The notes under the pieces: model-generated
Told to the model about the DNA's origin: nothing
What the model saw: only the letters and a program-made list of their open reading frames with translations
Databases searched by the model: none
In this document: piece after piece, positions 1 through 64,000 of the stretch
Numbering within the stretch: position 1 is the first letter of the stretch
Layout: every line of letters begins with the position of its first letter
Assembly: GCA_018400715.1 (NCBI GenBank)
Contig: JAGYME010000005.1
Location: forward strand, 3,620-67,619
Direction of reading: 5' to 3'
Origin: Candidatus Bipolaricaulota bacterium
Lineage (GTDB): Bacteria; Bipolaricaulota; Bipolaricaulia; M55B111
Length of the DNA: 64,000 nt
Translations under genes and position numbers: made by a program

Positions 1-1312
1 TGTGCTCGTTTCCCGTGGTCTTGTATACGGCGTTCTCGTGGCCGGGCACCGCTCTCGGCGACACGCCGCCCTCGGTAAACTTATGCCTGAGGTACGGTTC
101 TTCCAGAGCGTCCAGTTCTTCCTCGGTCAGGAACTCGCCGCGATCTATCTCCGCCCCTTCCATGTCGATTACGTCGGGGTCGACGGCTCTGACCGAGTCC
201 GCCAAATGCTGGTCACTCAACGTAATAACGGGCATCTGGTACTTCTCAGCAAGGTTGAACGACCTCGCACCGGCCTGAAAGGCCTCCTGGATTGTCCCCG
301 GCGTCAGCACGATTCGTGGAAAGTCTCCCTGAGAAGCGTGAACAATTGACATAAGGTCTCCTTGACCCGTCCTCGTCGGCAACCCCGTGCTCGGCCCGGG
401 CCGAGAGACCTCAGCTATTACCAGCGGTGTCTCCGTCATTCCCGACAGGCCAAGGGCTTCCACCATGAGCGAAAAACCTCCACCTGAAGTGGTCACGAGG
501 GCCCGTGCGCCGACGTGGCTGGCTCCGATCGCCATGTTGACGGCCGCAAGTTCGCTCTCCGGCTGCTTGGTGACGATATTAAGTTCCTTGGAATGCTTGG
601 TTATCCACTCCAGGACAGACGTCGACGGCGTCATGGGATATGCCGATATGAAGTTGCAGCCGCCGGCCACGGCTCCCAGAGCGAAGGCCTGATTGCCGTT
701 GATGACCATCCTTTCCCCGCTCTCCGGGATCGGTTCGAGGTCGTAGTTCGAAGAATACCCGTGTGAGTTGACGTACTCCACGCCAGCGTTTGCCACGTCC
801 AGGTTATTCTTGACGACCTCGTCACCCTTTACGGCAAAGTTCTCTTCGATGATTCCTTCGATGTAAGAAATGTCGAAACCGGTAAGGCCGATAATAGCGC
901 CAATCGCCGCCGTGTTGGCCATTATCTTCGCCCCGCCTTCTTCCATCGCGATCTGCTCCAGAGGTACGGGATATGGCTTTACGCCCTTCTCTTCCATTTC
1001 TTCCGCGTCCACGTCGAGGTCGTCGTCGTAGATTACCCCGCCACCCTCGACGATCTCATCGAGGTGTTCCGTCACCGTATCCTCAGTTATAGCTACGAGC
1101 AGGTCTATTCCTTCGGTATGGGAGTAAACCTGTTTCCTCGCCACCCTTATCTCGAAGAAGTTGTGACCGCCCCGAATTCTCGATCGATAATCCTGTCGAC
1201 CAAACGGGAACAGCCCGCTCCTCGCAATTGCTTTTATAAAGCCAAGCCCGGTGGAACGTATGCCCTGACCGGCGTTACCACCGAATACAATAGTCATGTC
1301 GTCTGTAACCAT
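1..1312 (-). CDS. 2-oxoacid:ferredoxin oxidoreductase alpha subunit (3' end runs off window; absent from ORF track)
   Basis: Manual translation from ATG at 1312 (SD AGGAGG upstream): MVTDDMTIVFGGNAGQG...YRSRIRGGHN...AYPMTPST...EDELAA...TTSGGGFSLMVE...RPGPSTGLPT...GVSPRAVPG...TGNEH, the KorA/PorA alpha motifs. Confidence 0.93.
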   Translation of the reverse strand, partial: MVTDDMTIVFGGNAGQGIRSTGLGFIKAIARSGLFPFGRQDYRSRIRGGHNFFEIRVARKQVYSHTEGIDLLVAITEDTVTEHLDEIVEGGGVIYDDDLDVDAEEMEEKGVKPYPVPLEQIAMEEGGAKIMANTAAIGAIIGLTGFDISYIEGIIEENFAVKGDEVVKNNLDVANAGVEYVNSHGYSSNYDLEPIPESGERMVINGNQAFALGAVAGGCNFISAYPMTPSTSVLEWITKHSKELNIVTKQPESELAAVNMAIGASHVGARALVTTSGGGFSLMVEALGLSGMTETPLVIAEVSRPGPSTGLPTRTGQGDLMSIVHASQGDFPRIVLTPGTIQEAFQAGARSFNLAEKYQMPVITLSDQHLADSVRAVDPDVIDMEGAEIDRGEFLTEEELDALEEPYLRHKFTEGGVSPRAVPGHENAVYKTTGNEH

Positions 1313-1357
1313 ATAACCTCCTGATCGCTTCCTGAAATTTCCTGTTGCCTCAGGACT

Positions 1358-1642
1358 TTACGTGGGAGTTCCCACTCTCGGGTTGTAAAAGGGAAGAGAA
1401 CTTCCCGCGCACTCGCAGGGGACCTCTCCATGGGTGCACCTAAATCCGACCGCGTTGGACATGTTGAAATCGTCGCAGACCGGGATGCCACGGATCGTAT
1501 TTGTCTTCTCTCCCTTGACCGGACAGTAGACCTCTTCCGCAACCCGACTTACGTCCTCCAACTTTCCGCCGCACTCGTCACACTCAGATAGTCTCTCCTC
1601 CGAATAGTAGATCGCTCCACAATCACGACATCTGTATTTCAT
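1358..1642 (-). CDS. Small Cys-rich protein with N-terminal rubredoxin-like/zinc-ribbon CxxC-x12-CxxC
   Basis: 94 aa ORF, SD GGAGGTG, CRDC...CDEC plus five further Cys; directly upstream of OFOR alpha. Confidence 0.7.
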   Translation of the reverse strand: MKYRCRDCGAIYYSEERLSECDECGGKLEDVSRVAEEVYCPVKGEKTNTIRGIPVCDDFNMSNAVGFRCTHGEVPCECAGSSLPFYNPRVGTPT

Positions 1643-1712
1643 CCCACTTCACCTCCGTGGGGAACTCGTGATTACCTTTACCGAAACGAGCGTCCTGGCG
1701 GTCTCGGTAAAG

Positions 1713-1751
1713 AAAAAAGACGATATACCCTTAACCTCCGGATATATCGTC
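1713..1751 (-). terminator. Intrinsic terminator downstream of SOR gene
   Basis: Imperfect inverted repeat GACGATATACCC / CGGATATATCGTC followed on the minus strand by a T6 tract. Confidence 0.6.
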
Positions 1752-1786
1752 GTAAATCCGCCCTTCAGCTGGGTCCACAGCCTTGA

Positions 1787-2167
1787 TTAAACTACCTCTA
1801 TCTCCTTCTCGTTCTCCCAAAGGCCATGAAGGTTACACTTCGCCCTGCCGCGCAGCGGATGGGCGTGGTCCAACTTCACAGTAGTCTTCATCACGTAGTG
1901 GGAATGTTCCGGGGTTAAGTCGAGTCTGGCCAAAAACGTGTCGCCGGAGTAAAGCTCCATCCATTCGATAAAGTGGGCGTTCTCGTTCGGGTGCTCCTTG
2001 TACTCGCCAACTTTTAGCGTTACTTCAAATTCCTCTCCGCCCTTTACTTCGTCAGGAGCCTCAATAACTACAGCATGCTTCTTCTCCAGGGCGTCCATCT
2101 CGTCGGGGTTATCTACGTTCGCTACGTTTACTCCACAGAAAAGGTCGTCTTCACAGCATTCAGCCAT
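1787..2167 (-). CDS. Superoxide reductase (neelaredoxin / class II SOR-like)
   Basis: EKKH, HPNENAHFIEW and CNLHGLW iron-site motifs. Confidence 0.92.
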   Translation of the reverse strand: MAECCEDDLFCGVNVANVDNPDEMDALEKKHAVVIEAPDEVKGGEEFEVTLKVGEYKEHPNENAHFIEWMELYSGDTFLARLDLTPEHSHYVMKTTVKLDHAHPLRGRAKCNLHGLWENEKEIEVV

Positions 2168-2237
2168 GTATTTTCCCTCCTAGAAAAAATAGAATAATTG
2201 ATAAAAAGGATCTTAGTACTTATGTAAATGACGGTCC

Positions 2238-2489
2238 CTACGGAGCTATAGTCTCTCCGGAGTCGTCAATAAGCTCGATCGCCATCATCGGACAACCATC
2301 GGCAGCCTGTTTTGCAGTTGATTTTTCGTCCTCGCCGATCTCCAGTATCTGGATCCCGTCCTCTTCGTCGGCGTCAATTAACTCGGCCTTGCCGTCGTCC
2401 GCCGTTTCGAAGTGATCGGGGTCGATCGCGGTGCAGACGAAGTTACTCTGACACGCGTTCTTGTCGAACTTCAACTTGTACTTAGCCAT
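2238..2489 (-). CDS. Single-cluster ferredoxin, probably [3Fe-4S]
   Basis: 83 aa acidic protein, CQSNFVC...AADGCP (second Cys of CxxCxxC replaced by Asn). Confidence 0.85.
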   Translation of the reverse strand: MAKYKLKFDKNACQSNFVCTAIDPDHFETADDGKAELIDADEEDGIQILEIGEDEKSTAKQAADGCPMMAIELIDDSGETIAP

Positions 2490-2604
2490 TATTTTATCAC
2501 CCCAGAATTATTTGGCTAAAAGAACCGAAAATGAATACGGCTTAATACTAAGTATAGTTTTATTCCCGCAGTTTTCAAATTAGGGATGGGGATCGGGCAT
2601 TTGG

Positions 2605-2632
2605 TTGAATCAGGCCATCCTCGGTTTATAAT
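2605..2632 (+). promoter_or_regulatory. Putative sigma70 promoter of fprA
   Basis: TTGAAT-N16-TATAAT ending 27 bp before the ATG at 2660. Confidence 0.5.
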
Positions 2633-2659
2633 CTTGTGTACTATAAGAAGGGGGGTTCT

Positions 2660-3850
2660 ATGCGCAAAGAAATCACGAGGAAAATCGACTGGATAGGTGT
2701 AAACGACCGCACTACGGACCTGTTCGAGGACTTTTGGCCACTTCCTGAAGGGATAAGTTACAACTCCTACCTGATAAAAGACGAGGAGAACGCCCTAATC
2801 GACGGTGTAAAGGAAGGATTTACGGAGGACCTAATTGGCGAAATAGGGTTCGACGGAGACGGACTGGACCTAGATTACGTGGTCATCAACCACATGGAAC
2901 CCGACCACAGCGGTTCCCTGAGGTCAGTTATCCGGCTCGCCCCGGACGCCGAGATACTCTGCACCGAGAAGGCAAAATCGATGCTCGGGGGCTTCTACGG
3001 GATAACCGATAACGTCAGAGTGGTGAAAACCGGCGATACCGTTACCCTGGGCAGCCGCGGGCTCGAATTCATCGAAACCCCCTTCGTTCACTGGCCCGAA
3101 ACAATGATGACTTACGAGAAAGAGGACGGCGTCCTTTTCTCCGGAGATGGCTTCGGTTCGTTCAAGGCGCTGGACGGCGGAATTTTTGACGACGAGGTCG
3201 ACGTTCAGGAATACTCCGACGAGACGGTCCGGTACTTTTCCAACATCATCGGAGCCTACAGCGCGACAGTACGAGCGGCCCTGGCGAAGTTGAAAGGCCA
3301 CGAAATAGAGGTCGTGGCTCCGGCGCACGGCCTGGTCTGGCGTTCCGAGCCGGAGAAAATCATCGAACAGTACTCCCGGCTCAGCAACCTGGAGAGCGAC
3401 CCGGCGGTCACCCTCGTGTACGGTTCCATGTACGGTTTCACTGAGAGAGTCATGGAGGCCGTGGCTAGCGGGGCCAGAAGCGTACCCGGGATCGACCTCA
3501 AAGTAATTGACGCGGCAAGGACCCATCCCAGCTTCACCCTGGCCGAATCCTGGAAGCGTGAGGGACTGATAATCGGATCGCCGACCTACGAGGCAAGGAT
3601 CTTCACTCCCGTCGAACAGTTTGTCAACCTGGCCACGAAGAAGAAGCTCAAAGAACGGAAGGTTGGTTTCTTCGGTTCATACGGTTGGTCTGGAGGATCT
3701 GTAAGGGAATTAAACGCAGCAGCGGAAAACTTGAACTGGGAGGCTGTATGTGATCCCGTCGAATTCAACGGGGAGGCCAACTCGGAAAAGCTGGAAGAAG
3801 GTTTCGCCCTGGGTGAAACGGTGGCCCAGGCCGTGGCTAAGGCAGGCTAA
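2660..3850 (+). CDS. fprA: Flavodiiron protein (FprA family A-type flavoprotein)
   Basis: GISYNSYLI, NHMEPDHSG, HWPETM, FSGDGFG, APAHG diiron motifs plus flavodoxin domain (YGSMYGFT, GSPTY, FGSYGWSG); ATG at 2660 preferred over GTG at 2636. Confidence 0.95.
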   Translation: MRKEITRKIDWIGVNDRTTDLFEDFWPLPEGISYNSYLIKDEENALIDGVKEGFTEDLIGEIGFDGDGLDLDYVVINHMEPDHSGSLRSVIRLAPDAEILCTEKAKSMLGGFYGITDNVRVVKTGDTVTLGSRGLEFIETPFVHWPETMMTYEKEDGVLFSGDGFGSFKALDGGIFDDEVDVQEYSDETVRYFSNIIGAYSATVRAALAKLKGHEIEVVAPAHGLVWRSEPEKIIEQYSRLSNLESDPAVTLVYGSMYGFTERVMEAVASGARSVPGIDLKVIDAARTHPSFTLAESWKREGLIIGSPTYEARIFTPVEQFVNLATKKKLKERKVGFFGSYGWSGGSVRELNAAAENLNWEAVCDPVEFNGEANSEKLEEGFALGETVAQAVAKAG

Positions 3851-3865
3851 GTGGACAAAACTGGA

Positions 3866-3905
3866 AAATAAAAGAGCCGAGGCCCCTCAACCTCGGCTCA
3901 AAAAT
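3866..3905. terminator. Terminator hairpin between convergent fprA and PCD gene
   Basis: Perfect 9-bp stem GAGCCGAGG/CCTCGGCTC; the A-tract on its left gives a U-tail on the minus strand. Confidence 0.7.
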
Positions 3906-3964
3906 TTCCATAGCCAAATTACCGTAATCCCTTTTCGCTAAGGCTTATTGCTCTACTTTACGGC

Positions 3965-4297
3965 CTATACCAGTTCGTCTATCTTTGCAGCAAGAATGAA
4001 GTCGTTCTCGTGCAGTCCGTCGATCGCGTGTGTGTACAGGACGATCTTTACCCTGTTGTAGTTGATGTCGATATTGGGGTGGTGCCCTTCCGCCTCAGCG
4101 ATCTCCGCAACCTGGTTGACGAAGTCCACCGATCCGTTGAAGTCCTTGAACTTGAACGACTTCTTTATCTTCGGTACCGATTCTTTGATATATTCCCAAT
4201 CGTTTACTTCGGTAAGCAACCTCTCTACTTCATCCGATTCGAGAGGAGGCACTCCACCTTCACAGGGAACGCATTCTTTTTGGGTTAGTTCGCTCAT
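3965..4297 (-). CDS. phhB: Pterin-4-alpha-carbinolamine dehydratase
   Basis: CVPCEGG, FKDF, AEAEGHHP, THAIDGLHENDFILAAKID; ATG at 4297 with SD AGGAGG. Confidence 0.92.
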   Translation of the reverse strand: MSELTQKECVPCEGGVPPLESDEVERLLTEVNDWEYIKESVPKIKKSFKFKDFNGSVDFVNQVAEIAEAEGHHPNIDINYNRVKIVLYTHAIDGLHENDFILAAKIDELV

Positions 4298-4407
4298 CTT
4301 AATACCTCCTATATCCTCGAGTCTCTGAGTCAATGCCTATGGCGTTAATTCAACACTTAAAAAGTATCTCAAATACCACGGTGAATCAAGAGTCGGTGGG
4401 CAGGGGC

Positions 4408-5700
4408 TCATACCTCCCCGAACGCCCTTTCCAGGTCGTCCACGATGTCCTCGGGGTCCTCTATGCCGACGCTGAACCTAAGCATGTCGTCCGTGATTCC
4501 AGCAGATTCCTTTTCCTCCTGACTCAACTGCTGGTGGGTGGTGCTTGATGGGTGTATCAACAGCGACCTGGCGTCGCCGACGTTGGCGAGAAAGGATATC
4601 AACTCGACGGACTCCATTACGGTCTCTCCCGCCTCGTACCCACCTTCTACGCCAAAGGTGATCACCCCACCGAACCCGTTTTCCAGGTAATCCGACGCGA
4701 GACCGTGAGTTGGGTGACTCTCCAGCCCGGGATAACGTACCCAGCTGACCGCTGGATGGTCCTCGAGATATTCGGCAACCTGGAGAGAGTTGTCACAGTG
4801 CTTATCCATGCGCAGGGGTAAAGTCGCCAGCCCCTGGAGGTTCAAGAAGGAGTTGAACGGGCTCTGGCTCGAGCCCAGGTCCCTCTGGCCCCTCGCTCGT
4901 GCGTTCACGATAAACGCGGCTTCACCAAACCTCTCCCTAAAGTTCAACCCGTGATAGCTCGGGTCGGGCTCGGTGAGGTTGGAGAAACTCCCTTTTTCCC
5001 AGGGGAAGTTGCCCGAATCGACGACAACTCCACCGATCGTCGTCCCGTGACCGTTCAGCCACTTCGTCGTGGAGTGCCAGACGATGTCAGCCCCGTGTTC
5101 GAAGGGCCGACACAGGTAAGGTGTAGCAAAGGTATTGTCGACGACGAGGGGAACGTTCGCCTCCCTTGCCAGACGGGCTATCTCCTCCATATCGGGTACA
5201 TCAAGCAGGGGGTTGCTGATCGTCTCCAGGTGGACAAATCGGGTGTCCTCGTCTATCTTTTCGACAAAATCACCCGGGTAATCGGAGTCAACCAACCTGG
5301 CTTCTATCCCGTATCGGGAGAGGCTCTGGGTGAAATACGTGTACGTCCCGCCGTAGAGGTTCGCAGACGAAACAACGTTGTCCCCGCTTTCCGCGAGGGT
5401 AAAGGTAATCAGATTAATCGCGCTCATCCCGGAGGCCGTAGCCAGGCCGCCAACCCCGCCCTCGAGTTTGGCTACCCTGTCTTCGAAGACCGCGGTAGTT
5501 GGATTGGAAATGCGCGAATAGATGTCGCCCTCCTCCTCCAGAGAAAAGAGGTTCCTCGCGTGTTCCGCGCTGTCAAATTCAAACGAAGCGGTCTGATATA
5601 TTGGGACCGCCCGCGGGTTTACGGGACCGCCGCCCGAGTTCTCGCCACCGTGTACGGACAGAGTGTTGAAATTAGGCCTATCTTGTTTATCTCCGCTCAA
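4408..5700 (-). CDS. metY: O-acetylhomoserine aminocarboxypropyltransferase / sulfhydrylase
   Basis: PIYQTASF, YSRISNPT, VDNTFATP, HSTTKW (PLP Lys), ANVGDARSL, THQQL. Confidence 0.93.
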   Translation of the reverse strand: MSGDKQDRPNFNTLSVHGGENSGGGPVNPRAVPIYQTASFEFDSAEHARNLFSLEEEGDIYSRISNPTTAVFEDRVAKLEGGVGGLATASGMSAINLITFTLAESGDNVVSSANLYGGTYTYFTQSLSRYGIEARLVDSDYPGDFVEKIDEDTRFVHLETISNPLLDVPDMEEIARLAREANVPLVVDNTFATPYLCRPFEHGADIVWHSTTKWLNGHGTTIGGVVVDSGNFPWEKGSFSNLTEPDPSYHGLNFRERFGEAAFIVNARARGQRDLGSSQSPFNSFLNLQGLATLPLRMDKHCDNSLQVAEYLEDHPAVSWVRYPGLESHPTHGLASDYLENGFGGVITFGVEGGYEAGETVMESVELISFLANVGDARSLLIHPSSTTHQQLSQEEKESAGITDDMLRFSVGIEDPEDIVDDLERAFGEV

Positions 5701-5772
5701 TGGGTACCTCCCCCTTGTGTGTTGGTTATTATATTGTTACACATGGAATGTCTATCGCCAAGGGATAGGTTG

Positions 5773-6151
5773 TCAGTCCGCAGTCCGCAGTTCGGGCTCC
5801 TGGGTTTTGGGTCTTAGGCTATGGGTATTGGGTTATGAGGGTTAGTCTTTATCAGCTTGTAGCTTGTAGCTTGTAGTGCGTAGTTTGTAGTTAATTCACA
5901 AAGGAAGTTGGTATTTAATCATGGATAGCCCTAAAGACCTCGACCGTTGACACCGAAAAACTGGTACCTGATACCTGTTACCTGGTAGCTCGCTAACGCC
6001 GCCAACCCCCGCTCACCGACCAATCCTAAATCCTACATCCTAACCCCTCAAACCTGGTACCTGGTACCGCCCACCCATTACCCATTAACCAATTCACCAA
6101 TCAACAAATCAACCAGTCAACCCATTAACCCATTAACCCATTAACTAATCA
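5773..6151 (+). repeat. Modular short-tandem-repeat element, copy A
   Basis: Blocks in order: (CAGTYCG)3, GGGTTTT/GGGTCTT/GGGTATT block, (AGCTTGT)n, non-repetitive core, (CTGGTAC/CTGATAC)n, (ATCCTAM)n, (CCCATTAA/CCAATCAA)n; 5788-5930 aligns at roughly 90% by eye to copy D 19892-20035. Confidence 0.9.
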
Positions 6152-6221
6152 TCAGAGAGGGGGCGCTTGGTTTGGGAAATCAACGTTGCAGGTGAGCCGA
6201 CTTAGAACGTCGAGGGGGAAC

Positions 6222-7085
6222 TTATTCCCCCGGCTCTTCGACCACGCTCTTCAACGCCTCCAGGGCGACTTCGAGCTGGTCGTCATCGGGTTCGCGGGTG
6301 GTAATTTTCTGCAGCATCAACCCGGGAAACAGGAAGGGTTTTAGCAGTGGGTTGCCCGCGTGCTTACCGGAGAAGCGGAGTATTTCGTAGGAAATCCCGG
6401 CAACTACGGGCAACAACAGAATCCTGGACACAATCTTTATCCACAGGGAGGGATTTCCCACGAGGGAAAAGACCAAAATGGCCACGACGAGGACTATCAT
6501 CAAGAAGGCCGTCCCACAGCGGGGATGGAGCGTGCTATAATCCCTGGCCTCGTCGACAGTCAGGTCCCTGCCGTCCTCGTAGGTGTAAACGGACTTGTGT
6601 TCTGCCCCGTGATACTGAAAAACTCGCTTGATGTCCTCAAAGTAAGTAATCCCCAGCAGATAAAGTAGGAATAGCGTTATCCTGATGAGGCCCTCGACCA
6701 AGTTGAACAGGATCGGGTTGGCATCGCTGAGGCCCCAGAGGTTGTTGGTCGCCCAGACCGGGAGCATGACGAAGAAGACTACCGCAACGACGACGGCAAT
6801 CCCCGTCGTCAGGAACGCTTCCTTGGTACCGAACTCCGCGTCTTCTTCCTCTTCCAAAGCGATCTCGGCTGACAGGTTGAGCGCCCTGATTCCGGTGCTC
6901 ATCATGTCGTAGAGGTTGAACAGGCCGCGGACGAAAGGTATATTGCTCAAGCGCTTGAACCGCTGACGGGACGTCATTTTTTCAACAACTATCTCCCCGT
7001 CGGCCTCGCGCCTCACGGCTACAGATATCCTGTCGCCGTTTCTCATCAATACGCCTTCAATTACCGCCTGCCCACCTACAGCCAT
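6222..7085 (-). CDS. DUF1385 family membrane protein (YqhQ-like)
   Basis: GGQAVIEGV, FQYHGAEHK, HPRCGT, TTREP motifs; follows rpmE as is usual. Confidence 0.92.
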   Translation of the reverse strand: MAVGGQAVIEGVLMRNGDRISVAVRREADGEIVVEKMTSRQRFKRLSNIPFVRGLFNLYDMMSTGIRALNLSAEIALEEEEDAEFGTKEAFLTTGIAVVVAVVFFVMLPVWATNNLWGLSDANPILFNLVEGLIRITLFLLYLLGITYFEDIKRVFQYHGAEHKSVYTYEDGRDLTVDEARDYSTLHPRCGTAFLMIVLVVAILVFSLVGNPSLWIKIVSRILLLPVVAGISYEILRFSGKHAGNPLLKPFLFPGLMLQKITTREPDDDQLEVALEALKSVVEEPGE

Positions 7086-7134
7086 TCAGGACCTCACTTC
7101 GTAAGTCGGGAAAATTAGGAAGGTTATCAAGTAC

Positions 7135-7404
7135 TTACTCTTCCGCGGCCTCTGACTCTTCTGCGCTTTCCTCTTCGACTTCTTCTTCTTCCGACTCCTC
7201 GTCAGAGTTTATACCATATTTCTTCTCAAACTTACTGATTCTTCCCTCAGAATCCAGGAATCTATCCTCCCCGGAAAAGAACGGGTGGCAGCTGGAGCAA
7301 ACGTCGACGTGCAGGTCTTCCTTCGTAGAAAACGTCTCGAAGGTGTTACCACAGGCACATCGAACTGTAACCTTTTTCAACTCGGGATGAATTCCTTCTT
7401 TCAT
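7135..7404 (-). CDS. rpmE: 50S ribosomal protein L31 (Zn-binding type) with acidic tail
   Basis: [20 protein letters not shown]. Confidence 0.96.
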
Positions 7405-7472
7405 CGTTCCTCACCTCAGTAACGAAAATGGAACTGATCAACGAAAATATCTCTTGGTGATGAAGTGCTGGA

Positions 7473-7895
7473 TTAACGTTTGGAGAATTGCTGTCCTCTT
7501 CTGGCCTTGTGACGCCCAATCTTCTTTCTCTCGACCATTCGAGGATCACGTGTAAGCAGTCCTTCCTTCTTCAAATCGGACCTGTATTCATCATTTAAAG
7601 CTGTCATCGCCCGGGCAATACCGTGCTGCAGAGCTTCCAGCTGTGCCCTGTAACCCCCGCCTTCTACCGTAGCTTCGACCTCAAAGTTGTTCTCCGTGCC
7701 GGTAGCCTTAAACGGTTTCCTCGCCACAAGGTCGACCATTTCCTCGGTATAGGGCAAGCTACGGAAGTAGTCGACGGCGTCTTGATCGTTAACGGTTATG
7801 CTGCCGTCTCCGCGATCGAGGTACACGCGCGCGATCGCTTCCTTTCTTTTGCCCACACAATGGGCTCTATCGTGAATCATCTTGGGTTGTGCCAT
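7473..7895 (-). CDS. rpsI: 30S ribosomal protein S9
   Basis: GKRKEAIARV, GGG..AQ, LLTRDPRMVERKK, QFSKR. Confidence 0.96.
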   Translation of the reverse strand: MAQPKMIHDRAHCVGKRKEAIARVYLDRGDGSITVNDQDAVDYFRSLPYTEEMVDLVARKPFKATGTENNFEVEATVEGGGYRAQLEALQHGIARAMTALNDEYRSDLKKEGLLTRDPRMVERKKIGRHKARRGQQFSKR

Positions 7896-8001
7896 CTATA
7901 ATTCTACCTCCAGAAGTTCTTCCTTGAAATTTCTCTCTAATGATAAAAAACCAGTTCGAGGTTTGCAACGGGGGCGAATAAGTCGGCAATCCCGGCCTAA
8001 C

Positions 8002-9189
8002 CTAGGTGGTCGAGGATATCGGCATGCAGACGTAGAGGAAATCCCCGCTTTCCTCGGCAGGCTCCATGAGCCCGGCTGTCTCCGCGTCTTCGAGCCACAG
8101 CACCACTTCCTGGCCCTTCATCCGTCTCAGCGCATCGACGAGAAACTCCCCTTTAAAGGATATCTCGACCGACCCTTTGCTCGCCTCGTTGAGAGAGACG
8201 ACCTCCTCGAACTCACCCTTCTCGGGAGAGGACGAGTAGATGGTTAGCTCTTTCATCTCCTCCTCGACCGTTAACCTGACGGCACCGGACTCCTCCGATG
8301 CGGTTATCTCCGCCCTGGTCAGAGTCTCCAGGAACTCGTCACGGTTAATCCGCAGCGGAAGCTCGTTACCCTCGGGAATCACCGTTTCGAAGTCGGGGAA
8401 CTCCTCCATTATCAACTTGTCCGAAAAGACGATCTCATCGGTAACGAAGAAGATCTCGGACTTTGAGGCGTAGGTCGTCACTACGTCGGAATCGGCCTGA
8501 GAGAGAATTCTGTCCAGCTCCGAGAGGGCGCTCGACTCTATCAACAAAGTTCCCTCCTCGTCGGAGTCAGACAGAGGCAGCGACTTGATAGCCATCCGAT
8601 ATCCGTTGGTAGCGACCATCTTCATGCCCCCCTCGCCGATAATGGTATTGACGCCGGTCAGGGACAACCTGGTCGTCTCCTTTGTTTTGAGGGCGGCAAA
8701 CGTAGTCTGTTTGATGGCTGACTTGAACTCGCCCACGTCCAGTTCGGCGATCGGCTCCTCCGGGAGTTCGTCGACCGAGGGAAAATCGTCCGTCGACATC
8801 TGGAACAGGTCGAATGTAATAGACCCGGACGAGAGCTTGACCTTCTGATTCTCTTCGGGGTCGGACGAGAGCTTGACCTCGCCGCTCTCGGGGATACGCT
8901 GAGTAATCTTCGCCAGGACGTCCCCCTTCAAAACGACCGTGGCCGGCTCAGCCAGGTTAGTGATCGGTATCGCAACCCTCGTAGTCATCTCCAGGTCGGT
9001 AGTGGTGAGTTTCATCTCTTCCCCGCCGATTTCCATCTTCACGCCAGTTAATATTGGCATGTCCCGTCCCGTGCCAAGGCTCCGCTTGACCACGTCCATG
9101 CCATATATAAGATCCTTAGTCTGACAGCTTAAGTCCACCTGAGCAGGCCTCTCCGTTTCGGGTTCCAGTTCCGGATCGGTCACGTTCAA
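8002..9189 (-). CDS. dnaN: DNA polymerase III beta clamp
   Basis: PILTGV, TTDLE, VATNGYRM, FPDFETVIP, YVCMPI; TTG start with SD GGAGG. Confidence 0.93.
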   Translation of the reverse strand: MNVTDPELEPETERPAQVDLSCQTKDLIYGMDVVKRSLGTGRDMPILTGVKMEIGGEEMKLTTTDLEMTTRVAIPITNLAEPATVVLKGDVLAKITQRIPESGEVKLSSDPEENQKVKLSSGSITFDLFQMSTDDFPSVDELPEEPIAELDVGEFKSAIKQTTFAALKTKETTRLSLTGVNTIIGEGGMKMVATNGYRMAIKSLPLSDSDEEGTLLIESSALSELDRILSQADSDVVTTYASKSEIFFVTDEIVFSDKLIMEEFPDFETVIPEGNELPLRINRDEFLETLTRAEITASEESGAVRLTVEEEMKELTIYSSSPEKGEFEEVVSLNEASKGSVEISFKGEFLVDALRRMKGQEVVLWLEDAETAGLMEPAEESGDFLYVCMPISSTT

Positions 9190-9267
9190 TACCTCCTTGT
9201 TATTCTCCTGTTAACCGTACAGTTGAAACAAACATAACCATATGATACTAACTACAACCTCATTAAT

Positions 9268-9906
9268 CTATCCGTTGAGATCGTTCAATTCCTCTCCCAC
9301 CTGACCGCGAACTATCTCGTGAATATCTTCCTTTGTAAGCGACCCATCTATCACCATGTGGTCCGCCCTTTGCGAGACTTCCCTGAGGTATCCTTCCCTG
9401 ACCTTGAGGTAAAAGTCCTCGCTCTCCTTTTCAATCCTGTCGGGTTCCTTGCCCAGGGTCCTGGAGTCCATCGCCTTCAGGTCGATGTCAAGGAAGAACG
9501 TGAGGTCGGGCTCGACTCCGTCCACGGCGACGGCGTTCAACTTCTTCACGTCCTCGATCCGCACACCTCTGCCATATCCTTGATACGCTACTGAGGAGAG
9601 GGCAAACCTATCAGAGATAACTATCTTGCCCTCCTCCAGTTCCGGAACAAGCTTTTCCCTAACCAGCTGGGAGCGCGAGACCTCGTACAGGAAGAGTTCG
9701 GCGATACCGGTTATGTCTATTCCCCTGTCCTCTAATAGCAACTCCCTGACCTCGCGACCGAGGGCGGTCCCGCCGGGCTCCTCGACAACCAGTACAGAAT
9801 ATCCCCGGCCTTCCAGGTAGTCCGCCAACAAGTTGGCCTGAGTCGTCGTGCCGGAACCGTCAAGGCCTTCGAACACGAAGAACTTGCCCTCTCGCCTATC
9901 TTCCAA
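9268..9906 (-). CDS. tmk: Thymidylate kinase
   Basis: FEGLDGSGTTTQ, EPGGT, SDRF..SS.AYQG. Confidence 0.95.
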   Translation of the reverse strand: MEDRREGKFFVFEGLDGSGTTTQANLLADYLEGRGYSVLVVEEPGGTALGREVRELLLEDRGIDITGIAELFLYEVSRSQLVREKLVPELEEGKIVISDRFALSSVAYQGYGRGVRIEDVKKLNAVAVDGVEPDLTFFLDIDLKAMDSRTLGKEPDRIEKESEDFYLKVREGYLREVSQRADHMVIDGSLTKEDIHEIVRGQVGEELNDLNG

Positions 9907-10351
9907 TTGCTTCAGAACCCCCTATAAGTCCAAATACGATCAGCCCCGTGCCACTGACTATGGCCACGTCGGCGAGGTTGAATATGGGCAGGTCCCCGAA
10001 CTGGATGAAGTCAACTACCGCACCGTAAGCGATCCTGTCGATCAGGTTGCCACAGGAGCCGCCGAGAAGCAAGGCCAATCCCAACCTTATGACGAGCTGG
10101 TTTATGTTCGAAAAGAACAGGAGATAGGCAATCAACCCCACCGAGATAAAGGTTATTAGGGCAAATAGAGCGCTGCGCCTGGGCAGAATCCCAAATGCCC
10201 CACCCGAGTTCTCGACGTACCTCAATGAGAGAAAGCCGGTACGAAAGAAGAGGGTCGAGCCCCGGTGATAGAAGAGGCTGACAAGCGCCTTGCTGATCCT
10301 ATCCAGGACGAGAACCGCACAGGCGATGTAAAAATAACCGAGACTACTCAA
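9896..10351 (-). CDS. lspA: Lipoprotein signal peptidase II
   Basis: NSGGAFG, GNLIDR, VVDFI, FNLAD; in-frame TTG at 10351 has SD GGAGG. Confidence 0.9.
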   Translation of the reverse strand: MSSLGYFYIACAVLVLDRISKALVSLFYHRGSTLFFRTGFLSLRYVENSGGAFGILPRRSALFALITFISVGLIAYLLFFSNINQLVIRLGLALLLGGSCGNLIDRIAYGAVVDFIQFGDLPIFNLADVAIVSGTGLIVFGLIGGSEAIGR

Positions 10352-10436
10352 TTCAACCTCCCGCAAAGAAACAATGCCTTCAAAATCTACATTTCTCAAA
10401 CCGCAAACGTCCCAAGATAAGTGCGGTGAAAATAGG

Positions 10437-13055
10437 TTAATCCTCGTTCAGCGAGGACATGACGATATTTACGCCGGTGGAAAGGGCCTCAGCCAGCTTG
10501 GCCCTGTCGGGGCCACCGCCCTGGGCAAATGCAGGAGACCCACCTCCGCCTCCACCGAGGACCCGGGCCGACTCGCGAACGATCTCCCCCGCGTCCAGCT
10601 TGCTGGCAACCTCGTCGGATACCTTACAGACGACCGAGGCGCTCTCTTCGTCGCTCGTCCCCAGGATGATCACCCCTGTTATCTCGGCCTCGATCATGTC
10701 CGCTAACGCCTGTAGATCAGCGCTGTCCACGTCGGGGCGGGCGGAGAGTACCTCAACTCCGTCTTCGGTTTCTACGTCCTCCATCAGTCGGTCCTTTACG
10801 GCCGTGAGCAGCTTTCGTTTCTTTCTTTCCAGCTTCTCTTCTAACTCGTCCTGTCTCTCCAGGATCGATTCAACCCGTTCGACCAGGTTAGTCTCACCCG
10901 TACGGACGAGGCCAGCCAGTTTCCCTTCCCTGTCTCTCTTCTCCCGATAGTCCGACAGGAAACCGGTTCCGGTTACGGCTCTCACCCTCCGGATCCCCGA
11001 GGAGATCGTCTCAATCGAGGTAATCGCAAAACCACCGATGTCGCCGGAACGATTTACGTGAGTGCCCCCACAGAGCTCCTTGCTGAAGTCCCCCACGGAT
11101 ATTATCCTGAGCTCCTCCTTTCCGCGGTACTCCTCGTCAAAGTGGGCGGCCGCCCCGATCTTCCTCGCCTCTTCCACGGAGTCAACCCAGTCGACGTTGA
11201 CGGGAAGGTTGTCCAGGACGACGGTGTTAACTATCTCCTCTACTTCTTCGAGCTGCTCATCGTCGGGGATTTGAAAGTGGTTGAAATCAAACCTGAGTTC
11301 GTCCGGCGACACCTTCGAACCGGACTGAACTACGTGGGGCCCCAACGTCTTGATCAACGCCTTGTGCAGCAGGTGCGTGGCGGTGTGGTTCCTCTCCGTG
11401 GACCGGCGGCGTTCGCTATCTATCTCCGCGACCACCTGGTCACCAACGCTAACCTGACCCTCTTCCATCGTCAGGCCATGATAATAGACGCCCTTCCGTT
11501 CGGCAACGTCATACACGGAGGCCTGAAGTGAACAAGTCGAGATCGTCCCCACGTCACTTACCTGGCCGCCGGCCTCGGCGTAGAAGGGGGTCCGGTCGAG
11601 CACGAGGAAACCTGCATCGCCCTCAGTCATCTCTTCTACTGGTCCGTCGTCACGGATCAGCGCAAGTACCTCCGCTTCTACCTCGTCCTGCTCGTACCCA
11701 AGAAACTCCGTCTCCTCGACGTCGACGAAGGTATGCAGGGCGTCACCTTCCTCCTGGCCTGCACGGGAGCGGGACCGCTGCTTTGCCATCTCCTCCTTGA
11801 ACCCAGCCTCGTCGACCTCCAGTCCCTCCCTATCGGCCAACTTCTTCAAAAACGACAGGGGCAGGCCGTGTGTATCGTAGAGGCGAAAGGCGTCCGTGCC
11901 GGAGATCGTCCCGTCGGCCCCCTCAGATAGGTCGGAAGCAAGGCGATAAAAGAGCTCTTCGCCCTCAGTCAGCGTCTCCCGGTAGGAATCCTCCTCGTTT
12001 TCAATCACGTTCTTGATCAGGTCACTCCTCTCCAGCAACTCCGGATAGGTGCCGCCCATAGTGTCGTAAACTGGTTCCAGGTTATTCGTCAAGAAGGTCT
12101 CCTTCATTCCCAGCCTGTCTCCAGCCTGTACGGCCCTCCTGATCAACCGCCTGAGGACGTAACCCTGACCCTCGTTTGAGGGAATGACGCCTTCGGAGAT
12201 CAAAAAGGCGGCGCCACGGATATGATCTGCGACCCGGCGGACCAGGCCCTCCTGTTCCGCGGAGTAATCGTTCAGCCCTATGGTCTCCTTTAGTTGAGAG
12301 ATGAGCGGGCGAAATATATCAATCTCGTAATCGGAGTCGACGCCCTGAAGTACCGCCGACACCCTCTCCAACCCCATGCCGGTGTCGATGTTCTGACTGG
12401 CGAGATCCATGACGTTTCCGTCCCTGTCCATCTCGTAACCGGTAAACACGAGGTTCCAGAGTTCGTTAAACCTGTTGCAATCACAGGCGAGCCCTTCGCA
12501 GTCTGGGCCACACCTGTACTCTTCCCCGGCGTCGTAGAAGATCTCCGAGTCGGGACCGCAAGGACCTGAATCCCCCACCGGTCCCCACCAGTTTTCCTTA
12601 TCTCCCAGCCTGACGATCTTCCTCTCGGGAACACCTATCTCGTCCTTCCATATGTCGTACGCCTCCTGGTCCGTCTCGTAGACGGAGACCCACAACCTCT
12701 CCTCCTCCATAAGGAGGACCTCCGTGACGAACTCCCAGGCGAGCTCTATCGCACCCTGCTTGAAGTAATCACCGAAGGAGAAGTTTCCAAGCATCTCGAA
12801 GAACGTGTGGTGGTACCAGGTGTTGCCCACCTCTTCGATGTCCTTCGCCCGAAAACATTTCTGACAGGTCGCTACCCGCCGGACATCTGGCTTACGCCGG
12901 CCCCAGAAGATGTCCTTAAACTGCACCATCCCCGCCGAGGTAAATAGCATAGAGGGGTCATCGGGAATTAACCCTGACCCCTCTTTTATCTCGTGTCCTC
13001 GTTCCTCAAAGTAACTGAGGTAGGCTTCTCTTAGCCTGTCGGTACTCCACTTCAT
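10437..13055 (-). CDS. alaS: Alanine--tRNA ligase
   Basis: LFTSAGMVQFK, HHTFFEMLGNFSFGDYFK, IDTGMGLER, NHTATHLL, ELCGGTH, GGGGG DHHA1. Confidence 0.98.
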   Translation of the reverse strand: MKWSTDRLREAYLSYFEERGHEIKEGSGLIPDDPSMLFTSAGMVQFKDIFWGRRKPDVRRVATCQKCFRAKDIEEVGNTWYHHTFFEMLGNFSFGDYFKQGAIELAWEFVTEVLLMEEERLWVSVYETDQEAYDIWKDEIGVPERKIVRLGDKENWWGPVGDSGPCGPDSEIFYDAGEEYRCGPDCEGLACDCNRFNELWNLVFTGYEMDRDGNVMDLASQNIDTGMGLERVSAVLQGVDSDYEIDIFRPLISQLKETIGLNDYSAEQEGLVRRVADHIRGAAFLISEGVIPSNEGQGYVLRRLIRRAVQAGDRLGMKETFLTNNLEPVYDTMGGTYPELLERSDLIKNVIENEEDSYRETLTEGEELFYRLASDLSEGADGTISGTDAFRLYDTHGLPLSFLKKLADREGLEVDEAGFKEEMAKQRSRSRAGQEEGDALHTFVDVEETEFLGYEQDEVEAEVLALIRDDGPVEEMTEGDAGFLVLDRTPFYAEAGGQVSDVGTISTCSLQASVYDVAERKGVYYHGLTMEEGQVSVGDQVVAEIDSERRRSTERNHTATHLLHKALIKTLGPHVVQSGSKVSPDELRFDFNHFQIPDDEQLEEVEEIVNTVVLDNLPVNVDWVDSVEEARKIGAAAHFDEEYRGKEELRIISVGDFSKELCGGTHVNRSGDIGGFAITSIETISSGIRRVRAVTGTGFLSDYREKRDREGKLAGLVRTGETNLVERVESILERQDELEEKLERKKRKLLTAVKDRLMEDVETEDGVEVLSARPDVDSADLQALADMIEAEITGVIILGTSDEESASVVCKVSDEVASKLDAGEIVRESARVLGGGGGGSPAFAQGGGPDRAKLAEALSTGVNIVMSSLNED

Positions 13056-13058
13056 CGA

Positions 13059-14360
13059 CTATTCCTTTTCAATTGAAAGCCTGTGGAGAACTGGCCCGGT
13101 CAACAACTTCGGGTAGAAGTCCGTGGACTTCTGCGGCATCTTCTCTCCTTTGTCGGCTATCTCCTTGACCTGATCGATTCTGGTCGGGTTCATGATGAAC
13201 GCGCCCTGGTACTTTCCTTCCTTGAGCATGTCGAGTGCCTTCTCGCGCCCCCGGACGTACTCCAGGTTTCTCTTTTCCTCGAGCGCCTCCTCATCGATTC
13301 CGAGGTATCCTTCAAGGATGAGCTTGTGGAGTATGGCCACGTCGAGGCTCCTCCAGACTTCCGACTTGTCGGGGAGGAGTTCATCCATCACCGACTCGTT
13401 AAGCAGCGTCAAACTCCAGTAGGCCTTGTCGCCCTTGGCGCGATAGCCAAACGTGTGTTTGTCCCCCAGGTCCTCGTCCAGCTTCTCCAGCAGACCTTCC
13501 CTCTCGTCGAACCGCGAAATAGAGAAGTGTTCTCTGGCCTTGTCCAGCACGTCGTGAGGCTTGAATTTATCGAGTCCATATACCAACCTGTGAGTCGCCA
13601 GTATGCTCAAGCCGGGGTCGTCCACGTTGACGAAGGTCATCATTCTGTGATCGAACCCCTCGTCCCCCACAGATTCCCAGCCCTTTTCCCTGCACTCGTT
13701 CCTGTAGTTTAGAGCAGTCTCGTAGCGATGGTGACCGTCAGCAATGTATAGACTCTTGTCCTTCATACCACCCTGGATGGACGAGATAAATGATTCATCA
13801 GTTATCCTCCAGAGCTTGTGGACGTTTCGGTCCGCGTCCTTGACTTCGACCAGGGGCTCCTCCCCCGTCACCGAATCGAGCGTCCCCGTCACCGAGTTTT
13901 CCGGGTCAGAGTACAGCATGAAGATCTGCCCGAAGTTTGATTCGGTAGCCCTAAGCAGCCGTAACCTATCGGCCTTGGGGCCGGACATCGTCTCCTCGTG
14001 TGCCTTGACGCCTTCTCCCTCTTCGATCTTGCCGAGTCCGATAAACCCTTTGCGGACCCTCTTTTCGCCCTCGACCTTGTATTCCTGGTAGTAAGCGTAA
14101 AAAGCGGGTTCCTCATCCCGCTGGAGTACGCCTTCGTCAATCCAATCCTGCAGGTAATCTGCGGCAACTTCGTACTTGTCCTCGTCCTCTCCAATAGCCT
14201 CGCTCAGAATAATCCTGACGATGTTGTAGGGGCTACTGTTTATCAGGTCCTCCCTGGTCTCGCCATCGATCTTGTCGTAAGGTGGACTTACGACGCGGTT
14301 TAGGTCGCCGGCTTTTTCACGGTTGTACCTATACCCACGGAACGGGTATACCTCTGCCAT
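13059..14360 (-). CDS. DUF1015 family protein
   Basis: VSPPYD, AHEET, YIADGHHRYETA, MPQKSTDFYPKL; usual neighbour of serA/aminotransferase. Confidence 0.92.
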   Translation of the reverse strand: MAEVYPFRGYRYNREKAGDLNRVVSPPYDKIDGETREDLINSSPYNIVRIILSEAIGEDEDKYEVAADYLQDWIDEGVLQRDEEPAFYAYYQEYKVEGEKRVRKGFIGLGKIEEGEGVKAHEETMSGPKADRLRLLRATESNFGQIFMLYSDPENSVTGTLDSVTGEEPLVEVKDADRNVHKLWRITDESFISSIQGGMKDKSLYIADGHHRYETALNYRNECREKGWESVGDEGFDHRMMTFVNVDDPGLSILATHRLVYGLDKFKPHDVLDKAREHFSISRFDEREGLLEKLDEDLGDKHTFGYRAKGDKAYWSLTLLNESVMDELLPDKSEVWRSLDVAILHKLILEGYLGIDEEALEEKRNLEYVRGREKALDMLKEGKYQGAFIMNPTRIDQVKEIADKGEKMPQKSTDFYPKLLTGPVLHRLSIEKE

Positions 14361-14365
14361 TGTGT

Positions 14366-15277
14366 TTACACCTCGCCAAAGAAATCAATAAGTTCATCAG
14401 CTGCCTGAACACCAACTCTACTCTGCGCTTCAAAGGTCGACGCCCCAAGGTGTGGGGTCAACGAGAGTTTGTCCACGCTCAGGAGTTCCTCGTTTTCCGG
14501 TGGTTCTTCGTTAAATACGTCCAGGCCGGCACCTGCAATCCAGCCTTCAGTCAGTGCTTCGGTAAGAGCGTCTTCGTCGACAACTCCTCCACGAGCACAG
14601 TTGATTATGCAGCTCGATTCTTTCATCGTTTTCAGTTCATCTCGCCCGATCGTCGCGCCCTCGGATTTAATAAATGGAATGTGGAGGGTCACGAAGTCCG
14701 AGGTATCGAGGAGCTCGTCCAGGGAAACCATCTCTACTTCGTCAATCGGCGCCTCGTCCACGTACTTATCAAACGCTACCGCGTCCATGCCCAGGGCATC
14801 GCATTTTTTCGCAACGAGTTGACCTATTCTCCCAATCCCGATAATTCCCACGGTCTTCCCCATCAATTCGTTACCCTTTAGTTCTCCCTTGATCCACCTC
14901 TGCTCCTTCAGCGATGCAGTCCCCCTGGGGACGTTTCTTGACAGGGCAAGCATGTGAGCGAGTGCCAGTTCGGCGACGGCGTTGGAACTTGCCTCGGGCG
15001 TGTTCCTCACTTCAATCCCCAGCTCCTCCGCACAATCGAGGTCGATGTTGTCCAGCCCGACGCCGGCCCGGACGATAATCTCCAGGTCCTCCGCCGCCTC
15101 GAGGATTGGTTCCCTCAATTTAGTACCCGACCTGACGACAATCCCGTCGTAACTACCAATTTGTTCGGTAAGCTCTTCGGCCGAGAGGTCGGTCTTGGTC
15201 TCTAGTTGGAACCCGGCCTCCTCCAGCTTCTTAACCCCTTCTTCAGCAATCGGATCTGAAATTAAAACTTTAGGCAT
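14366..15277 (-). CDS. serA: D-3-phosphoglycerate dehydrogenase-like D-2-hydroxyacid dehydrogenase (short form, no ACT domain)
   Basis: RAGVGLDNID, GIIGIGRIG, INCARGG, LDVFNEEP, TPHLGAST. Confidence 0.85.
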   Translation of the reverse strand: MPKVLISDPIAEEGVKKLEEAGFQLETKTDLSAEELTEQIGSYDGIVVRSGTKLREPILEAAEDLEIIVRAGVGLDNIDLDCAEELGIEVRNTPEASSNAVAELALAHMLALSRNVPRGTASLKEQRWIKGELKGNELMGKTVGIIGIGRIGQLVAKKCDALGMDAVAFDKYVDEAPIDEVEMVSLDELLDTSDFVTLHIPFIKSEGATIGRDELKTMKESSCIINCARGGVVDEDALTEALTEGWIAGAGLDVFNEEPPENEELLSVDKLSLTPHLGASTFEAQSRVGVQAADELIDFFGEV

Positions 15278-15291
15278 GTTTCCCCCTCCTA

Positions 15292-16365
15292 TTACTCAAG
15301 TCCTAAAATGTCGTTTATCGTCGCGAGTAGACCGCGGATGTCGATTTCCGTCAGGTCTGCCATGTTGGAGATCCTAAAGGTCTTCTCCTTCATGTCGCCG
15401 TAACCGTTGGCAATCCTCACGTTGTGCTTGGAGACCAGTTCCTCGTTAAGATCAGCAACGGAAATCCCCCTGGTGTTTTCCACACAGGTCAGCGTCTTCG
15501 ACCAGTACCCTTCCTCGGGGAAGATGTCGAAGTACTTCTTCGCCCAGTCCTGGACTATGCCGGAGAGTTTGTCGTGGCGGGCAAACCTGTTCTCGATACC
15601 TTCCTCGTCAACGATGTGCATTAGTTGTTTTCTCAGCCCAAATATCTGCGGGATAGCCGGCGTGGTCCTCGTCTGACTCCGTTTGTGGTACTTATGAAGC
15701 AGGGGCAGGTTAAAGTAGTAACTGCGAGGCTCAACCTCCTCGGCCCTCTCCAGCAACCCCTCACTTACCGAAGCGACCGCCAGGCCTGACGGCAGCCCGA
15801 ACGCCTTCTGGACGCCGGCGAGACACATGTCGACACCCCAATCGTCCACTTCTATCTTCGCCCCGGCCATACCGGAAACGGCGTCGACGAGAAAGAGGAC
15901 GTCGTCGTAACCCTTAATTACCTCGCCAATCTCCTTCACGTCGTTCATCATACCAACGGAAGTTTCGTTGAAAACCATGGTTACAGCGTCGTACTTGCCC
16001 GTAGATAGCTTGTCGTCAACCATCTCCGGGGTAATTGCCTTCCCCCAATCCTGGTCCAGCAAATCGGCTGGAACGCCATTCTTAACGGTGATCTTATGCC
16101 AGCGTTCGGCAAAGGCACCGTTTGATAGGTTCAAACACCTCTTCTTTACCCCATTAGTTACGGCGGACTCCATTGCCCCCGTGGAAGAGGAGGTAAACAA
16201 GAACACCGGGTTTTCGGTAAAGAGTAGGTCCTGCAACCTTACCTGGATGTCGTCGTATATTTCGCTAAAGTCTTCTGTTCTATGGTGGACCTGGGGCTCG
16301 GCCATTTCTTGTAAAAGCTCTGTCCTAACTTCGGTGGGACCTGGTGTAAATAGTTTTTCGTGCAT
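15292..16365 (-). CDS. Class V aminotransferase (alanine/serine-glyoxylate, phosphoserine aminotransferase-like)
   Basis: LFTPGPT, STGAME, NETS.G, VDAVS, GVQKAFGLPSGL, FRISNM. Confidence 0.9.
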   Translation of the reverse strand: MHEKLFTPGPTEVRTELLQEMAEPQVHHRTEDFSEIYDDIQVRLQDLLFTENPVFLFTSSSTGAMESAVTNGVKKRCLNLSNGAFAERWHKITVKNGVPADLLDQDWGKAITPEMVDDKLSTGKYDAVTMVFNETSVGMMNDVKEIGEVIKGYDDVLFLVDAVSGMAGAKIEVDDWGVDMCLAGVQKAFGLPSGLAVASVSEGLLERAEEVEPRSYYFNLPLLHKYHKRSQTRTTPAIPQIFGLRKQLMHIVDEEGIENRFARHDKLSGIVQDWAKKYFDIFPEEGYWSKTLTCVENTRGISVADLNEELVSKHNVRIANGYGDMKEKTFRISNMADLTEIDIRGLLATINDILGLE

Positions 16366-16500
16366 AACTATAGCACCTCCAAAATTTTTTTCATCAAAGG
16401 ATATTAAACCATATTGACGTTTGCAAAAAGGTTAACCTCGGGGCTAGTTTACTCCATTTTTTATTATAGATGAAACGTAGGAAGTTTGCGAACGGATATA

Positions 16501-16832
16501 TCAGTCCGCAGTCCGCAGTCAGGGCTCCTGGGTGTTGGCTCTTAGGTCGTAGGTCCTGGCAATTAGCATCTAGTAACCAATTAATCAAATCCCCCATTAA
16601 CCCATTACCGTTAACCCGTAAACCCCCACCTATCGCTACCTTTGAATCCCAACCACTACCACCGAACAACTGATACCTGATACCTAGTACCGGGTACCGG
16701 ATACCTCCCCTCCCATTACCCGTTACACATTACCAATTAACCAATTCACCAATTAACAAATCAACCAGTCAACTCATCAACCCATTACTCATCAACCCAT
16801 TAACTCATTACCCGCCACCCAATCAACCAGTT
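16501..16832 (+). repeat. Modular short-tandem-repeat element, copy B
   Basis: (CAGTCCG)2-CAGTCAG-GGCTCCTGGGTGTTGG..., then TCCTGGCAATTAG..TCTAGTAACCAA block shared with copy F, (CTGATAC/CTAGTAC/CGGATAC)n, (CCAATTAA/CCATTAA)n. Confidence 0.9.
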
Positions 16833-16877
16833 ATCGAAGAAAACAATACGGGGTTCTGTCTGATCAATATACAAAGA

Positions 16878-16895
16878 TAGTGAATCAAAGCACAA
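16878..16895. promoter_or_regulatory. Putative Rex operator (autoregulation)
   Basis: TAGTGAA-TCAA-AGCACAA vs Rex consensus TTGTGAA-N4-TTCACAA, upstream of rex. Confidence 0.5.
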
Positions 16896-16930
16896 AGTTT
16901 GCGGTTACATCTTAATTTTTCGTATTATTT

Positions 16931-16939
16931 TGGTATAAT
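16931..16939 (+). promoter_or_regulatory. Extended -10 promoter of rex
   Basis: TGGTATAAT (TGnTATAAT) ending 33 bp before the ATG. Confidence 0.55.
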
Positions 16940-16972
16940 ACTTTAGTCAACAAAAAAATACGAGGGTGAAAG

Positions 16973-17590
16973 ATGAAAGAAAGATCAATACCTAAAGAAA
17001 CTATTGACAGGCTGCCTCTATACCTTCGCTGTCTGGAGAAAATAATCGACGAGGGCGAGGTAAACATCTCGTCGGGTAACTTCTCCGAGAAGCTCAACTT
17101 GAACTCTGCTCAGGTCCGCAAAGATCTTTCGTACTTCGGCGATTTCGGTACTCGCGGCGTCGGATACGAAACGGAGACGCTGGCAAAGCAAATCCGTTCG
17201 ATCCTCCACCTTGATAAGAAGTGGGACATGGCGCTGGCAGGGGCTGGAAACATCGGTTCGGCGCTATTAACCTACACAGGTTTCAACGAAGGGGATTTTG
17301 AGGTCCAGGTAGCATTTGACAAGGACCCCGACCTGATTGGCAAGGAGATTAACGGCGTAAACATCGAAGACGCCGAGGACATGGAGAAGATTATCCGCGA
17401 CCAGGACATCAAGCTGGGGATAATTACGGTCCCGGCAAAAGCTGCGCAGGAGGTAGCGGACCAAATGGTAGAAGCGGGCGTTGAAGGCGTCCTAAACTTT
17501 GCGCCGACGCTTCTCGACCTTCCCAAGGAGGTTAAGCTCGCCCAGGTAGATATTACCAAGGAACTGGAACAACTCGTCTACTATCTCTAA
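16973..17590 (+). CDS. rex: Redox-sensing transcriptional repressor Rex
   Basis: RLPLYLR, QVRKDLSYFGDFGTRGVGY, GAGNIGSAL, LNFAP. Confidence 0.97.
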   Translation: MKERSIPKETIDRLPLYLRCLEKIIDEGEVNISSGNFSEKLNLNSAQVRKDLSYFGDFGTRGVGYETETLAKQIRSILHLDKKWDMALAGAGNIGSALLTYTGFNEGDFEVQVAFDKDPDLIGKEINGVNIEDAEDMEKIIRDQDIKLGIITVPAKAAQEVADQMVEAGVEGVLNFAPTLLDLPKEVKLAQVDITKELEQLVYYL

Positions 17591-17649
17591 GGACTCCTAT
17601 TAGACCTTCAATCGTGTTGCAACGTGGTTGTCCCCGGTTACGTAACACA

Positions 17650-17742
17650 AGGTATCAGGTACCCGGTATTAGGGTTTAGCAATTGCAAATGAGGTTTTCG
17701 GGGAACTGGTACCAGATACCGGATACCTAGTAGCTGGTACCT
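17650..17742. repeat. Short repeat element, copy C (inverted pair of GGTAC/GATAC heptamer blocks)
   Basis: AGGTATC-AGGTACC-CGGTATT facing CTGGTAC-CAGATAC-CGGATAC-CTAGTAG-CTGGTAC between convergent rex and coaX. Confidence 0.75.
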
Positions 17743-17809
17743 CTCATACCAAAGACGACGTTAACTAATCCGTTACAGGTATCGTCTTTATGCGAGCAAC
17801 TAATTCCAG

Positions 17810-18577
17810 TTACCGGCCAATTTTCTCTCGCCACAACGCCAACCCTGTAACGACCAGGTCCTCGTCGTAATAATCTATCGAGTCTATCTCTTCTGAGAAT
17901 ATCCTCCCCCTTCCCCCGGTGGCAATTACCCGAAAGTCGTCGCCAAAGCCCTCCCTGAACCTGGCAATCATGCCCTCGACCATGCTGATGAAACCGAGGA
18001 CGAACCCGGAATTGATGTTGTCATCGGTCGTCTTTCCTACAACGTTTTCCGGGAGTTCCAGTTCTACTTCGGGGAGCAGGGCAGCCCTCTCCACGAGAGC
18101 CTCCAGAGCGGTCTCCATCTCGGGGGAAATCGCACCGCCGAGAAAACTCCCTTTCTCGGAATAGAGCTCGAAACTGGTTGCGGTGCCAAAGTCAATTATC
18201 AACCCTGGTCCACCGTACTTATCCATCGCCGCGATGATATTAGCTATGCGGTCGGGACCGACTGCACCGGGCTCATCGACCTCGAGTGCGACTAACCCAT
18301 TGTCCGTCGGGCGGATAAATTCCGTCTCAATCCCGAGATACTTTCTCAGTCCGGAGGCGATCGTCTTGTTCAGGTAAGGAACGACGGAGGAAACTACGGC
18401 ATCTTCCAGATCGGACTTTTCTACCTCCGCCGACTCCAGAAGAGATAGTATCTTCAGGCCGAACTCGTCCTCCGTAACTCTCTGAATCGTGGAAACCCGC
18501 CAGGTGCGGGAGAGATCCCCATCGCGGAAACATCCGATCGTGATATTCGTGTTGCCAACGTCCAGGGCGAGAAACAT
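17810..18577 (-). CDS. coaX: Type III pantothenate kinase
   Basis: LDVGNTN, SSVVP, GPDR, IDFGTAT, GGAISP, IATGG. Confidence 0.95.
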   Translation of the reverse strand: MFLALDVGNTNITIGCFRDGDLSRTWRVSTIQRVTEDEFGLKILSLLESAEVEKSDLEDAVVSSVVPYLNKTIASGLRKYLGIETEFIRPTDNGLVALEVDEPGAVGPDRIANIIAAMDKYGGPGLIIDFGTATSFELYSEKGSFLGGAISPEMETALEALVERAALLPEVELELPENVVGKTTDDNINSGFVLGFISMVEGMIARFREGFGDDFRVIATGGRGRIFSEEIDSIDYYDEDLVVTGLALWREKIGR

Positions 18578-18633
18578 CTAGACCCCACCTCCGATAATAA
18601 GGTTATAAGCCCTTTTGTGCGTTTTGCTCCAGA

Positions 18634-19806
18634 CTACTCCCCCAAGCTTCCCCGTATCTTTTCGTAGGTCTCCCGATCCCCCAAGACGTCTACCCCTGTC
18701 ATGCCCAGGGCCTTGGCCGCGGCGATCATTCCTTTATATCCTTCTTCCGAGTCGGCAGCCCGGGCGAACTCCTTCGAGTGAGCGGGTACTCCTTCCTCGA
18801 CGATCTTAACGTAACCGTGTATTGCCGGTACTACCTGGCTCACATCTCCCATATCGGTGGACCCCATTCCTCCCTTCTGCTCTTCAACCTCAACTCCGAC
18901 CGACTCGATATTGTCCCTGAAGTACTCCACGAGCACCGGGTTTGGTTTCATCGGCCTGTAAGCGTGACCCTGTTGACTTACCTCCAAGTCCGCTCCCGCC
19001 GCCAGGGCTCCGGCCTCGGCACATTTCTTCACCTTGCCGATTAGCTCCTCCAGGTAGTCGTTATTTGGCGATCTTACGTAGAAGAGCGCACCGGCGTGTT
19101 CCGGGACTATGTTTGGTTTTTTCCCTCCATCGGTGATGATCCCATGCACCCTGGCGCTATCTTCTATATGTTCGCGCAGGGCGTTTATGTTGTTGAAAGT
19201 CGCTATTGCCGCGTCCAGGGCGTTAACCCCCTTCTCCGGCTCAGAAGACGCGTGGGAGGCCTTGCCGTAGAAGTCCATCTTTATCTCCTTAACGCCGAGA
19301 CTTCCCCGACCAATTAGCGTCTGATCGGCGGGGTGGACCATCATGGCCACGTCAACTTCGTCAAAGACCCCGTTTTCGACGAGTTCAATCTTGCCACCGC
19401 CCCCCTCCTCGGCCGGAGTCCCAATGACGAGCAGGCTACCACCCAACTCCTCCATTAGCGGGCATAGGGCCAAACCAGCACCCAGCCCCGTGGTAGCGAT
19501 GAGGTTGTGACCGCAGGCGTGTCCCAGACCAGGAAGGGCGTCGTACTCGCAGAGGTAGGCTATCGTAGGCCCCTCGTTCCCGTTGGGGCACCTACCAAGG
19601 AAGGCCGTCTCCAGCCCTCCAATTTCCCTCTCGACCTTGAAACCCTTCTCTTCCAATTCCTCCGTCAGCCACTCCACCGCCTTGAACTCTTCAAACTTGA
19701 GTTCCGGGTTGTCGAATATCCTGTGACCGATCTCCCTTAACCGATCCGCCATCCCGTCGACGTTGTCGATAACATCTCGTTTTAGTCCTTCTAGTCCTGC
19801 ACTCAT
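18634..19806 (-). CDS. M20 family amidohydrolase (ACY1L2/AbgB-like)
   Basis: PELKFEE, EYDALPGLGHACGHN, GTPAEEGGGGK, GSTDMGDVS. Confidence 0.92.
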   Translation of the reverse strand: MSAGLEGLKRDVIDNVDGMADRLREIGHRIFDNPELKFEEFKAVEWLTEELEEKGFKVEREIGGLETAFLGRCPNGNEGPTIAYLCEYDALPGLGHACGHNLIATTGLGAGLALCPLMEELGGSLLVIGTPAEEGGGGKIELVENGVFDEVDVAMMVHPADQTLIGRGSLGVKEIKMDFYGKASHASSEPEKGVNALDAAIATFNNINALREHIEDSARVHGIITDGGKKPNIVPEHAGALFYVRSPNNDYLEELIGKVKKCAEAGALAAGADLEVSQQGHAYRPMKPNPVLVEYFRDNIESVGVEVEEQKGGMGSTDMGDVSQVVPAIHGYVKIVEEGVPAHSKEFARAADSEEGYKGMIAAAKALGMTGVDVLGDRETYEKIRGSLGE

Positions 19807-19876
19807 AAGACCTCCCGGGAAGATAAGTAAATTATTATATGATATTTTAGTAGATTGCGAGGCGGATACAACTTGG

Positions 19877-20275
19877 TCGGTTCGCCGTTCGCAGTTCGCA
19901 ATCAGGGCTCCTGGGTGTTGGGTCTTAGGCCATGGGTATTGGGTTATGTGGGTTAGCCTTGATTAGCTTGTAGCTTGTAGTGCGTAGTTTGTAGTTAATT
20001 CACAAAGGGAGTTGGTATTTTAATCATAGATAGCCGCGGGTTTACCCATTAAAGTTTACACATACTGGAGTAACTGGTACCGGATACCTGCTACCTGGTA
20101 CCTTTCTAACGTCGCCAGCCCCCGCTCACCCGACACCCTACATCCTGACCCCTACATCCTACATCCTAAACCCTACATCCTGACCCCCCATTCCCCATTA
20201 CCCATTAACAAATCAACCAATTAACTCTTTAACCCGTTAACCCATTAACTTGGACTTGGACTTCGGACGTTGGAC
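19877..20275 (+). repeat. Modular short-tandem-repeat element, copy D
   Basis: Left half near-identical to copy A; right half (ACACATACTGGAGTAACTGGTACCGGATACC...) near-identical to copy F; ends in (TTGGAC)n block. Confidence 0.9.
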
Positions 20276-20341
20276 AACATAAGAAACCCCGGAGCGGAAG
20301 TACCACCCCGGGGTAATTATCTACTTAAGTTCAGGTTAACT

Positions 20342-21292
20342 TCAGCCGTTTTCCGTTCCCTCTTCGCCTTCCGTCTGGCTTTCCGTCTGTGTAGCGCCGA
20401 CTGACGCCTGGTCCCTTAGCTGAAGAGACTCCAGGTCACCCTGGGCCAAAAGTTCAAGGTACTGGCTATCCGGCGAGAGCAGTATGGTCGTCTTTCCTTC
20501 GGACAGAGAGGTCCGGTAGGAACTCAACTTTCGCCAGAACTCGTAGAACTCCTCGTCCTTGCTGTAGGCATCGGAGTAGATTTCCAGCGACCTGGCGTCT
20601 CCCTCACCGCGGATGGATTCGGCCTCGTTCTCGGCCTCGGCGACGATAACGCTACTCTTTCTGTCTGCGTCGGATTTTACCTCCTGCGCGCGCTCGTCAC
20701 CCTCAGCTCTCAGCAGGGCGGCCCGCCTCTGCCTTTCCGATATCATCCGGTCGTATACCGCCTGCTCGTTCGCTTCTGGCAGGTCAGCCCGTTTAATCTT
20801 GACGTCCATCAGGTTTATGCCGTACTCGTCCAGCTTCTCCGCACTAGTCTCCGTGATCTCCTTCAGCATCGTAATCCTCTCACCAGAGGCTATGAAGCTG
20901 AACTCGTGGCTTGCCAGCACGTCCCTCAGGTTGGAGTAAACAATGTCATCGATCCGCGTCTGTGCGATATCCACTCTCCCACCCATCGACTCCCTGAACT
21001 TTTTTGGCTCCTCGATACGCCAGATGGCGTAGTTGTTGACGAGCAGCCTTCTCTGGTCGGCGGTGATCAGCTTTCGTGGCTGGATATCGTAGTCCAGTAA
21101 ACGCCCCTCCATCATCTGGACGGACTGGATGAACGGAATCTTGAAGTGCAACCCCGCCTCGGTCACGACCTTCTTGATGTTACCGTACTGGACGAGGATC
21201 GCCTGTTTTGTCTCGTCGACCGTGAAGGTGAACAGGTTGAACAAGATTATCAACACTACGACTATTCCGACGAACCAACCGAGCTTTTTCAT
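20342..21292 (-). CDS. hflC: FtsH protease modulator HflC
   Basis: N-terminal TM, GLHFKIPF, DVKIKRADLP, RMISER, Y...Y..D.EFY.F. Confidence 0.94.
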   Translation of the reverse strand: MKKLGWFVGIVVVLIILFNLFTFTVDETKQAILVQYGNIKKVVTEAGLHFKIPFIQSVQMMEGRLLDYDIQPRKLITADQRRLLVNNYAIWRIEEPKKFRESMGGRVDIAQTRIDDIVYSNLRDVLASHEFSFIASGERITMLKEITETSAEKLDEYGINLMDVKIKRADLPEANEQAVYDRMISERQRRAALLRAEGDERAQEVKSDADRKSSVIVAEAENEAESIRGEGDARSLEIYSDAYSKDEEFYEFWRKLSSYRTSLSEGKTTILLSPDSQYLELLAQGDLESLQLRDQASVGATQTESQTEGEEGTENG

Positions 21293-22305
21293 TTGCTATC
21301 ACCGTCCAGTTCGTTCAAGTTAAGCAACTTCAAGATGGACGACCCATCGGTTGATTCCGTCAGAATTACCTTCTCCATTTCCGGGAGGATGTCCTCCATC
21401 GTCTCCATGTACAGGCGCAGTCGTGTAACTTCCTGGCTACCCTGGTTGTATTCCTCAAGCACCTGGAGGAACTTGCTCACTCCACCTTCAGCGGCGTTGA
21501 TCTTTTCTGCCCTGTACGCTTCGGCCTGGTTCAGTATCTGCGCCGCCTCACCTCTGGCCTTGGGAATGACGTCGTTGCTATAGGCCTCCGCCTGGTTGAT
21601 CTTTGTCTGTTTGTCCTCTTTGGCACTGGTAACGTCGTCAAACGCGGGCACGACCGGCTCCGGTGGCTTAGCGTCCTGTATCTTGATCGTCTCGATCTTT
21701 ATACCTGCCTCGTAGTAATCCAACAATTCTTGAAGGTCAGATATGGCGTCGATCGCGATCTCGGTACGCTGGGAGGTCAGTACATCCTCTACCGTCCGCT
21801 GGACTACCTCCTGGCGAATGATCGCCTCTCCCGCTTCCTTGACCAGGACTTCAGGATCGATAATGTTAAAAGCCAAATTTTCGGGGTCCATCACGGTGAA
21901 CTGAATCGCCAGTTCCAGGTGGACGATGTTGTCGTCCCCGGTGAGCATGAGCGCCTCTTCCCTGTCTACCCTGTACCGTGGGTTGGGAGGCGGGGAAATG
22001 GTCTCGTAACCGATCTCTATCTTTCTTACCGTCGTGATGTCCACGTGCTGCACGGACTCAATCGGGGGTGGCATGTGATAGTGCAATCCCGGTCCGGACG
22101 TCTTTATATACTTACCAAAGCGTTTAACCAGGCCGACCTCGGAAGGCCCGACCTGATAGATACCCTGAACCAAGTATATAACTACAATCAAAGCGATTAT
22201 TATCCAGCCGGTTTTGCTACCGAACCGCTTAAGATTGTCCTTCCACATATCCAAATCCGAACTTCTCCTGTTGCCTCTTGGCTCAAAGTCGAAATCTTCC
22301 GGCAT
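21289..22305 (-). CDS. hflK: FtsH protease modulator HflK
   Basis: PGLHYHMPPPIE, MLTGDDNIV, AFDDV, IPKARGEA, RLYMETME. Confidence 0.94.
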   Translation of the reverse strand: MPEDFDFEPRGNRRSSDLDMWKDNLKRFGSKTGWIIIALIVVIYLVQGIYQVGPSEVGLVKRFGKYIKTSGPGLHYHMPPPIESVQHVDITTVRKIEIGYETISPPPNPRYRVDREEALMLTGDDNIVHLELAIQFTVMDPENLAFNIIDPEVLVKEAGEAIIRQEVVQRTVEDVLTSQRTEIAIDAISDLQELLDYYEAGIKIETIKIQDAKPPEPVVPAFDDVTSAKEDKQTKINQAEAYSNDVIPKARGEAAQILNQAEAYRAEKINAAEGGVSKFLQVLEEYNQGSQEVTRLRLYMETMEDILPEMEKVILTESTDGSSILKLLNLNELDGDSK

Positions 22306-22541
22306 AATTCACCCCTCATAACTAAGTATTGAGGAATTAACCCTAAACCGTCTATTAATAAGGATTAAAAGTCAATTTCCTATGATCAGTCAGTTTATCT
22401 CCAAAAACTTCATGCAGGCGTAGGTCATTAATCAGAGATTCCGAACACCTCTATGCCGCGGTCAAGCCGTATATTGCTAAAGTATATGCGATCCGTTAAT
22501 CTTGTACAACTGAATAATGTTTAGTCATCGGGGAGGTTTTT

Positions 22542-23567
22542 TTGCATCTCGGTCGTAAAACTACGACGGTACTTTCCGTAATCGTTGGGTTGGGTATATT
22601 AGGGGGCATACTCTGGTACATCGGTCCAAACAAGGTCCTAAACCAGTTAACTACTCTGGGCTGGGATGGGTTCGGATTCATCATCCTGTCCATTATGGGC
22701 ATGTTTACCTTCTGGACCATAGCCTGGATAGTAATCATGAGGGGTTACGGGGTAGAGGCCCCGATTAGCCTAAGCTTATGGGCAAGGATCGGCAGCTTTG
22801 CCGTAAGTTACCTGACACCCTCGATGCACTTTGGGGGCGAACCAGTGCGGGCCCTCGTGATAGAGAGAGAAAGTGATTCCTCCTACAGCAGGATTTTTGC
22901 CACGATAGTTGCCGAGAGGATATCGATGATGACGGCCCTCGTGGCCGCGATACTCATCGGGGCTTTGTTCGGCCTATTTAGCAAGATACCCAAGGATACC
23001 CTTATCTACTTGATCCTCGTATCCCTGCTCTTTGTCGGCCTGCTCATCCTCCTGATAATGAACTTCTACAAGAAACTCTTTCTCTTTACTCGGTTCATCG
23101 CCTGGTTAAAGAGGCTGTTACCCTGGACTGATCTGATCGGCAAGGCGGAGTCAATCGTGAGGCACCTGGAGCGGGAAATAAACATGGCGTTTGGTCAGCA
23201 CATCAGGCACACGTTCATCGCCTTTCTCTTCGATTTGGTAGCGACGGTGTTCATGCTCCTCAGACCGCAAATATACTTTTACTTCACCCAGGGAAGGATC
23301 TTCTCCATAATCGAGTTGACGATGCTGTTCGCCTTGATTTCGATTCTGTCTTCTCTTTTCTGGGTAACTCCGGGAGGAATCGGCATCTCGGAAGGAGGGT
23401 TGATTGGAATCTTTGCCCTGTTCGGGATCAACGGAAGCGAGGCCGTCGCCTATTCCTTCTCGGTAAAGGTCGTCGAGTTCTTTTTCGTCGGCTTAGGCCT
23501 GGCGCTCCTGGCAAGATACGGGATAATGAACCTACTATTCCAGAGAAAAGAGGAACCTGAAAGCTGA
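22542..23567 (+). CDS. Lysylphosphatidylglycerol-synthase TM-domain / UPF0104 flippase-like membrane protein
   Basis: Multi-TM; LTPSMHFGGEPVRA, AER, TPGGIGISE motifs. Confidence 0.85.
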   Translation: MHLGRKTTTVLSVIVGLGILGGILWYIGPNKVLNQLTTLGWDGFGFIILSIMGMFTFWTIAWIVIMRGYGVEAPISLSLWARIGSFAVSYLTPSMHFGGEPVRALVIERESDSSYSRIFATIVAERISMMTALVAAILIGALFGLFSKIPKDTLIYLILVSLLFVGLLILLIMNFYKKLFLFTRFIAWLKRLLPWTDLIGKAESIVRHLEREINMAFGQHIRHTFIAFLFDLVATVFMLLRPQIYFYFTQGRIFSIIELTMLFALISILSSLFWVTPGGIGISEGGLIGIFALFGINGSEAVAYSFSVKVVEFFFVGLGLALLARYGIMNLLFQRKEEPES

Positions 23568-23639
23568 CGGTAGACTTCCCCGAGCGTTACCCGGACCCAC
23601 GGGTCCATGGAGCCCATGAAAGATCTGAGCAGATGGTCG

Positions 23640-24560
23640 ATGAAAAGATTTTCGGGTGAGGTCGTACGCGCTTCCACCTTCCTCCTGGTAATTGCCGGAT
23701 TGGTATTGTCATTCATGCCACCGGTTTCCGCCGAAAACTCCCTTTCGTTTACCTATGACAACGGCGACTTATTTGGTGGCCTTGAACTAGGCAATTTCGG
23801 GCTGGGTGGTTCCAGGTTTGGAGACGATTCCTTTGGCCTGGCGCTCTCCGTAAAGGACGTAGAACTCGGGCTGGACAAATGGAAGATACGTCCGTTCGTC
23901 CTTGGCGAGTACTCGATTTCGGAAGGGTTCAGGCCGAAAAATACGTTTGGCGGAGTCAACCTCCAATACTTCGACTATCAGATAGGTGGCTACCTCATCT
24001 CCTTCGACTCAACTCTCTGGGCCAACTTAACCAGCTACAAGGTCCTCGGGAATGGTTCCTACTCGATCGGGAATATTGACCTGAGTCTCAGTTTCGGATC
24101 CGGGTTGGTGACTACATCATACAGCCCGGGGTGGTATCCTCGAGTGGATCCGTCCAACTGGCAGGAGCTCTTAAGCAGTAGCTATCTCGGCGCCGCCCGT
24201 TCTTTATCCGACCACTTCCTCCTGTCCGGAGGCAAGAAGCTCTTTCCCGGGGAAATTGGGATAAAGTGGTCTCAAGGGGTCCTGTTCGATCCCGGGGAGA
24301 CAATTGGCCCTCTCGGGTTTGTGGAAGAGTTAAGCTGGAAGGGCAACCGGTTATCCGCTATCATCAAAAACCTCCAGTTGGAAAAACTGCTCGTTCATAT
24401 TCGGATCGAGTCACTGGGTGCCGGATTCATCAGTAGCTTTGATGAACCAGTTCGCTATGGGTTAATGCTGGACTACGACTCCGACGTCTACTTCGGGCTG
24501 GAGGTAACCACTCCAGCTGAGGAGTTCGAGCCGAGTTTAAGCTTTCTCGCAAGGTGGTAA
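23640..24560 (+). CDS. Secreted hypothetical protein, possibly outer-membrane beta-barrel
   Basis: Signal peptide ending VSA; Gly/aromatic-rich amphipathic strands; C-terminus LSFLARW; start could be 23607/23616. Confidence 0.55.
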   Translation: MKRFSGEVVRASTFLLVIAGLVLSFMPPVSAENSLSFTYDNGDLFGGLELGNFGLGGSRFGDDSFGLALSVKDVELGLDKWKIRPFVLGEYSISEGFRPKNTFGGVNLQYFDYQIGGYLISFDSTLWANLTSYKVLGNGSYSIGNIDLSLSFGSGLVTTSYSPGWYPRVDPSNWQELLSSSYLGAARSLSDHFLLSGGKKLFPGEIGIKWSQGVLFDPGETIGPLGFVEELSWKGNRLSAIIKNLQLEKLLVHIRIESLGAGFISSFDEPVRYGLMLDYDSDVYFGLEVTTPAEEFEPSLSFLARW

Positions 24561-24567
24561 AGGAAAA

Positions 24568-25752
24568 ATGGACAACGAACCCGACCTATTGGTCGTAGGT
24601 GGCGGGCCCGCGGGAGCGATTACCGCGCGCTGCGCTGCGGAAAAAGGTGCAGACACCCTGTTGATAGACAAGAAGGAGGACCCCTCCCGGTCGTCCCTCT
24701 GTGGCGGCCTGGTAAGCGTAGACACGTGGCAAAAATTGGGCTCTCCGGAATCGGCATTTCTCGGGAAAATCAACGGCGCAATCATCCATACGCCGGACGA
24801 TACCTCCTACACTCTCTCCGCTACGGACCCCAGAGCGATAGTCCTGGACCGGAACCGGCTGAACCAGGTCCTGCTCCACAGGGCTGAAGAGAAGGGAGTC
24901 AGGGTTAAATCGGGGCTCAACCTGATTGATCTAGACGGAGAAGGGGTCCAGCTCAAGGACCTGAAGACCGAGAAGATCTTTCCCGCACACCCAAAGTTCT
25001 CCGTCGGTGCAGACGGCCCCGCCAGCGACGTCCGGAGGTTAATAGGGGGAGATGATCCACCGGGGAGACTGTACGCAATTCAGGCGGATGCCAGAAGCGA
25101 CCGATTCCACGAAGATTTAGTAGAAGTTTACTTCGGAAGCGACGTGGCTCCGGGCTTCTTCGCGTGGGTCATTCCCACCGCCGCCGACCGAGCCAGAGTG
25201 GGGCTGGCCACCGAAGAGGGAAGTCGGCTGACGGAATTTCTCGCTAACCTCATGGATAAGGTAGGCCCCGAAGATACCTGGAACGAGAGGACCGGAACCA
25301 TTCCGATCGGCGTACCCGGAGGTTCTCCGAGGGAAGACGTCCTGCTCGTGGGTGACGCTGCCGGTCAGGTCAAACCCACGACGGGAGGCGGACTCTACCC
25401 GATTACTTTTACTGCCGAGATAGCTGGAGATGCCGTTGCCAAGGGGCTGAATGGCCTGAACAATCCGAACGCCTACTACAGAGAAGAGTGGATGAGGGCA
25501 GTTGGTAGGCGGTTGGAAAAGGAAATCCTCTTACATAAAGTATTAGGCAGGCTCTCCGATGAGGACCTGAACTCGATCCTGGAACTACTGGACGAACCTA
25601 AGGTCGCGGAGCTCCTCATTGAACGCGGGGATACCGATCACCTGTACTCCCTAGCAAAGGACCTACTAAAGACCCCCAGCGTCCTAACCAGCCTGCTGAG
25701 GGCGCTACCGACGAGACTTGGATGGAAGCTCCGCCAGGAAATTGCCGGTTAA
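24568..25752 (+). CDS. Geranylgeranyl reductase family FAD-dependent oxidoreductase
   Basis: VVGGGPAG, CGGLVS, GADG, APGFFAWVIP, LVGDAAGQVKPTTGGG. Confidence 0.88.
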   Translation: MDNEPDLLVVGGGPAGAITARCAAEKGADTLLIDKKEDPSRSSLCGGLVSVDTWQKLGSPESAFLGKINGAIIHTPDDTSYTLSATDPRAIVLDRNRLNQVLLHRAEEKGVRVKSGLNLIDLDGEGVQLKDLKTEKIFPAHPKFSVGADGPASDVRRLIGGDDPPGRLYAIQADARSDRFHEDLVEVYFGSDVAPGFFAWVIPTAADRARVGLATEEGSRLTEFLANLMDKVGPEDTWNERTGTIPIGVPGGSPREDVLLVGDAAGQVKPTTGGGLYPITFTAEIAGDAVAKGLNGLNNPNAYYREEWMRAVGRRLEKEILLHKVLGRLSDEDLNSILELLDEPKVAELLIERGDTDHLYSLAKDLLKTPSVLTSLLRALPTRLGWKLRQEIAG

Positions 25753-25791
25753 CCCTTTTAATTTTTTAACCTTAAATCGGCTACGGATAAT

Positions 25792-26238
25792 CTAGAAGGG
25801 TATATCCTCGTCGTCATCTGCTGCCTCTGGCTTGCCGGTCGGCTTTCCTGGAGTTCCTTTTGAACTTCCCTGTGAGCTTCCTCCCTGTCCTTCCCCCTGA
25901 TTTCTCCCGGTTCCAAGGAACTGAACGTTTCGCGCGACGACGCTCGTCCACTTGCGCTTGTTACCGTCGTCGTCCTCGTAGTTCGAAATCCTTAATCTAC
26001 CGGTTACGGCTACGGGACGGCCCTTGCTGAGATACGTCGCACAGTTCTCTGCAGTGTTCCTCCAGGTAGTAATCGGGACGAAGGTCGTCTCCTCCTGAAG
26101 TTCGTCGTTTCTGTCCCTCCACTGCCTGTTCACGGCAACGGTGAAAGTCGTCCGGGCAACGCCAGACTGGGTATACTGAAGTTCGGGATCGCCAGTTAAG
26201 TTACCAATAAGAACAACTTGATTAAGACTTGCTGCCAT
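25792..26238 (-). CDS. ssb: Single-stranded DNA-binding protein
   Basis: LNQVVLIGNLTGDPEL, VAVNR, C-terminal DEDIPF. Confidence 0.97.
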   Translation of the reverse strand: MAASLNQVVLIGNLTGDPELQYTQSGVARTTFTVAVNRQWRDRNDELQEETTFVPITTWRNTAENCATYLSKGRPVAVTGRLRISNYEDDDGNKRKWTSVVARNVQFLGTGRNQGEGQGGSSQGSSKGTPGKPTGKPEAADDDEDIPF

Positions 26239-26348
26239 AGTACTTCACCTCTATTGAATTCGAAGGAAATGATACCCTCGAAGACGCTTAGCCTCAAGTA
26301 AGTAGTTTATCTAACCTCTCACTTTGGGCTACTATACCGGGATATCGG

Positions 26349-26576
26349 TTATACGGCGACTACTTCCTCGATCTCGGGTATCTTTGATTCCAGCACCTTC
26401 TCGACGCCCTGCTTGAGGGTCATCGTTGACAGCGGACAGCCAACGCAGGCACCAACCAGCTGGACCTTAACTACGTTGTCCTCTGTAATCTCACTTAGCA
26501 GTACGTTACCGCCATCTGCCTGTATGGACGGCCTTATCTCATCTAGAGCTTTTTCAACTTCTTCTTCAGAGATCAT
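26349..26576 (-). CDS. NifU C-terminal domain (Nfu) Fe-S carrier
   Basis: IRPSIQADGGN, GACVGCP.S..TLK.G. Confidence 0.93.
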   Translation of the reverse strand: MISEEEVEKALDEIRPSIQADGGNVLLSEITEDNVVKVQLVGACVGCPLSTMTLKQGVEKVLESKIPEIEEVVAV

Positions 26577-26720
26577 GTTTACTCACCTTTCCTCTTTTAA
26601 AGTGGACTATTTTACTCCAGTTTCGGGTAAAATCTTAGCACAACCACGTCCCGAACACAACCGGGGGAATTAATAGACAAAAATATGCTATATAGTCACT
26701 GGCGAGAAATCAAGCGCGCA

Positions 26721-27003
26721 TCAGTTCGCAATTCGAAACACCAGTCCAAGGTCCAAAGTCCAAGGTCCAAAGTCATTCACAAACTACGTTTATTCTGTTT
26801 TTACATCTTGCCTCTGGAACAGAGTTTTACCAGTGGCGCCATGAAAGTGCTAAGAGTTAACACCGATAATCCCTAATCTATTAATTTTAGATCTTGATTC
26901 CAAAAAAACTGGTGCCTGACACCTGGTACTTCTTCACCCAATTAACCAATTAACCAATTAACTCTTTAACCCGTCAACTCATTAACCCCCGACCCGTTAC
27001 CCA
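26721..27003 (+). repeat. Modular short-tandem-repeat element, copy E
   Basis: CAGTTCG-CAATTCG, (GTCCAAR)4, ~130-nt unique core, CTGGTGC-CTGACAC-CTGGTAC, (CCAATTAA)3-CTCTTTAA-CCCGTCAA. Confidence 0.85.
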
Positions 27004-27004
27004 A

Positions 27005-28192
27005 TCATCGCGACAAAGTCGGCCTCGCCTTCGCCCCATCGCTCGCCTGAACGACAAAACTCCGGGGCGTGACGTCAAATTCCTCCTCGAAGGCGCGCGT
27101 CGCACCATCGACGTACTCGTCCAGCTGCTCCTCGGGTACAAGATGTATCGTCGAGCCACCAAACCCGCCGCCCGTCATTCTCGCCCCCGGGATGGGGAAA
27201 TTTAGGGCAAAGTCAACCAAGAAGTCGAGTTCGGGGGCACTGACTTTGTACCTGTCCCGTAAGCTATCATGAGAGGCGTAGAATAGTTTGCCCACCTCTT
27301 CCGTCTCCCCTATCGAGAGAAAGTCGGCCGCGTCGACCACGCGCTCGTTCTCCGTAACGACGTGGTAAGTGCGGTCGTACAGGGTCCCCGGCAATACCTT
27401 CTCAAGATCCTCCAGCTGGTATACCTTTAACCCGCTGAGGGAATCCAGATGCCCGGGACCAAATTCCGCGTTAATCATTTCCAGAGCCTCTTCGCATTCC
27501 TCCCTGCGCTTGTTGTACTGATTGGCACCATGAGTATGAGAAACGGTGGTATCTATCACTACAAGGACGTGGTTCCCGATGTTAAGGTCTACGGCCTGAT
27601 AGTTTAACGAACTCGTATTTAACAATAGCGCTGTACCGCCGCGACCGAAGTAGGATATGTATTGATCCATGATCCCCGTACTCGCGCCGACGAAGTCGTT
27701 CTCCGCCTTCCTGCAGGAGTTAATTACTTCGAAATCGTCAAGTTCCAGGCCGAAGACGTCCGTGAGGGCTCCCATGACCCCGACCTCCAGGGCAGCAGAG
27801 CTGGACAGTCCTCCACCAACGGGCACTTCGGAGTCGACCAACAGGTCGAAACCGTCGAGCTCAGCACCCTTACGGTCCAGTTCAACGAGAAGCCCCTGCA
27901 CGTAGTCGGTCCACTTGTCCTGGCGGTCGTGAAGCTTCCCCAACTCAATTAATCCGGACTCGTCCAGGTTCGTCGAATAGAGGCGGACGGAGTCCTCGCC
28001 GGTCGTTCTAATACAGACGCGGGTATCGAGGTCGATGGCTATCGGCAAGACCAACCCCCCGTTGTAGTCGGTATGCTCCCCGATCAGGTTAACCCGGCCG
28101 GGGGCACGATAGACCTCCGGCTGAGGACTGGACCCGAATACCTCGTGGAAGATCTCTCTCAGCGGGTCTATTGTCCCGTTACTCAAGTCCAT
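27005..28192 (-). CDS. galK: Galactokinase
   Basis: APGRVNLIGEHTDYN, GGGLSSSAALE, GIMDQ, GARMTGGGFGG. Confidence 0.96.
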   Translation of the reverse strand: MDLSNGTIDPLREIFHEVFGSSPQPEVYRAPGRVNLIGEHTDYNGGLVLPIAIDLDTRVCIRTTGEDSVRLYSTNLDESGLIELGKLHDRQDKWTDYVQGLLVELDRKGAELDGFDLLVDSEVPVGGGLSSSAALEVGVMGALTDVFGLELDDFEVINSCRKAENDFVGASTGIMDQYISYFGRGGTALLLNTSSLNYQAVDLNIGNHVLVVIDTTVSHTHGANQYNKRREECEEALEMINAEFGPGHLDSLSGLKVYQLEDLEKVLPGTLYDRTYHVVTENERVVDAADFLSIGETEEVGKLFYASHDSLRDRYKVSAPELDFLVDFALNFPIPGARMTGGGFGGSTIHLVPEEQLDEYVDGATRAFEEEFDVTPRSFVVQASDGAKARPTLSR

Positions 28193-29141
28193 CGGCCTCC
28201 CGGAGGTCCCTGGCCATCTTTTCCGGTGATATCGAAGAGATAAACGTCCCTGCCCCCGTCTCTACGCCCGCCCGGTACTTAATCTTGTCCGCGGCTCGCT
28301 GTAATGAGTAGAACTCCAGGTGGAAGTGGAAGTATGGATAGTCGTCGCCGTCAACCGGGGCCTGATGGAAGGTCATCATGTAGGGAAACTCCTCGACCGG
28401 AAAGAGGCCTTCGTAGGAGGTGAGGACCGACTTGATCCCCGCCGCCAGTGACGGTATCTCTTCCCGATTCATGCCCAGGATGTCTGGATAGTGGCGTTTA
28501 GGATAGAGGTGGACCTCGTAAGGGAGATGGGCAAAGAAGGGAACGAACGCGACAAAGTGCTCGTCCTCCCAGATCACCCGTGTAGCAAGGTTTCGCTCCT
28601 TCTCCATTATCCGACAGTAAAGACAGGTCCCGGCCCGTTCCAAATGGCTTTCGGCGCTGTCCAGGGCCCGTTGAGCTCGAGGTGGAACAAAGGGAAAGGC
28701 GTAAAGTTGACCATGGGGGTGGTAGAGGGTAACCCCGATTTCCTCTCCCCTGTTTTCAAATATGTAAATATAGTCAACGAAGTCCTCCTGAGACAGGTCC
28801 GTAAACCTATCCCGCCAGACTGAGATCAGGTCCTCGAACCTGGTCTGACCGATGTCCGCGGGTTGGACGTCGTGGTCCGAGGTGTAGAGGAGGACCTCAC
28901 ACACGCCCTTGTTCGGCCTAACCCGGTAAAAGGAGTCACCTTCTAGGTTAGGCCTTCCCGGATCCCGCCTGAGGGCGGGAAACCTGTTCTCGAAGGAAAC
29001 TATGTAGTAATCCTCCTGGGGGACCTCCAGGACCTCAGGACATAGAGGACAGCTATCTTCCGGCAAGACGGGCCTGTCCTGCCGCTCGTCCGATACGATA
29101 TTCCACCTTTCCAGTATTGGATTCCATCTCAATTCAGCCAT
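28179..29141 (-). CDS. galT: Galactose-1-phosphate uridylyltransferase
   Basis: ELRWNP, CPLCP, FENRG, HPHGQ active site. Confidence 0.95.
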   Translation of the reverse strand: MAELRWNPILERWNIVSDERQDRPVLPEDSCPLCPEVLEVPQEDYYIVSFENRFPALRRDPGRPNLEGDSFYRVRPNKGVCEVLLYTSDHDVQPADIGQTRFEDLISVWRDRFTDLSQEDFVDYIYIFENRGEEIGVTLYHPHGQLYAFPFVPPRAQRALDSAESHLERAGTCLYCRIMEKERNLATRVIWEDEHFVAFVPFFAHLPYEVHLYPKRHYPDILGMNREEIPSLAAGIKSVLTSYEGLFPVEEFPYMMTFHQAPVDGDDYPYFHFHLEFYSLQRAADKIKYRAGVETGAGTFISSISPEKMARDLREADGLE

Positions 29142-29484
29142 CAGTTAGCTCTCGCCTCCATCCTCTTGGGGTGAATAATAATAGATGTATCTACCGTCGT
29201 CCTTGCGTTTCTTTTCAACCGTGAGCCTATTTACCTGATAAACCTTCAACCTTCGTTCCATTGAGCACACCTCGTGGTACACTTTTTCGCCTTACCCCTG
29301 ATCTTACAGGGGGTTACAAACAAGATTATATGGTCAAGCCGCTCCGTAAAAAAGATTACGATCACGAAGCAACTTTATTAGCTGGAATATGTATGATATC
29401 ATCTTCGACGGTTACTGGAAATCGTAAGCTCCAGAGACCGCGAGTGGCAAGATTACCACTAACGAGACAAATGGAGGTAATAAA

Positions 29485-30453
29485 ATGATTGGCAAGGTTA
29501 GCCCAGAAGATTTGGAAAAATACGTCTTCCACAGAACTGGAAAGGACCGCGACAGCGTTCTGGTTGGGCCCGCTTATGGAGAGGATACGGCGGCAATCCA
29601 GATCGGAGATCAGGTCCTCGTCGTTAACTCGGACCCGATAATCTTCGCTGCTGAGGGCATCGGCACGCTGGGTATCAATATCGCGAGCAACGACGTAGCT
29701 GCGTCCGGCGCTGATCCAGAGTGGTTAACGGTAACCTACCTGCTCCCGGCGGAGGACGGGGAGGTCCTGGACAAGATTACCGACCAGATAGATAGAGCGT
29801 CAAAGAAACTGGATATATCAGTAGTCGGCGGACATTCCGAGTTTGTTCCAATACTCAATCGTCCCTTCCTTGGGCTAACTTGCTTTGGAACGACGGAAAA
29901 GTTTATTTCAACAGGAGGTGGAAAACCCGGCGACGTAATCGTCCTTACCAAAGGTGCCGGTGTAGAGGGCACGGGAATCATCGCCACCGACTTTCACGAC
30001 GAGGTGAGCGACGCAGTCGAGGGGTCGGTAATCAGCCGCGGGGCTGAGAACCTCGACAGGTTAAGCGTCATTCCCGAGTCAACCGTGCTGAGAAAGTACG
30101 CCAACTCGATGCATGACCCCACCGAAGGTGGAATAGTCGACGGCCTCCTGGAACTCGCGGTCGCTTCCGGACTTGAACTTCACGTGGACCGGGAAAAGAT
30201 AATTACTTCTTCCGAGACGGAACTGCTCTGCGGGGCGATGGACGTCGACCCCCTCAAGGTCTTTGGGTCCGGAGCCCTGGTCGCTACTCTACCGGAAGAA
30301 GACGCGCCACGGGCAATGACCGAACTAGAGGCGAAAGGGGTACCTGCAAGCGTGATCGGCCGCTGCGAAAGTGGAGAAACGCCGGGTCTCTACATCGATG
30401 ATGAGGTATACAGAGAACCTGTCAGAGACCAACTTTACGACCTCTGGGAGTAG
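29485..30453 (+). CDS. AIR synthase / HypE-like PurM-superfamily protein
   Basis: GEDTA, SDPI, NDVAASGA, GGHSE, MHDPTEGG. Confidence 0.88.
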   Translation: MIGKVSPEDLEKYVFHRTGKDRDSVLVGPAYGEDTAAIQIGDQVLVVNSDPIIFAAEGIGTLGINIASNDVAASGADPEWLTVTYLLPAEDGEVLDKITDQIDRASKKLDISVVGGHSEFVPILNRPFLGLTCFGTTEKFISTGGGKPGDVIVLTKGAGVEGTGIIATDFHDEVSDAVEGSVISRGAENLDRLSVIPESTVLRKYANSMHDPTEGGIVDGLLELAVASGLELHVDREKIITSSETELLCGAMDVDPLKVFGSGALVATLPEEDAPRAMTELEAKGVPASVIGRCESGETPGLYIDDEVYREPVRDQLYDLWE

Positions 30454-30456
30454 GAC

Positions 30457-31095
30457 CTAGCGGAAGTAGTCAATCAATTCGCGCATTTCGTTCATCCCTG
30501 CGCCGTCGCGGGTGAAGAGGATAAATTTCATGCCTGTGGCCTCCGCGAATTCTCTATCTCCGGCTCTATCGCCAATGTACCATGAATTACCCTTCCCGAT
30601 AGTCATAACGAGCTTTTTATAGAGGTAGGGGTGCGGTTTCAATCTATCCAGGTCCTCCAACTCCAGCCCGCGCCCCGCCCAGGCGGAAAAGAGGTCTTCA
30701 AACCCGTAACGGGTAACGAACTCGTCCACGACGATCTGCGGAGAGTTACTGATAATCGCCAGAGAGTAATCCTCAGCCAGTTCGTATAGAAGTTCGACGT
30801 CGGAGAACGACGTCATCCGCCCGGACTCTATCATCCGGACCTTCCTCTCTATGTAATACCTGTCCCTGATCTTCCAGATCTCCTCCGGCGTGCCGGGAAA
30901 ATCACGTACTGCCACCGTGAATTCGTCGAGGTTGCCCGGATAGAGTTTTTCCATGTTCTCCTGCGTCGGATCCACACCTACCTCTTCCAGCGCGGACCTC
31001 GTCGCTTCCACAAGCCAGCTCAGGTCGCTTTCCGAGTCAAGCAGTACTCCGTCCATGTCAAAGATGATTCTCTCGTCGCGGCCTTTTATGCTCAT
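30457..31095 (-). CDS. HAD family hydrolase
   Basis: FDMDGVLLDS, ISNS, KPHP, YIGDR..D. Confidence 0.88.
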   Translation of the reverse strand: MSIKGRDERIIFDMDGVLLDSESDLSWLVEATRSALEEVGVDPTQENMEKLYPGNLDEFTVAVRDFPGTPEEIWKIRDRYYIERKVRMIESGRMTSFSDVELLYELAEDYSLAIISNSPQIVVDEFVTRYGFEDLFSAWAGRGLELEDLDRLKPHPYLYKKLVMTIGKGNSWYIGDRAGDREFAEATGMKFILFTRDGAGMNEMRELIDYFR

Positions 31096-31173
31096 CGTTA
31101 GCGGAGTTCCCTTGTTATCCTGAAAGTAAACGTTATACCAATATGAATTCTTATAATTTCGCCGGGGAAGGTC

Positions 31174-32214
31174 TTAACTACAACTACAGTTAGTGGCGTC
31201 ATGGATGACGTCACGCATGTCAACCTCTCCGCCGGCGATTCGGGCACACTGACCACAGCCGGAGCAACCATATTCCCCAAACTTCTCGTAGTAGCGGACG
31301 AACTTGTCGTAGAACATCTCTTTGATCCGACTATCCGTCGTGTCGTCCGACTCTAATTCCTTACACATCTTCTTGATAGTCGCTCCGTCCCACACCTCGC
31401 CAAGTATCTCGGTCTTGGAGCCCTCTTGCTTGAGATCGTGTAGGGCAAGAGAAGTCGGACAGGCCAGAGTGTACGCAGAGCAGTAACTGCTTTTCCTGGA
31501 GTACTTCTTCCAGAAGGGGGCGTCACGTCCGACCTCGTCAAGATGTGAACCGACCTCAAAGTAACTGTTCTGTTCCTCAAGGCGACTGGTCATCTCCTCG
31601 CGGTGCTTTTCCCGTTCCCGTATTTGGTCTTCGGTCGCCTCAGTAAAGTAATGATTATAGCGGTCGAGGAGCTCGTGCCCTTTCGCTGAATCCTCTCCTA
31701 CCTCAATTATTAAATCCCCATAAGCGGGGAGGTTGGAGACGTTCAAATCGAACCCGCTCTTTGGATAGGGGGCTCCGCCGACCTTGTTGCAGAAACACTT
31801 GTCAGAAACGTCGATACAGTCGCAGGAGATTATCGTGGTCCTTTCCCTGCGCTGATCGTAGAACGGGTAACTGAAATCCCCCTCCGAGAAGGCCTTGTCG
31901 AGAATTTGCAAAGACCTAATTTCACAACTCTTGTAACCGAAAATCACCGTCTCCTTGTCCTCTTTCTCCGGATTACCGTCGGGATAGGTGTGTAAAATGT
32001 TCTTCGGTGGAAGGAAAAAATCTTTGGATATCGCGTCGGTGCGCCGACAATTGAGTTGAAAGTGGGTTTTGTCAGGTTCCCAGCGAGAGAATTCCCATTT
32101 GGACCTCGGCCCACCTTCCTGCTGGCAAAAGACAGGCATAAATACGTAGGCATCGGATGCCAGATCGTCAAACATACTCCGCAAATCCCACTCAGAAAGA
32201 CTGTATATTTCCAT
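31174..32214 (-). CDS. AsrA / sulfhydrogenase-beta-like Fe-S protein with degenerate ferredoxin motifs
   Basis: FGYKSCE...LD..F, RR.....I..DC...CFC, GFD, ACPT, CSGCGQC. Confidence 0.75.
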   Translation of the reverse strand: MEIYSLSEWDLRSMFDDLASDAYVFMPVFCQQEGGPRSKWEFSRWEPDKTHFQLNCRRTDAISKDFFLPPKNILHTYPDGNPEKEDKETVIFGYKSCEIRSLQILDKAFSEGDFSYPFYDQRRERTTIISCDCIDVSDKCFCNKVGGAPYPKSGFDLNVSNLPAYGDLIIEVGEDSAKGHELLDRYNHYFTEATEDQIREREKHREEMTSRLEEQNSYFEVGSHLDEVGRDAPFWKKYSRKSSYCSAYTLACPTSLALHDLKQEGSKTEILGEVWDGATIKKMCKELESDDTTDSRIKEMFYDKFVRYYEKFGEYGCSGCGQCARIAGGEVDMRDVIHDATNCSCS

Positions 32215-32290
32215 ATCTGCCTCCCGTAAAAACTTTCGACGGCTAAAGTAGGCGGTACCTTCTAAGATTAACGAGGTCTGAGCGTTTCGT

Positions 32291-32935
32291 CAAATTCGCA
32301 GTTCTCAGTTCGCAGTTCTCAGTTCTCAGTCAGGGGTCCTGAGTGTTGGGTTTTGGGTCTTAGGTCCTGGCAATTAGTCTCTAGTAACCAACTTAATCAA
32401 ATCCCCCATCTACACGTTACCCGCTACCCGTTACACATTACACATCACCAATTAATCAATTCACCAATCAACCTGTCAACTCTTTAACTCATTAACACGT
32501 TACCCGTGACTGTCTTAAATAACGGTGCTGGGAGATTTCTACAAATGTTGACACAATTAATTCGGTATGTGCAGGCTAGCTGAACGACTACGTTGCACAT
32601 ACCGAAGCAACTCGGTAAACCCTTATACCAAACATGACCCCACGGGTGAACCCGTGGCTATGCCCGTAAAAGTTACACATACCGGAGTAACTGGTACCGG
32701 ATACCTGTTACCTGGTACCTCGCTAACACAACCAACTCCCGCTCACAGACCAACCCACATCCTACCCCCTACATCCTAAACCCTGGCTCCTAATACCTCA
32801 CCACCCATCACCCAATTAACCAATTAACCAATCAACTCTTTGACCCATCAACACATCAACCCGTTAACCCGACGTCCGCTCACCAGCCAACCTGAATCCT
32901 AAACCCTACCCCCTGGTACCGGATACCGGATACCT
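32291..32935 (+). repeat. Modular short-tandem-repeat element, copy F (largest, composite)
   Basis: (CAGTTCT/CAGTTCG)5, B-type left arm, octamer block, ~160-nt core with hairpins, D-type right arm, second octamer block, terminal CTGGTAC-CGGATAC-CGGATAC. Confidence 0.9.
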
Positions 32936-32957
32936 CTTATACTTATCGAGGAGGCCA

Positions 32958-33353
32958 ATGAACAACACTGACGCAGAGCATTTAATCGAAATGGCAAAAG
33001 AGGCGCGGGAGAACTCGTATTCACCGTACTCAAACTTTCCAGTGGGCGCAGCCCTCATGACCCCCGCAGGAGAAATTTACACGGGGACCAACGTGGAAAA
33101 CGGCGTGAATGGTCTGTCGCTCTGCGCGGAACGCGTGGCACTGTTCAAGGCAATATCAGAAGGGGAAAGGGAATTCGAGAAACTTGCTGTCGTCTGTGGT
33201 GATACGTTCTGCAGGCCTTGCGGGGCGTGCCGTCAGACGTTAAAAGAACACGCACCAGACCTAACGGTCATCATGGCCGACACCTCAGGAAACTACGAGA
33301 TCAAGTCCCTAAAGGAACTTCTACCCAAGGCCTTCGGATTGGACGAGGCCTAA
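32958..33353 (+). CDS. cdd: Cytidine deaminase (homotetrameric type)
   Basis: YSPYSNFPVGAA, NVEN, CAER, PCGACRQ, LLP.AF. Confidence 0.96.
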   Translation: MNNTDAEHLIEMAKEARENSYSPYSNFPVGAALMTPAGEIYTGTNVENGVNGLSLCAERVALFKAISEGEREFEKLAVVCGDTFCRPCGACRQTLKEHAPDLTVIMADTSGNYEIKSLKELLPKAFGLDEA

Positions 33354-33574
33354 GAGACGGGGCCGTCGTCACTACGGTCCCCATCCACTACCTCCCCGCA
33401 ATGGGGGCAATAATAGTTCCCCTTCTCGTAGTAACGCCCACAATGCGGGCATCTGGCATACTTCTCCGACTTTTCCTGAACGAACTTCCGATAGAGGTAC
33501 CTAACTCCAAAGAAGACGACTACCCCTACCAGAACGATTAACAGCGGGAAATAGCTGATGAGGACCCCCCTCAC
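33350..33574 (-). CDS. Small membrane-anchored zinc-ribbon protein
   Basis: N-terminal TM then CPHCG...YCPHCG; overlaps rsmA stop. Confidence 0.7.
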   Translation of the reverse strand: MRGVLISYFPLLIVLVGVVVFFGVRYLYRKFVQEKSEKYARCPHCGRYYEKGNYYCPHCGEVVDGDRSDDGPVS

Positions 33575-34470
33575 CTACCCTTTTCGCCAGAATCACCCTC
33601 TCCGCCTAACTCGTATCGCCCAACCTCTTCTGCCAGCTCGTCCAGCTCTTCTATAGTAATGTTTTCCGGCCGCTTCCTCGGGTCGAGGCCGGACCGCGAG
33701 AGTAACTCATCCGTAGACTCCTTATCCATATTCAACTCCGGGCTGATTATCAGCCCCTTTCTTATTGTCTTCCTGCGGTAATTGAAAAGCTCCCTGACCA
33801 ATCTAAAGAAGAGGCCAGGGTCGGCAGCAAAATTTTTCTCTGCGCGGGGGACGATCTGTATCGTCGTGGAGTCGACGTCCGGCCTGGGATAGAAACTATC
33901 CCTGGAAACGTCAGTCACCTTTTCTACCTCCGCATAACCCCGGACGAGAAAGGTTATCGGCCCAACTTCCCTGGAACCCGGCTCAGCCAGTATTCGCTCC
34001 GCAACCTCCCGCTGGACCGTAAAAACTATTCCCGAAAAATATGATCTCTCCTGCATCCCTTTCTCGATCATTTTTGCGGTCAGGTGGTAAGGGATGTTTC
34101 CCACCAGGGTTGCCCCCCCGTTTGGACGCAATTCAAGGTCCGCCGGGGTTAACGCCAAAAAGTCCTCGTTGAGAAAAGTAACCGCCGGCGACCCGGCGAT
34201 ACGATTAAATGGTTCTTCCAGCCTGTCATCTATCTCCACGGCAATCACCCTGCGATGGTCCTCCTTAAGCAGGCACGTCAACGACCCGATTCCCGACCCT
34301 ATCTCGACCAGCTCGTCCATCTCACCGGTCGCCTCGCTAATCTTTTCCAGGGCTGCCCGTTCAAACAGGAAGTTCTGCCCCAATCCCTTCGCCGGGGATA
34401 GGTCGTAATAGGAAAGTATTCGTTTTAGGCTGGAAAGGCTGTACAGATCATCGCAGTTAAATAAGCTCAC
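33571..34470 (-). CDS. rsmA: 16S rRNA m6,2A1518/1519 dimethyltransferase
   Basis: LGQNFL, EIGSGIG, GNIPYH, QREVAER, FYPRPDVDS, RRKT. Confidence 0.95.
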   Translation of the reverse strand: MSLFNCDDLYSLSSLKRILSYYDLSPAKGLGQNFLFERAALEKISEATGEMDELVEIGSGIGSLTCLLKEDHRRVIAVEIDDRLEEPFNRIAGSPAVTFLNEDFLALTPADLELRPNGGATLVGNIPYHLTAKMIEKGMQERSYFSGIVFTVQREVAERILAEPGSREVGPITFLVRGYAEVEKVTDVSRDSFYPRPDVDSTTIQIVPRAEKNFAADPGLFFRLVRELFNYRRKTIRKGLIISPELNMDKESTDELLSRSGLDPRKRPENITIEELDELAEEVGRYELGGEGDSGEKGR

Positions 34471-35729
34471 AGGTCAAGCAACCCGACCTTCTCTAAGTCC
34501 TTGACCTCGTTGGCAGAATATTCTACGGGCTTGCGTTTGTAGCCGCGGGGGATTTCCGTCCGATCGTATCCCAGACCGTCTTCCAATCGGAACCGGCCGT
34601 TCCCGACCCGGCTGAGCACCCCCCTATCCTCGCAATAGTTGATAAAACTCTGCCACCTCTTCTCGAGCCCGTCGGTAGTATTCAGGTCCTCGTCTACGTG
34701 GAAACCGGCCTCCCTTGCCTCTTCCAGGTACTCGCGGACCTGAGCGAAGAACTCATCCTCTTCGATTATCTCTTGGCCTCCACCATCTGCATTAACAAGG
34801 TAGTAACTGGCGAGCTGGCCCAGGTTTACTGTCGTCAACCGCAGAATTCTCTGCCTGAGGACCCTGCTCTGCTCCTTCCTATCGACCCCGCTCATCCCCT
34901 CTATCTCCTCGCCAACGTTGACTAAGATCTTGGTCTTCCCGCCCGTCAGGTAGTCATAAGTTATGTTCGTCGGAGTTACCACTACGTCCGTGTTGGCCTC
35001 GTCAAGGAGTATCAACAAACTATCCTTCAGCTTTCCCAGCATTCCGTTTCGCGACAGGGTCCCCTCCGGGGTTATGTAGATTATCTCACCCTCATCCAGA
35101 AGATCGATAAACGTGTCTAGCTGCTTTCTGACGCCAAACAACTTCGTCTTCTTTACCGCCTTACGGAACGAGGACTTGAAACAGCTGGACTTGATCTTCT
35201 TGCGGGGATACCCCTCGCTATTGAAGAACTCCGTTATCGTCATGTCAGGGTGTCCAAAGGAAGCATCTTCGAGGAGGTCGTGGAGCGCGTCCTCCTTGAT
35301 GATTTCGTTTAATCGATGGTCTCCGTTAGTCTCGAGGATTATCCTCAGAGCATCGTGGACGGGTACAGAATGGAAGTCCAGTTTACCTATCGGATAGGCG
35401 TGCACTCCCCTCAAAATATAACCAAGGGACAAGGGCTGAAGAACCTTCTTGAGAAACTTTGGTCCCTTGATCCAGCTCCCGAGGAACCCAGGTTGAAAGA
35501 GGTTCTCGTCCCCCATAAACGAGACGTGATGTGAGGGGTGCAGGAAGCCATTTCGAAAGTAGAAGACGGACGCCAGCAGGACTGAGTCGAGGTCCCGCTT
35601 GTGGTTGGCCACGATTAACGTCGATGGAGTTTCCGTGTAGTTCTCCAGGCCATTTACCCGTAAGGTAAAATTCTTTTTGATCCCGACCCGAACGGCTACA
35701 CCAATCAGATAATACAGTAGCTCGAACAT
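34467..35729 (-). CDS. Glycerolipid acyltransferase (PlsB/PlsC superfamily)
   Basis: ANHKRDLD (HxxxxD) and TPEGT motifs. Confidence 0.8.
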   Translation of the reverse strand: MFELLYYLIGVAVRVGIKKNFTLRVNGLENYTETPSTLIVANHKRDLDSVLLASVFYFRNGFLHPSHHVSFMGDENLFQPGFLGSWIKGPKFLKKVLQPLSLGYILRGVHAYPIGKLDFHSVPVHDALRIILETNGDHRLNEIIKEDALHDLLEDASFGHPDMTITEFFNSEGYPRKKIKSSCFKSSFRKAVKKTKLFGVRKQLDTFIDLLDEGEIIYITPEGTLSRNGMLGKLKDSLLILLDEANTDVVVTPTNITYDYLTGGKTKILVNVGEEIEGMSGVDRKEQSRVLRQRILRLTTVNLGQLASYYLVNADGGGQEIIEEDEFFAQVREYLEEAREAGFHVDEDLNTTDGLEKRWQSFINYCEDRGVLSRVGNGRFRLEDGLGYDRTEIPRGYKRKPVEYSANEVKDLEKVGLLDL

Positions 35730-35936
35730 AGGAGTTACCTAATAACCCACCTTTTTCCTGTTTTAAAAGTCAAAAACCCGCGATCTACCCCATAATTTTC
35801 ATGTATCCTGGAAAAAAAGACAAGTGGTTGCGTTTCTTACTACTCCTCGATAACCTTTTTTACAATATATATAATAGACTCGTACATGAACTAGATTACG
35901 ACAATAGATTAATCCAACAAGCGGGGATTGTGATAC

Positions 35937-36941
35937 ATGAAAACTGTATGTGTTTACGAAGATCCAACGATGTATGGCGTCCATGGCATTACCGCAGCAG
36001 TTAAGCATCAGAAGAAGGCCCTCGCCGAGAACGGGGTTGAAGTAGTCGACAAACTTAGCAGTTCCTGCGAGGTAATTCACATCAATTGGCCGGGGCCGAT
36101 TTCATTTATGAAGTTAAAGCAGGCCCAGCGACGTGGGAACATGGGCGTCGTCTTCGCCCATTCCGGCAAGGATATTGAGGGGGGATTCACCCTATCTGAA
36201 CATCTACAGAAGCCATTTATCAAATGGCTGTCGGCACTATACAGCTCCGGAGACCGGATCATTGCTCCGTCCGAGTACACCAGGGATATGATCTCCGACT
36301 TTGGAGTAGATGAGGGCAAAGTCAGGGTGGTAAGCAACGGAGTCGACCTCTCCAAGATCGAGTACTCAGAGGAGGGGCGTGAGAGGTATCGAAGGAAATA
36401 CGACCTAACTAAGCCGACCGTAATCGTCGTCGGTCAGGTAATCCCCCGCAAGGGGATCGAGACGTTCGTCGACACGGCGAGGAAGCTCCCGGAATACAAC
36501 TTCATCTGGTACGGACACCGCATGAACCGGCTCTTTATGTTCGACAGGGACATGGACCAGGCGATTAACAACGCACCTGACAACTGTCAGTTCACGGGTT
36601 ACGTGGAGGACATAGGTGCAGCGTTTTCCTCCGGTGACCTCTTCTTCTTTCCCTCTACCGAAGAGAACGAAGGTATAGTGCTGCTAGAGGCGGCCGGTAG
36701 AGGTCTCCCCATCGTCACCAGAGACCTGCCTGCCTACCGCGGTTGGTTGAACCACGGATCCAATTGCTTGAAAGGGGAAAGCGATGAGGAGTTCGTCGAC
36801 CTGATCAAACGGGGCATGGAGGACGAAGACCTCCGAGAACGTCTAATTGCTAACGGGAGGGTTACCGCCGAAGAGCACAAGCTGAAAAACATCGGCAAGA
36901 AATACCTGGATATTTACGATTCTTTCCAAGCGGAGGGGTAG
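35937..36941 (+). CDS. GT4 glycosyltransferase (glycolipid synthase-like)
   Basis: VSNGVD, IPRKG, FPSTEENEGIVLLEA. Confidence 0.9.
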   Translation: MKTVCVYEDPTMYGVHGITAAVKHQKKALAENGVEVVDKLSSSCEVIHINWPGPISFMKLKQAQRRGNMGVVFAHSGKDIEGGFTLSEHLQKPFIKWLSALYSSGDRIIAPSEYTRDMISDFGVDEGKVRVVSNGVDLSKIEYSEEGRERYRRKYDLTKPTVIVVGQVIPRKGIETFVDTARKLPEYNFIWYGHRMNRLFMFDRDMDQAINNAPDNCQFTGYVEDIGAAFSSGDLFFFPSTEENEGIVLLEAAGRGLPIVTRDLPAYRGWLNHGSNCLKGESDEEFVDLIKRGMEDEDLRERLIANGRVTAEEHKLKNIGKKYLDIYDSFQAEG

Positions 36942-37051
36942 GCGCCCAGGTGGGTGCCAACGCGGGCGGCCTTGATTTTTTGGACGTCGACTTGCACAAT
37001 CTTTAAGCTAAGGAGATTAACTAAAAAAGTACCCACAAGCGGAGGTAGACA

Positions 37052-37495
37052 ATGCAAAATACATGGATGGCAAAGAAAGAGGAAATAACCCACGACGATA
37101 GAGATTGGTATGTGATAGACGGAGAAAACAAACCACTGGGAAGGCTGGCGAGTGAGATCGCGACGCTGTTACAGGGAAAGCACAAACCAATCTACACTCC
37201 TCACGTGGATACCGGGGATTTTGTGGTCCTGCTGAATAGCACCAAGGTCAGGTTGACGGGGAACAAGGCAGAGCAAAAGATGCACTACAGCCATTCCGGA
37301 TACCTGGGAAATCTGAAGAGCAAGAGCTACGGTGAACTGCTGGAGAGCGGTTCCCTTATTCCCGCCAAGGAAGCTGTCCGACGGATGATGCCCAAGACCA
37401 AGCTCGGAAGAGAGATGATGAAAAAGCTCAAACTCTACGAGGGTACCGACCATCCCCACGAGAACGAGGATTTAATCGAATACGAGATAGATTAA
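37052..37495 (+). CDS. rplM: 50S ribosomal protein L13
   Basis: WYVID, LGRLAS, GKHKPIYTPHVDTGD, HSGY.G. Confidence 0.97.
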   Translation: MQNTWMAKKEEITHDDRDWYVIDGENKPLGRLASEIATLLQGKHKPIYTPHVDTGDFVVLLNSTKVRLTGNKAEQKMHYSHSGYLGNLKSKSYGELLESGSLIPAKEAVRRMMPKTKLGREMMKKLKLYEGTDHPHENEDLIEYEID

Positions 37496-37596
37496 CCCAC
37501 GGTCCTTTCTCACTAACCCCCCAAGAGGGCGGAACCGTTCATCAGTAAACATCCCAATTATCGGTCAATAGTCAGTCAGGGTCGATACTTCCCTAA

Positions 37597-37625
37597 TTGA
37601 CTACCATTTCTGAGTAACATATACT
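37597..37625 (+). promoter_or_regulatory. Putative sigma70 promoter of yceD-ruvC-polA
   Basis: TTGACT-N17-TATACT. Confidence 0.6.
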
Positions 37626-37660
37626 TCTACTGTGGAAATTTTGTCGGGGAGGAGATTCCG

Positions 37661-38194
37661 ATGCACATCAACTTAAGCGAACTTCGTAGAAGAGAAGGCG
37701 AATTCGTTCACTTCGAAGAAGAAATCGAGCTCGACCAAATCAACTTTCACCAGGACGAACTACCCGTTAGGGGGCCACTGAGCGTCTCTGGCGGTGCAAT
37801 ATTCACGTCCGACGAGACTGTGCACGTCTCACTCGATTTTTCGGCGAACGTAGTTCAACACTGTCGTCGTTGCCTGGAACCGATTGAAGAACACCTGGAC
37901 CGCCACGAGGAGCTCGAATTCCGATTTGACATCGACACGGAGGTCGATAGCGACGGAGACCTTTCGATCTATCGATACCAGAAAACCGACAAAACGATCG
38001 ATTTGCTCCCGTACCTCAAGCGTTTTATCAAGCTTGACTTGGAGCCGTACCCTCTTTGCAAACATGATTGCAAGGGTCTTTGTCCACACTGCGGTGCTAA
38101 CCTAAACCTCGAGGAGGACCATCAATGTCAGGAAGAAGAGGAAAAGACGGGCGCCAAGGACCCGCGAATGGATAAACTAGGGGAGTTGCTGTGA
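37661..38194 (+). CDS. DUF177 / YceD family protein
   Basis: CRRCL, PLCKHDCKGLCPHCGANLN, DPRMDKL. Confidence 0.92.
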   Translation: MHINLSELRRREGEFVHFEEEIELDQINFHQDELPVRGPLSVSGGAIFTSDETVHVSLDFSANVVQHCRRCLEPIEEHLDRHEELEFRFDIDTEVDSDGDLSIYRYQKTDKTIDLLPYLKRFIKLDLEPYPLCKHDCKGLCPHCGANLNLEEDHQCQEEEEKTGAKDPRMDKLGELL

Positions 38195-38697
38195 GCGGAC
38201 CCGAGATCATCCTGGGGATCGATCCGGGATTGGCCACCTGCGGTTACGGATTGGTCGCTGCCAAAGCACGGAGGTCTTTTGAGCTAGTCGAAAACGGAGC
38301 GATCAGGACGTCCTCCGACGACCCTCTCAGCACCAGACTGGAAGAGATATACTCGTCAGTCAAGGATCTCATCGATCGCTACGAACCTGACAAGGTTGCC
38401 GTGGAGCGGATATTTTTCAGCAACAACCAGAAGACAGCGGTCCTCGTTGCTCAAGCCAGAGGAGTTATACTACTCGCATCTGCCAACAGGGAGATTACCA
38501 ATTACTCTCCCCTGGAAATAAAGAAGACGATAACCGGTTATGGCAAGGCTAACAAGAGGCAGGTCCAGGTAATGGTAAAGAGGTTGCTGTCGCTCCAGGA
38601 AATCCCGAAGCCGGCCGACGCGGCCGACGCCATAGGGGTCGCCCTCTGCTGCGGACTGGACAGAAGATCGGCGATAAATCAACAGTTAAACGAATAA
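38191..38697 (+). CDS. ruvC: Holliday junction resolvase RuvC
   Basis: ILGIDPG, VAVE, QARGV, GYGKA.K.QV, DAADA. Confidence 0.96.
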   Translation: MSGPEIILGIDPGLATCGYGLVAAKARRSFELVENGAIRTSSDDPLSTRLEEIYSSVKDLIDRYEPDKVAVERIFFSNNQKTAVLVAQARGVILLASANREITNYSPLEIKKTITGYGKANKRQVQVMVKRLLSLQEIPKPADAADAIGVALCCGLDRRSAINQQLNE

Positions 38698-41381
38698 TGA
38701 CACTACTTCCGGACGGAGAGCCAGAAGACAGGTTATTGCTGATCGACGGCCACGGGATCATCTATCGCTCCTTTTACGCCATAAGGGGCCTGGCAACAAG
38801 CGAGGGTTTCCCCACAAACGCCCTCTACGGATTCCTCCAGTCCCTGGAACGGGTGGTCAAGGAATTTCCCTCCAGTCACGTAGTTGTGGCCATGGACTCT
38901 CGTGGCAAGACCGTGAGGCATGAAGAGTTCGAGGAATACAAGGCGAACCGACCGGAGATGCCGGATGACCTTGCCCAGCAGATTCCCGAGATAGAGGAGA
39001 TTACCCGAGATTTAGGCTACGCGGTAGTCAGGAAAGAAGGTTACGAAGCAGATGACGTTATCGCCAACTTGACAAAGCAGGCGAGGGAACGGGGACTGGA
39101 AGTGATCATCCTCACGGGCGACAAGGACCTTTACCAGCTCGTGGACGACCACGTGAAAATCGTCGATACGGACAAGGATAACCAGTTAGAAGTTATCGGT
39201 GCCCAGGAGGTCCGGGAAAAGTTTGGCGTCAGTCCCTCCCAGATAAAGGACTTCCTTACCCTAGTCGGCGATACGTCGGACAACATACCGGGGGTTCCCC
39301 AGATCGGGGAGGTCCGGGCGGAGAAGCTGTTAAACGAGTTCGGGACGCTGGATAACGTCCTGGATGAAGTCGAGGAAATTGACTCCACCCGGATCAAAAA
39401 CACGATCAAGGACCACCTTGAGTCCATCGACCGTGGCCGGAAACTGATTTCACTGCGTGACAAGCTGGAACTCACCGAGGAATTCGAAGCGATGAAGACA
39501 GGTGATCCAAATATCTCCAACCTCCGCAACGCGTTCAACAGGCTGGAAATGGCCTCATTTATCGACGGCCTCTCGGGTGAGGAGACCGACCCGGATGACG
39601 AATGGAAGGTCATCGAAACACCGGGGGAACTGGAGGAGTTAGTCGCCGAGTTAACGCAAGTGGGGGAGTTCGCCCTCGACCTGGAAACGGACCAACTGAA
39701 CCCGATCGAGGCAAATCCCGTGGGAATCTCGATTTCACCTCGGCCCGGCTACGGAGTCTACGTCCCGGTGGGGGAGAACGGGCCCTCAAACCTATCGGAA
39801 GACCTAGTTCGGGAGGAGTTGAGGCCGGTCCTCGAAGACGAAGAGATCGGCAAGATAGGTCAAAACTTGAAGTTCGATAGCCTCGTGCTGAAGAAGTTTG
39901 GAGTCGACCTCAAGGGGATCACGTTCGACTCGATGATTGCTTCCTACCTGTTAAAACCGACCAAACGCCGCCACAACCTCAAGGAGATCGTGGGGGCTTT
40001 CCTGGGGGTGGAGGTAAGGGAATACAAGGACCTGTTTGACGAGGATGAAAAACAGGATTTCGCTCGCCTTCCCTTAGAGGAGGCCGCGCCCTACGCGGTC
40101 GGCGACTCGACGATCATCTGGAAACTTAAACCTCTCCTCGTGGATAAGCTGGATAAGCGAGACCAGGTAGACCTGTTCTCAGAAATAGAGGTCCCCCTTA
40201 TTAGGGTCCTCAGAGACATGGAATTCAACGGGATTAAGTTGGAAAAAGAGAGACTGGAAGGGGGTAGAAGAAAGCTGGAAGATAGGTTGGGGGAACTCCA
40301 GGAGACTATCAACGACCTGGCGGGCGTGGAGTTAAACCCAAATTCACCCAAGCAGGTACGGGAAGTGCTCTTCGAAAAACTGGACCTTCCCGTCATCGAA
40401 AGGACGAAGACGGGCCCATCGACCAACGCCCACGTGTTAAACGAACTGTCCGAAGAACACCCCCTCCCTGAGAAGATCATCGAGTACCGGGAGTTAAGCA
40501 AGCTACTAAATACTTACGTAGACGCTCTTCCGGAAAAGATAAACGAGAGAACCGGACGGATACATACGTCCTTCAACCAGACAGCTACGGCGACGGGCAG
40601 GCTCTCGTCGTCCGACCCCAACCTGCAGAACATTCCGAAGGGTTCGCAACTCGGCGGAGAACTGAGGCAGGCCTTCGTCGCAAGCGACGGCTACAAACTC
40701 GTGGGGGCAGACTACTCACAAATAGAGTTGAGGCTGCTCGCACACCTGTCCGGGGACGAGGAACTGATTCGCACCTTCCGTGAGGGAGATGACCTGCACA
40801 CGAAGACCGCGGCAAAGATATTTGGCGTCCATCCCGATTGGGTAGACGATAAGATGCGGGACCGGGCAAAGCGGGTAAATTTTGGTATCGTATACGGCAT
40901 TACGGAGTACGGCCTGTCTCGAGACCTCGGCGTGTCTCGGAAAAAAGCGAAGGCCTATATAGACCAGTTCTTCAACCTCTATCCGGGGGCAAGACGCTAC
41001 CTGGACGAACTAATATCTAAGGCAGAGGAGGACCATTACGCCGAGACCATTTTCCACCGCAGACGATACCTGCCCAACATTACCAGCAATAACTGGAACA
41101 GGAGAAACTACGACCGCCGCAACGCCATCAACACCCCTATCCAGGGCAGTGCCGCTGACCTGATGAAGGTAGCCATGCTGGACGTGAACGAGGGCCTAGA
41201 AAGCGGCGAGGTCTCCGGTAAACTACTACTCCAGATCCACGACGAATTAATCCTGGAGACCCCGGAGGGGGAGGTAGCGGAGACGTCCCGACGAGTGAAG
41301 GAGATAATGGAAAGCAGCCTGGAATTTCGCGTCCCCATCAAGGTAGACGTCTCTGCAGGAGATGACTGGAGCGAGTTGTAA
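38697..41381 (+). CDS. polA: DNA polymerase I
   Basis: 5'-3' exo (LLIDG, YKANR, EADD), DLET, TGRLSS.DPNLQNIP, ADYSQIELR, QIHDEL. Confidence 0.98.
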   Translation: MTLLPDGEPEDRLLLIDGHGIIYRSFYAIRGLATSEGFPTNALYGFLQSLERVVKEFPSSHVVVAMDSRGKTVRHEEFEEYKANRPEMPDDLAQQIPEIEEITRDLGYAVVRKEGYEADDVIANLTKQARERGLEVIILTGDKDLYQLVDDHVKIVDTDKDNQLEVIGAQEVREKFGVSPSQIKDFLTLVGDTSDNIPGVPQIGEVRAEKLLNEFGTLDNVLDEVEEIDSTRIKNTIKDHLESIDRGRKLISLRDKLELTEEFEAMKTGDPNISNLRNAFNRLEMASFIDGLSGEETDPDDEWKVIETPGELEELVAELTQVGEFALDLETDQLNPIEANPVGISISPRPGYGVYVPVGENGPSNLSEDLVREELRPVLEDEEIGKIGQNLKFDSLVLKKFGVDLKGITFDSMIASYLLKPTKRRHNLKEIVGAFLGVEVREYKDLFDEDEKQDFARLPLEEAAPYAVGDSTIIWKLKPLLVDKLDKRDQVDLFSEIEVPLIRVLRDMEFNGIKLEKERLEGGRRKLEDRLGELQETINDLAGVELNPNSPKQVREVLFEKLDLPVIERTKTGPSTNAHVLNELSEEHPLPEKIIEYRELSKLLNTYVDALPEKINERTGRIHTSFNQTATATGRLSSSDPNLQNIPKGSQLGGELRQAFVASDGYKLVGADYSQIELRLLAHLSGDEELIRTFREGDDLHTKTAAKIFGVHPDWVDDKMRDRAKRVNFGIVYGITEYGLSRDLGVSRKKAKAYIDQFFNLYPGARRYLDELISKAEEDHYAETIFHRRRYLPNITSNNWNRRNYDRRNAINTPIQGSAADLMKVAMLDVNEGLESGEVSGKLLLQIHDELILETPEGEVAETSRRVKEIMESSLEFRVPIKVDVSAGDDWSEL

Positions 41382-41739
41382 ACGCTCTCAGCCCAGGTAA
41401 CCGCTGACGCTCAATCGACATTCCGCGGCGCTGGAAAATAACAAGAACATTTTCAGTTAAGCCTCGTTATATTTAGGTAAACCTTATCATATATTCGTAG
41501 TATTCATAAAAGGATGATATTATTTGTATTTTGATAATATTTACAGATCACCTCGGTTCATCCCCAGCCAGAGTACGTCTTCGGGTACCAAATTTTAAAC
41601 CTGCCCGTGGAAGGTAACTACAGAATAAAATATTCTAAATCTCCCTTCGATAGGGCATCGTAGCCATATAGGCTTCAACAAATATGATTTGTAAAGGAGG
41701 ACGCTAAACCTGTATTATTACTCATCGGGATATATAAAC

Positions 41740-43137
41740 ATGAATGATAGAACAATATCTCTCTGGCAGAAAATCAAAAAAAATCTGAAAGAGGAGCTAC
41801 CGGAGGCAAGTTTCGAGACTTGGGTGGGCAACCTCGAGCTCGCTGACCTGCAGGGCGGCAGAATAGAGCTAACTGCGCCCAGCGGCTTTATCAAGCGTGG
41901 GTTCGAGGAGAGGTACCTGGAAATCACCAAGGAGCAGATAAAGGCCCTCTCCGGTCAGGAAAAAGACGTGGTCGTGACGGTTTCCCCGGATTCCGCCCCG
42001 GCCGAATCAAGCCATGGAGATACGTTCTATCCTCCCCCAGTCGGCTCACCTGATTCCACTGACCTGGACTCCGGGGAAGGTGAGTGCGGACGGGAACGCT
42101 CGGGCGGAGGTCAGATTGCCCTAAACAAGCAGTACACGTTTGACACGTTCGTTAATAGCAAGAGCAACCAGCTCGCGACTGCGGCAAGCAAAGCGGTGTC
42201 GGAAACTCCCGCCAAGGCCTACAACCCCTTATTCATCTACTCGAAGGTTGGACTGGGCAAGACACATCTGTTACACGCAATCGGCAATTACCTGTGCAAT
42301 AATGGCTCCTCGGGAGACGTAGTCTACACCACTTCGGAAAGGTTTGCCATCGAGATGATTCAAGCAATACGACAGAATAAGACTGAGGAATTTCGCAAGC
42401 GTTACAGGTCAGTAGGTGCCTTCCTGCTGGACGACGTGCAATTTTTGGAAAATAAAGAAGGCACGCAGGAAGAACTCTTCCATACCTTTAACGAACTCTA
42501 CGGCAACAATAAACAGATCGCGCTGACCTCCGATCGCCCCCCGCAAGAACTATCTGATCTTCAGGATAGGCTCGTGTCCCGTTTTCGCTGGGGGCTGGTA
42601 GCCGACATCCAGCCACCTAACTTTGAAACGAGGGTGGCAATACTCCGAAAGAAGGCCATGCAGAAGGGTCTGACAGTAGACGATCAGGTCTTAGAATTGA
42701 TTGCCTCCAGGATAACGACTAACGTCAGGGCGCTGGAAGGAGCGCTGATAAAGTCGGTCGCGCACGCGAACCTGGCGGGTGGAAAGCTGACCATGGACGA
42801 GATCAAGCGGTTCCTCCCCGACGAGTCAAAGCAGGAGGAGGAATTAACTGTCAGGGGGATCAAGGAAGCGGTGGCGGACAGTTACGGGGTTGAAATCGGT
42901 GAACTAGAAGGCAAGAGCAGGAAGAAGGAAATAGCCCGGGCGAGACACATCGCAATCTACCTTTCCCGTGAGCTAACGGACAACTCCTTCCCCGCCCTGG
43001 GGAAGAAATTCGGCGGCAGGGACCACAGTACCGTCATGCATTCCCACAAGAAGATCAAGAACATGATCGAGGATACGCCACTATTTTACGAGGAGATCAA
43101 GGAACTAAAAGAAGAGTTGAGCTCAAACGGATATTGA
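41740..43137 (+). CDS. dnaA: Chromosomal replication initiator DnaA
   Basis: YTFDTFV, YNPLFIY, GLGKTHL, DDVQFL, TQEELFHTFN, RLVSRF, FGGRDHSTV. Confidence 0.97.
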   Translation: MNDRTISLWQKIKKNLKEELPEASFETWVGNLELADLQGGRIELTAPSGFIKRGFEERYLEITKEQIKALSGQEKDVVVTVSPDSAPAESSHGDTFYPPPVGSPDSTDLDSGEGECGRERSGGGQIALNKQYTFDTFVNSKSNQLATAASKAVSETPAKAYNPLFIYSKVGLGKTHLLHAIGNYLCNNGSSGDVVYTTSERFAIEMIQAIRQNKTEEFRKRYRSVGAFLLDDVQFLENKEGTQEELFHTFNELYGNNKQIALTSDRPPQELSDLQDRLVSRFRWGLVADIQPPNFETRVAILRKKAMQKGLTVDDQVLELIASRITTNVRALEGALIKSVAHANLAGGKLTMDEIKRFLPDESKQEEELTVRGIKEAVADSYGVEIGELEGKSRKKEIARARHIAIYLSRELTDNSFPALGKKFGGRDHSTVMHSHKKIKNMIEDTPLFYEEIKELKEELSSNGY

Positions 43138-43178
43138 CTCTATCTCCGGCGCTCTCGACCAAAGGAACCGGGTTGAGC

Positions 43179-44054
43179 CTAAGACCCCGGAACGATAACC
43201 GAGCGAACCTCAGGCGCTATCTCAATCTCGGCAGGGGTAATCCCCTCCAACTCTCCGTCTATCATCTTTACCATCTTGGACGGGGCGTCTATCTCTATCC
43301 TACTCGCCTGGAGGAACTCAATCTTAGGATGGTCAACGTGTTCTCCCTTGTAGACGCTCTGGAGGGCCATGGCCAACTCCATCCTCCCGATTTCCTGGAT
43401 GATGGCGACGTCCAGAAGGCCATCGGTCGGGTCAGCGTGAGGGATCAGGTCGATCCCCCCTCCAGTGAACCGGGAGTTCATCACGAATACAGCAGGGCTG
43501 AGGCAGTCCCGTTTCTGCCCGTCTATCGTCAGGGAGAGTTCATAAGTTTTCAACGAGGACAGGGCCCTCAACACGCTTGCCAGGTAGACGAGCGAACCCT
43601 TTAAAAAGCCGTTCCTCATAGTTACAAAAGTTGCCACGACGTCAGAGGGAAAACCCACCCCCATTACGCTAAACAACCTACCACAATCCGCTCCCATGTC
43701 TATGCGAATCGGACTTCCATGGATTACGGCATGTACGGCATCGGTTATCGACCTGGGGATCTTCAGGCTCCGCGACAGGTCGTTACCCATGCCAGCCGGA
43801 ATAATTCCCAGGGCCGTAGAAGGCGAACTGAGGCCGTTCATCGCCTCTCTGACCGTTCCATCCCCGCCCATTACCGCAAGTGTGCCCTGCGTTTTCTCCA
43901 AATCCCTCGCGAGCTCAGTTGCGTGACCGGGGTACTCGGTGCGATATACCTCCAGGCCCACTTCTTCCTCCCCCAACTTCTTCTTGACCCTGGGAAGCAC
44001 TTTCACCGTCCTTCCATGCCCTGCAACTGGATTAATCACAAGATTTATTTGCAT
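43179..44054 (-). CDS. Diacylglycerol/lipid kinase family protein (YegS/DagK)
   Basis: INPVAG, GGDGT, IPAGMGND, DGLLD, IDGE. Confidence 0.92.
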   Translation of the reverse strand: MQINLVINPVAGHGRTVKVLPRVKKKLGEEEVGLEVYRTEYPGHATELARDLEKTQGTLAVMGGDGTVREAMNGLSSPSTALGIIPAGMGNDLSRSLKIPRSITDAVHAVIHGSPIRIDMGADCGRLFSVMGVGFPSDVVATFVTMRNGFLKGSLVYLASVLRALSSLKTYELSLTIDGQKRDCLSPAVFVMNSRFTGGGIDLIPHADPTDGLLDVAIIQEIGRMELAMALQSVYKGEHVDHPKIEFLQASRIEIDAPSKMVKMIDGELEGITPAEIEIAPEVRSVIVPGS

Positions 44055-44400
44055 TTACCTCACCATTTGTGGTATAAAGTGAATCGAAAGCTCTGTAACA
44101 TTAGTTGTTAACCAGATTTGTTCGTTATCGAAGCGCTGGTGTTTCGATAAGTTAATGGTAACGTATAAAAGCCTCGTTACAACGATGGCGACCTGAGTTT
44201 TGCCTGCCAGGAACGCGGGCTGAGGCTATTTTTCAGTCTTCACAGGTTCAATTTACGGGATTCTCGAAAATTACGTAGAAAAAGCGTGCTTTTTTGCCCT
44301 ATATTCCATTCAGGATTGGATTTTAGTACTAATTCATCTTATAATCCAAAATATAGGTAAAAAAGTGAAACTAATTAATCCTAACGGGAGGTTTAGACGT

Positions 44401-44727
44401 ATGAACAAAGGCGAGTTTGTCGACAGGTTAAGTGAAGCTACTGGTTTTACAAAAAAGGATTCCAAGGAAGCTTTGGACTCTGTTATCGAGATAATTACTG
44501 AAGCACTGAAGAACAACGAAGAGGTTCTGTTGACGGGATTCGGGAAGTTCGAAACTCGATCACGCAAAGCAACGGAGAGGATTAATCCCCAAACTGGCGA
44601 AAAGATCGAAGTACCTAGTAAGGTAGTGCCTGCGTTCAAAACGGGTAAGAACCTTAAAGAAGGGGTTGGAAACAGCCTAAAAGCAGTAAAGAAAAATTCT
44701 GGCGAGCTGGAGATCGAGAAAACGTAG
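44401..44727 (+). CDS. hup: DNA-binding protein HU
   Basis: MNKGEF, GFGKF, RINPQTGE, VPAFK.G. Confidence 0.95.
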   Translation: MNKGEFVDRLSEATGFTKKDSKEALDSVIEIITEALKNNEEVLLTGFGKFETRSRKATERINPQTGEKIEVPSKVVPAFKTGKNLKEGVGNSLKAVKKNSGELEIEKT

Positions 44728-44816
44728 CAGTTGACAGGGGTATACTAAGCCCCTTTAATGGCGGCACTTGACCAATCGCCGTGGGTTCAAAATAAGGTTA
44801 GGAGTTATATAACGGT

Positions 44817-44866
44817 TAAATGCCATCCCGTTTCCCTACTGGGGCGGGATGGCATTTACATATTTT
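44817..44866. terminator. Strong hairpin terminator between hup and convergent gene
   Basis: TAAATGCCATCCCG / CGGGATGGCATTTA perfect 14-bp stem. Confidence 0.75.
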
Positions 44867-44933
44867 ATCGGCACAAAAACCCACCTGAATATCAACCAAT
44901 GACCTGGTGAAATTCACTTACCACCAGTCAGGC

Positions 44934-45434
44934 TCAAATAAGCACGTTTATCATAAACGGCAGCACAAACCCAATTAGCAGAAGGGTAACTACCGGGTAA
45001 ACGTGGTTGATGAGAGTAACGTTCTCCTTGTTAATCACAATGTAAGCATGGTTAATCGCCGACAATATGAGGAAGATCAAGGTGATGCTCATCAGGGTCA
45101 CCTTTGCATATGTCCCCCACCCCACGGCATAAACAAGTAGGGTCGCGAGAGCCAAAGCGAGATCGTTAAACGCGGATTCGCGCTGATACCCACCACTCTC
45201 CGAGAAACCGGAGAGTTCAGCCGCGGCCTCTCCAAAAAATAACCCCTCAATTCCACTCAAGCCGGCCAGGGAGAGCACGACGGTAATAGTCAATATGCTG
45301 AATTGATATTCTGGATTGCCGCTAAACCAAAAGGCAAAAAAAATTCCAAGGGCCACACCTACCAGGCGGAGGACCTCCAACAAGCGGCAAATAAGTTTCT
45401 TTGGCACTGTAATCACCTCATTTGACAGCGCCAC
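44934..45434 (-). CDS. Hypothetical multi-TM membrane protein (DUF6790-like)
   Basis: 166 aa, ~5 TM segments, GYQRESAFNDLA motif; family assignment from memory. Confidence 0.6.
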   Translation of the reverse strand: MALSNEVITVPKKLICRLLEVLRLVGVALGIFFAFWFSGNPEYQFSILTITVVLSLAGLSGIEGLFFGEAAAELSGFSESGGYQRESAFNDLALALATLLVYAVGWGTYAKVTLMSITLIFLILSAINHAYIVINKENVTLINHVYPVVTLLLIGFVLPFMINVLI

Positions 45435-45622
45435 CTTTACCAGAGGGTAAGGGGAGCGCTTCTCTAAGCCTGGACTGTACTGCAGAAAACCAATTTAGGT
45501 GAGTATATCATAAAAAAATTGGTTACACAAGAAGCCAGATTAAGCAGTTTCACCTCAGGTGTTTGTCACAGCCACGCTACCTAAAGGATTCTTCGCAAGA
45601 ACAAGATAAGGCCCCAAGCCAG

Positions 45623-46546
45623 TTATAGGTTGATCAGCAGAGGGACCAAAACTGGTACCAACCCCGAAAGTATCGCGCCACTCAAGAACGCGGGAAGGAC
45701 AGCTTCTTCCCCCGATACGTTTTTTATCAGGGGGAGAGTTACGTCCATCGTCGTCGCACCACCGGTAGCGATACCAGCCGCTTTGCCAAGATATCTGACG
45801 ATAAACGGGAGGGAAATGAACGTAAACACCTCCCTGAATGTATTCGCCATCAGGGCAACTGTCCCCAGTTCAGCGCTGTGCAGCTCTGTCAACAGAATCG
45901 CAGAGAGACTGTACCAGCCAAACCCCGCGCCCACCGCGGCAGCTTCGGGAACGGAAACGTCGAGAAAGAAACTCGCGACGACGGGGCCAGCGATACTTCC
46001 GGCCGCGATGCTTAATGGAATAAAAATAACCTTCCATCCCACACTGAGCGCTCGGGAAAGAGTGCGCCTGTTCAGGCCCAGGGATATTCCCACCGCAAAC
46101 AAAAGCAGGCCCAGGGTAAACGTAACTGCCCTGTCTAACGTGGAAACCAGACCTTCACCTACGAGAAAATAACCGATCCCTGCTCCCCCAACGATGGTAA
46201 TGAGGATGATCCCGGTGAGACGGAGGGAGATCTTCGTTTTGGAAATTCCGCTTGAATCGTTATCACCCTCGGGAATACAGCGGAACCTCCAGGAAACCGG
46301 CTCAATGAACAATATGCTTCCGAGCACGCTGGCGGACGATAGGACCAGGGCGGTAACTCCAATGTCGTCGAGGTTAGCCAGGAGACGGTCCGTCGTCCCC
46401 ATCTTAATTCCCATGGCCAACAGCAGCAGGAGGAGTGCCCCTTGAATGAACGGGTCTTCTATCCGCCTCAGCCATTCGCCTGCCACTCCTGATACCCCGA
46501 CGAGAATCCCGATAACCAGGGACAGAATAATGATCCAGAAATCCAT
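45623..46546 (-). CDS. Lysine exporter LysO (DUF340) family
   Basis: GFGWYSLS, N.FRE, GGATTMDVTLP motifs; ATG at 46546. Confidence 0.9.
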   Translation of the reverse strand: MDFWIIILSLVIGILVGVSGVAGEWLRRIEDPFIQGALLLLLLAMGIKMGTTDRLLANLDDIGVTALVLSSASVLGSILFIEPVSWRFRCIPEGDNDSSGISKTKISLRLTGIILITIVGGAGIGYFLVGEGLVSTLDRAVTFTLGLLLFAVGISLGLNRRTLSRALSVGWKVIFIPLSIAAGSIAGPVVASFFLDVSVPEAAAVGAGFGWYSLSAILLTELHSAELGTVALMANTFREVFTFISLPFIVRYLGKAAGIATGGATTMDVTLPLIKNVSGEEAVLPAFLSGAILSGLVPVLVPLLINL

Positions 46547-46812
46547 ATTTCCCCTCCAGAGAAGCATTCAACGATAAGCGGACCCCGGCAAAGCAACGTT
46601 ACAAAATCCCCATAAAAATGACAAGCAAGGGGAACGAAGAGGGATTAGAGCAGGTACTTCAGACGAAACTACCCTGGACGTAGACCTTTTTATTGCTACA
46701 ATTATCCGTAAGGTTCAATTGTACGTCACACATTTCACCAACTTATAAAATACTAAAGAGATATACAAGAAAGGTCTTCGGTATTTTACCTCATCAATGA
46801 GAGGAGGTCTAC

Positions 46813-47775
46813 GTGTCAACTTTAGTTAATCAGAGAGGAGAAAAGGTAAAAACTCGGGATGCCTACGGGGAGGTTCTCCCCCGTATCGGCGAAAAGGACG
46901 AAGATGTCGTCGTGTTGACCGCGGATTTAGCGGGATCAACGCGTACCAAGTACTTTGCCGAAGAGTTCCCGGAACGTTTCTTTAACGTAGGAATTACGGA
47001 GGCAAATATGATGGGAATGGCGGCCGGTCTGGCTATGGAGGGCAAGAAACCTTTTGTAAGCACGTTTGCTATATTTGCCACCGGTAAGCCGTGGGAGCAG
47101 ATCAGACAGACCATCGCCTATCAGTCCGCACCCGTGCGGATAGTCGCGACTCACGCGGGGTTGACGGTTGGGGAGGACGGTGCGTCTCATCAGATACTAG
47201 AGGACATATCCCTTATGCGTGTATTGCCAAATATGAAGGTAATCGTTCCCGCAGATTCCGTCCAAACTAAGGCCGTAATCGAGCGGGTCGGTAAAGACCT
47301 CTCGGGACCTGTCTACGTAAGACTGGCTCGAGCCGGTTTCCCTGTGGTCTACGAGGATTGTGATTTCGAGATAGGGAAAGCAGAAGTTCTCAAACAAGGA
47401 AGCGATCTCACGATCTTTGCGACCGGACTGATGGTTGCCAACTCCCTTGACGCGGCGGAGGAACTGGAATCTCAGGGGGTATCTGCAGAGGTCGTTAACG
47501 TCTCGACGATCAAGCCGTTAGACGTCGATACTGTGCTGGGATCTGTGAAAAAGACGGGAAGAGCGTTAACTGTGGAAGAACATAACGTGATTGGCGGACT
47601 CGGTTCAGCCATTTCCGAGGCAGTAAGCGAACGCCACCCTGTGCCGTTAAAGAGAATTGGAGTTGAAGACAGATTCGGCGAATCGGGCTCGGCCTACGAA
47701 CTCATAGACCACTTCGGCCTCACCGCTGATCGAATTGCTGAAGAGGGAGAATCTTTACTGGACGGTGAGCTTTAG
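46813..47775 (+). CDS. Transketolase C-terminal subunit
   Basis: TRDAYG, ADLAGST, NVGITE, EDGASHQ, GPVYVRL, VEEH..GGLG. Confidence 0.95.
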   Translation: MSTLVNQRGEKVKTRDAYGEVLPRIGEKDEDVVVLTADLAGSTRTKYFAEEFPERFFNVGITEANMMGMAAGLAMEGKKPFVSTFAIFATGKPWEQIRQTIAYQSAPVRIVATHAGLTVGEDGASHQILEDISLMRVLPNMKVIVPADSVQTKAVIERVGKDLSGPVYVRLARAGFPVVYEDCDFEIGKAEVLKQGSDLTIFATGLMVANSLDAAEELESQGVSAEVVNVSTIKPLDVDTVLGSVKKTGRALTVEEHNVIGGLGSAISEAVSERHPVPLKRIGVEDRFGESGSAYELIDHFGLTADRIAEEGESLLDGEL

Positions 47776-47804
47776 ACCTCGCCCCATTATACGAGGAGGA
47801 ATAC

Positions 47805-48632
47805 ATGGATACTAACACCTTAAAGAAGAAAGCAAATAAACTTCGAGCGGACGTTTTACAAGCCGTGACGAACGCGAATTCCGGTCACCCTGGTGGCGCG
47901 CTGGGAATGGCCGACGTGTGGTCCGTGCTACACTATAAATACCTCAACGACAGACCCGATCAACCGCGGTGGGAGGACAGGGACAGGTTTATCCTGTCAA
48001 ATGGCCATACTTGTCCATTGCTTTACGCCGTACTCGCGGATAAGGGTTACTTCGACAGGGAAGAGTTAGACCACCTGCGTGAACTGGGGGCGTTACTCCA
48101 GGGCCACCCCTCGACCGCGAAGGGCACACCCGGAGTTGAGTTCTCATCGGGCTCTCTCGGGCACGGCCTTTCTTTTTCAGCCGGCGTTGCCCTGGCGGGG
48201 AAACTTGACGGTCAAAAGTACAAGACGTACTGCTCTGTCTCGGACGCCGAGTGCCAGGAAGGCCAGACGTGGGAAGCCGCGGGAGTGGCCAGCCATAAGA
48301 AACTCGGTAACCTCTGTGCGATAGTCGATTACAACGACAGTCAGATTGACGGGAAGGTCAGCGATATTCAGGACGTCGCACCAATCAGGGACAAGTGGGA
48401 GAGCTTCGGCTGGAGCGTAATTGAGATCGACGGGCACGACTACGACCAGATAGACGGTGCCCTGCGCCAGTTCAACCGAAGCGACGATCCCGACGGAATC
48501 CCGACGGTAATCATCTCACATAACGTCATCGGTAAGGGGGTTTCTTTCATGGAAGACGACTACAAATGGCACCACGGAGCGTTAACTCCCGAGCAGCTAG
48601 AACAGGCGCTTTCCGAGTTAGGAGTTAGTTAA
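47805..48632 (+). CDS. Transketolase N-terminal (TPP-binding) subunit
   Basis: SGHPGG, DRFILSNGH, LQGHP, GSLGHG, SDAECQEG, DGHD, GKGVSFME. Confidence 0.95.
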   Translation: MDTNTLKKKANKLRADVLQAVTNANSGHPGGALGMADVWSVLHYKYLNDRPDQPRWEDRDRFILSNGHTCPLLYAVLADKGYFDREELDHLRELGALLQGHPSTAKGTPGVEFSSGSLGHGLSFSAGVALAGKLDGQKYKTYCSVSDAECQEGQTWEAAGVASHKKLGNLCAIVDYNDSQIDGKVSDIQDVAPIRDKWESFGWSVIEIDGHDYDQIDGALRQFNRSDDPDGIPTVIISHNVIGKGVSFMEDDYKWHHGALTPEQLEQALSELGVS

Positions 48633-48658
48633 CTGCTGAGAGCGCAGGAGAAACTTGC

Positions 48659-48703
48659 AAAAAAAGGGGAGGCAGTCCGTACTGGGTCTGCCTCCCCTTA
48701 ATT
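48659..48703. terminator. Terminator hairpin between convergent genes
   Basis: AAGGGGAGGCAG / CTGCCTCCCCTT stem with A-tract on its left. Confidence 0.75.
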
Positions 48704-48722
48704 CTTACTAAGCTCTTCTGTC

Positions 48723-49988
48723 CTACTTATTTATCCTAAACTTAATCGGCCCCTGTCCGGTTGCATCGTAGGTTAACGTATAGTAATCCGACGAAATCCG
48801 TCCTACAAACGCGATCCGGCCCTGGGCAACGTCGTCCTCGTCGAGGACACCACTTGGGAAGTAGTCATCAAGGGCTGCAGTCTCGAGACTGATCGGCTGC
48901 ACGCGACCCTCACCGTCTTTTAGCGTAAAGTTCAACGTCTTAGAGGGGTATACACCATCAGTTAGGGCTCTAATTGCAATGTCGACGACGACAAAGTCCT
49001 TACCTGCACCGGGATCTCTACCTCCGATCGTTTCGAGGATTTCTACTCCCCGCAACGTCATTCTCACCGTCCCGTTGCTCGCCGAGTCCCCTACGTCATG
49101 AATTTTCGGTTCCACTTCTATGGTAGTGCTAATTCGGTCTGTTCCATCCCTGTCGTCCGTTACCGACAGAGTTACCTGAAAGTCTCCAGAGCTTTCAAAG
49201 GTGTGAGAAACTTCCTCCCCAGTTGCCCCATTTCCATCCCCAAAACTCCACTCGTAACTGACGATCTCCCCGTCCGGATCGGAGGATTCGGACGCGGAAA
49301 AGTCGACCTCAAGGGGTTCGGTACCGGAAGTCGGCGAGGCGTTTATAGATGCGGTTGGTTCCTCGTTTTCGGGCAGAGGTTCTTCGACCGTAATCGTTTC
49401 CGAGGTCGAGTTCTCCAGGCCGTCGTCGTCTACCACTGTTAGTGTGGCCGTGTACTCATCTGCTTCCTCGTAGGTATGTTCAACTAGATCCAGGAGATCC
49501 GTGCCGGAAGCAGGTTCGCTCCCATCTCCAAACTCGAGTTGGTATTCTTCGATAACTCCATCCCTGTCCTCTGAATTTGATATATCAAATGCTACCTGGA
49601 GCGGACTCTCGCCTTCTGAAGGTTCCGGCGCCAGTACCGGTGAAGGTGGTCGATTCTGGACGGATACTGACTTCGACGTCGTCGCCGTTGAGCCATCGTT
49701 ATCAGTCACGGTAAGGGTCACCGTGTACTCTCCATTGCTAGAGAAGGTATGTTCAACTGTTCTTCCGTTCGACGTCGTGCCGTCACCAAAATCCCACTCG
49801 TAACTATCGATTATCCCGTCTTCGTCCCCCGAGGCGCTAGCGTCCAAAACAACCTCTAATGGCGCTTGCCCCGAACTTGGGTCCGCCGAGAAAGAGGCAA
49901 CCGGCTCCTTGTTCGACTTACAACCATTCAACCCAATAGTTAGAAAGGTAAGCAACACAATTAGAACGAAATACTTCCCCGCTTTCAT
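48723..49988 (-). CDS. Lipoprotein with three PKD domains and C-terminal DUF4352-like domain
   Basis: Lipobox LNGC; WDFGDG/EFGDG/WSFGDG and LTVTD repeats. Confidence 0.88.
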   Translation of the reverse strand: MKAGKYFVLIVLLTFLTIGLNGCKSNKEPVASFSADPSSGQAPLEVVLDASASGDEDGIIDSYEWDFGDGTTSNGRTVEHTFSSNGEYTVTLTVTDNDGSTATTSKSVSVQNRPPSPVLAPEPSEGESPLQVAFDISNSEDRDGVIEEYQLEFGDGSEPASGTDLLDLVEHTYEEADEYTATLTVVDDDGLENSTSETITVEEPLPENEEPTASINASPTSGTEPLEVDFSASESSDPDGEIVSYEWSFGDGNGATGEEVSHTFESSGDFQVTLSVTDDRDGTDRISTTIEVEPKIHDVGDSASNGTVRMTLRGVEILETIGGRDPGAGKDFVVVDIAIRALTDGVYPSKTLNFTLKDGEGRVQPISLETAALDDYFPSGVLDEDDVAQGRIAFVGRISSDYYTLTYDATGQGPIKFRINK

Positions 49989-50183
49989 AAGGTACCTCCT
50001 GGATATCTATCTATAGTACATAAATCTCGCAAGCTAATTATCCCACTAACTTAGGTTAACATATAACGGAAAGGATATTCAACTAATGAACTATAAATCG
50101 GCCCATTCTCGACCTGAAAGTCCCGCTCTCGGGCCTTATGCACCCTACCCCCGTATAACTCACCAAATCTCATCTCATGAGGC

Positions 50184-50825
50184 TCACCATCCTTCTTTTC
50201 CCACCAGGGGAACGAAACTACAGTACGCTCCCTCGTTATAGGTAACTTCTTCACCACTCCTTCTCACCTTATAAAGCCTCTGCTGTCGCTTGCTCCCGAC
50301 CGGAATGACGATCAATCCGGGTTCGGCAAGTTGATCGACGAAACCCTCCGGTACCTGGGGCACGCCTCCGGTACCAAGTATCTTCGTATACGGCGAGTAT
50401 CTCTCCCATCCCACCGTTCCATCGTGAACGCTGTAGTGGACGTTATCGATGCCGAGAGACGAGATAGCGGATTTTGCCCCGGCCTGGAGGCCCGCGTTTC
50501 TCTCTACAGTGAAGACTTCGTCCGCGATTCTCGCAAGGATGGCCGTCTGAAATCCGCTGCCCGTACCTATCTCCAGTACCCTATCATCGCCGTTGAGTTC
50601 AAGCATTTCCGACATCAACGCCACGATATAAGGTTGTGATATCGTCTGACCGTCCCCGATAGGAAGAGGGCGGTCCGCATAAGCCTGGTTATCGTACCCT
50701 CGGGGAACGAAGAGGTGCCTTGGGGTATCCCGGAAAGCCTGAATGACCGCCTCATCCACGATCCCTCGGGCCCGTAACTGCTCCCTGATCATCCTGGACT
50801 TAGACGCCGAGAAGTTATTCTCCAT
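50184..50825 (-). CDS. pcm: Protein-L-isoaspartate O-methyltransferase
   Basis: PRHLFVP, GQTISQPY, VLEIGTGSG, FVPLVG; ATG at 50825 overlapping upstream gene end. Confidence 0.94.
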   Translation of the reverse strand: MENNFSASKSRMIREQLRARGIVDEAVIQAFRDTPRHLFVPRGYDNQAYADRPLPIGDGQTISQPYIVALMSEMLELNGDDRVLEIGTGSGFQTAILARIADEVFTVERNAGLQAGAKSAISSLGIDNVHYSVHDGTVGWERYSPYTKILGTGGVPQVPEGFVDQLAEPGLIVIPVGSKRQQRLYKVRRSGEEVTYNEGAYCSFVPLVGKEGW

Positions 50826-51063
50826 CGTCTCCTTGATCTTCTTCGTCATCCGGAAAGTAACTCTGAAGGATTTCCTCAGCTTCCTCTGCATATTCCTCCG
50901 GGACCATGACTCTAATCTCACCCAGGCCGTCCACCGGTATAGGGTATACGGAATGAGTTATGTGAGAGGACAGATAACACCCAATATCAAAGTCACCAAG
51001 TAATTCCTTTATCTGGTGGGCTTTCGGCTCATCCCAGGTCCTATATATCTCGACTAGTTCCAC
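50815..51063 (-). CDS. DUF2007-like small protein
   Basis: 82 aa, A..IK.LL...I...GEIRVMVPEE.AEEA.EIL pattern; co-oriented between rluB-like gene and pcm. Confidence 0.7.
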   Translation of the reverse strand: MELVEIYRTWDEPKAHQIKELLGDFDIGCYLSSHITHSVYPIPVDGLGEIRVMVPEEYAEEAEEILQSYFPDDEEDQGDDGE

Positions 51064-51080
51064 GGTTAACCCCGGTAAAT

Positions 51081-51842
51081 TTAATCCTCATGGCGTTGAC
51101 TCAACGCCTCCTCTTTGAACTCTCGTAGCTCCTGCCAGCCCCGGGGGCCGACTTTCTTTACCTCTCTCGGAGAGAGGTTTCCAATTTCTACCGGCCCGAT
51201 AGAGACCCGCCGCAACCTGATCAAGTTTAGGTTTGCAGCTTCACACAACCTCTTTATTTCGTTCTTCTTGCCCTCCGTCAAGACTAGTTCTAACTGAGTA
51301 TGTTCGCTTCCCCGGTCAACAACGCTTCCTTCCGTTATCTTCAACTCATCTCCCTCGTCGATAACTCCTGACATAAACCGATCAATTACCCCACCCGCCC
51401 GCCCATGGTCCAGGTGCCCGCTTACCCAGATATGATACCTCTTCTCGACTTCGTAACGAGGGTGCGTCAGGGAGTGGACCAACTGGCCGTCGTTGCTCAA
51501 TAATAGAAGCCCCTCGGCATCTTGATCAAGCCTACCCGCCCAGCGGTAGCCAATAAACCCTTCTGAACGCAGGAACCTACCAATTGTCCTCCCGTAGTGA
51601 GGATCGTCACTGCTACAGAGCATGCCTTGTGGTTTGTAAAACCGGTAGGCCTGCAGTTTCGGGGGATAGGTAGGCAACGGATGTCCTCGCAGGTAGAGGG
51701 TATGGATCTCGCTCAGGTCGTATTGAGCGAAAGGGTTTTTCTCTACCTCCCCGTTGACCTCCACCTCACCATCGTCAACCAGGTCTCTAGCTTTCCTGCG
51801 AGACAGTCCTGACTGTTGTTGGACGAGCTTCATCAATTTCAT
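51081..51842 (-). CDS. RsuA/RluB family pseudouridine synthase
   Basis: S4-like SRRKA, YKPQG, GRLDQDAEGLLLL, LTHPRY, EGKKNEIKR. Confidence 0.92.
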   Translation of the reverse strand: MKLMKLVQQQSGLSRRKARDLVDDGEVEVNGEVEKNPFAQYDLSEIHTLYLRGHPLPTYPPKLQAYRFYKPQGMLCSSDDPHYGRTIGRFLRSEGFIGYRWAGRLDQDAEGLLLLSNDGQLVHSLTHPRYEVEKRYHIWVSGHLDHGRAGGVIDRFMSGVIDEGDELKITEGSVVDRGSEHTQLELVLTEGKKNEIKRLCEAANLNLIRLRRVSIGPVEIGNLSPREVKKVGPRGWQELREFKEEALSQRHED

Positions 51843-52033
51843 AATAGGTCGTAAGGCAAAAAAGATTAAGGTGACGGGTACAATACCTGGAACAATGGAA
51901 TCGGGAGGCAGCCCGCCGGCTACCTCCCGAAGCTTACACGCTTGTAGGTTATATGATGGGCGATTCTTATCTGCAAAGTATATTTAGCCAACTACTTAAG
52001 GCTTACTCCGTTAGATTATTCCAAATCCCAACA

Positions 52034-54007
52034 CTATTGTTCCAACGTGTAGATATAACCCATTACCATCAACACTACGCCGATGCCGGCGAGCAGTTGA
52101 GCCTGAGTAATCCCCGGCTCTTCTTTCGGCTCTTCCCGTTCTGGTTCCTTTTCTACCTCCATAGTCCTCATATTCACCGTACTCGCTATTCCCGATTCTC
52201 CCGAGTTGTTAAATGCCGTTACCGCGTAAGAGTAACTCTTACCCGCTTCAAGTCCGGTATCGGTGTAACTGGTCACGTTGGGGCCAACAGTGGCTATCCT
52301 GCTACCGTCACGGTAGATTCGGAAGCCTTCTTCGTTGTCCGAGTTGTCCCCCCAAGAAATAGTGATCTGGGAAGGCGACAGCGCGTTGGCCCTGACGTTT
52401 CCGGGGACCTCCGGGATCGCTACCTTGGTCACGGCACAATTTCTGTTGGAAGTCTCCGACTCTCCACTCTCGTTATACGAGACCACTTCGTAACAGTAAC
52501 GGGTCTCACTATTCAGGTTCTTGTGAGTGTAGGTGGTTACGTTTGGACCAACGGTCGCTACCCTGGTACCATTCCGGTAGATCCGGAATCCGTCTTCGTT
52601 GTCAGAGTTGTCCTGCCATGAGAGAGTTATCTCCGTCGGCGAAGTCGCTTCCGTAGTTAATCCAGACGGCGAAGAGGGTATTTCCATCTTCGTCGCTGAG
52701 GAAAGTCGCGCTGACATGGAAGATTCTCCCGCCGAGTTATAGGCAGCAACCTGGTAGGAGTAGTCCTTTCCGGGGTCCAACCCGGTGTCCGTGTAGCTGG
52801 TTACGTCCGGGTCTACCGTGGCAATTCTTGAGCCGTTCCTGTAGATCCTAAAGCCGTCCTCGTCGTCCGAGTTGTCGGCCCAGGTGATAGTGATCTCTCT
52901 GGGAGAAGCATCTTCGACCCTCAAGCCCGACGGCGAAGAGGGCAGTTCCTGACCAGTAGTAGAAGTAAGCTGCGCCGACATTCCCGATTCTCCCGCCGTG
53001 TTGTAAGCAGCAACCTGGTAAGAGTAGTCCTTTCCGGGGTCCAACCCGGTGTCCGTGTAGCTGGTTACGTCCGGGTCTACCGTGGCAATTCTTGAGCCGT
53101 TCCTGTAGATCCTAAAGCCGTCCTCGTCGTCCGAGTTGTCGGCCCAGGTGATAGTGATCTCTCTGGGAGAAGCATCTTCGACCCTCAAGCCCGACGGCGA
53201 AGAGGGCAGTTCCTGACCAGTAGTAGAAGTAAGCTGCGCCGACATTCCCGATTCTCCCGCCGTGTTGTAAGCAGCAACCTGGTAAGAGTAGTCCTTTCCG
53301 GGGTCCAACCCGGTGTCCGTGTAGCTGGTTACGTCCGGGTCTACCGTGGCAATTCTTGAGCCGTTCCTGTAGATCCTAAAGCCGTCCTCGTCGTCCGAGT
53401 TGTCGGCCCAGGTGATAGTGATCTCTCTGGGAGAAGCATCTTCGACCCTCAAGCCCGACGGCGAAGAGGGGATAGTTACTTCCTCTTCCACTTCCTCCGG
53501 TTCCGATACCTGGAATAAGTCACCTGTGCCACCCCTTCGTTCTATCTTGAAGTAATCTCGGTAGTTCTTACAGCAGTTTAACGTAATCCTTGCGTAGAGT
53601 CTGCCGGCGTCTACCTGTTCTCCGCTGTTGTCCTTTTGGTCCCACGTCCAGGTCCATTCGTCATTCTCTTGGGGGATCGGTCCTACTTCTTCCTCGACGT
53701 AGACCAGATCGAGCCCGTATTCAAACATCGGCTCCAAGTATACTTCCACCTTCTCCACGTAATATTCAAAATCTCGTAGGTAAGACAGGGTAAGGGTCAC
53801 AGTCTCTCCTTTTCTGTAAGTATCCTTATCCGACTGGAGCGAATCGTACCTTTCCGGACAGTAGTTATACTCCTCCTCCGCGGGGCAACCAAACCTGTAC
53901 GTGTACCTGGGGTCCGTGTCCTGGGCTTGGTTAAAGGGAGCCACAAAAAAGACAACCGCGATCAAAACCAATAATACTAACTTTGCAGTGGTCCAGAATC
54001 GCCTCAT
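52034..54007 (-). CDS. Cell-surface protein with five fibronectin type III domains and C-terminal TM anchor
   Basis: Signal peptide from ATG 54007 (SD GGAGGTG); five W.DNSD.E.GFRIYR.G...Y.Y.V.A.N..GES units; hydrophobic C-terminus. Confidence 0.9.
   Translation of the reverse strand: MRRFWTTAKLVLLVLIAVVFFVAPFNQAQDTDPRYTYRFGCPAEEEYNYCPERYDSLQSDKDTYRKGETVTLTLSYLRDFEYYVEKVEVYLEPMFEYGLDLVYVEEEVGPIPQENDEWTWTWDQKDNSGEQVDAGRLYARITLNCCKNYRDYFKIERRGGTGDLFQVSEPEEVEEEVTIPSSPSGLRVEDASPREITITWADNSDDEDGFRIYRNGSRIATVDPDVTSYTDTGLDPGKDYSYQVAAYNTAGESGMSAQLTSTTGQELPSSPSGLRVEDASPREITITWADNSDDEDGFRIYRNGSRIATVDPDVTSYTDTGLDPGKDYSYQVAAYNTAGESGMSAQLTSTTGQELPSSPSGLRVEDASPREITITWADNSDDEDGFRIYRNGSRIATVDPDVTSYTDTGLDPGKDYSYQVAAYNSAGESSMSARLSSATKMEIPSSPSGLTTEATSPTEITLSWQDNSDNEDGFRIYRNGTRVATVGPNVTTYTHKNLNSETRYCYEVVSYNESGESETSNRNCAVTKVAIPEVPGNVRANALSPSQITISWGDNSDNEEGFRIYRDGSRIATVGPNVTSYTDTGLEAGKSYSYAVTAFNNSGESGIASTVNMRTMEVEKEPEREEPKEEPGITQAQLLAGIGVVLMVMGYIYTLEQ
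52722..53470. repeat. Intragenic tandem repeat, 264-bp unit, ~2.8 near-identical copies
   Basis: TTCCCGATTCTCCCGCCGTG at 52981 and 53245 (period 264 = 88 aa FN3 domain). Confidence 0.95.
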
Positions 54008-54253
54008 GCTCTGACACCTCCAAGCGAGCAAACTGTACTCTACGTTATCTATGTAACCTTATCTATGTAACAGTAGAAGATAATGCCATTATATATGAAG
54101 TGTAATCTTGCTCAATATTTTAGCATTTTAGCTTCATAAGTAGGGTACTGTTTTCACGACGGTTGTGTCAAGGACAAGGGTCACAACCCCAAATGTCAAC
54201 TGACTATTCTAGACTTGTTACTTGACCTCAGCGGGTGTCATCAATTACGCCGC

Positions 54254-55462
54254 TTAACCACCGTAAGTAATCGTGACTTCGTCCATAACCTCACCCTTAA
54301 CGACGATTTCCCCGTCGCAGGCCCGGGGTCCATAGCCAGGTTTCAGGTCGGCTACCTTGACCGCCTGTACGGTTGCCACGCCACCAGCTAGGTTTACCCT
54401 AATGTAGTGTAAGGTATGGGTGATCGCGACCTGGGAAAAGTCGAACCTAGACTCCAGGCTCCCCGTCGGCGCGCCACCACCGCCAGCAACTATATAGGTG
54501 ATTCCATCTTTAACCGAGCGCTCGTAGGAATGAATGTGTCCGGAGAATACAATATCAACGCCGCCCTGCTTGAAGAGCTTGTGCCAGCTGTTCGCCAGAC
54601 CGACGTCCATTCCATCAGAGTACTTAGAAGAAAATATCGGATGATGAAATACGACGGCCGTGAACGGTTTTTCGTTCTCCTCTAACCGGTCTTTTAACCA
54701 GTTAGTCTGTTCGATAAAGGCACTTAGCCCCATCTGGGCCGCGTTTGAGTCGAGGAAGATAAACCTGGCGTCGCCGTAGGTAAAAGTGTACCATTGCTCT
54801 CCGTAATCGCCCCCTCCGTCCGGCAGGTCGAAGGCATCGTAATAGCTATCGTCGTTCTTCTCGTGGTTACCCAGAACGGGCAAGAGAGGAGTCGAGCCGC
54901 TGTAAGGTCTAATTGCCCAAAAGAAACGCTCCCAGTTCCCCTCCAGTGGGCTTTCCACAAGATCACCAGCGTGGAGGACAAACGCGGGATCAGCTGGGTC
55001 CAGCGCCATTTCGGATGCAGCTATCCTGTGTCGCTGGTAGCAGTTTTGCGTATCGCTGTAGACGAAAAAACTGAATCTTTCGGGCTCATCGCGTAAACTG
55101 GTGAAATAATTTTCTCGGCCGTCAACCCGGTAAACGTACCTCGTCGCGGGATCCAGGCCGGGAATTTTCCGGTGATAAAAATCGCCGGATTCTCCAGGGC
55201 CCGTTAGGCTTTCGGCAAAACCTCCATCATTCCAGTAGGTAACGGCCTGCCCGTATTCCAGTCCGCCTTCACCTTGAGGGGCCCCCTTCCAGTTCACTAC
55301 GAATTCCGAGCTCGACTTTAACGTGAGATACGGTCCCCAGGCCACTTCACCTTCCGAGGCTTGCGCGGCCACAGGAAAGGAAAAGACAACAACCAGGACA
55401 ACTAGAACGGAAAGGACCGGAAGGGCCCTCTGATAATTCAACTTTTCACCCTCAGGGAGCAT
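54254..55462 (-). CDS. Secreted purple-acid-phosphatase-like metallophosphoesterase
   Basis: YSDTQ, AGDLV, GNHE, FHHP, SGHIHSYER; ATG at 55462 with SD GGAGGTG. Confidence 0.9.
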   Translation of the reverse strand: MLPEGEKLNYQRALPVLSVLVVLVVVFSFPVAAQASEGEVAWGPYLTLKSSSEFVVNWKGAPQGEGGLEYGQAVTYWNDGGFAESLTGPGESGDFYHRKIPGLDPATRYVYRVDGRENYFTSLRDEPERFSFFVYSDTQNCYQRHRIAASEMALDPADPAFVLHAGDLVESPLEGNWERFFWAIRPYSGSTPLLPVLGNHEKNDDSYYDAFDLPDGGGDYGEQWYTFTYGDARFIFLDSNAAQMGLSAFIEQTNWLKDRLEENEKPFTAVVFHHPIFSSKYSDGMDVGLANSWHKLFKQGGVDIVFSGHIHSYERSVKDGITYIVAGGGGAPTGSLESRFDFSQVAITHTLHYIRVNLAGGVATVQAVKVADLKPGYGPRACDGEIVVKGEVMDEVTITYGG

Positions 55463-55546
55463 CAGTAAAACACCTCCATGGTCAGCTTGGCGCACAGCCG
55501 CTATAATTACGGCCAATCAAATAGATCAAAGTATCGGGGTCATATC

Positions 55547-56440
55547 GTGATTAAAAAACTGGTACCGAGGCTGGCATTGATCATAACCACCGTTATTTGG
55601 GGTCTAACCTTCGTCTTCATCAAAAATGCACTGGTCGAGGTTCCCCCATCTACCTTTTTACTTTATAGGTTTGGCTTAGCCTCTCTGGGTTCGATGATAA
55701 TATTTCACCGGAGGATAAGCAAACCAGACAAATCTCTAGCGGTCAAGGGGATATCGGCCGGGGCAGTGCTGTTCCTGGGTTACTGGTTCCAGACCTGGGG
55801 GTTGAAGTTTACTACAGCCACCAAAAGCGGGTTTATAACAGGGATGTTCGTAGTTTTCGTCCCCGTACTGAGCTTCATCTTCCTGAAAAAAGAGGTCGAT
55901 CCCCTCAAGTGGGCGTCCGTATTACTAGCCCTGGCGGGACTGACACTGATGATCGTCGTCGCCGGAGGCGGTATAAATGGGATCAACCTCGGCGACGTCC
56001 TGACGATATTCTGCGCGATATTCTACGCTCTTCACATAATTCTCGTCGGCAAGTTTTCCAAGCCGGACGACTACACGGGGTTCTTCATCGCCCAGATACT
56101 GACGGTGACCTTCTTGAGCGGGATAAACAGCTTGGCTCTGGGTAACTTCGTCCTGCCCCGAACGGCCCCTAGCTGGAGCGCCATCGGGTTTACCGGACTG
56201 CTCGCCACGGCGTTTGCTTACTGGGCACAAAATAGATACCAGCCAATGATCTCTGACACCGGCGCCGCCATCATCTATTCAGCGGAGCCCTTCTTTGCAG
56301 CCTTGTTCGGAACCCTCCTCGCAAACGAGGTCTTAACGGGATGGCAAATCGCTGGAGGCGGTCTAATCCTCCTCGCAATCCTCCTATCCCAGGTCCCCCC
56401 GACCGACCTCCTATCACGATTGACCCCGGAAGAGCGGTAA
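55547..56440 (+). CDS. DMT/EamA family transporter
   Basis: IWGLTF, RFGLA, QTWGL..TTA..SGFITG, GDVLT, EPFFA; start uncertain (GTG 55547 or ATG 55478). Confidence 0.9.
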   Translation: MIKKLVPRLALIITTVIWGLTFVFIKNALVEVPPSTFLLYRFGLASLGSMIIFHRRISKPDKSLAVKGISAGAVLFLGYWFQTWGLKFTTATKSGFITGMFVVFVPVLSFIFLKKEVDPLKWASVLLALAGLTLMIVVAGGGINGINLGDVLTIFCAIFYALHIILVGKFSKPDDYTGFFIAQILTVTFLSGINSLALGNFVLPRTAPSWSAIGFTGLLATAFAYWAQNRYQPMISDTGAAIIYSAEPFFAALFGTLLANEVLTGWQIAGGGLILLAILLSQVPPTDLLSRLTPEER

Positions 56441-56449
56441 TATCACCGC

Positions 56450-58735
56450 TCAGTTGTCCTGGAACTCGCCTGCTAGACGGTACATCCTGTAAAGTGACAG
56501 GAGCCAGGAAAGCAGAGACTCGGCACCTTCGTTTTCGTTCACCCGCGAGGGATGCAATCCATCCCGACAGCCGCCGGTATGGAAATCGTAGACGGTGACG
56601 CCGAGGTCGTTGCTCCCCAAGAACCAGTTAAACGCAGTCCTGGTCAAGTTCAAGAAGTACTTGTCGTCAGTAGCATCGTAGGCCTCCCAGCAGGCGTCAA
56701 TCAACGCCGCGACCTCTACAGGTTGCTGGTCAAAATCCGCCTTGCTTCCGCCCCGCTTAAGCCATCCGTCGTTTCCGATGATCGACAGGTAGTTCCCCGT
56801 CCCGTCTAGCTGTTTTTCAATCAACCAGCGGAGGGCCCGAAGACCCCAATCCCTCATCTCTTCGTCGCCGATAAAGTCTCCCCAGACTATAAGCGCCTGG
56901 GGTATCCTGGCGTTTTCGTAAGTAACGCTGTCTTCCGGCCACACCCAGTCCTCGGAGCTGTTTTCCTTTAACGACGTCACCACGCCCTGACAGAGGTCAG
57001 TCGCAAACAGCCTGGTGTTCCTATCTCCTTCGAACTTCTTCAGGTACTTTCTAATCCCCAAAACGGTAAACGCCTTGGCGCGAGGTGAGGTGAATTCCCT
57101 GGTCGGTTCCAGAACGCTCTGGAACAGCTGAGTCCCAAACCTGTTTAAGCCCTCGTCCTGACAATCTCCAACTAGCTTGCCCATAGCCCAGAGGAACCTG
57201 CCGTGAGAGTCCTCCTTGCTGTCCTCGGCAACCCAGCTGTGGTTGTAGGTAAGAAGATTTCTCACCTCTTTCGTCTCCTGATCAACCGCGTACTGGAGGA
57301 AGGCAAGATATTGGTCCAGGAGGTTTCTGGCGGGTTCCTCTCCAAACAGTCGGGAGTGTTCTATAGCAACGATGGCAGCCCGGGCGTTGTCGTCAGTCGT
57401 GTAGCCGAAGTGTCTATTGGGAACTGTAAACGAGGCATGTTGAGCTATTCCGACGCTATCGGTAAGCCGCTCCAGGTGATCGAGCTTGACCTCAGGGAGG
57501 TCGGGAGAGCTATCCCTGCTCGGTCCCCTAGTGCTGACCGATCCCTTGACCTCATCCCTGTAATCACTAATTGCCCGCTCGAAGACGCCACGATATTTAG
57601 ACGCCACCTCGGACCAAATCATGTTCCGTCCAAACTGATAAGCGGCTCGCCTGACCCCCTGTCTCTCCGGTTCATCGCGGAGAAGTTCCTTGATCGCCTC
57701 GGCGGTCGCGTCGGGGTCTTCAAACGGGACCAACTTTCCCCTTCCATCAGCTAGGAGTTCTTCTGCATACCAGTAAGGGGTTGATACAACTGCTTTCCCC
57801 ATAGCTACGGCGTAAGCCAGGGTACCCGAAGATATTTGTTCTTTGGAGAGGTAAGGTGTAAGGTAGACGTCAGCCGTCACGAGGTACTTGGTCAACTCTT
57901 CGAGAGGCACAAACCTGTCGTGAAACGCCACGTTTTGAGACAGACCCTTCTCGTTTACAGCCCTCTCCAACTCTAACCGATACTCTTCGCCCCGCTCCCG
58001 TTTGACGAGAGGGTGAGTCCTACCCAGGACTATGTAGAGAGCATTCGGGAACTCCTGGACGACTCTTTCCATCGCGTCAATTGCCACCTCGATTCCCTTG
58101 TTCGGGCTTAATAGCCCAAAAGTCAACAGCAACAACCTGCCCTCTATCTCAAAGTCGTCCTTGTAGTAGGAGGTATCGAGAAAGGGGACGTCGGGAGCGC
58201 CGTGGGGAATCATCGTAACTTCCGCGGAGGGAACGTCGTATACGTCCTTAAGCAACCCTACACCTTTGTTTGCCAGGACGACGACCCTGGACGATTTATC
58301 ACAGACTTCTTTGAGTACCTCGCGTTGATGGTCGGAGGGGTGTTCCAGGATAGTGTGGAGCGTTGATACTACGGGTTTTCTTATCGCGTCGAGGAAGGTC
58401 AACAGGTGGTCGCCGTCGTCACCGCCAAAGATACCGTACTCGTGCTGGACGCTGACAACCTTTGTGTCCGACAGGTTAATGTAGTCAGCAGCCTTGCGGA
58501 AGTCCATTTTGTTAAACGAGTTAACCTCGAAACTGACCTCGTCATCATAATCATAACCTTCCACTCTATCGTTGATGGCAACGATCGATACGTGGCCGCT
58601 ATTGGAAAGCTCTTCGCCATAACGGTCCGAAATGCTGCCAGCCAGATCGTGCGTAAAGGTACCAATACCGCATTTCCTCGGAGGATATGTTGCCAGAAAG
58701 GTGACTGAAGTTCTGTCGGACAGTTTTATCGACAT
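56450..58735 (-). CDS. GT4 glycosyltransferase fused to C-terminal glycoside-hydrolase-like helical domain
   Basis: TYPPRKCGIGTF, QHEYGIFGG, FGLLSPNKG, SGTLAYA; C-terminal GYTTDDNARA, YENARIP, FDQQPVE, GGCRDGL, NEGAES. Confidence 0.9.
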   Translation of the reverse strand: MSIKLSDRTSVTFLATYPPRKCGIGTFTHDLAGSISDRYGEELSNSGHVSIVAINDRVEGYDYDDEVSFEVNSFNKMDFRKAADYINLSDTKVVSVQHEYGIFGGDDGDHLLTFLDAIRKPVVSTLHTILEHPSDHQREVLKEVCDKSSRVVVLANKGVGLLKDVYDVPSAEVTMIPHGAPDVPFLDTSYYKDDFEIEGRLLLLTFGLLSPNKGIEVAIDAMERVVQEFPNALYIVLGRTHPLVKRERGEEYRLELERAVNEKGLSQNVAFHDRFVPLEELTKYLVTADVYLTPYLSKEQISSGTLAYAVAMGKAVVSTPYWYAEELLADGRGKLVPFEDPDATAEAIKELLRDEPERQGVRRAAYQFGRNMIWSEVASKYRGVFERAISDYRDEVKGSVSTRGPSRDSSPDLPEVKLDHLERLTDSVGIAQHASFTVPNRHFGYTTDDNARAAIVAIEHSRLFGEEPARNLLDQYLAFLQYAVDQETKEVRNLLTYNHSWVAEDSKEDSHGRFLWAMGKLVGDCQDEGLNRFGTQLFQSVLEPTREFTSPRAKAFTVLGIRKYLKKFEGDRNTRLFATDLCQGVVTSLKENSSEDWVWPEDSVTYENARIPQALIVWGDFIGDEEMRDWGLRALRWLIEKQLDGTGNYLSIIGNDGWLKRGGSKADFDQQPVEVAALIDACWEAYDATDDKYFLNLTRTAFNWFLGSNDLGVTVYDFHTGGCRDGLHPSRVNENEGAESLLSWLLSLYRMYRLAGEFQDN

Positions 58736-58770
58736 TCTACCACCTCGATTGTCTTAACTATAAAGTAGAA

Positions 58771-59712
58771 CTAACAACCTTCCACGTAGTCGAGGATTTC
58801 GTCCAGCCTGGCCTTGGCCATACCGATGGTCGAATCGGCCGCGCCGTAGTATATCCTCAATTCGTTCCTCTCTTCGTCTACTATGGCTCCCGTGGGAAAT
58901 ACCACTCCCGGTACGTCACCCCGGTACTCGTAGTCCTCACGGGGCCCGATAACCCAGGAATCGCAGCGCTTTAATAGCCGCGTCGGGTCGTCGTGATCGA
59001 GTAGGGCAAGACCAACTCTGTAAAGCGAGCCGGACGCGGTTTCCCTAACTCCGTGATACAGGATTAGCCAGCCCTTATCCGTTTCCATGGGTTGGGTTCC
59101 CAGGCCGACCTTTGCATCGTCCCACCATCCGCTCCGCCGCGTGAGCAAAATCTGATGCTCGCCCCAGTGGGTAAGGTCGGGCGAGAAGGAAATCCAGATA
59201 TGCTGTTCTCCTCGTACGATAGGGCGGTGTATCATCACGAACCTGTCGTTGAACTTCCTGGGGAAGAGGGAGGCGTCCTTGTCCTCCGGCAAAAGTAATA
59301 CCCCTCTGCGGTCGAACTCCTCGAAGTCCTCGGTGAGGGCAAGGGAGACCTGCGGTCCTGCAGGGGAGAAGGACACGTAAGTAATGGCGTAGGCGTCAAA
59401 CGGCTCGAGCCAGACTATCCTCGGGTCCTCGAGGCCCCATTTCTCCTCGTTAAACTCCTCCAATTGGGACAGGGTAGGTTCCTGGTCCACTACCCAGTTC
59501 GTCGCTCCGTCCTCGCTGGTCGCCTTCGTCAGATGTGAAAAACCCCGGCAATCCTCAACTCTGCAAAGCAGGACGGTCTTTCCATCTATCTCGACGGCAC
59601 CGGGGTTAAATACGGAGTTCACGTTGTAGGGCCAATCCATCGGCGTCAGGATTGGATTGGTCATGCACCTATCAAAAAGATCTCTCGGGTTCTCGTCTGT
59701 CAAATTCTCCAT
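58771..59712 (-). CDS. GH130-family glycosidase/phosphorylase
   Basis: NPIL, VFNPGA, GLEDPRI, DKDA.LFP, YHGV, GDVPGVVFP.G, YYGAAD. Confidence 0.9.
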   Translation of the reverse strand: MENLTDENPRDLFDRCMTNPILTPMDWPYNVNSVFNPGAVEIDGKTVLLCRVEDCRGFSHLTKATSEDGATNWVVDQEPTLSQLEEFNEEKWGLEDPRIVWLEPFDAYAITYVSFSPAGPQVSLALTEDFEEFDRRGVLLLPEDKDASLFPRKFNDRFVMIHRPIVRGEQHIWISFSPDLTHWGEHQILLTRRSGWWDDAKVGLGTQPMETDKGWLILYHGVRETASGSLYRVGLALLDHDDPTRLLKRCDSWVIGPREDYEYRGDVPGVVFPTGAIVDEERNELRIYYGAADSTIGMAKARLDEILDYVEGC

Positions 59713-59871
59713 TTCTAACCTGACATCCCTCCTTAGGGTTCTTTAGTTCTTATCATTATAACCGTAAGAAAATAATTTTTACATACAAACCGGATCACTC
59801 CTGGATTACCTTTCCCTCCTATATTGATATTTACCCTATGGGAGTTTATATTATCAAGCGAGGTGATTTAG

Positions 59872-60978
59872 CTGGTCCCTTATAGAGCAATTCAGGTCTT
59901 CCTCGAGGAAGTCGCCCCGCCGTACCTGGCAGAGGGGTGGGACAACTCGGGGTTCCAGGTCAAACGTAACCGCGACCGTGTAGGGAGGATACTGGTCGGT
60001 CTAGACCCAACGAGAAGCCTCATCCAGTACGGCGCGGAAACAGACGTCGACCTCATCATCACCCATCACCCCTTGATTTTCGACGGACTTGACCGGGTCG
60101 AGGAAGGTAGTCTCGTGGGAGGAAAGCTATTTCAACTCATCGATGCCGGACTCGACCTAATATCGATCCATACGCCGTTTGATCACTCCTCAATAGGGCT
60201 GTCGGAGGCCCTGGCTCAAAGACTGGAACTCCAATCAACCCGAGTACTAAAACCTGTTCACGACGCGAAGCTGCTACGGTTGGTCGTCTTCGTGCCCCAG
60301 GAGGTTGAGTCCGAACTCGTAACTGCACTACATGAGGTCGGTCTGGGAAGCGTTGGGAACTACTCAGAGGGCTATTACAGGGTGGAATCGGAGGGGTTTT
60401 TCACCCCGGACGATTCGGCCAGTCCGGCGAGTGGAGAAAGCGGAAACAGGGAAGCCACGGAGGAATCTCGCCTGGAATTTACCTTGAGCCCAGACCTTAA
60501 GGAACGGGCCATATCTACCCTGAGGGAAGTTCATCCCTACGAGGAGCCGGCCTATTCAATCGAAGAAACTGAGAGGCTAAACCCAGAAGTCGGACTGGGC
60601 AGAGTGGGCAGTACGACCAGGCCTCTGGACCTTGACGGGGTAGTCGGGCTGGTAAGTGAATCTCTGGAGGTCCCGAGAGAGGAGATCAGGATAACTGGGG
60701 ACCTGGAAAGGCGGATAAATCGGTTAGCCGTCTCCCCCGGATCTGGAGGCGCAGCCACCCGTCCGACACTCAACTCTCCCGCCCCCGTCTTGATTACGGG
60801 GGAACTTGACTATCACGAAAGGCTCGACGCTTACGAAGAGGGCCTTGTAGTATTGGAATTGGGACATTTTCACTCGGAAAAGATATTCGTACCCCACTTA
60901 ACGGAACTGTTCGACGAGGAGTTCTCCAGATCGGATCTGGTAATTTATCAATACATGGAGGGAACCCCAGGTGAATAA
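59872..60978 (+). CDS. Nif3-like dinuclear metal protein (YqfO type with PII-like insert); CTG start
   Basis: Frame extends 67 codons above the ORF-track start through APPYLAEGWDNSG and IITHHPL; also HPYEEPAY, GHFHSE. Confidence 0.9.
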   Translation: MVPYRAIQVFLEEVAPPYLAEGWDNSGFQVKRNRDRVGRILVGLDPTRSLIQYGAETDVDLIITHHPLIFDGLDRVEEGSLVGGKLFQLIDAGLDLISIHTPFDHSSIGLSEALAQRLELQSTRVLKPVHDAKLLRLVVFVPQEVESELVTALHEVGLGSVGNYSEGYYRVESEGFFTPDDSASPASGESGNREATEESRLEFTLSPDLKERAISTLREVHPYEEPAYSIEETERLNPEVGLGRVGSTTRPLDLDGVVGLVSESLEVPREEIRITGDLERRINRLAVSPGSGGAATRPTLNSPAPVLITGELDYHERLDAYEEGLVVLELGHFHSEKIFVPHLTELFDEEFSRSDLVIYQYMEGTPGE

Positions 60979-61672
60979 GAACGTAAAGAAGTTACTCGAC
61001 CTGCAAACTGCCGACAGGGTGATCAGAGAAAAACGCAATCAAATCGATAGCATTGAAAAACGGCAAGAAAAGATAAGGGGACAGATAGAGGAGATAGAAG
61101 AAAAGGAGAGAGAACGGGAAGAAAAGCTGTCGCAACTAGAACGGGAAAGCAAGGAAAAAAACAAGGAAGCTGATGAACTCCAGGACCAGATAAAGAAATA
61201 TAAGGAGAGACTCGACGGGGGAATAATCAGCTTCAAGGAGACGGAAGCCCTAAAGGAGAAGGTTCAACACACGACGGACAGACTCGAAGAACTCGAAGAC
61301 GACGCGATCAATATCATGATGAAAATCGACGAACTCAAAGAGAGGAGAAAGGAAAAACGGAGCGAGTCGGAAGAAAAGGTCGAGGAGAAGAGTTCTCTGA
61401 TCGAAAACCTGGAAGAGGAAATAGAAGAACTTCGCTCGGAGATCGAAGATGCCTCTAGCGAAAGAGAGGCCATCCTGGAGGGAATTCCCGACAGGCTAAT
61501 CAAACAATATAACAGGCTTAAATCCAACACGAACGAGCCCGTCGTCCAGATCAAAAACGGCGTCTGTCAGGGCTGTCAGATGTCGGTCAGCAAAAACACG
61601 ATCAAAAAGGCCCGAAGTGATCAGGGGATAGCCACCTGTGAGAACTGTTCGAGAATACTTTACATCAGGTAG
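60971..61672 (+). CDS. Coiled-coil protein with C4 zinc ribbon (DUF164-like)
   Basis: LLDLQ..D, long coiled coil, CQGC...CENCSRILY; usual Nif3 neighbour. Confidence 0.9.
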   Translation: MNKNVKKLLDLQTADRVIREKRNQIDSIEKRQEKIRGQIEEIEEKEREREEKLSQLERESKEKNKEADELQDQIKKYKERLDGGIISFKETEALKEKVQHTTDRLEELEDDAINIMMKIDELKERRKEKRSESEEKVEEKSSLIENLEEEIEELRSEIEDASSEREAILEGIPDRLIKQYNRLKSNTNEPVVQIKNGVCQGCQMSVSKNTIKKARSDQGIATCENCSRILYIR

Positions 61673-62375
61673 GGTTAGAAAACTTCAGTTTGCCTTCGTC
61701 TTACTCATGCTTTTCCCCTTCCTTTTCTGCCCCACCGTAATTGCCACGCGCCTTCCGGGGAAGATCGGCAGGATTAACGACTACGCCAACGTCCTCCGGG
61801 TAGGTGATCACTCTGAGCTAGAAGATAAGTTGACCGAACTGGCTAATCTAGAAATGGGATTGACGATCCTGATATCGTTGAACGACCCCTACAACAACCC
61901 CGACAGGTATGGTTTCGAGGTCAGTCGAAAATGGGGTCTTTCCAACGATCCAAACGAAGGCCTGATCGTCTTCGTCAAGGAAGACGACTGCTGGAAAGCG
62001 AGCTTTTCCCTATCGGGCCAACTTACCGGTTCCTTTTCGGGAGAGGTCTCCTACGGCGAGTTCCAGAATGAGATAAGGAGCAAGGTGGAGTCCGGGGAGG
62101 TTAGAGACGCCGTTCTCGAGAGCGTAAACACCCTTTATGCCTTACAATTTCGCTCCGGTTCGACCGAAGCGAATAACGGAGAGTCTTCGGAGAAAGGTTA
62201 TCTACTTTACTTCGTTGTCGGCGGAGCCCTTCTCCTAGTTATCGTGGTTTTTCTCGTAATCCGCGAGGCCCGCCTCCACTGTCCAAAATGTGGGAGTCGA
62301 ATGAAGGTTACGGGAGCCGGCCCCGGCAGACGGGAAAAATATTGCCCGAGGTGTGGATATTACGAGCGAGAATAA
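61638..62375 (+). CDS. TPM-domain membrane protein with C-terminal zinc ribbon
   Basis: GRINDYANVL, WGL, GLIVFV; TM; CPKCG...YCPRCGY; start uncertain. Confidence 0.7.
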   Translation: MRTVREYFTSGRVRKLQFAFVLLMLFPFLFCPTVIATRLPGKIGRINDYANVLRVGDHSELEDKLTELANLEMGLTILISLNDPYNNPDRYGFEVSRKWGLSNDPNEGLIVFVKEDDCWKASFSLSGQLTGSFSGEVSYGEFQNEIRSKVESGEVRDAVLESVNTLYALQFRSGSTEANNGESSEKGYLLYFVVGGALLLVIVVFLVIREARLHCPKCGSRMKVTGAGPGRREKYCPRCGYYERE

Positions 62376-62396
62376 CTGAGGAAAGGAGAGTCAGAA

Positions 62397-62816
62397 GTGA
62401 ACGAGGCGGACTTCACCGATATCTTGAAAAAACTCCGGGGCCCCAGGGTTTGGGTTACCGGTTTCTTGCTCTACTCAGGAGTCGTTTATTATCTCGCGAT
62501 GAGGCCAATTGATCCCGGAGGAGCGATCGGGAAGATAAGCGGGCTCGACAAACTCCTCCACGGGGGAGAGTTCCTACTATTCTTCCTGATCGGCTTTAAG
62601 GCACTGGATTCGCTGGCGGGAACGAACCGGGGAAAGTTAGTCGCCCTGATAGCGGGGTCCCTCATCTTCGCCGGGATAACGGAGGCATCACAGATGGCAG
62701 TTGGCTTCAGGAGCGCTTCAATTGTCGATTGGTACGCCGACTTTGCCGGGATCGGGGTGGGACTTATCAGCGTAAAGCTGGCTTCATGGTTATCTGGAAA
62801 GCGGGAAAGTCAATAG
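62397..62816 (+). CDS. VanZ family membrane protein
   Basis: DKLLH, E..Q....RSAS..DW.AD. Confidence 0.85.
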   Translation: MNEADFTDILKKLRGPRVWVTGFLLYSGVVYYLAMRPIDPGGAIGKISGLDKLLHGGEFLLFFLIGFKALDSLAGTNRGKLVALIAGSLIFAGITEASQMAVGFRSASIVDWYADFAGIGVGLISVKLASWLSGKRESQ

Positions 62817-62825
62817 TCAACCTGC

Positions 62826-62899
62826 TGGCTAGGGCGGGTGGACTCGAACCACCGGTCCAGGGACCAAAACCCTGTGCCTTACCGCTTGGCCACGCCCTA
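62826..62899 (-). tRNA. tRNA-Gln(UUG)
   Basis: Reverse complement TAGGGCG-TGGCCAAGCGGTAAGGCA-CAGGG-TTTTGGT-CCCTG-...GGTTCGAGTCC...CGCCCTA-G-CCA; full cloverleaf with encoded CCA. Confidence 0.97.
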
Positions 62900-62923
62900 A
62901 ATTCTATAAAATTCTAGCTGAAA

Positions 62924-63301
62924 CTAGAACTTATCTGTAAAGCTTAAGTCCTCGATTTCGTCTTCCGAATCGTCTTCTGTCGACTCGGGCTCCGGTTCTT
63001 CCTCGAGCCCAACTTCCTCCTCCTCCTCCTCTAATTCGGACTCTTCCCCGACGACCTCTCGATACTTCTCTAAAACCTTATCCTCAAGTTTTAAGCGGAA
63101 ATCGTTGTCAATTGGGTGGGCAGTATCCCGATATTCTCCATCTCCAACTTCCCGACTCGGCATTGCCACAAAAAGTCCATTGCTTCCCTCGATAACTTTA
63201 ACGGAATGAATAATAAAAACGTCGTCGAACACAACTGAACAGAATGACTTTAGGTTTCCCTCGTCCTTCATCGGCCTTATTTCGACTCTAGTTATTTCCA
63301 C
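62924..63301 (-). CDS. spoVG: SpoVG family nucleic-acid-binding protein with acidic tail
   Basis: MEITRVEI, FDDVFIIH.VKVIEG..GLFVAMPS, YRDTAHPI. Confidence 0.95.
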   Translation of the reverse strand: MEITRVEIRPMKDEGNLKSFCSVVFDDVFIIHSVKVIEGSNGLFVAMPSREVGDGEYRDTAHPIDNDFRLKLEDKVLEKYREVVGEESELEEEEEEVGLEEEPEPESTEDDSEDEIEDLSFTDKF

Positions 63302-63499
63302 TGTAAAACCTCTCCTTTTCTGTATTCGTTTATGTTAAAAAATGGTAGCACAACGATTTTCTATTTTCAACGTCCGCGCTTTTCCTTACAGGAACTAAAC
63401 AAAAGAGAATTATTCGTCAAAAAGCCGCGATATGATTTGCCTAAAGGCGAGAAAAACAACATAATAAGGGTTAAGTTAAGAAAACCAGAGGTGAGAAAA

Positions 63500-63814
63500 A
63501 TGATACTATCAACTACGGGTGATATCACGGAGAGAGAAATCGGAGAGACGCTCGGTTTGGTGAGGGGTAACACGATTCGAGCAAGAAACGTCGGCCGAGA
63601 TATACTGGCGGGACTGAGAAACATCGTCGGCGGAGAGATCAAAGACTACACCCAGATGCTATCCGATGCCAGAGAAGAGGCACTCAGCAGAATGGTGGAC
63701 GAGGCAAACGACCTTGGCGCAGACGCAATAGTAGAGGTCAGATTTACCACCTCGGAGACCATGGGAGGGGCAGCAGAGATACTCGCTTACGGGACCGCAG
63801 TTAAACTCAAGTAA
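63500..63814 (+). CDS. YbjQ / UPF0145 family protein
   Basis: LGLVRG, RDILAGLRNIVGGE, AREEA..RM, GADAIV.VRF, AYGTAV; ATG at 63500 with SD GAGGTG. Confidence 0.93.
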   Translation: MILSTTGDITEREIGETLGLVRGNTIRARNVGRDILAGLRNIVGGEIKDYTQMLSDAREEALSRMVDEANDLGADAIVEVRFTTSETMGGAAEILAYGTAVKLK

Positions 63815-64000
63815 CCGGGAGGGAGACGGCCCCGAGACTTCCAAGCGTTGAACCGTGGGGGGCATTGCGTTAGAATTTCTAAACCCAAACAGGATTATCT
63901 GGGACCTTATATCTACATTAGATGACTACATTAGGCATTGATACTTCGACCCATTACGGCACGGTAGGCCTGGTCGCGGATGGAAACCTTAAAGGTGAAT

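Follow-up and report, generated by a model that had tools for sequence, protein, structure and literature searches.

The window, by which we mean the whole 64-kb stretch of draft genome that was analysed, contains six intergenic elements (A to F) that combine short tandem blocks with linkers and longer modules. Element B sits between two divergent promoters that are kept in both congeners, element E adjoins the stop codon of a galactokinase-like gene at 27005, and element F, the fullest copy, ends 10 nt upstream of the ribosome-binding site of a deaminase gene at 32958. The elements are composed as follows.

Element A, 5753..6151, + strand: CAGTCCG x2.6 (5774-5791); linker GGGCTCCTGGG; G/T-rich units (5801-5837); AGCTTGT-type units (5854-5892); module M2b (5888-5930); CTGATAC-type units (5961-5984); linker ending CCCGCTCAC; AATCCTA (6022-6043); ACCTGGT (6052-6068); octamers (6072-6151).
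Element B, 16501..16832, + strand: CAGTCCG x2.7 (16502-16520); linker; module M2a (16548-16600); octamers (16593-16625); CTGATAC-type units (16670-16706); octamers (16714-16813).
Element C, 17650..17742, no strand assigned: inverted CYGRTAC arms around a short centre, with convergent genes on either side.
Element D, 19875..20275, + strand: GTTCGCA x3 (19880-19900); linker; G/T-rich units; TAGTTTG/AGCTTGT (19964-19996); M2b with motif T (19990-20046); GTACCTG units (20070-20103); linker; ACATCCT (20128-20181); octamers (20187-20249); ACTTGG units forming an inverted GTCCAAR-like block (20248-20275).
Element E, 26721..27003, + strand: CAGTTCG-like unit; AGTCCAA/GGTCCAA x4.6 (26743-26774); single-copy 134-nt core (26775-26908); CTGGTGC/CTGACAC units; octamers (26938-26987).
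Element F, 32291..32935, + strand: TTCGCAG/TTCTCAG x5 (32295-32330); linker; G/T-rich units; M2a (32360-32430); octamer-like units (32431-32496); palindromic module M3 (32524-32666), whose 3' hairpin and inverted motif T occupy 32645-32661; GTACCTG (32680-32720); linker; ACATCCT (32752-32784); octamers (32812-32870); TACCGGA (32917-32934).

Tandem Repeats Finder (TRF) recovers the period-7 and period-8 arrays of the original prediction at all six sites, with the units it had named and far beyond chance. Element C, which had been listed as one of the six elements, is more precisely two CYGRTAC arms in inverted orientation, and these fold into a hairpin (z = -2.7; 4/200 shuffles fold equally well). 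A check against Rfam 15 gave no family match to the elements: the only hit at or above a gathering score in the 64-kb window is a tRNA, outside the elements. By eye, the leftmost 20 nt of element A (5753-5773) resemble a decayed 17-nt motif T, a sequence described below.

A genome-wide family with a shared block order

The original prediction had proposed a family of six. The sites do belong to a single family of homologous composites, but this comprises at least 67 elements, totalling 21,780 nt or 0.99% of the 2.19-Mb draft assembly, a count that is a lower bound because 19 of the 67 are found no more than 400 nt from where a contig ends. The elements measure 50-930 nt and are overlapped by spurious ORFs only; judging from their unit sequence, the octamer arrays carry stops in every frame. 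The family thereby has the small size (under about 600-700 bp) and lack of coding capacity of a MITE, together with the intergenic tandem 7-nt units of variable copy number that define heptamer SSR arrays.

The shared order runs from (CAGTYCG)n through the GGGCTCCTGGG linker, G/T-rich heptamers and alternative non-repeat modules to (CYGRTAC)n, the CCCGCTCAC linker, (ATCCTAM)n and finally (CCMATTAA)n. With element orientation set from motif strand only, the block order that had been claimed for the window holds genome-wide. CAGTYCG precedes CYGRTAC in 36/37 elements containing both and precedes ATCCTAM in 24/24; G/T-rich units come before CYGRTAC in 30/33, M2b before M3 in 9/9 and M3 before CYGRTAC in 14/16, and the order statistics include a further 16/16. 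The proposed CAGTYCG left edge requires qualification, as in about ten elements an extra module and a 17-nt motif sit outside this block. Two-unit words are strongly over-represented in the genome (CAGTCCGCAGTCCG, 21 occurrences against 0.016 expected; CCAATTAACCAATTAA, 15 against 0.001), and whole-genome TRF output contains 294 rows of period 7, 153 of period 8 and 164 of period 9, so that periods 7 and 8 top the period spectrum with the exception of period 9. The linkers and modules common to the elements in the same order are non-repetitive, 20-190 nt long and 75-93% identical across loci.

Elements A and D illustrate how copies diverge. They align with 84% column identity over about 400 nt and differ by indels of 6-9 bases within the arrays, in line with the conserved linkers and varying unit number originally described; a contig from a public sequencing run has one additional TAGCTTG unit in D. 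With this identity at loci whose flanks are unrelated, whole composites have been copied.

Strand polarity and placement

Composition changes along the element, with G falling from 27% to 13% and C rising from 26% to 34%; the distal 60% of the element strand has a C fraction of 0.32-0.35 and a G fraction of 0.13-0.16. With gene positions taken from a crude longest-ORF caller, the CAGTYCG end adjoins a gene start read away from the element in 45/61 cases (74%, p = 0.0003), and of the 53 elements whose neighbours could be called on both sides, 19 fall between divergent genes. The Rehm/MacGregor strand rule, by which the G-rich strand is coding after stops and the C-rich strand before starts, is followed by the arrays, significantly so only after stops: arrays within 50 nt downstream of a stop codon have G>C on the coding strand in 28/35 cases (p = 0.0005), and the tendency before start codons in this genome is weak (11/17, p = 0.33). 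Among 85 loci with the same octamer in many phyla, one was tied; at 67 of the other 84, the array lies nearer the gene 3' of its C-rich strand. The elements also contain 31 of the genome's 99 canonical G-quadruplex (G4) motifs, mostly on the strand and in the half that polarity predicts (7/9 and 15/22).

These features admit a reading, which we judge unlikely though worth weighing, in which the elements are selected transcriptional insulators. RNA read through an element from its CAGTYCG end, being C-rich, G-poor, untranslatable and poorly folded, would fit the profile of a putative Rho loading site, the element would stop divergent or antisense transcripts, or read-through from a neighbour, before the next gene, and G-quadruplex-prone runs on the other strand would add a block in some copies. 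Besides the distal composition and the enrichment of G4 motifs, this is favoured by the placement of the CAGTYCG end at promoters, by the octamer polarity in other phyla and by the same polarity rule in Xanthomonas and Nostoc, whose G-rich heptamers are reported to follow it (PMC4692102). The C-rich RNA is the antisense one in 21/27 tandem gene contexts, element A folds no better than its shuffles on either strand (z = +1.3 and +0.65), and Rho is encoded in the genome (107 bits). Several observations argue against it. Element D lies beyond what appears by eye to be the upstream gene's terminator, a hairpin followed by a T run, which should already keep read-through at D low; both congeners manage the same intergenic sites without elements; G4 motifs occur in just 9 and 17 of the 67 elements; and the polarity before start codons is weak. 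The polarity rule also holds in Nostoc, whose phylum is not known to encode Rho.

The palindromic core and its age

The middle of the element had been described as a non-repetitive, swappable core. Among the window elements the core is single-copy in E only, and the cores at large are dispersed modules (M2a, 14 hits; M2b, 15 hits; M3, about 20 loci); alternative middle modules do exist, but they are better described as nested alternatives and deletion derivatives around a palindromic core. This core, M3, is an imperfect palindrome of about 143 nt that matches its own reverse complement, folds as a single long interrupted hairpin and has inverted 17-nt hairpin motifs at its bounds, the arrangement of short imperfect palindromes in inverted pairs that characterizes REP/REPIN sequences. 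The 17-nt motif T (ATAGCCRCGGGTTYACC) closes the module M2, of about 45 nt, and has 46 hits, against 1-4 per shuffled Mb with both strands counted. Because M2 ends in motif T and M3 in its inverse, a CCACGGG-N4-CCCGTGG hairpin stands at each end of M3. Pairing in the terminal hairpins is kept through differing stems (CACGGG/CCCGTG, CGGAGG/CCTCCG, CGGATG/CATCCG), and the central hairpin, with a loop of about 18 nt and a 14-bp stem, is almost invariant in both species that possess M3.

These species are two of the three in the genus with genomes, namely that of the window (G000), G001 and G002, all incomplete drafts (75-88%) from which repeats may have been lost. Across 184 genomes of the class, M3 is present in G000 and G001 only. 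Each of the three G001 copies has a CAGTCC block of 2-3 units, M2 and M3, and TRF reports no period-7 or period-8 array at any of them. Flank homology on both sides or on one side pairs G001 L137 with G000 C162 and G001 L139 with G000 C147; at the C162 locus, about 2.5 units in the G001 copy correspond to long arrays in G000. With at least two copies at matching loci, some of the family is old and has been inherited vertically, and some copies did not move. Interspecies identity of M3 averages 68-76% and reaches 84% at best, whereas four-fold degenerate sites are identical at 232/509 positions (46%); M3 is therefore under constraint.

Such constraint could also mean that the core (M2-T-M3) is itself the functional unit, either a multicopy small RNA gene or a site that acts in cis, as RNA or DNA, by binding a host protein, with the arrays a secondary decoration of its flanks. 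We find this rather improbable. It draws on the interspecies identity, the near-invariant central hairpin, the compensatory changes in the terminal hairpin and the fixed orientation of M3 relative to its neighbours in the element. Against it, the best Rfam match to element F is sub-threshold (14.6 bits, E = 3.7), no convincing promoter or terminator is seen by eye beside M3, few long-stem pairs covary, and many family members, among them A, B, D and E, are without M3. Stem mismatches number 88 G-T against 48 A-C, mostly in fixed columns, and point to no clear transcribed strand; since the palindrome matches its reverse complement almost as well as itself, it fits a DNA-level element.

Proposed spread of the family and its relation to known repeats

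The original prediction had further proposed a non-autonomous mobile or recombinogenic cassette. The copied homologous composites agree with this; the usual marks of transposition were not found. No clear target-site duplication was seen: by eye, D has a 7-nt direct repeat at its two edges and A has none. Terminal inverted repeats of the whole element were not found; an inverted GTCCAAR-like block closes D and one other copy, and M3 is bounded by motif T and its inverse. No cognate transposase is associated with the elements in this genome, which is 88% complete: searches returned DDE_Tnp_1 three times, rve once (below threshold) and TnpB not at all, the DDE_Tnp_1 contigs (C42, C74, C108) are absent among the 46 motif-T hits, and motif T lies on none of the contigs holding DDE_Tnp_1 or rve hits. 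At this completeness, the related autonomous element with the same ends expected for a MITE was not found. A single Y1/RAYT-like gene (PF01797, 30 bits, cut-off 23; NF047646, 64 bits, below the cut-off of 80) is bordered on both sides by a different inverted-doublet repeat family, and not by the same repeats as in a REPIN-RAYT system. M3 copies are nowhere more than 91.5% identical to one another, and element A has its best full-length BLAST match in D, at 77%, which gives no sign of very recent movement.

Comparison among relatives shows where the family has changed. Sites B, C and D are without an element in both same-genus genomes: flanking genes and promoters are kept and all similarity to family sequence has E > 0.05. 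This presence/absence difference, which had been put forward as a check on mobility, could reflect gain here or loss or decay in the congeners, and the congener spacers, which do not align past the promoters, provide no exact empty sites. A search with element A finds 33 places in G000 and no match in 40 relatives, and a 23-nt junction signature is absent from all 185,579 species genomes searched. In metagenome contigs the signature has one hit, in a coding region dissimilar to G000. Period-7 TRF rows number 13.4 per 100 kb in G000, 1.75 in G001 (114-kb sample) and 1.47 in G002 (409-kb sample), a heptamer array density about 8x that of the two congeners.

It is very improbable that the arrays arose separately at each site by local slippage and are alike through convergence or gene conversion, or that they are assembly artefacts: the same octamer arrays do occur in many unrelated phyla (at least 119 genome-contig stretches and 9 viral contigs), three sediment runs contain many unrelated contigs with arrays (summed depth 171-425 over the array) and 19 of the 67 elements are at contig ends, but convergence does not explain the shared, ordered linkers and modules, and short contigs of a public run, which may be the source sample and is then not fully independent, match stretches of B and D (105 and 138 nt) without a single difference, leaving no obvious assembly artefact.

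On balance, the elements are probably a lineage-expanded, composite, non-coding and non-autonomous family of intergenic repeats of MITE/REPIN-like type, with perhaps a function in putative transcriptional insulation. Its old part would be a MITE/REPIN-like unit, made of a short CAGTCCG block, the M2 module ending in motif T, and M3, that predates the split from a same-genus species and whose sequence selection maintains, in the service of either a host function or the unit's own propagation. In the present species, heptamer and octamer arrays would have overgrown both arms through replication slippage, leaving on either strand a G/T-rich 5' side and a C-rich, G-poor 3' two-thirds. Whole composites would then have been copied to new intergenic sites, presumably through duplicative spread by an enzyme, and the copies would drift by unit gain and loss, internal deletion and exchange of middle modules. 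The elements occupy free DNA that immediately precedes core promoters or follows the ends of genes. A purely selfish reading would not predict the host function at which the constraint on M3 and the strand polarity hint.

Modular extragenic elements in which few motif types follow set orders are familiar from BIME/REP of enterobacteria, BOX of pneumococcus, NIME/Correia of Neisseria and ERIC, and some BOX-type modules (boxB) vary in tandem number. ERIC palindromes of about 130 nt resemble M3, and the inverted hairpin pairs of REPINs resemble its ends. Unlike these elements, with units of 35-45 nt and sites at operon 3' ends, the present family has units of 7-8 nt, a strong strand-composition polarity and a preference for sites upstream of promoters. 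The STRR heptamers of heterocystous cyanobacteria are likewise tandem, of several sequence types and located in non-coding DNA; to our knowledge they have not been described as ordered cassettes with linkers, and they differ in phylum and unit sequences.

Mixed heptamer repeats in a single intergenic region have been reported in cyanobacteria and Bacteroidetes (PMC4679880), so the kind of system is not undescribed; for an ordered multi-motif heptamer cassette we found no published description. Like the TAACTGA and mixed heptamers of Beggiatoaceae, cyanobacteria and Bacteroidetes, the arrays are intergenic and sometimes mixed in one spacer, the spacers of close relatives are shorter and free of repeats, indels change the length by multiples of 7 and contigs break there; the consulted portion of that report mentions no fixed motif order, conserved linkers or hairpin core, and places most of those arrays within a few bases of a start codon, whereas those described here lie mostly upstream of the promoter or after the gene (PMC4679880). 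The GGGNATC-type repeats of Xanthomonas and Nostoc are also genome-dispersed intergenic tandem heptamers of variable unit number, near ordinary metabolic genes and not tied to IS elements, with G-quadruplex potential and a G-rich strand that is non-coding just upstream of genes and coding after stops (PMC4692102). Theirs is one motif type, under-represented between divergent genes and mostly common to two Xanthomonas species (PMC4692102); here there are six or more in order, with unique linkers and a palindromic core, divergent genes flank 19 of the 53 elements and the arrays are species-specific. A Porphyromonas gingivalis MITE with a minisatellite, as presented in the consulted part of its description, is similarly a small non-autonomous element holding a tandem array; it is a classical MITE with one array of longer units, whereas the present family, at whose edges no target duplication was found, has several short-unit arrays in both arms (PMC4596501).

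Block order and extent of the heptamer family

We find period-7/8 arrays carrying the repeat units listed in the original prediction at all six intergenic sites of the window, using Tandem Repeats Finder (TRF) and inspection of the sequences. These sites sit among ordinary housekeeping genes, their neighbours being a Cys/Met PLP enzyme, DUF1385, an aminotransferase, Rex, pantothenate kinase, an M20 peptidase, an SPFH protein, galactokinase and cytidine deaminase.

Intergenic elements of the window
5753-6151: element A
16501-16832: element B
17650-17742: element C, a pair of inverted CYGRTAC arms that folds as a hairpin (z = -2.7)
19875-20275: element D
26721-27003: element E
32291-32935: element F

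The family extends across the draft genome (2.19 Mb in 176 contigs, 52% G+C, 88% completeness), where two-unit words show 4-21 occurrences against 0.001-0.07 expected and TRF returns 294 rows of period 7 and 153 of period 8. A scan combining seven unit types, two linkers and three non-repeat modules, with cluster orientation fixed from motif strand alone, yields 67 confident elements totaling 21,780 nt (0.99% of the assembly), a count that is a lower bound because 19 of them sit within 400 nt of a contig end. The family proposed from the window is therefore real, and its proposed membership of six was too low, the genome holding at least 67.

Oriented elements follow a common order. (CAGTYCG)n is followed by the linker GGGSTCCTGRG and G/T-rich GGGTNTT units; next come optional (AGCTTGT)n or (GTCCAAR)n, then either the non-repeat module M2a with CCMATTAA octamers or module M2b, and optionally module M3; (CYGRTAC)n, a linker ending CCCGCTCAC, (ATCCTAM)n and (CCMATTAA)n complete the element.

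Relative order of blocks in elements of the draft genome
CAGTYCG ahead of CYGRTAC: 36/37
CAGTYCG ahead of ATCCTAM: 24/24
G/T units ahead of CYGRTAC: 30/33
CAGTYCG ahead of M3: 16/16
M3 ahead of CYGRTAC: 14/16
M2b ahead of M3: 9/9

Binomial p values were used for these counts, which, since family copies are not independent, show shared descent of a composite unit and not 67 separate events. Element A as a query finds 33 places in the genome, and elements A and D, which lie 14 kb from each other between unrelated flanks, share 84% column identity over ~400 nt, the indels of their alignment (6-9 bases) falling inside arrays. On balance, and by a modest margin over even odds, we favor reading the family as a lineage-expanded composite repeat. 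At its base would lie an old, constrained MITE/REPIN-like hairpin core, whose arms would have been overgrown by slippage arrays; whole composites would then be copied to new spacers and tolerated only in unoccupied DNA, ahead of promoters and beyond the ends of genes.

Polarity and placement of the arrays

Base composition shifts along the oriented element, G declining from 27% to 13% as C climbs from 26% to 34%. With gene positions taken from a crude ORF caller, 45 of 61 CAGTYCG ends adjoin a gene start (p = 0.0003), compared with 31 of 61 octamer ends; where genes are in tandem, 21 of 27 CAGTYCG ends face the start of the downstream gene. Of 35 arrays lying at most 50 nt downstream of a stop codon, 28 have more G than C on the coding strand, and of 17 lying at most 50 nt upstream of a start codon, 11 have more C than G (not significant), the same strand rule that Rehm et al. 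(PMC4692102) report for GGGNATC heptamers. In A, B and D a TATAAT-like -10 is seen 33-45 nt past the CAGTYCG block, so that the array there begins just upstream of the -35 region, and a -10-like hexamer occurs within 80 nt of the block at 21 of 38 loci, both observations being descriptive. We reject a replication-linked orientation: the element strand follows local GC skew in 36/58 cases and the majority strand of nearby genes in 34/58, which is too weak for strand-specific single-strand transposition.

The octamer is widespread. Runs of three CCMATTAA units are present in at least 119 stretches on contigs of genomes belonging to many phyla, the hosts among the matches listed being mostly Bacteroidota, together with Phycisphaerae, Ignavibacteria, Omnitrophota, Cloacimonadota, Patescibacteria, Moraxella and Vibrio. 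Contigs of many organisms from three sediment runs pile onto the octamer array of element B, with a summed depth of 171-425. Octamer arrays are also present in 9 viral contigs; a 14-kb viral contig (L183) carries them near both ends (170-193 and 13986-14009), inverted. Among the matches listed, 85 loci have both neighbors callable; at these, the array is nearer the gene on the 3′ side of the C-rich strand in 67, nearer the other side in 17 and tied in 1, independently of gene orientation. In other phyla, G/T-rich inverted arrays often occupy the opposite side of the octamer arrays, and C-less G-rich windows (126 on the 5′ side versus 46 on the 3′ side, at 84 loci among the matches listed) lean in the expected direction, the detector also picking up coding DNA.

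G-poor/C-rich 7-8-nt arrays may obey a polarity law, their C-rich strand directing its 3′ end at whichever gene is closest, in either gene orientation, from which it follows that paired arrays would always read G/T-rich then C/A-rich, on both strands. If true, this law would imply a shared and so far unrecognized process across phyla, for which selection insulating genes from incoming transcription is one candidate, and repair in which G/T-rich units are added to both 3′ ends of a break ahead of rejoining is another. That the C-rich, G-poor, untranslatable arm is itself a selected insulator appears unlikely to us. Rho is encoded in the genome, and 31 of its 99 canonical G4 motifs fall inside elements; a G4 is found on the respective strand in only 9 and 17 of the 67 elements. 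We discard a long hairpin between the G/T and C/A arms as a selected RNA fold, given that neither strand of element A yields a better fold than its shuffled counterparts.

Hairpin modules and their counterparts in congeners

Central to the preferred composite-repeat reading are the modules between the arrays. The original prediction placed a non-repetitive core there, which is accurate for element E, whose 134-nt core is single-copy; otherwise it breaks down into dispersed modules, M2a with 14 matches in the draft genome, M2b with 15, and M3, the core of element F, at ~20 loci. M3 is a ~143-nt imperfect palindrome, its reverse complement giving almost as good a match as the direct sequence, and folds into one long interrupted hairpin with a nearly invariant central 14-bp stem and loop. 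Motif T (ATAGCCRCGGGTTYACC), a 17-nt sequence with 46 matches where shuffled sequence gives 1-4 per Mb, forms the end of M2 and, inverted, that of M3, producing a CCACGGG-N4-CCCGTGG hairpin at both M3 ends whose pairing is preserved through differing stems among copies. An M2-like module with motif T also lies outside the CAGTYCG block in ~10 elements, so the left edge is not always the array. Promoters inside M2b or M3 were considered and set aside, with weak hexamer matches only; element A contains a weak promoter-like site (TTCACA-16-AATCAT), and a TATAAT inside the M3 stem has, by eye, no usable -35. A phage origin of M3 was likewise rejected, its conserved center having no match in viral contigs.

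Element A has no match in 40 relatives (2 of the same genus, 16 of the same family, the rest of the same class). A 23-nt junction signature has none among 185,579 species genomes and matches one metagenome contig, apparently in coding sequence and without similarity to the draft genome. Period-7 TRF rows per 100 kb number 13.4 in the draft genome, 1.75 in the congener G001 (114-kb sample) and 1.47 in the congener G002 (409-kb sample). Gene order around B, C and D is kept in both congeners (73-92% amino-acid identity), and the family is absent from these sites in both; at B both promoters still align, with ~60 nt between promoter pieces in G002. The corresponding G001 interval (L009:5560-6040) holds a single-copy, G+C-rich, unrelated filler of 480 nt between two conserved divergent promoters. 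A decayed family homologue in G001 was dismissed: MAFFT hints at short similarity, and HMM, motif and BLAST searches give nothing at E below 0.05. Genes orthologous to those at A and E are found in G002 (76% and 59% identity) with no arrays seen beside them, at loci that are not strict empty sites because their far-side neighbors differ; the G001 draft is without such orthologues, and site F has no clear orthologue (35% identity).

Among 184 genomes of the class, M3 turns up in two, the draft genome and G001. The three G001 copies, 71-78% identical to M3 of element F, comprise 2-3 CAGTCC-type units, an M2-like module and M3, with no period-7 or -8 array reported by TRF. Two of them occupy loci matching elements of the draft genome (L137 matching contig C162, and L139 contig C147); at C162 the draft genome has ~13 CAGTYCG-type units plus G/T and AGCTTGT arrays, against ~2.5 units in G001. 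The filled-versus-empty contrast with relatives suggested originally hence holds for B, C and D in both congeners and breaks down at these two shared loci.

Between the draft genome and G001, four orthologous genes agree at 232/509 of their four-fold degenerate sites (46%). M3 averages 68-76% identity between the species (best 84%) and 78% within the draft genome, and a matching-locus pair, at 69%, is no closer than other pairs, indicating that M3 is held near a consensus in both species. Host function could account for this conservation, as could continued propagation or conversion from intact copies. We regard it as improbable that M3 is an RNA gene or a protein-binding element; an Rfam comparison, proposed with the original prediction, leaves the elements without a match.

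Additional features in the window and outside it
Window 62829-62899, minus strand: tRNA gene, the only Rfam match in the window
Window 52722-53470: 264-nt unit in 2.8 tandem copies (99% identical) within a 665-aa ORF (52034-54031, minus strand), probably a recently duplicated protein domain
C162 ~4070-4400, compared with L137 of G001: ~300 nt of non-coding sequence preceding an orthologous gene, conserved far above neutral sites; could be a leader, riboswitch or small ORF
L135:1271-1564, in G001: small ORF adjoining M3, resembling from its sequence a ribbon-helix-helix protein
C162 ~4970-5325 and C47 ~875-1358, in the draft genome: homologous stretches beside M3, 77-87% identical (BLAST); M3 and the candidate ribbon-helix-helix gene may have been duplicated together

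Propagation and relation to known systems

Independent local origin of the arrays, or an assembly artefact, is very hard to credit: short contigs of one public freshwater-sediment run, not fully independent because it is possibly the source sample, match parts of B exactly over 105 and 138 nt, and part of D with one extra TAGCTTG unit, a unit-number polymorphism. The sole Y1/RAYT-like gene of the draft genome (C1 ~84100-85700, L013:1300-2800, outside the window) encodes 290 aa and scores 30 bits with PF01797 and 64 bits with NF047646, under the cut-off of 80. We reject it as mobilizer of the heptamer family since both its flanks carry a different family, present as 16 inverted doublets genome-wide; each doublet is an inverted ~25-nt repeat around a ~45-nt variable center, and gene and doublets look like a separate REPIN-RAYT pair. 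Other transposase matches are three DDE_Tnp_1 and one sub-threshold rve, none on any contig that bears motif T; TnpB has no match in the draft genome, and no consistent target duplication was found for heptamer-family elements.

A broader proposal joins the cross-phylum polarity law to M3 as a novel conserved non-coding element that would serve the host, perhaps as a protein-binding palindrome or a small RNA, and nucleate the arrays; neither part is in print, and we put the combination forward as a long shot.

Short non-coding repeats of bacteria are mostly known as REP/BIME, MITEs and single-motif heptamer arrays. The draft genome is an unusually legible case, with an old, constrained hairpin core also present in a sister species, species-specific ordered arrays that fill 1% of a compact 2.2-Mb genome with clean strand polarity, and matched loci with and without arrays. 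Two testable questions follow: whether the arrays insulate from foreign transcription, and what copies them. The same octamer with the same polarity across phyla suggests that the answer would hold far outside this organism.

The ordered heptamer cassette was not found in the literature searched (main texts of part of the open-access articles), and four 16-nt array words occur in no paper of the searchable literature. The family departs from REPINs in its absence from the RAYT flanks, and no consistent target duplication or partner element was found that would place it among MITEs, so that we do not assign it to any one known class. Mosaic BIME, BOX, NIME and ERIC elements are among the closest described systems. 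In their accessible parts, PMC6749651 notes a single heptamer family in Chloroflexus and PMC12699852 contains nothing on 7-8-nt units. Similarly close are the single-motif heptamer arrays of PMC4692102, where their role is still open, and the mixed heptamer spacers of PMC4679880.
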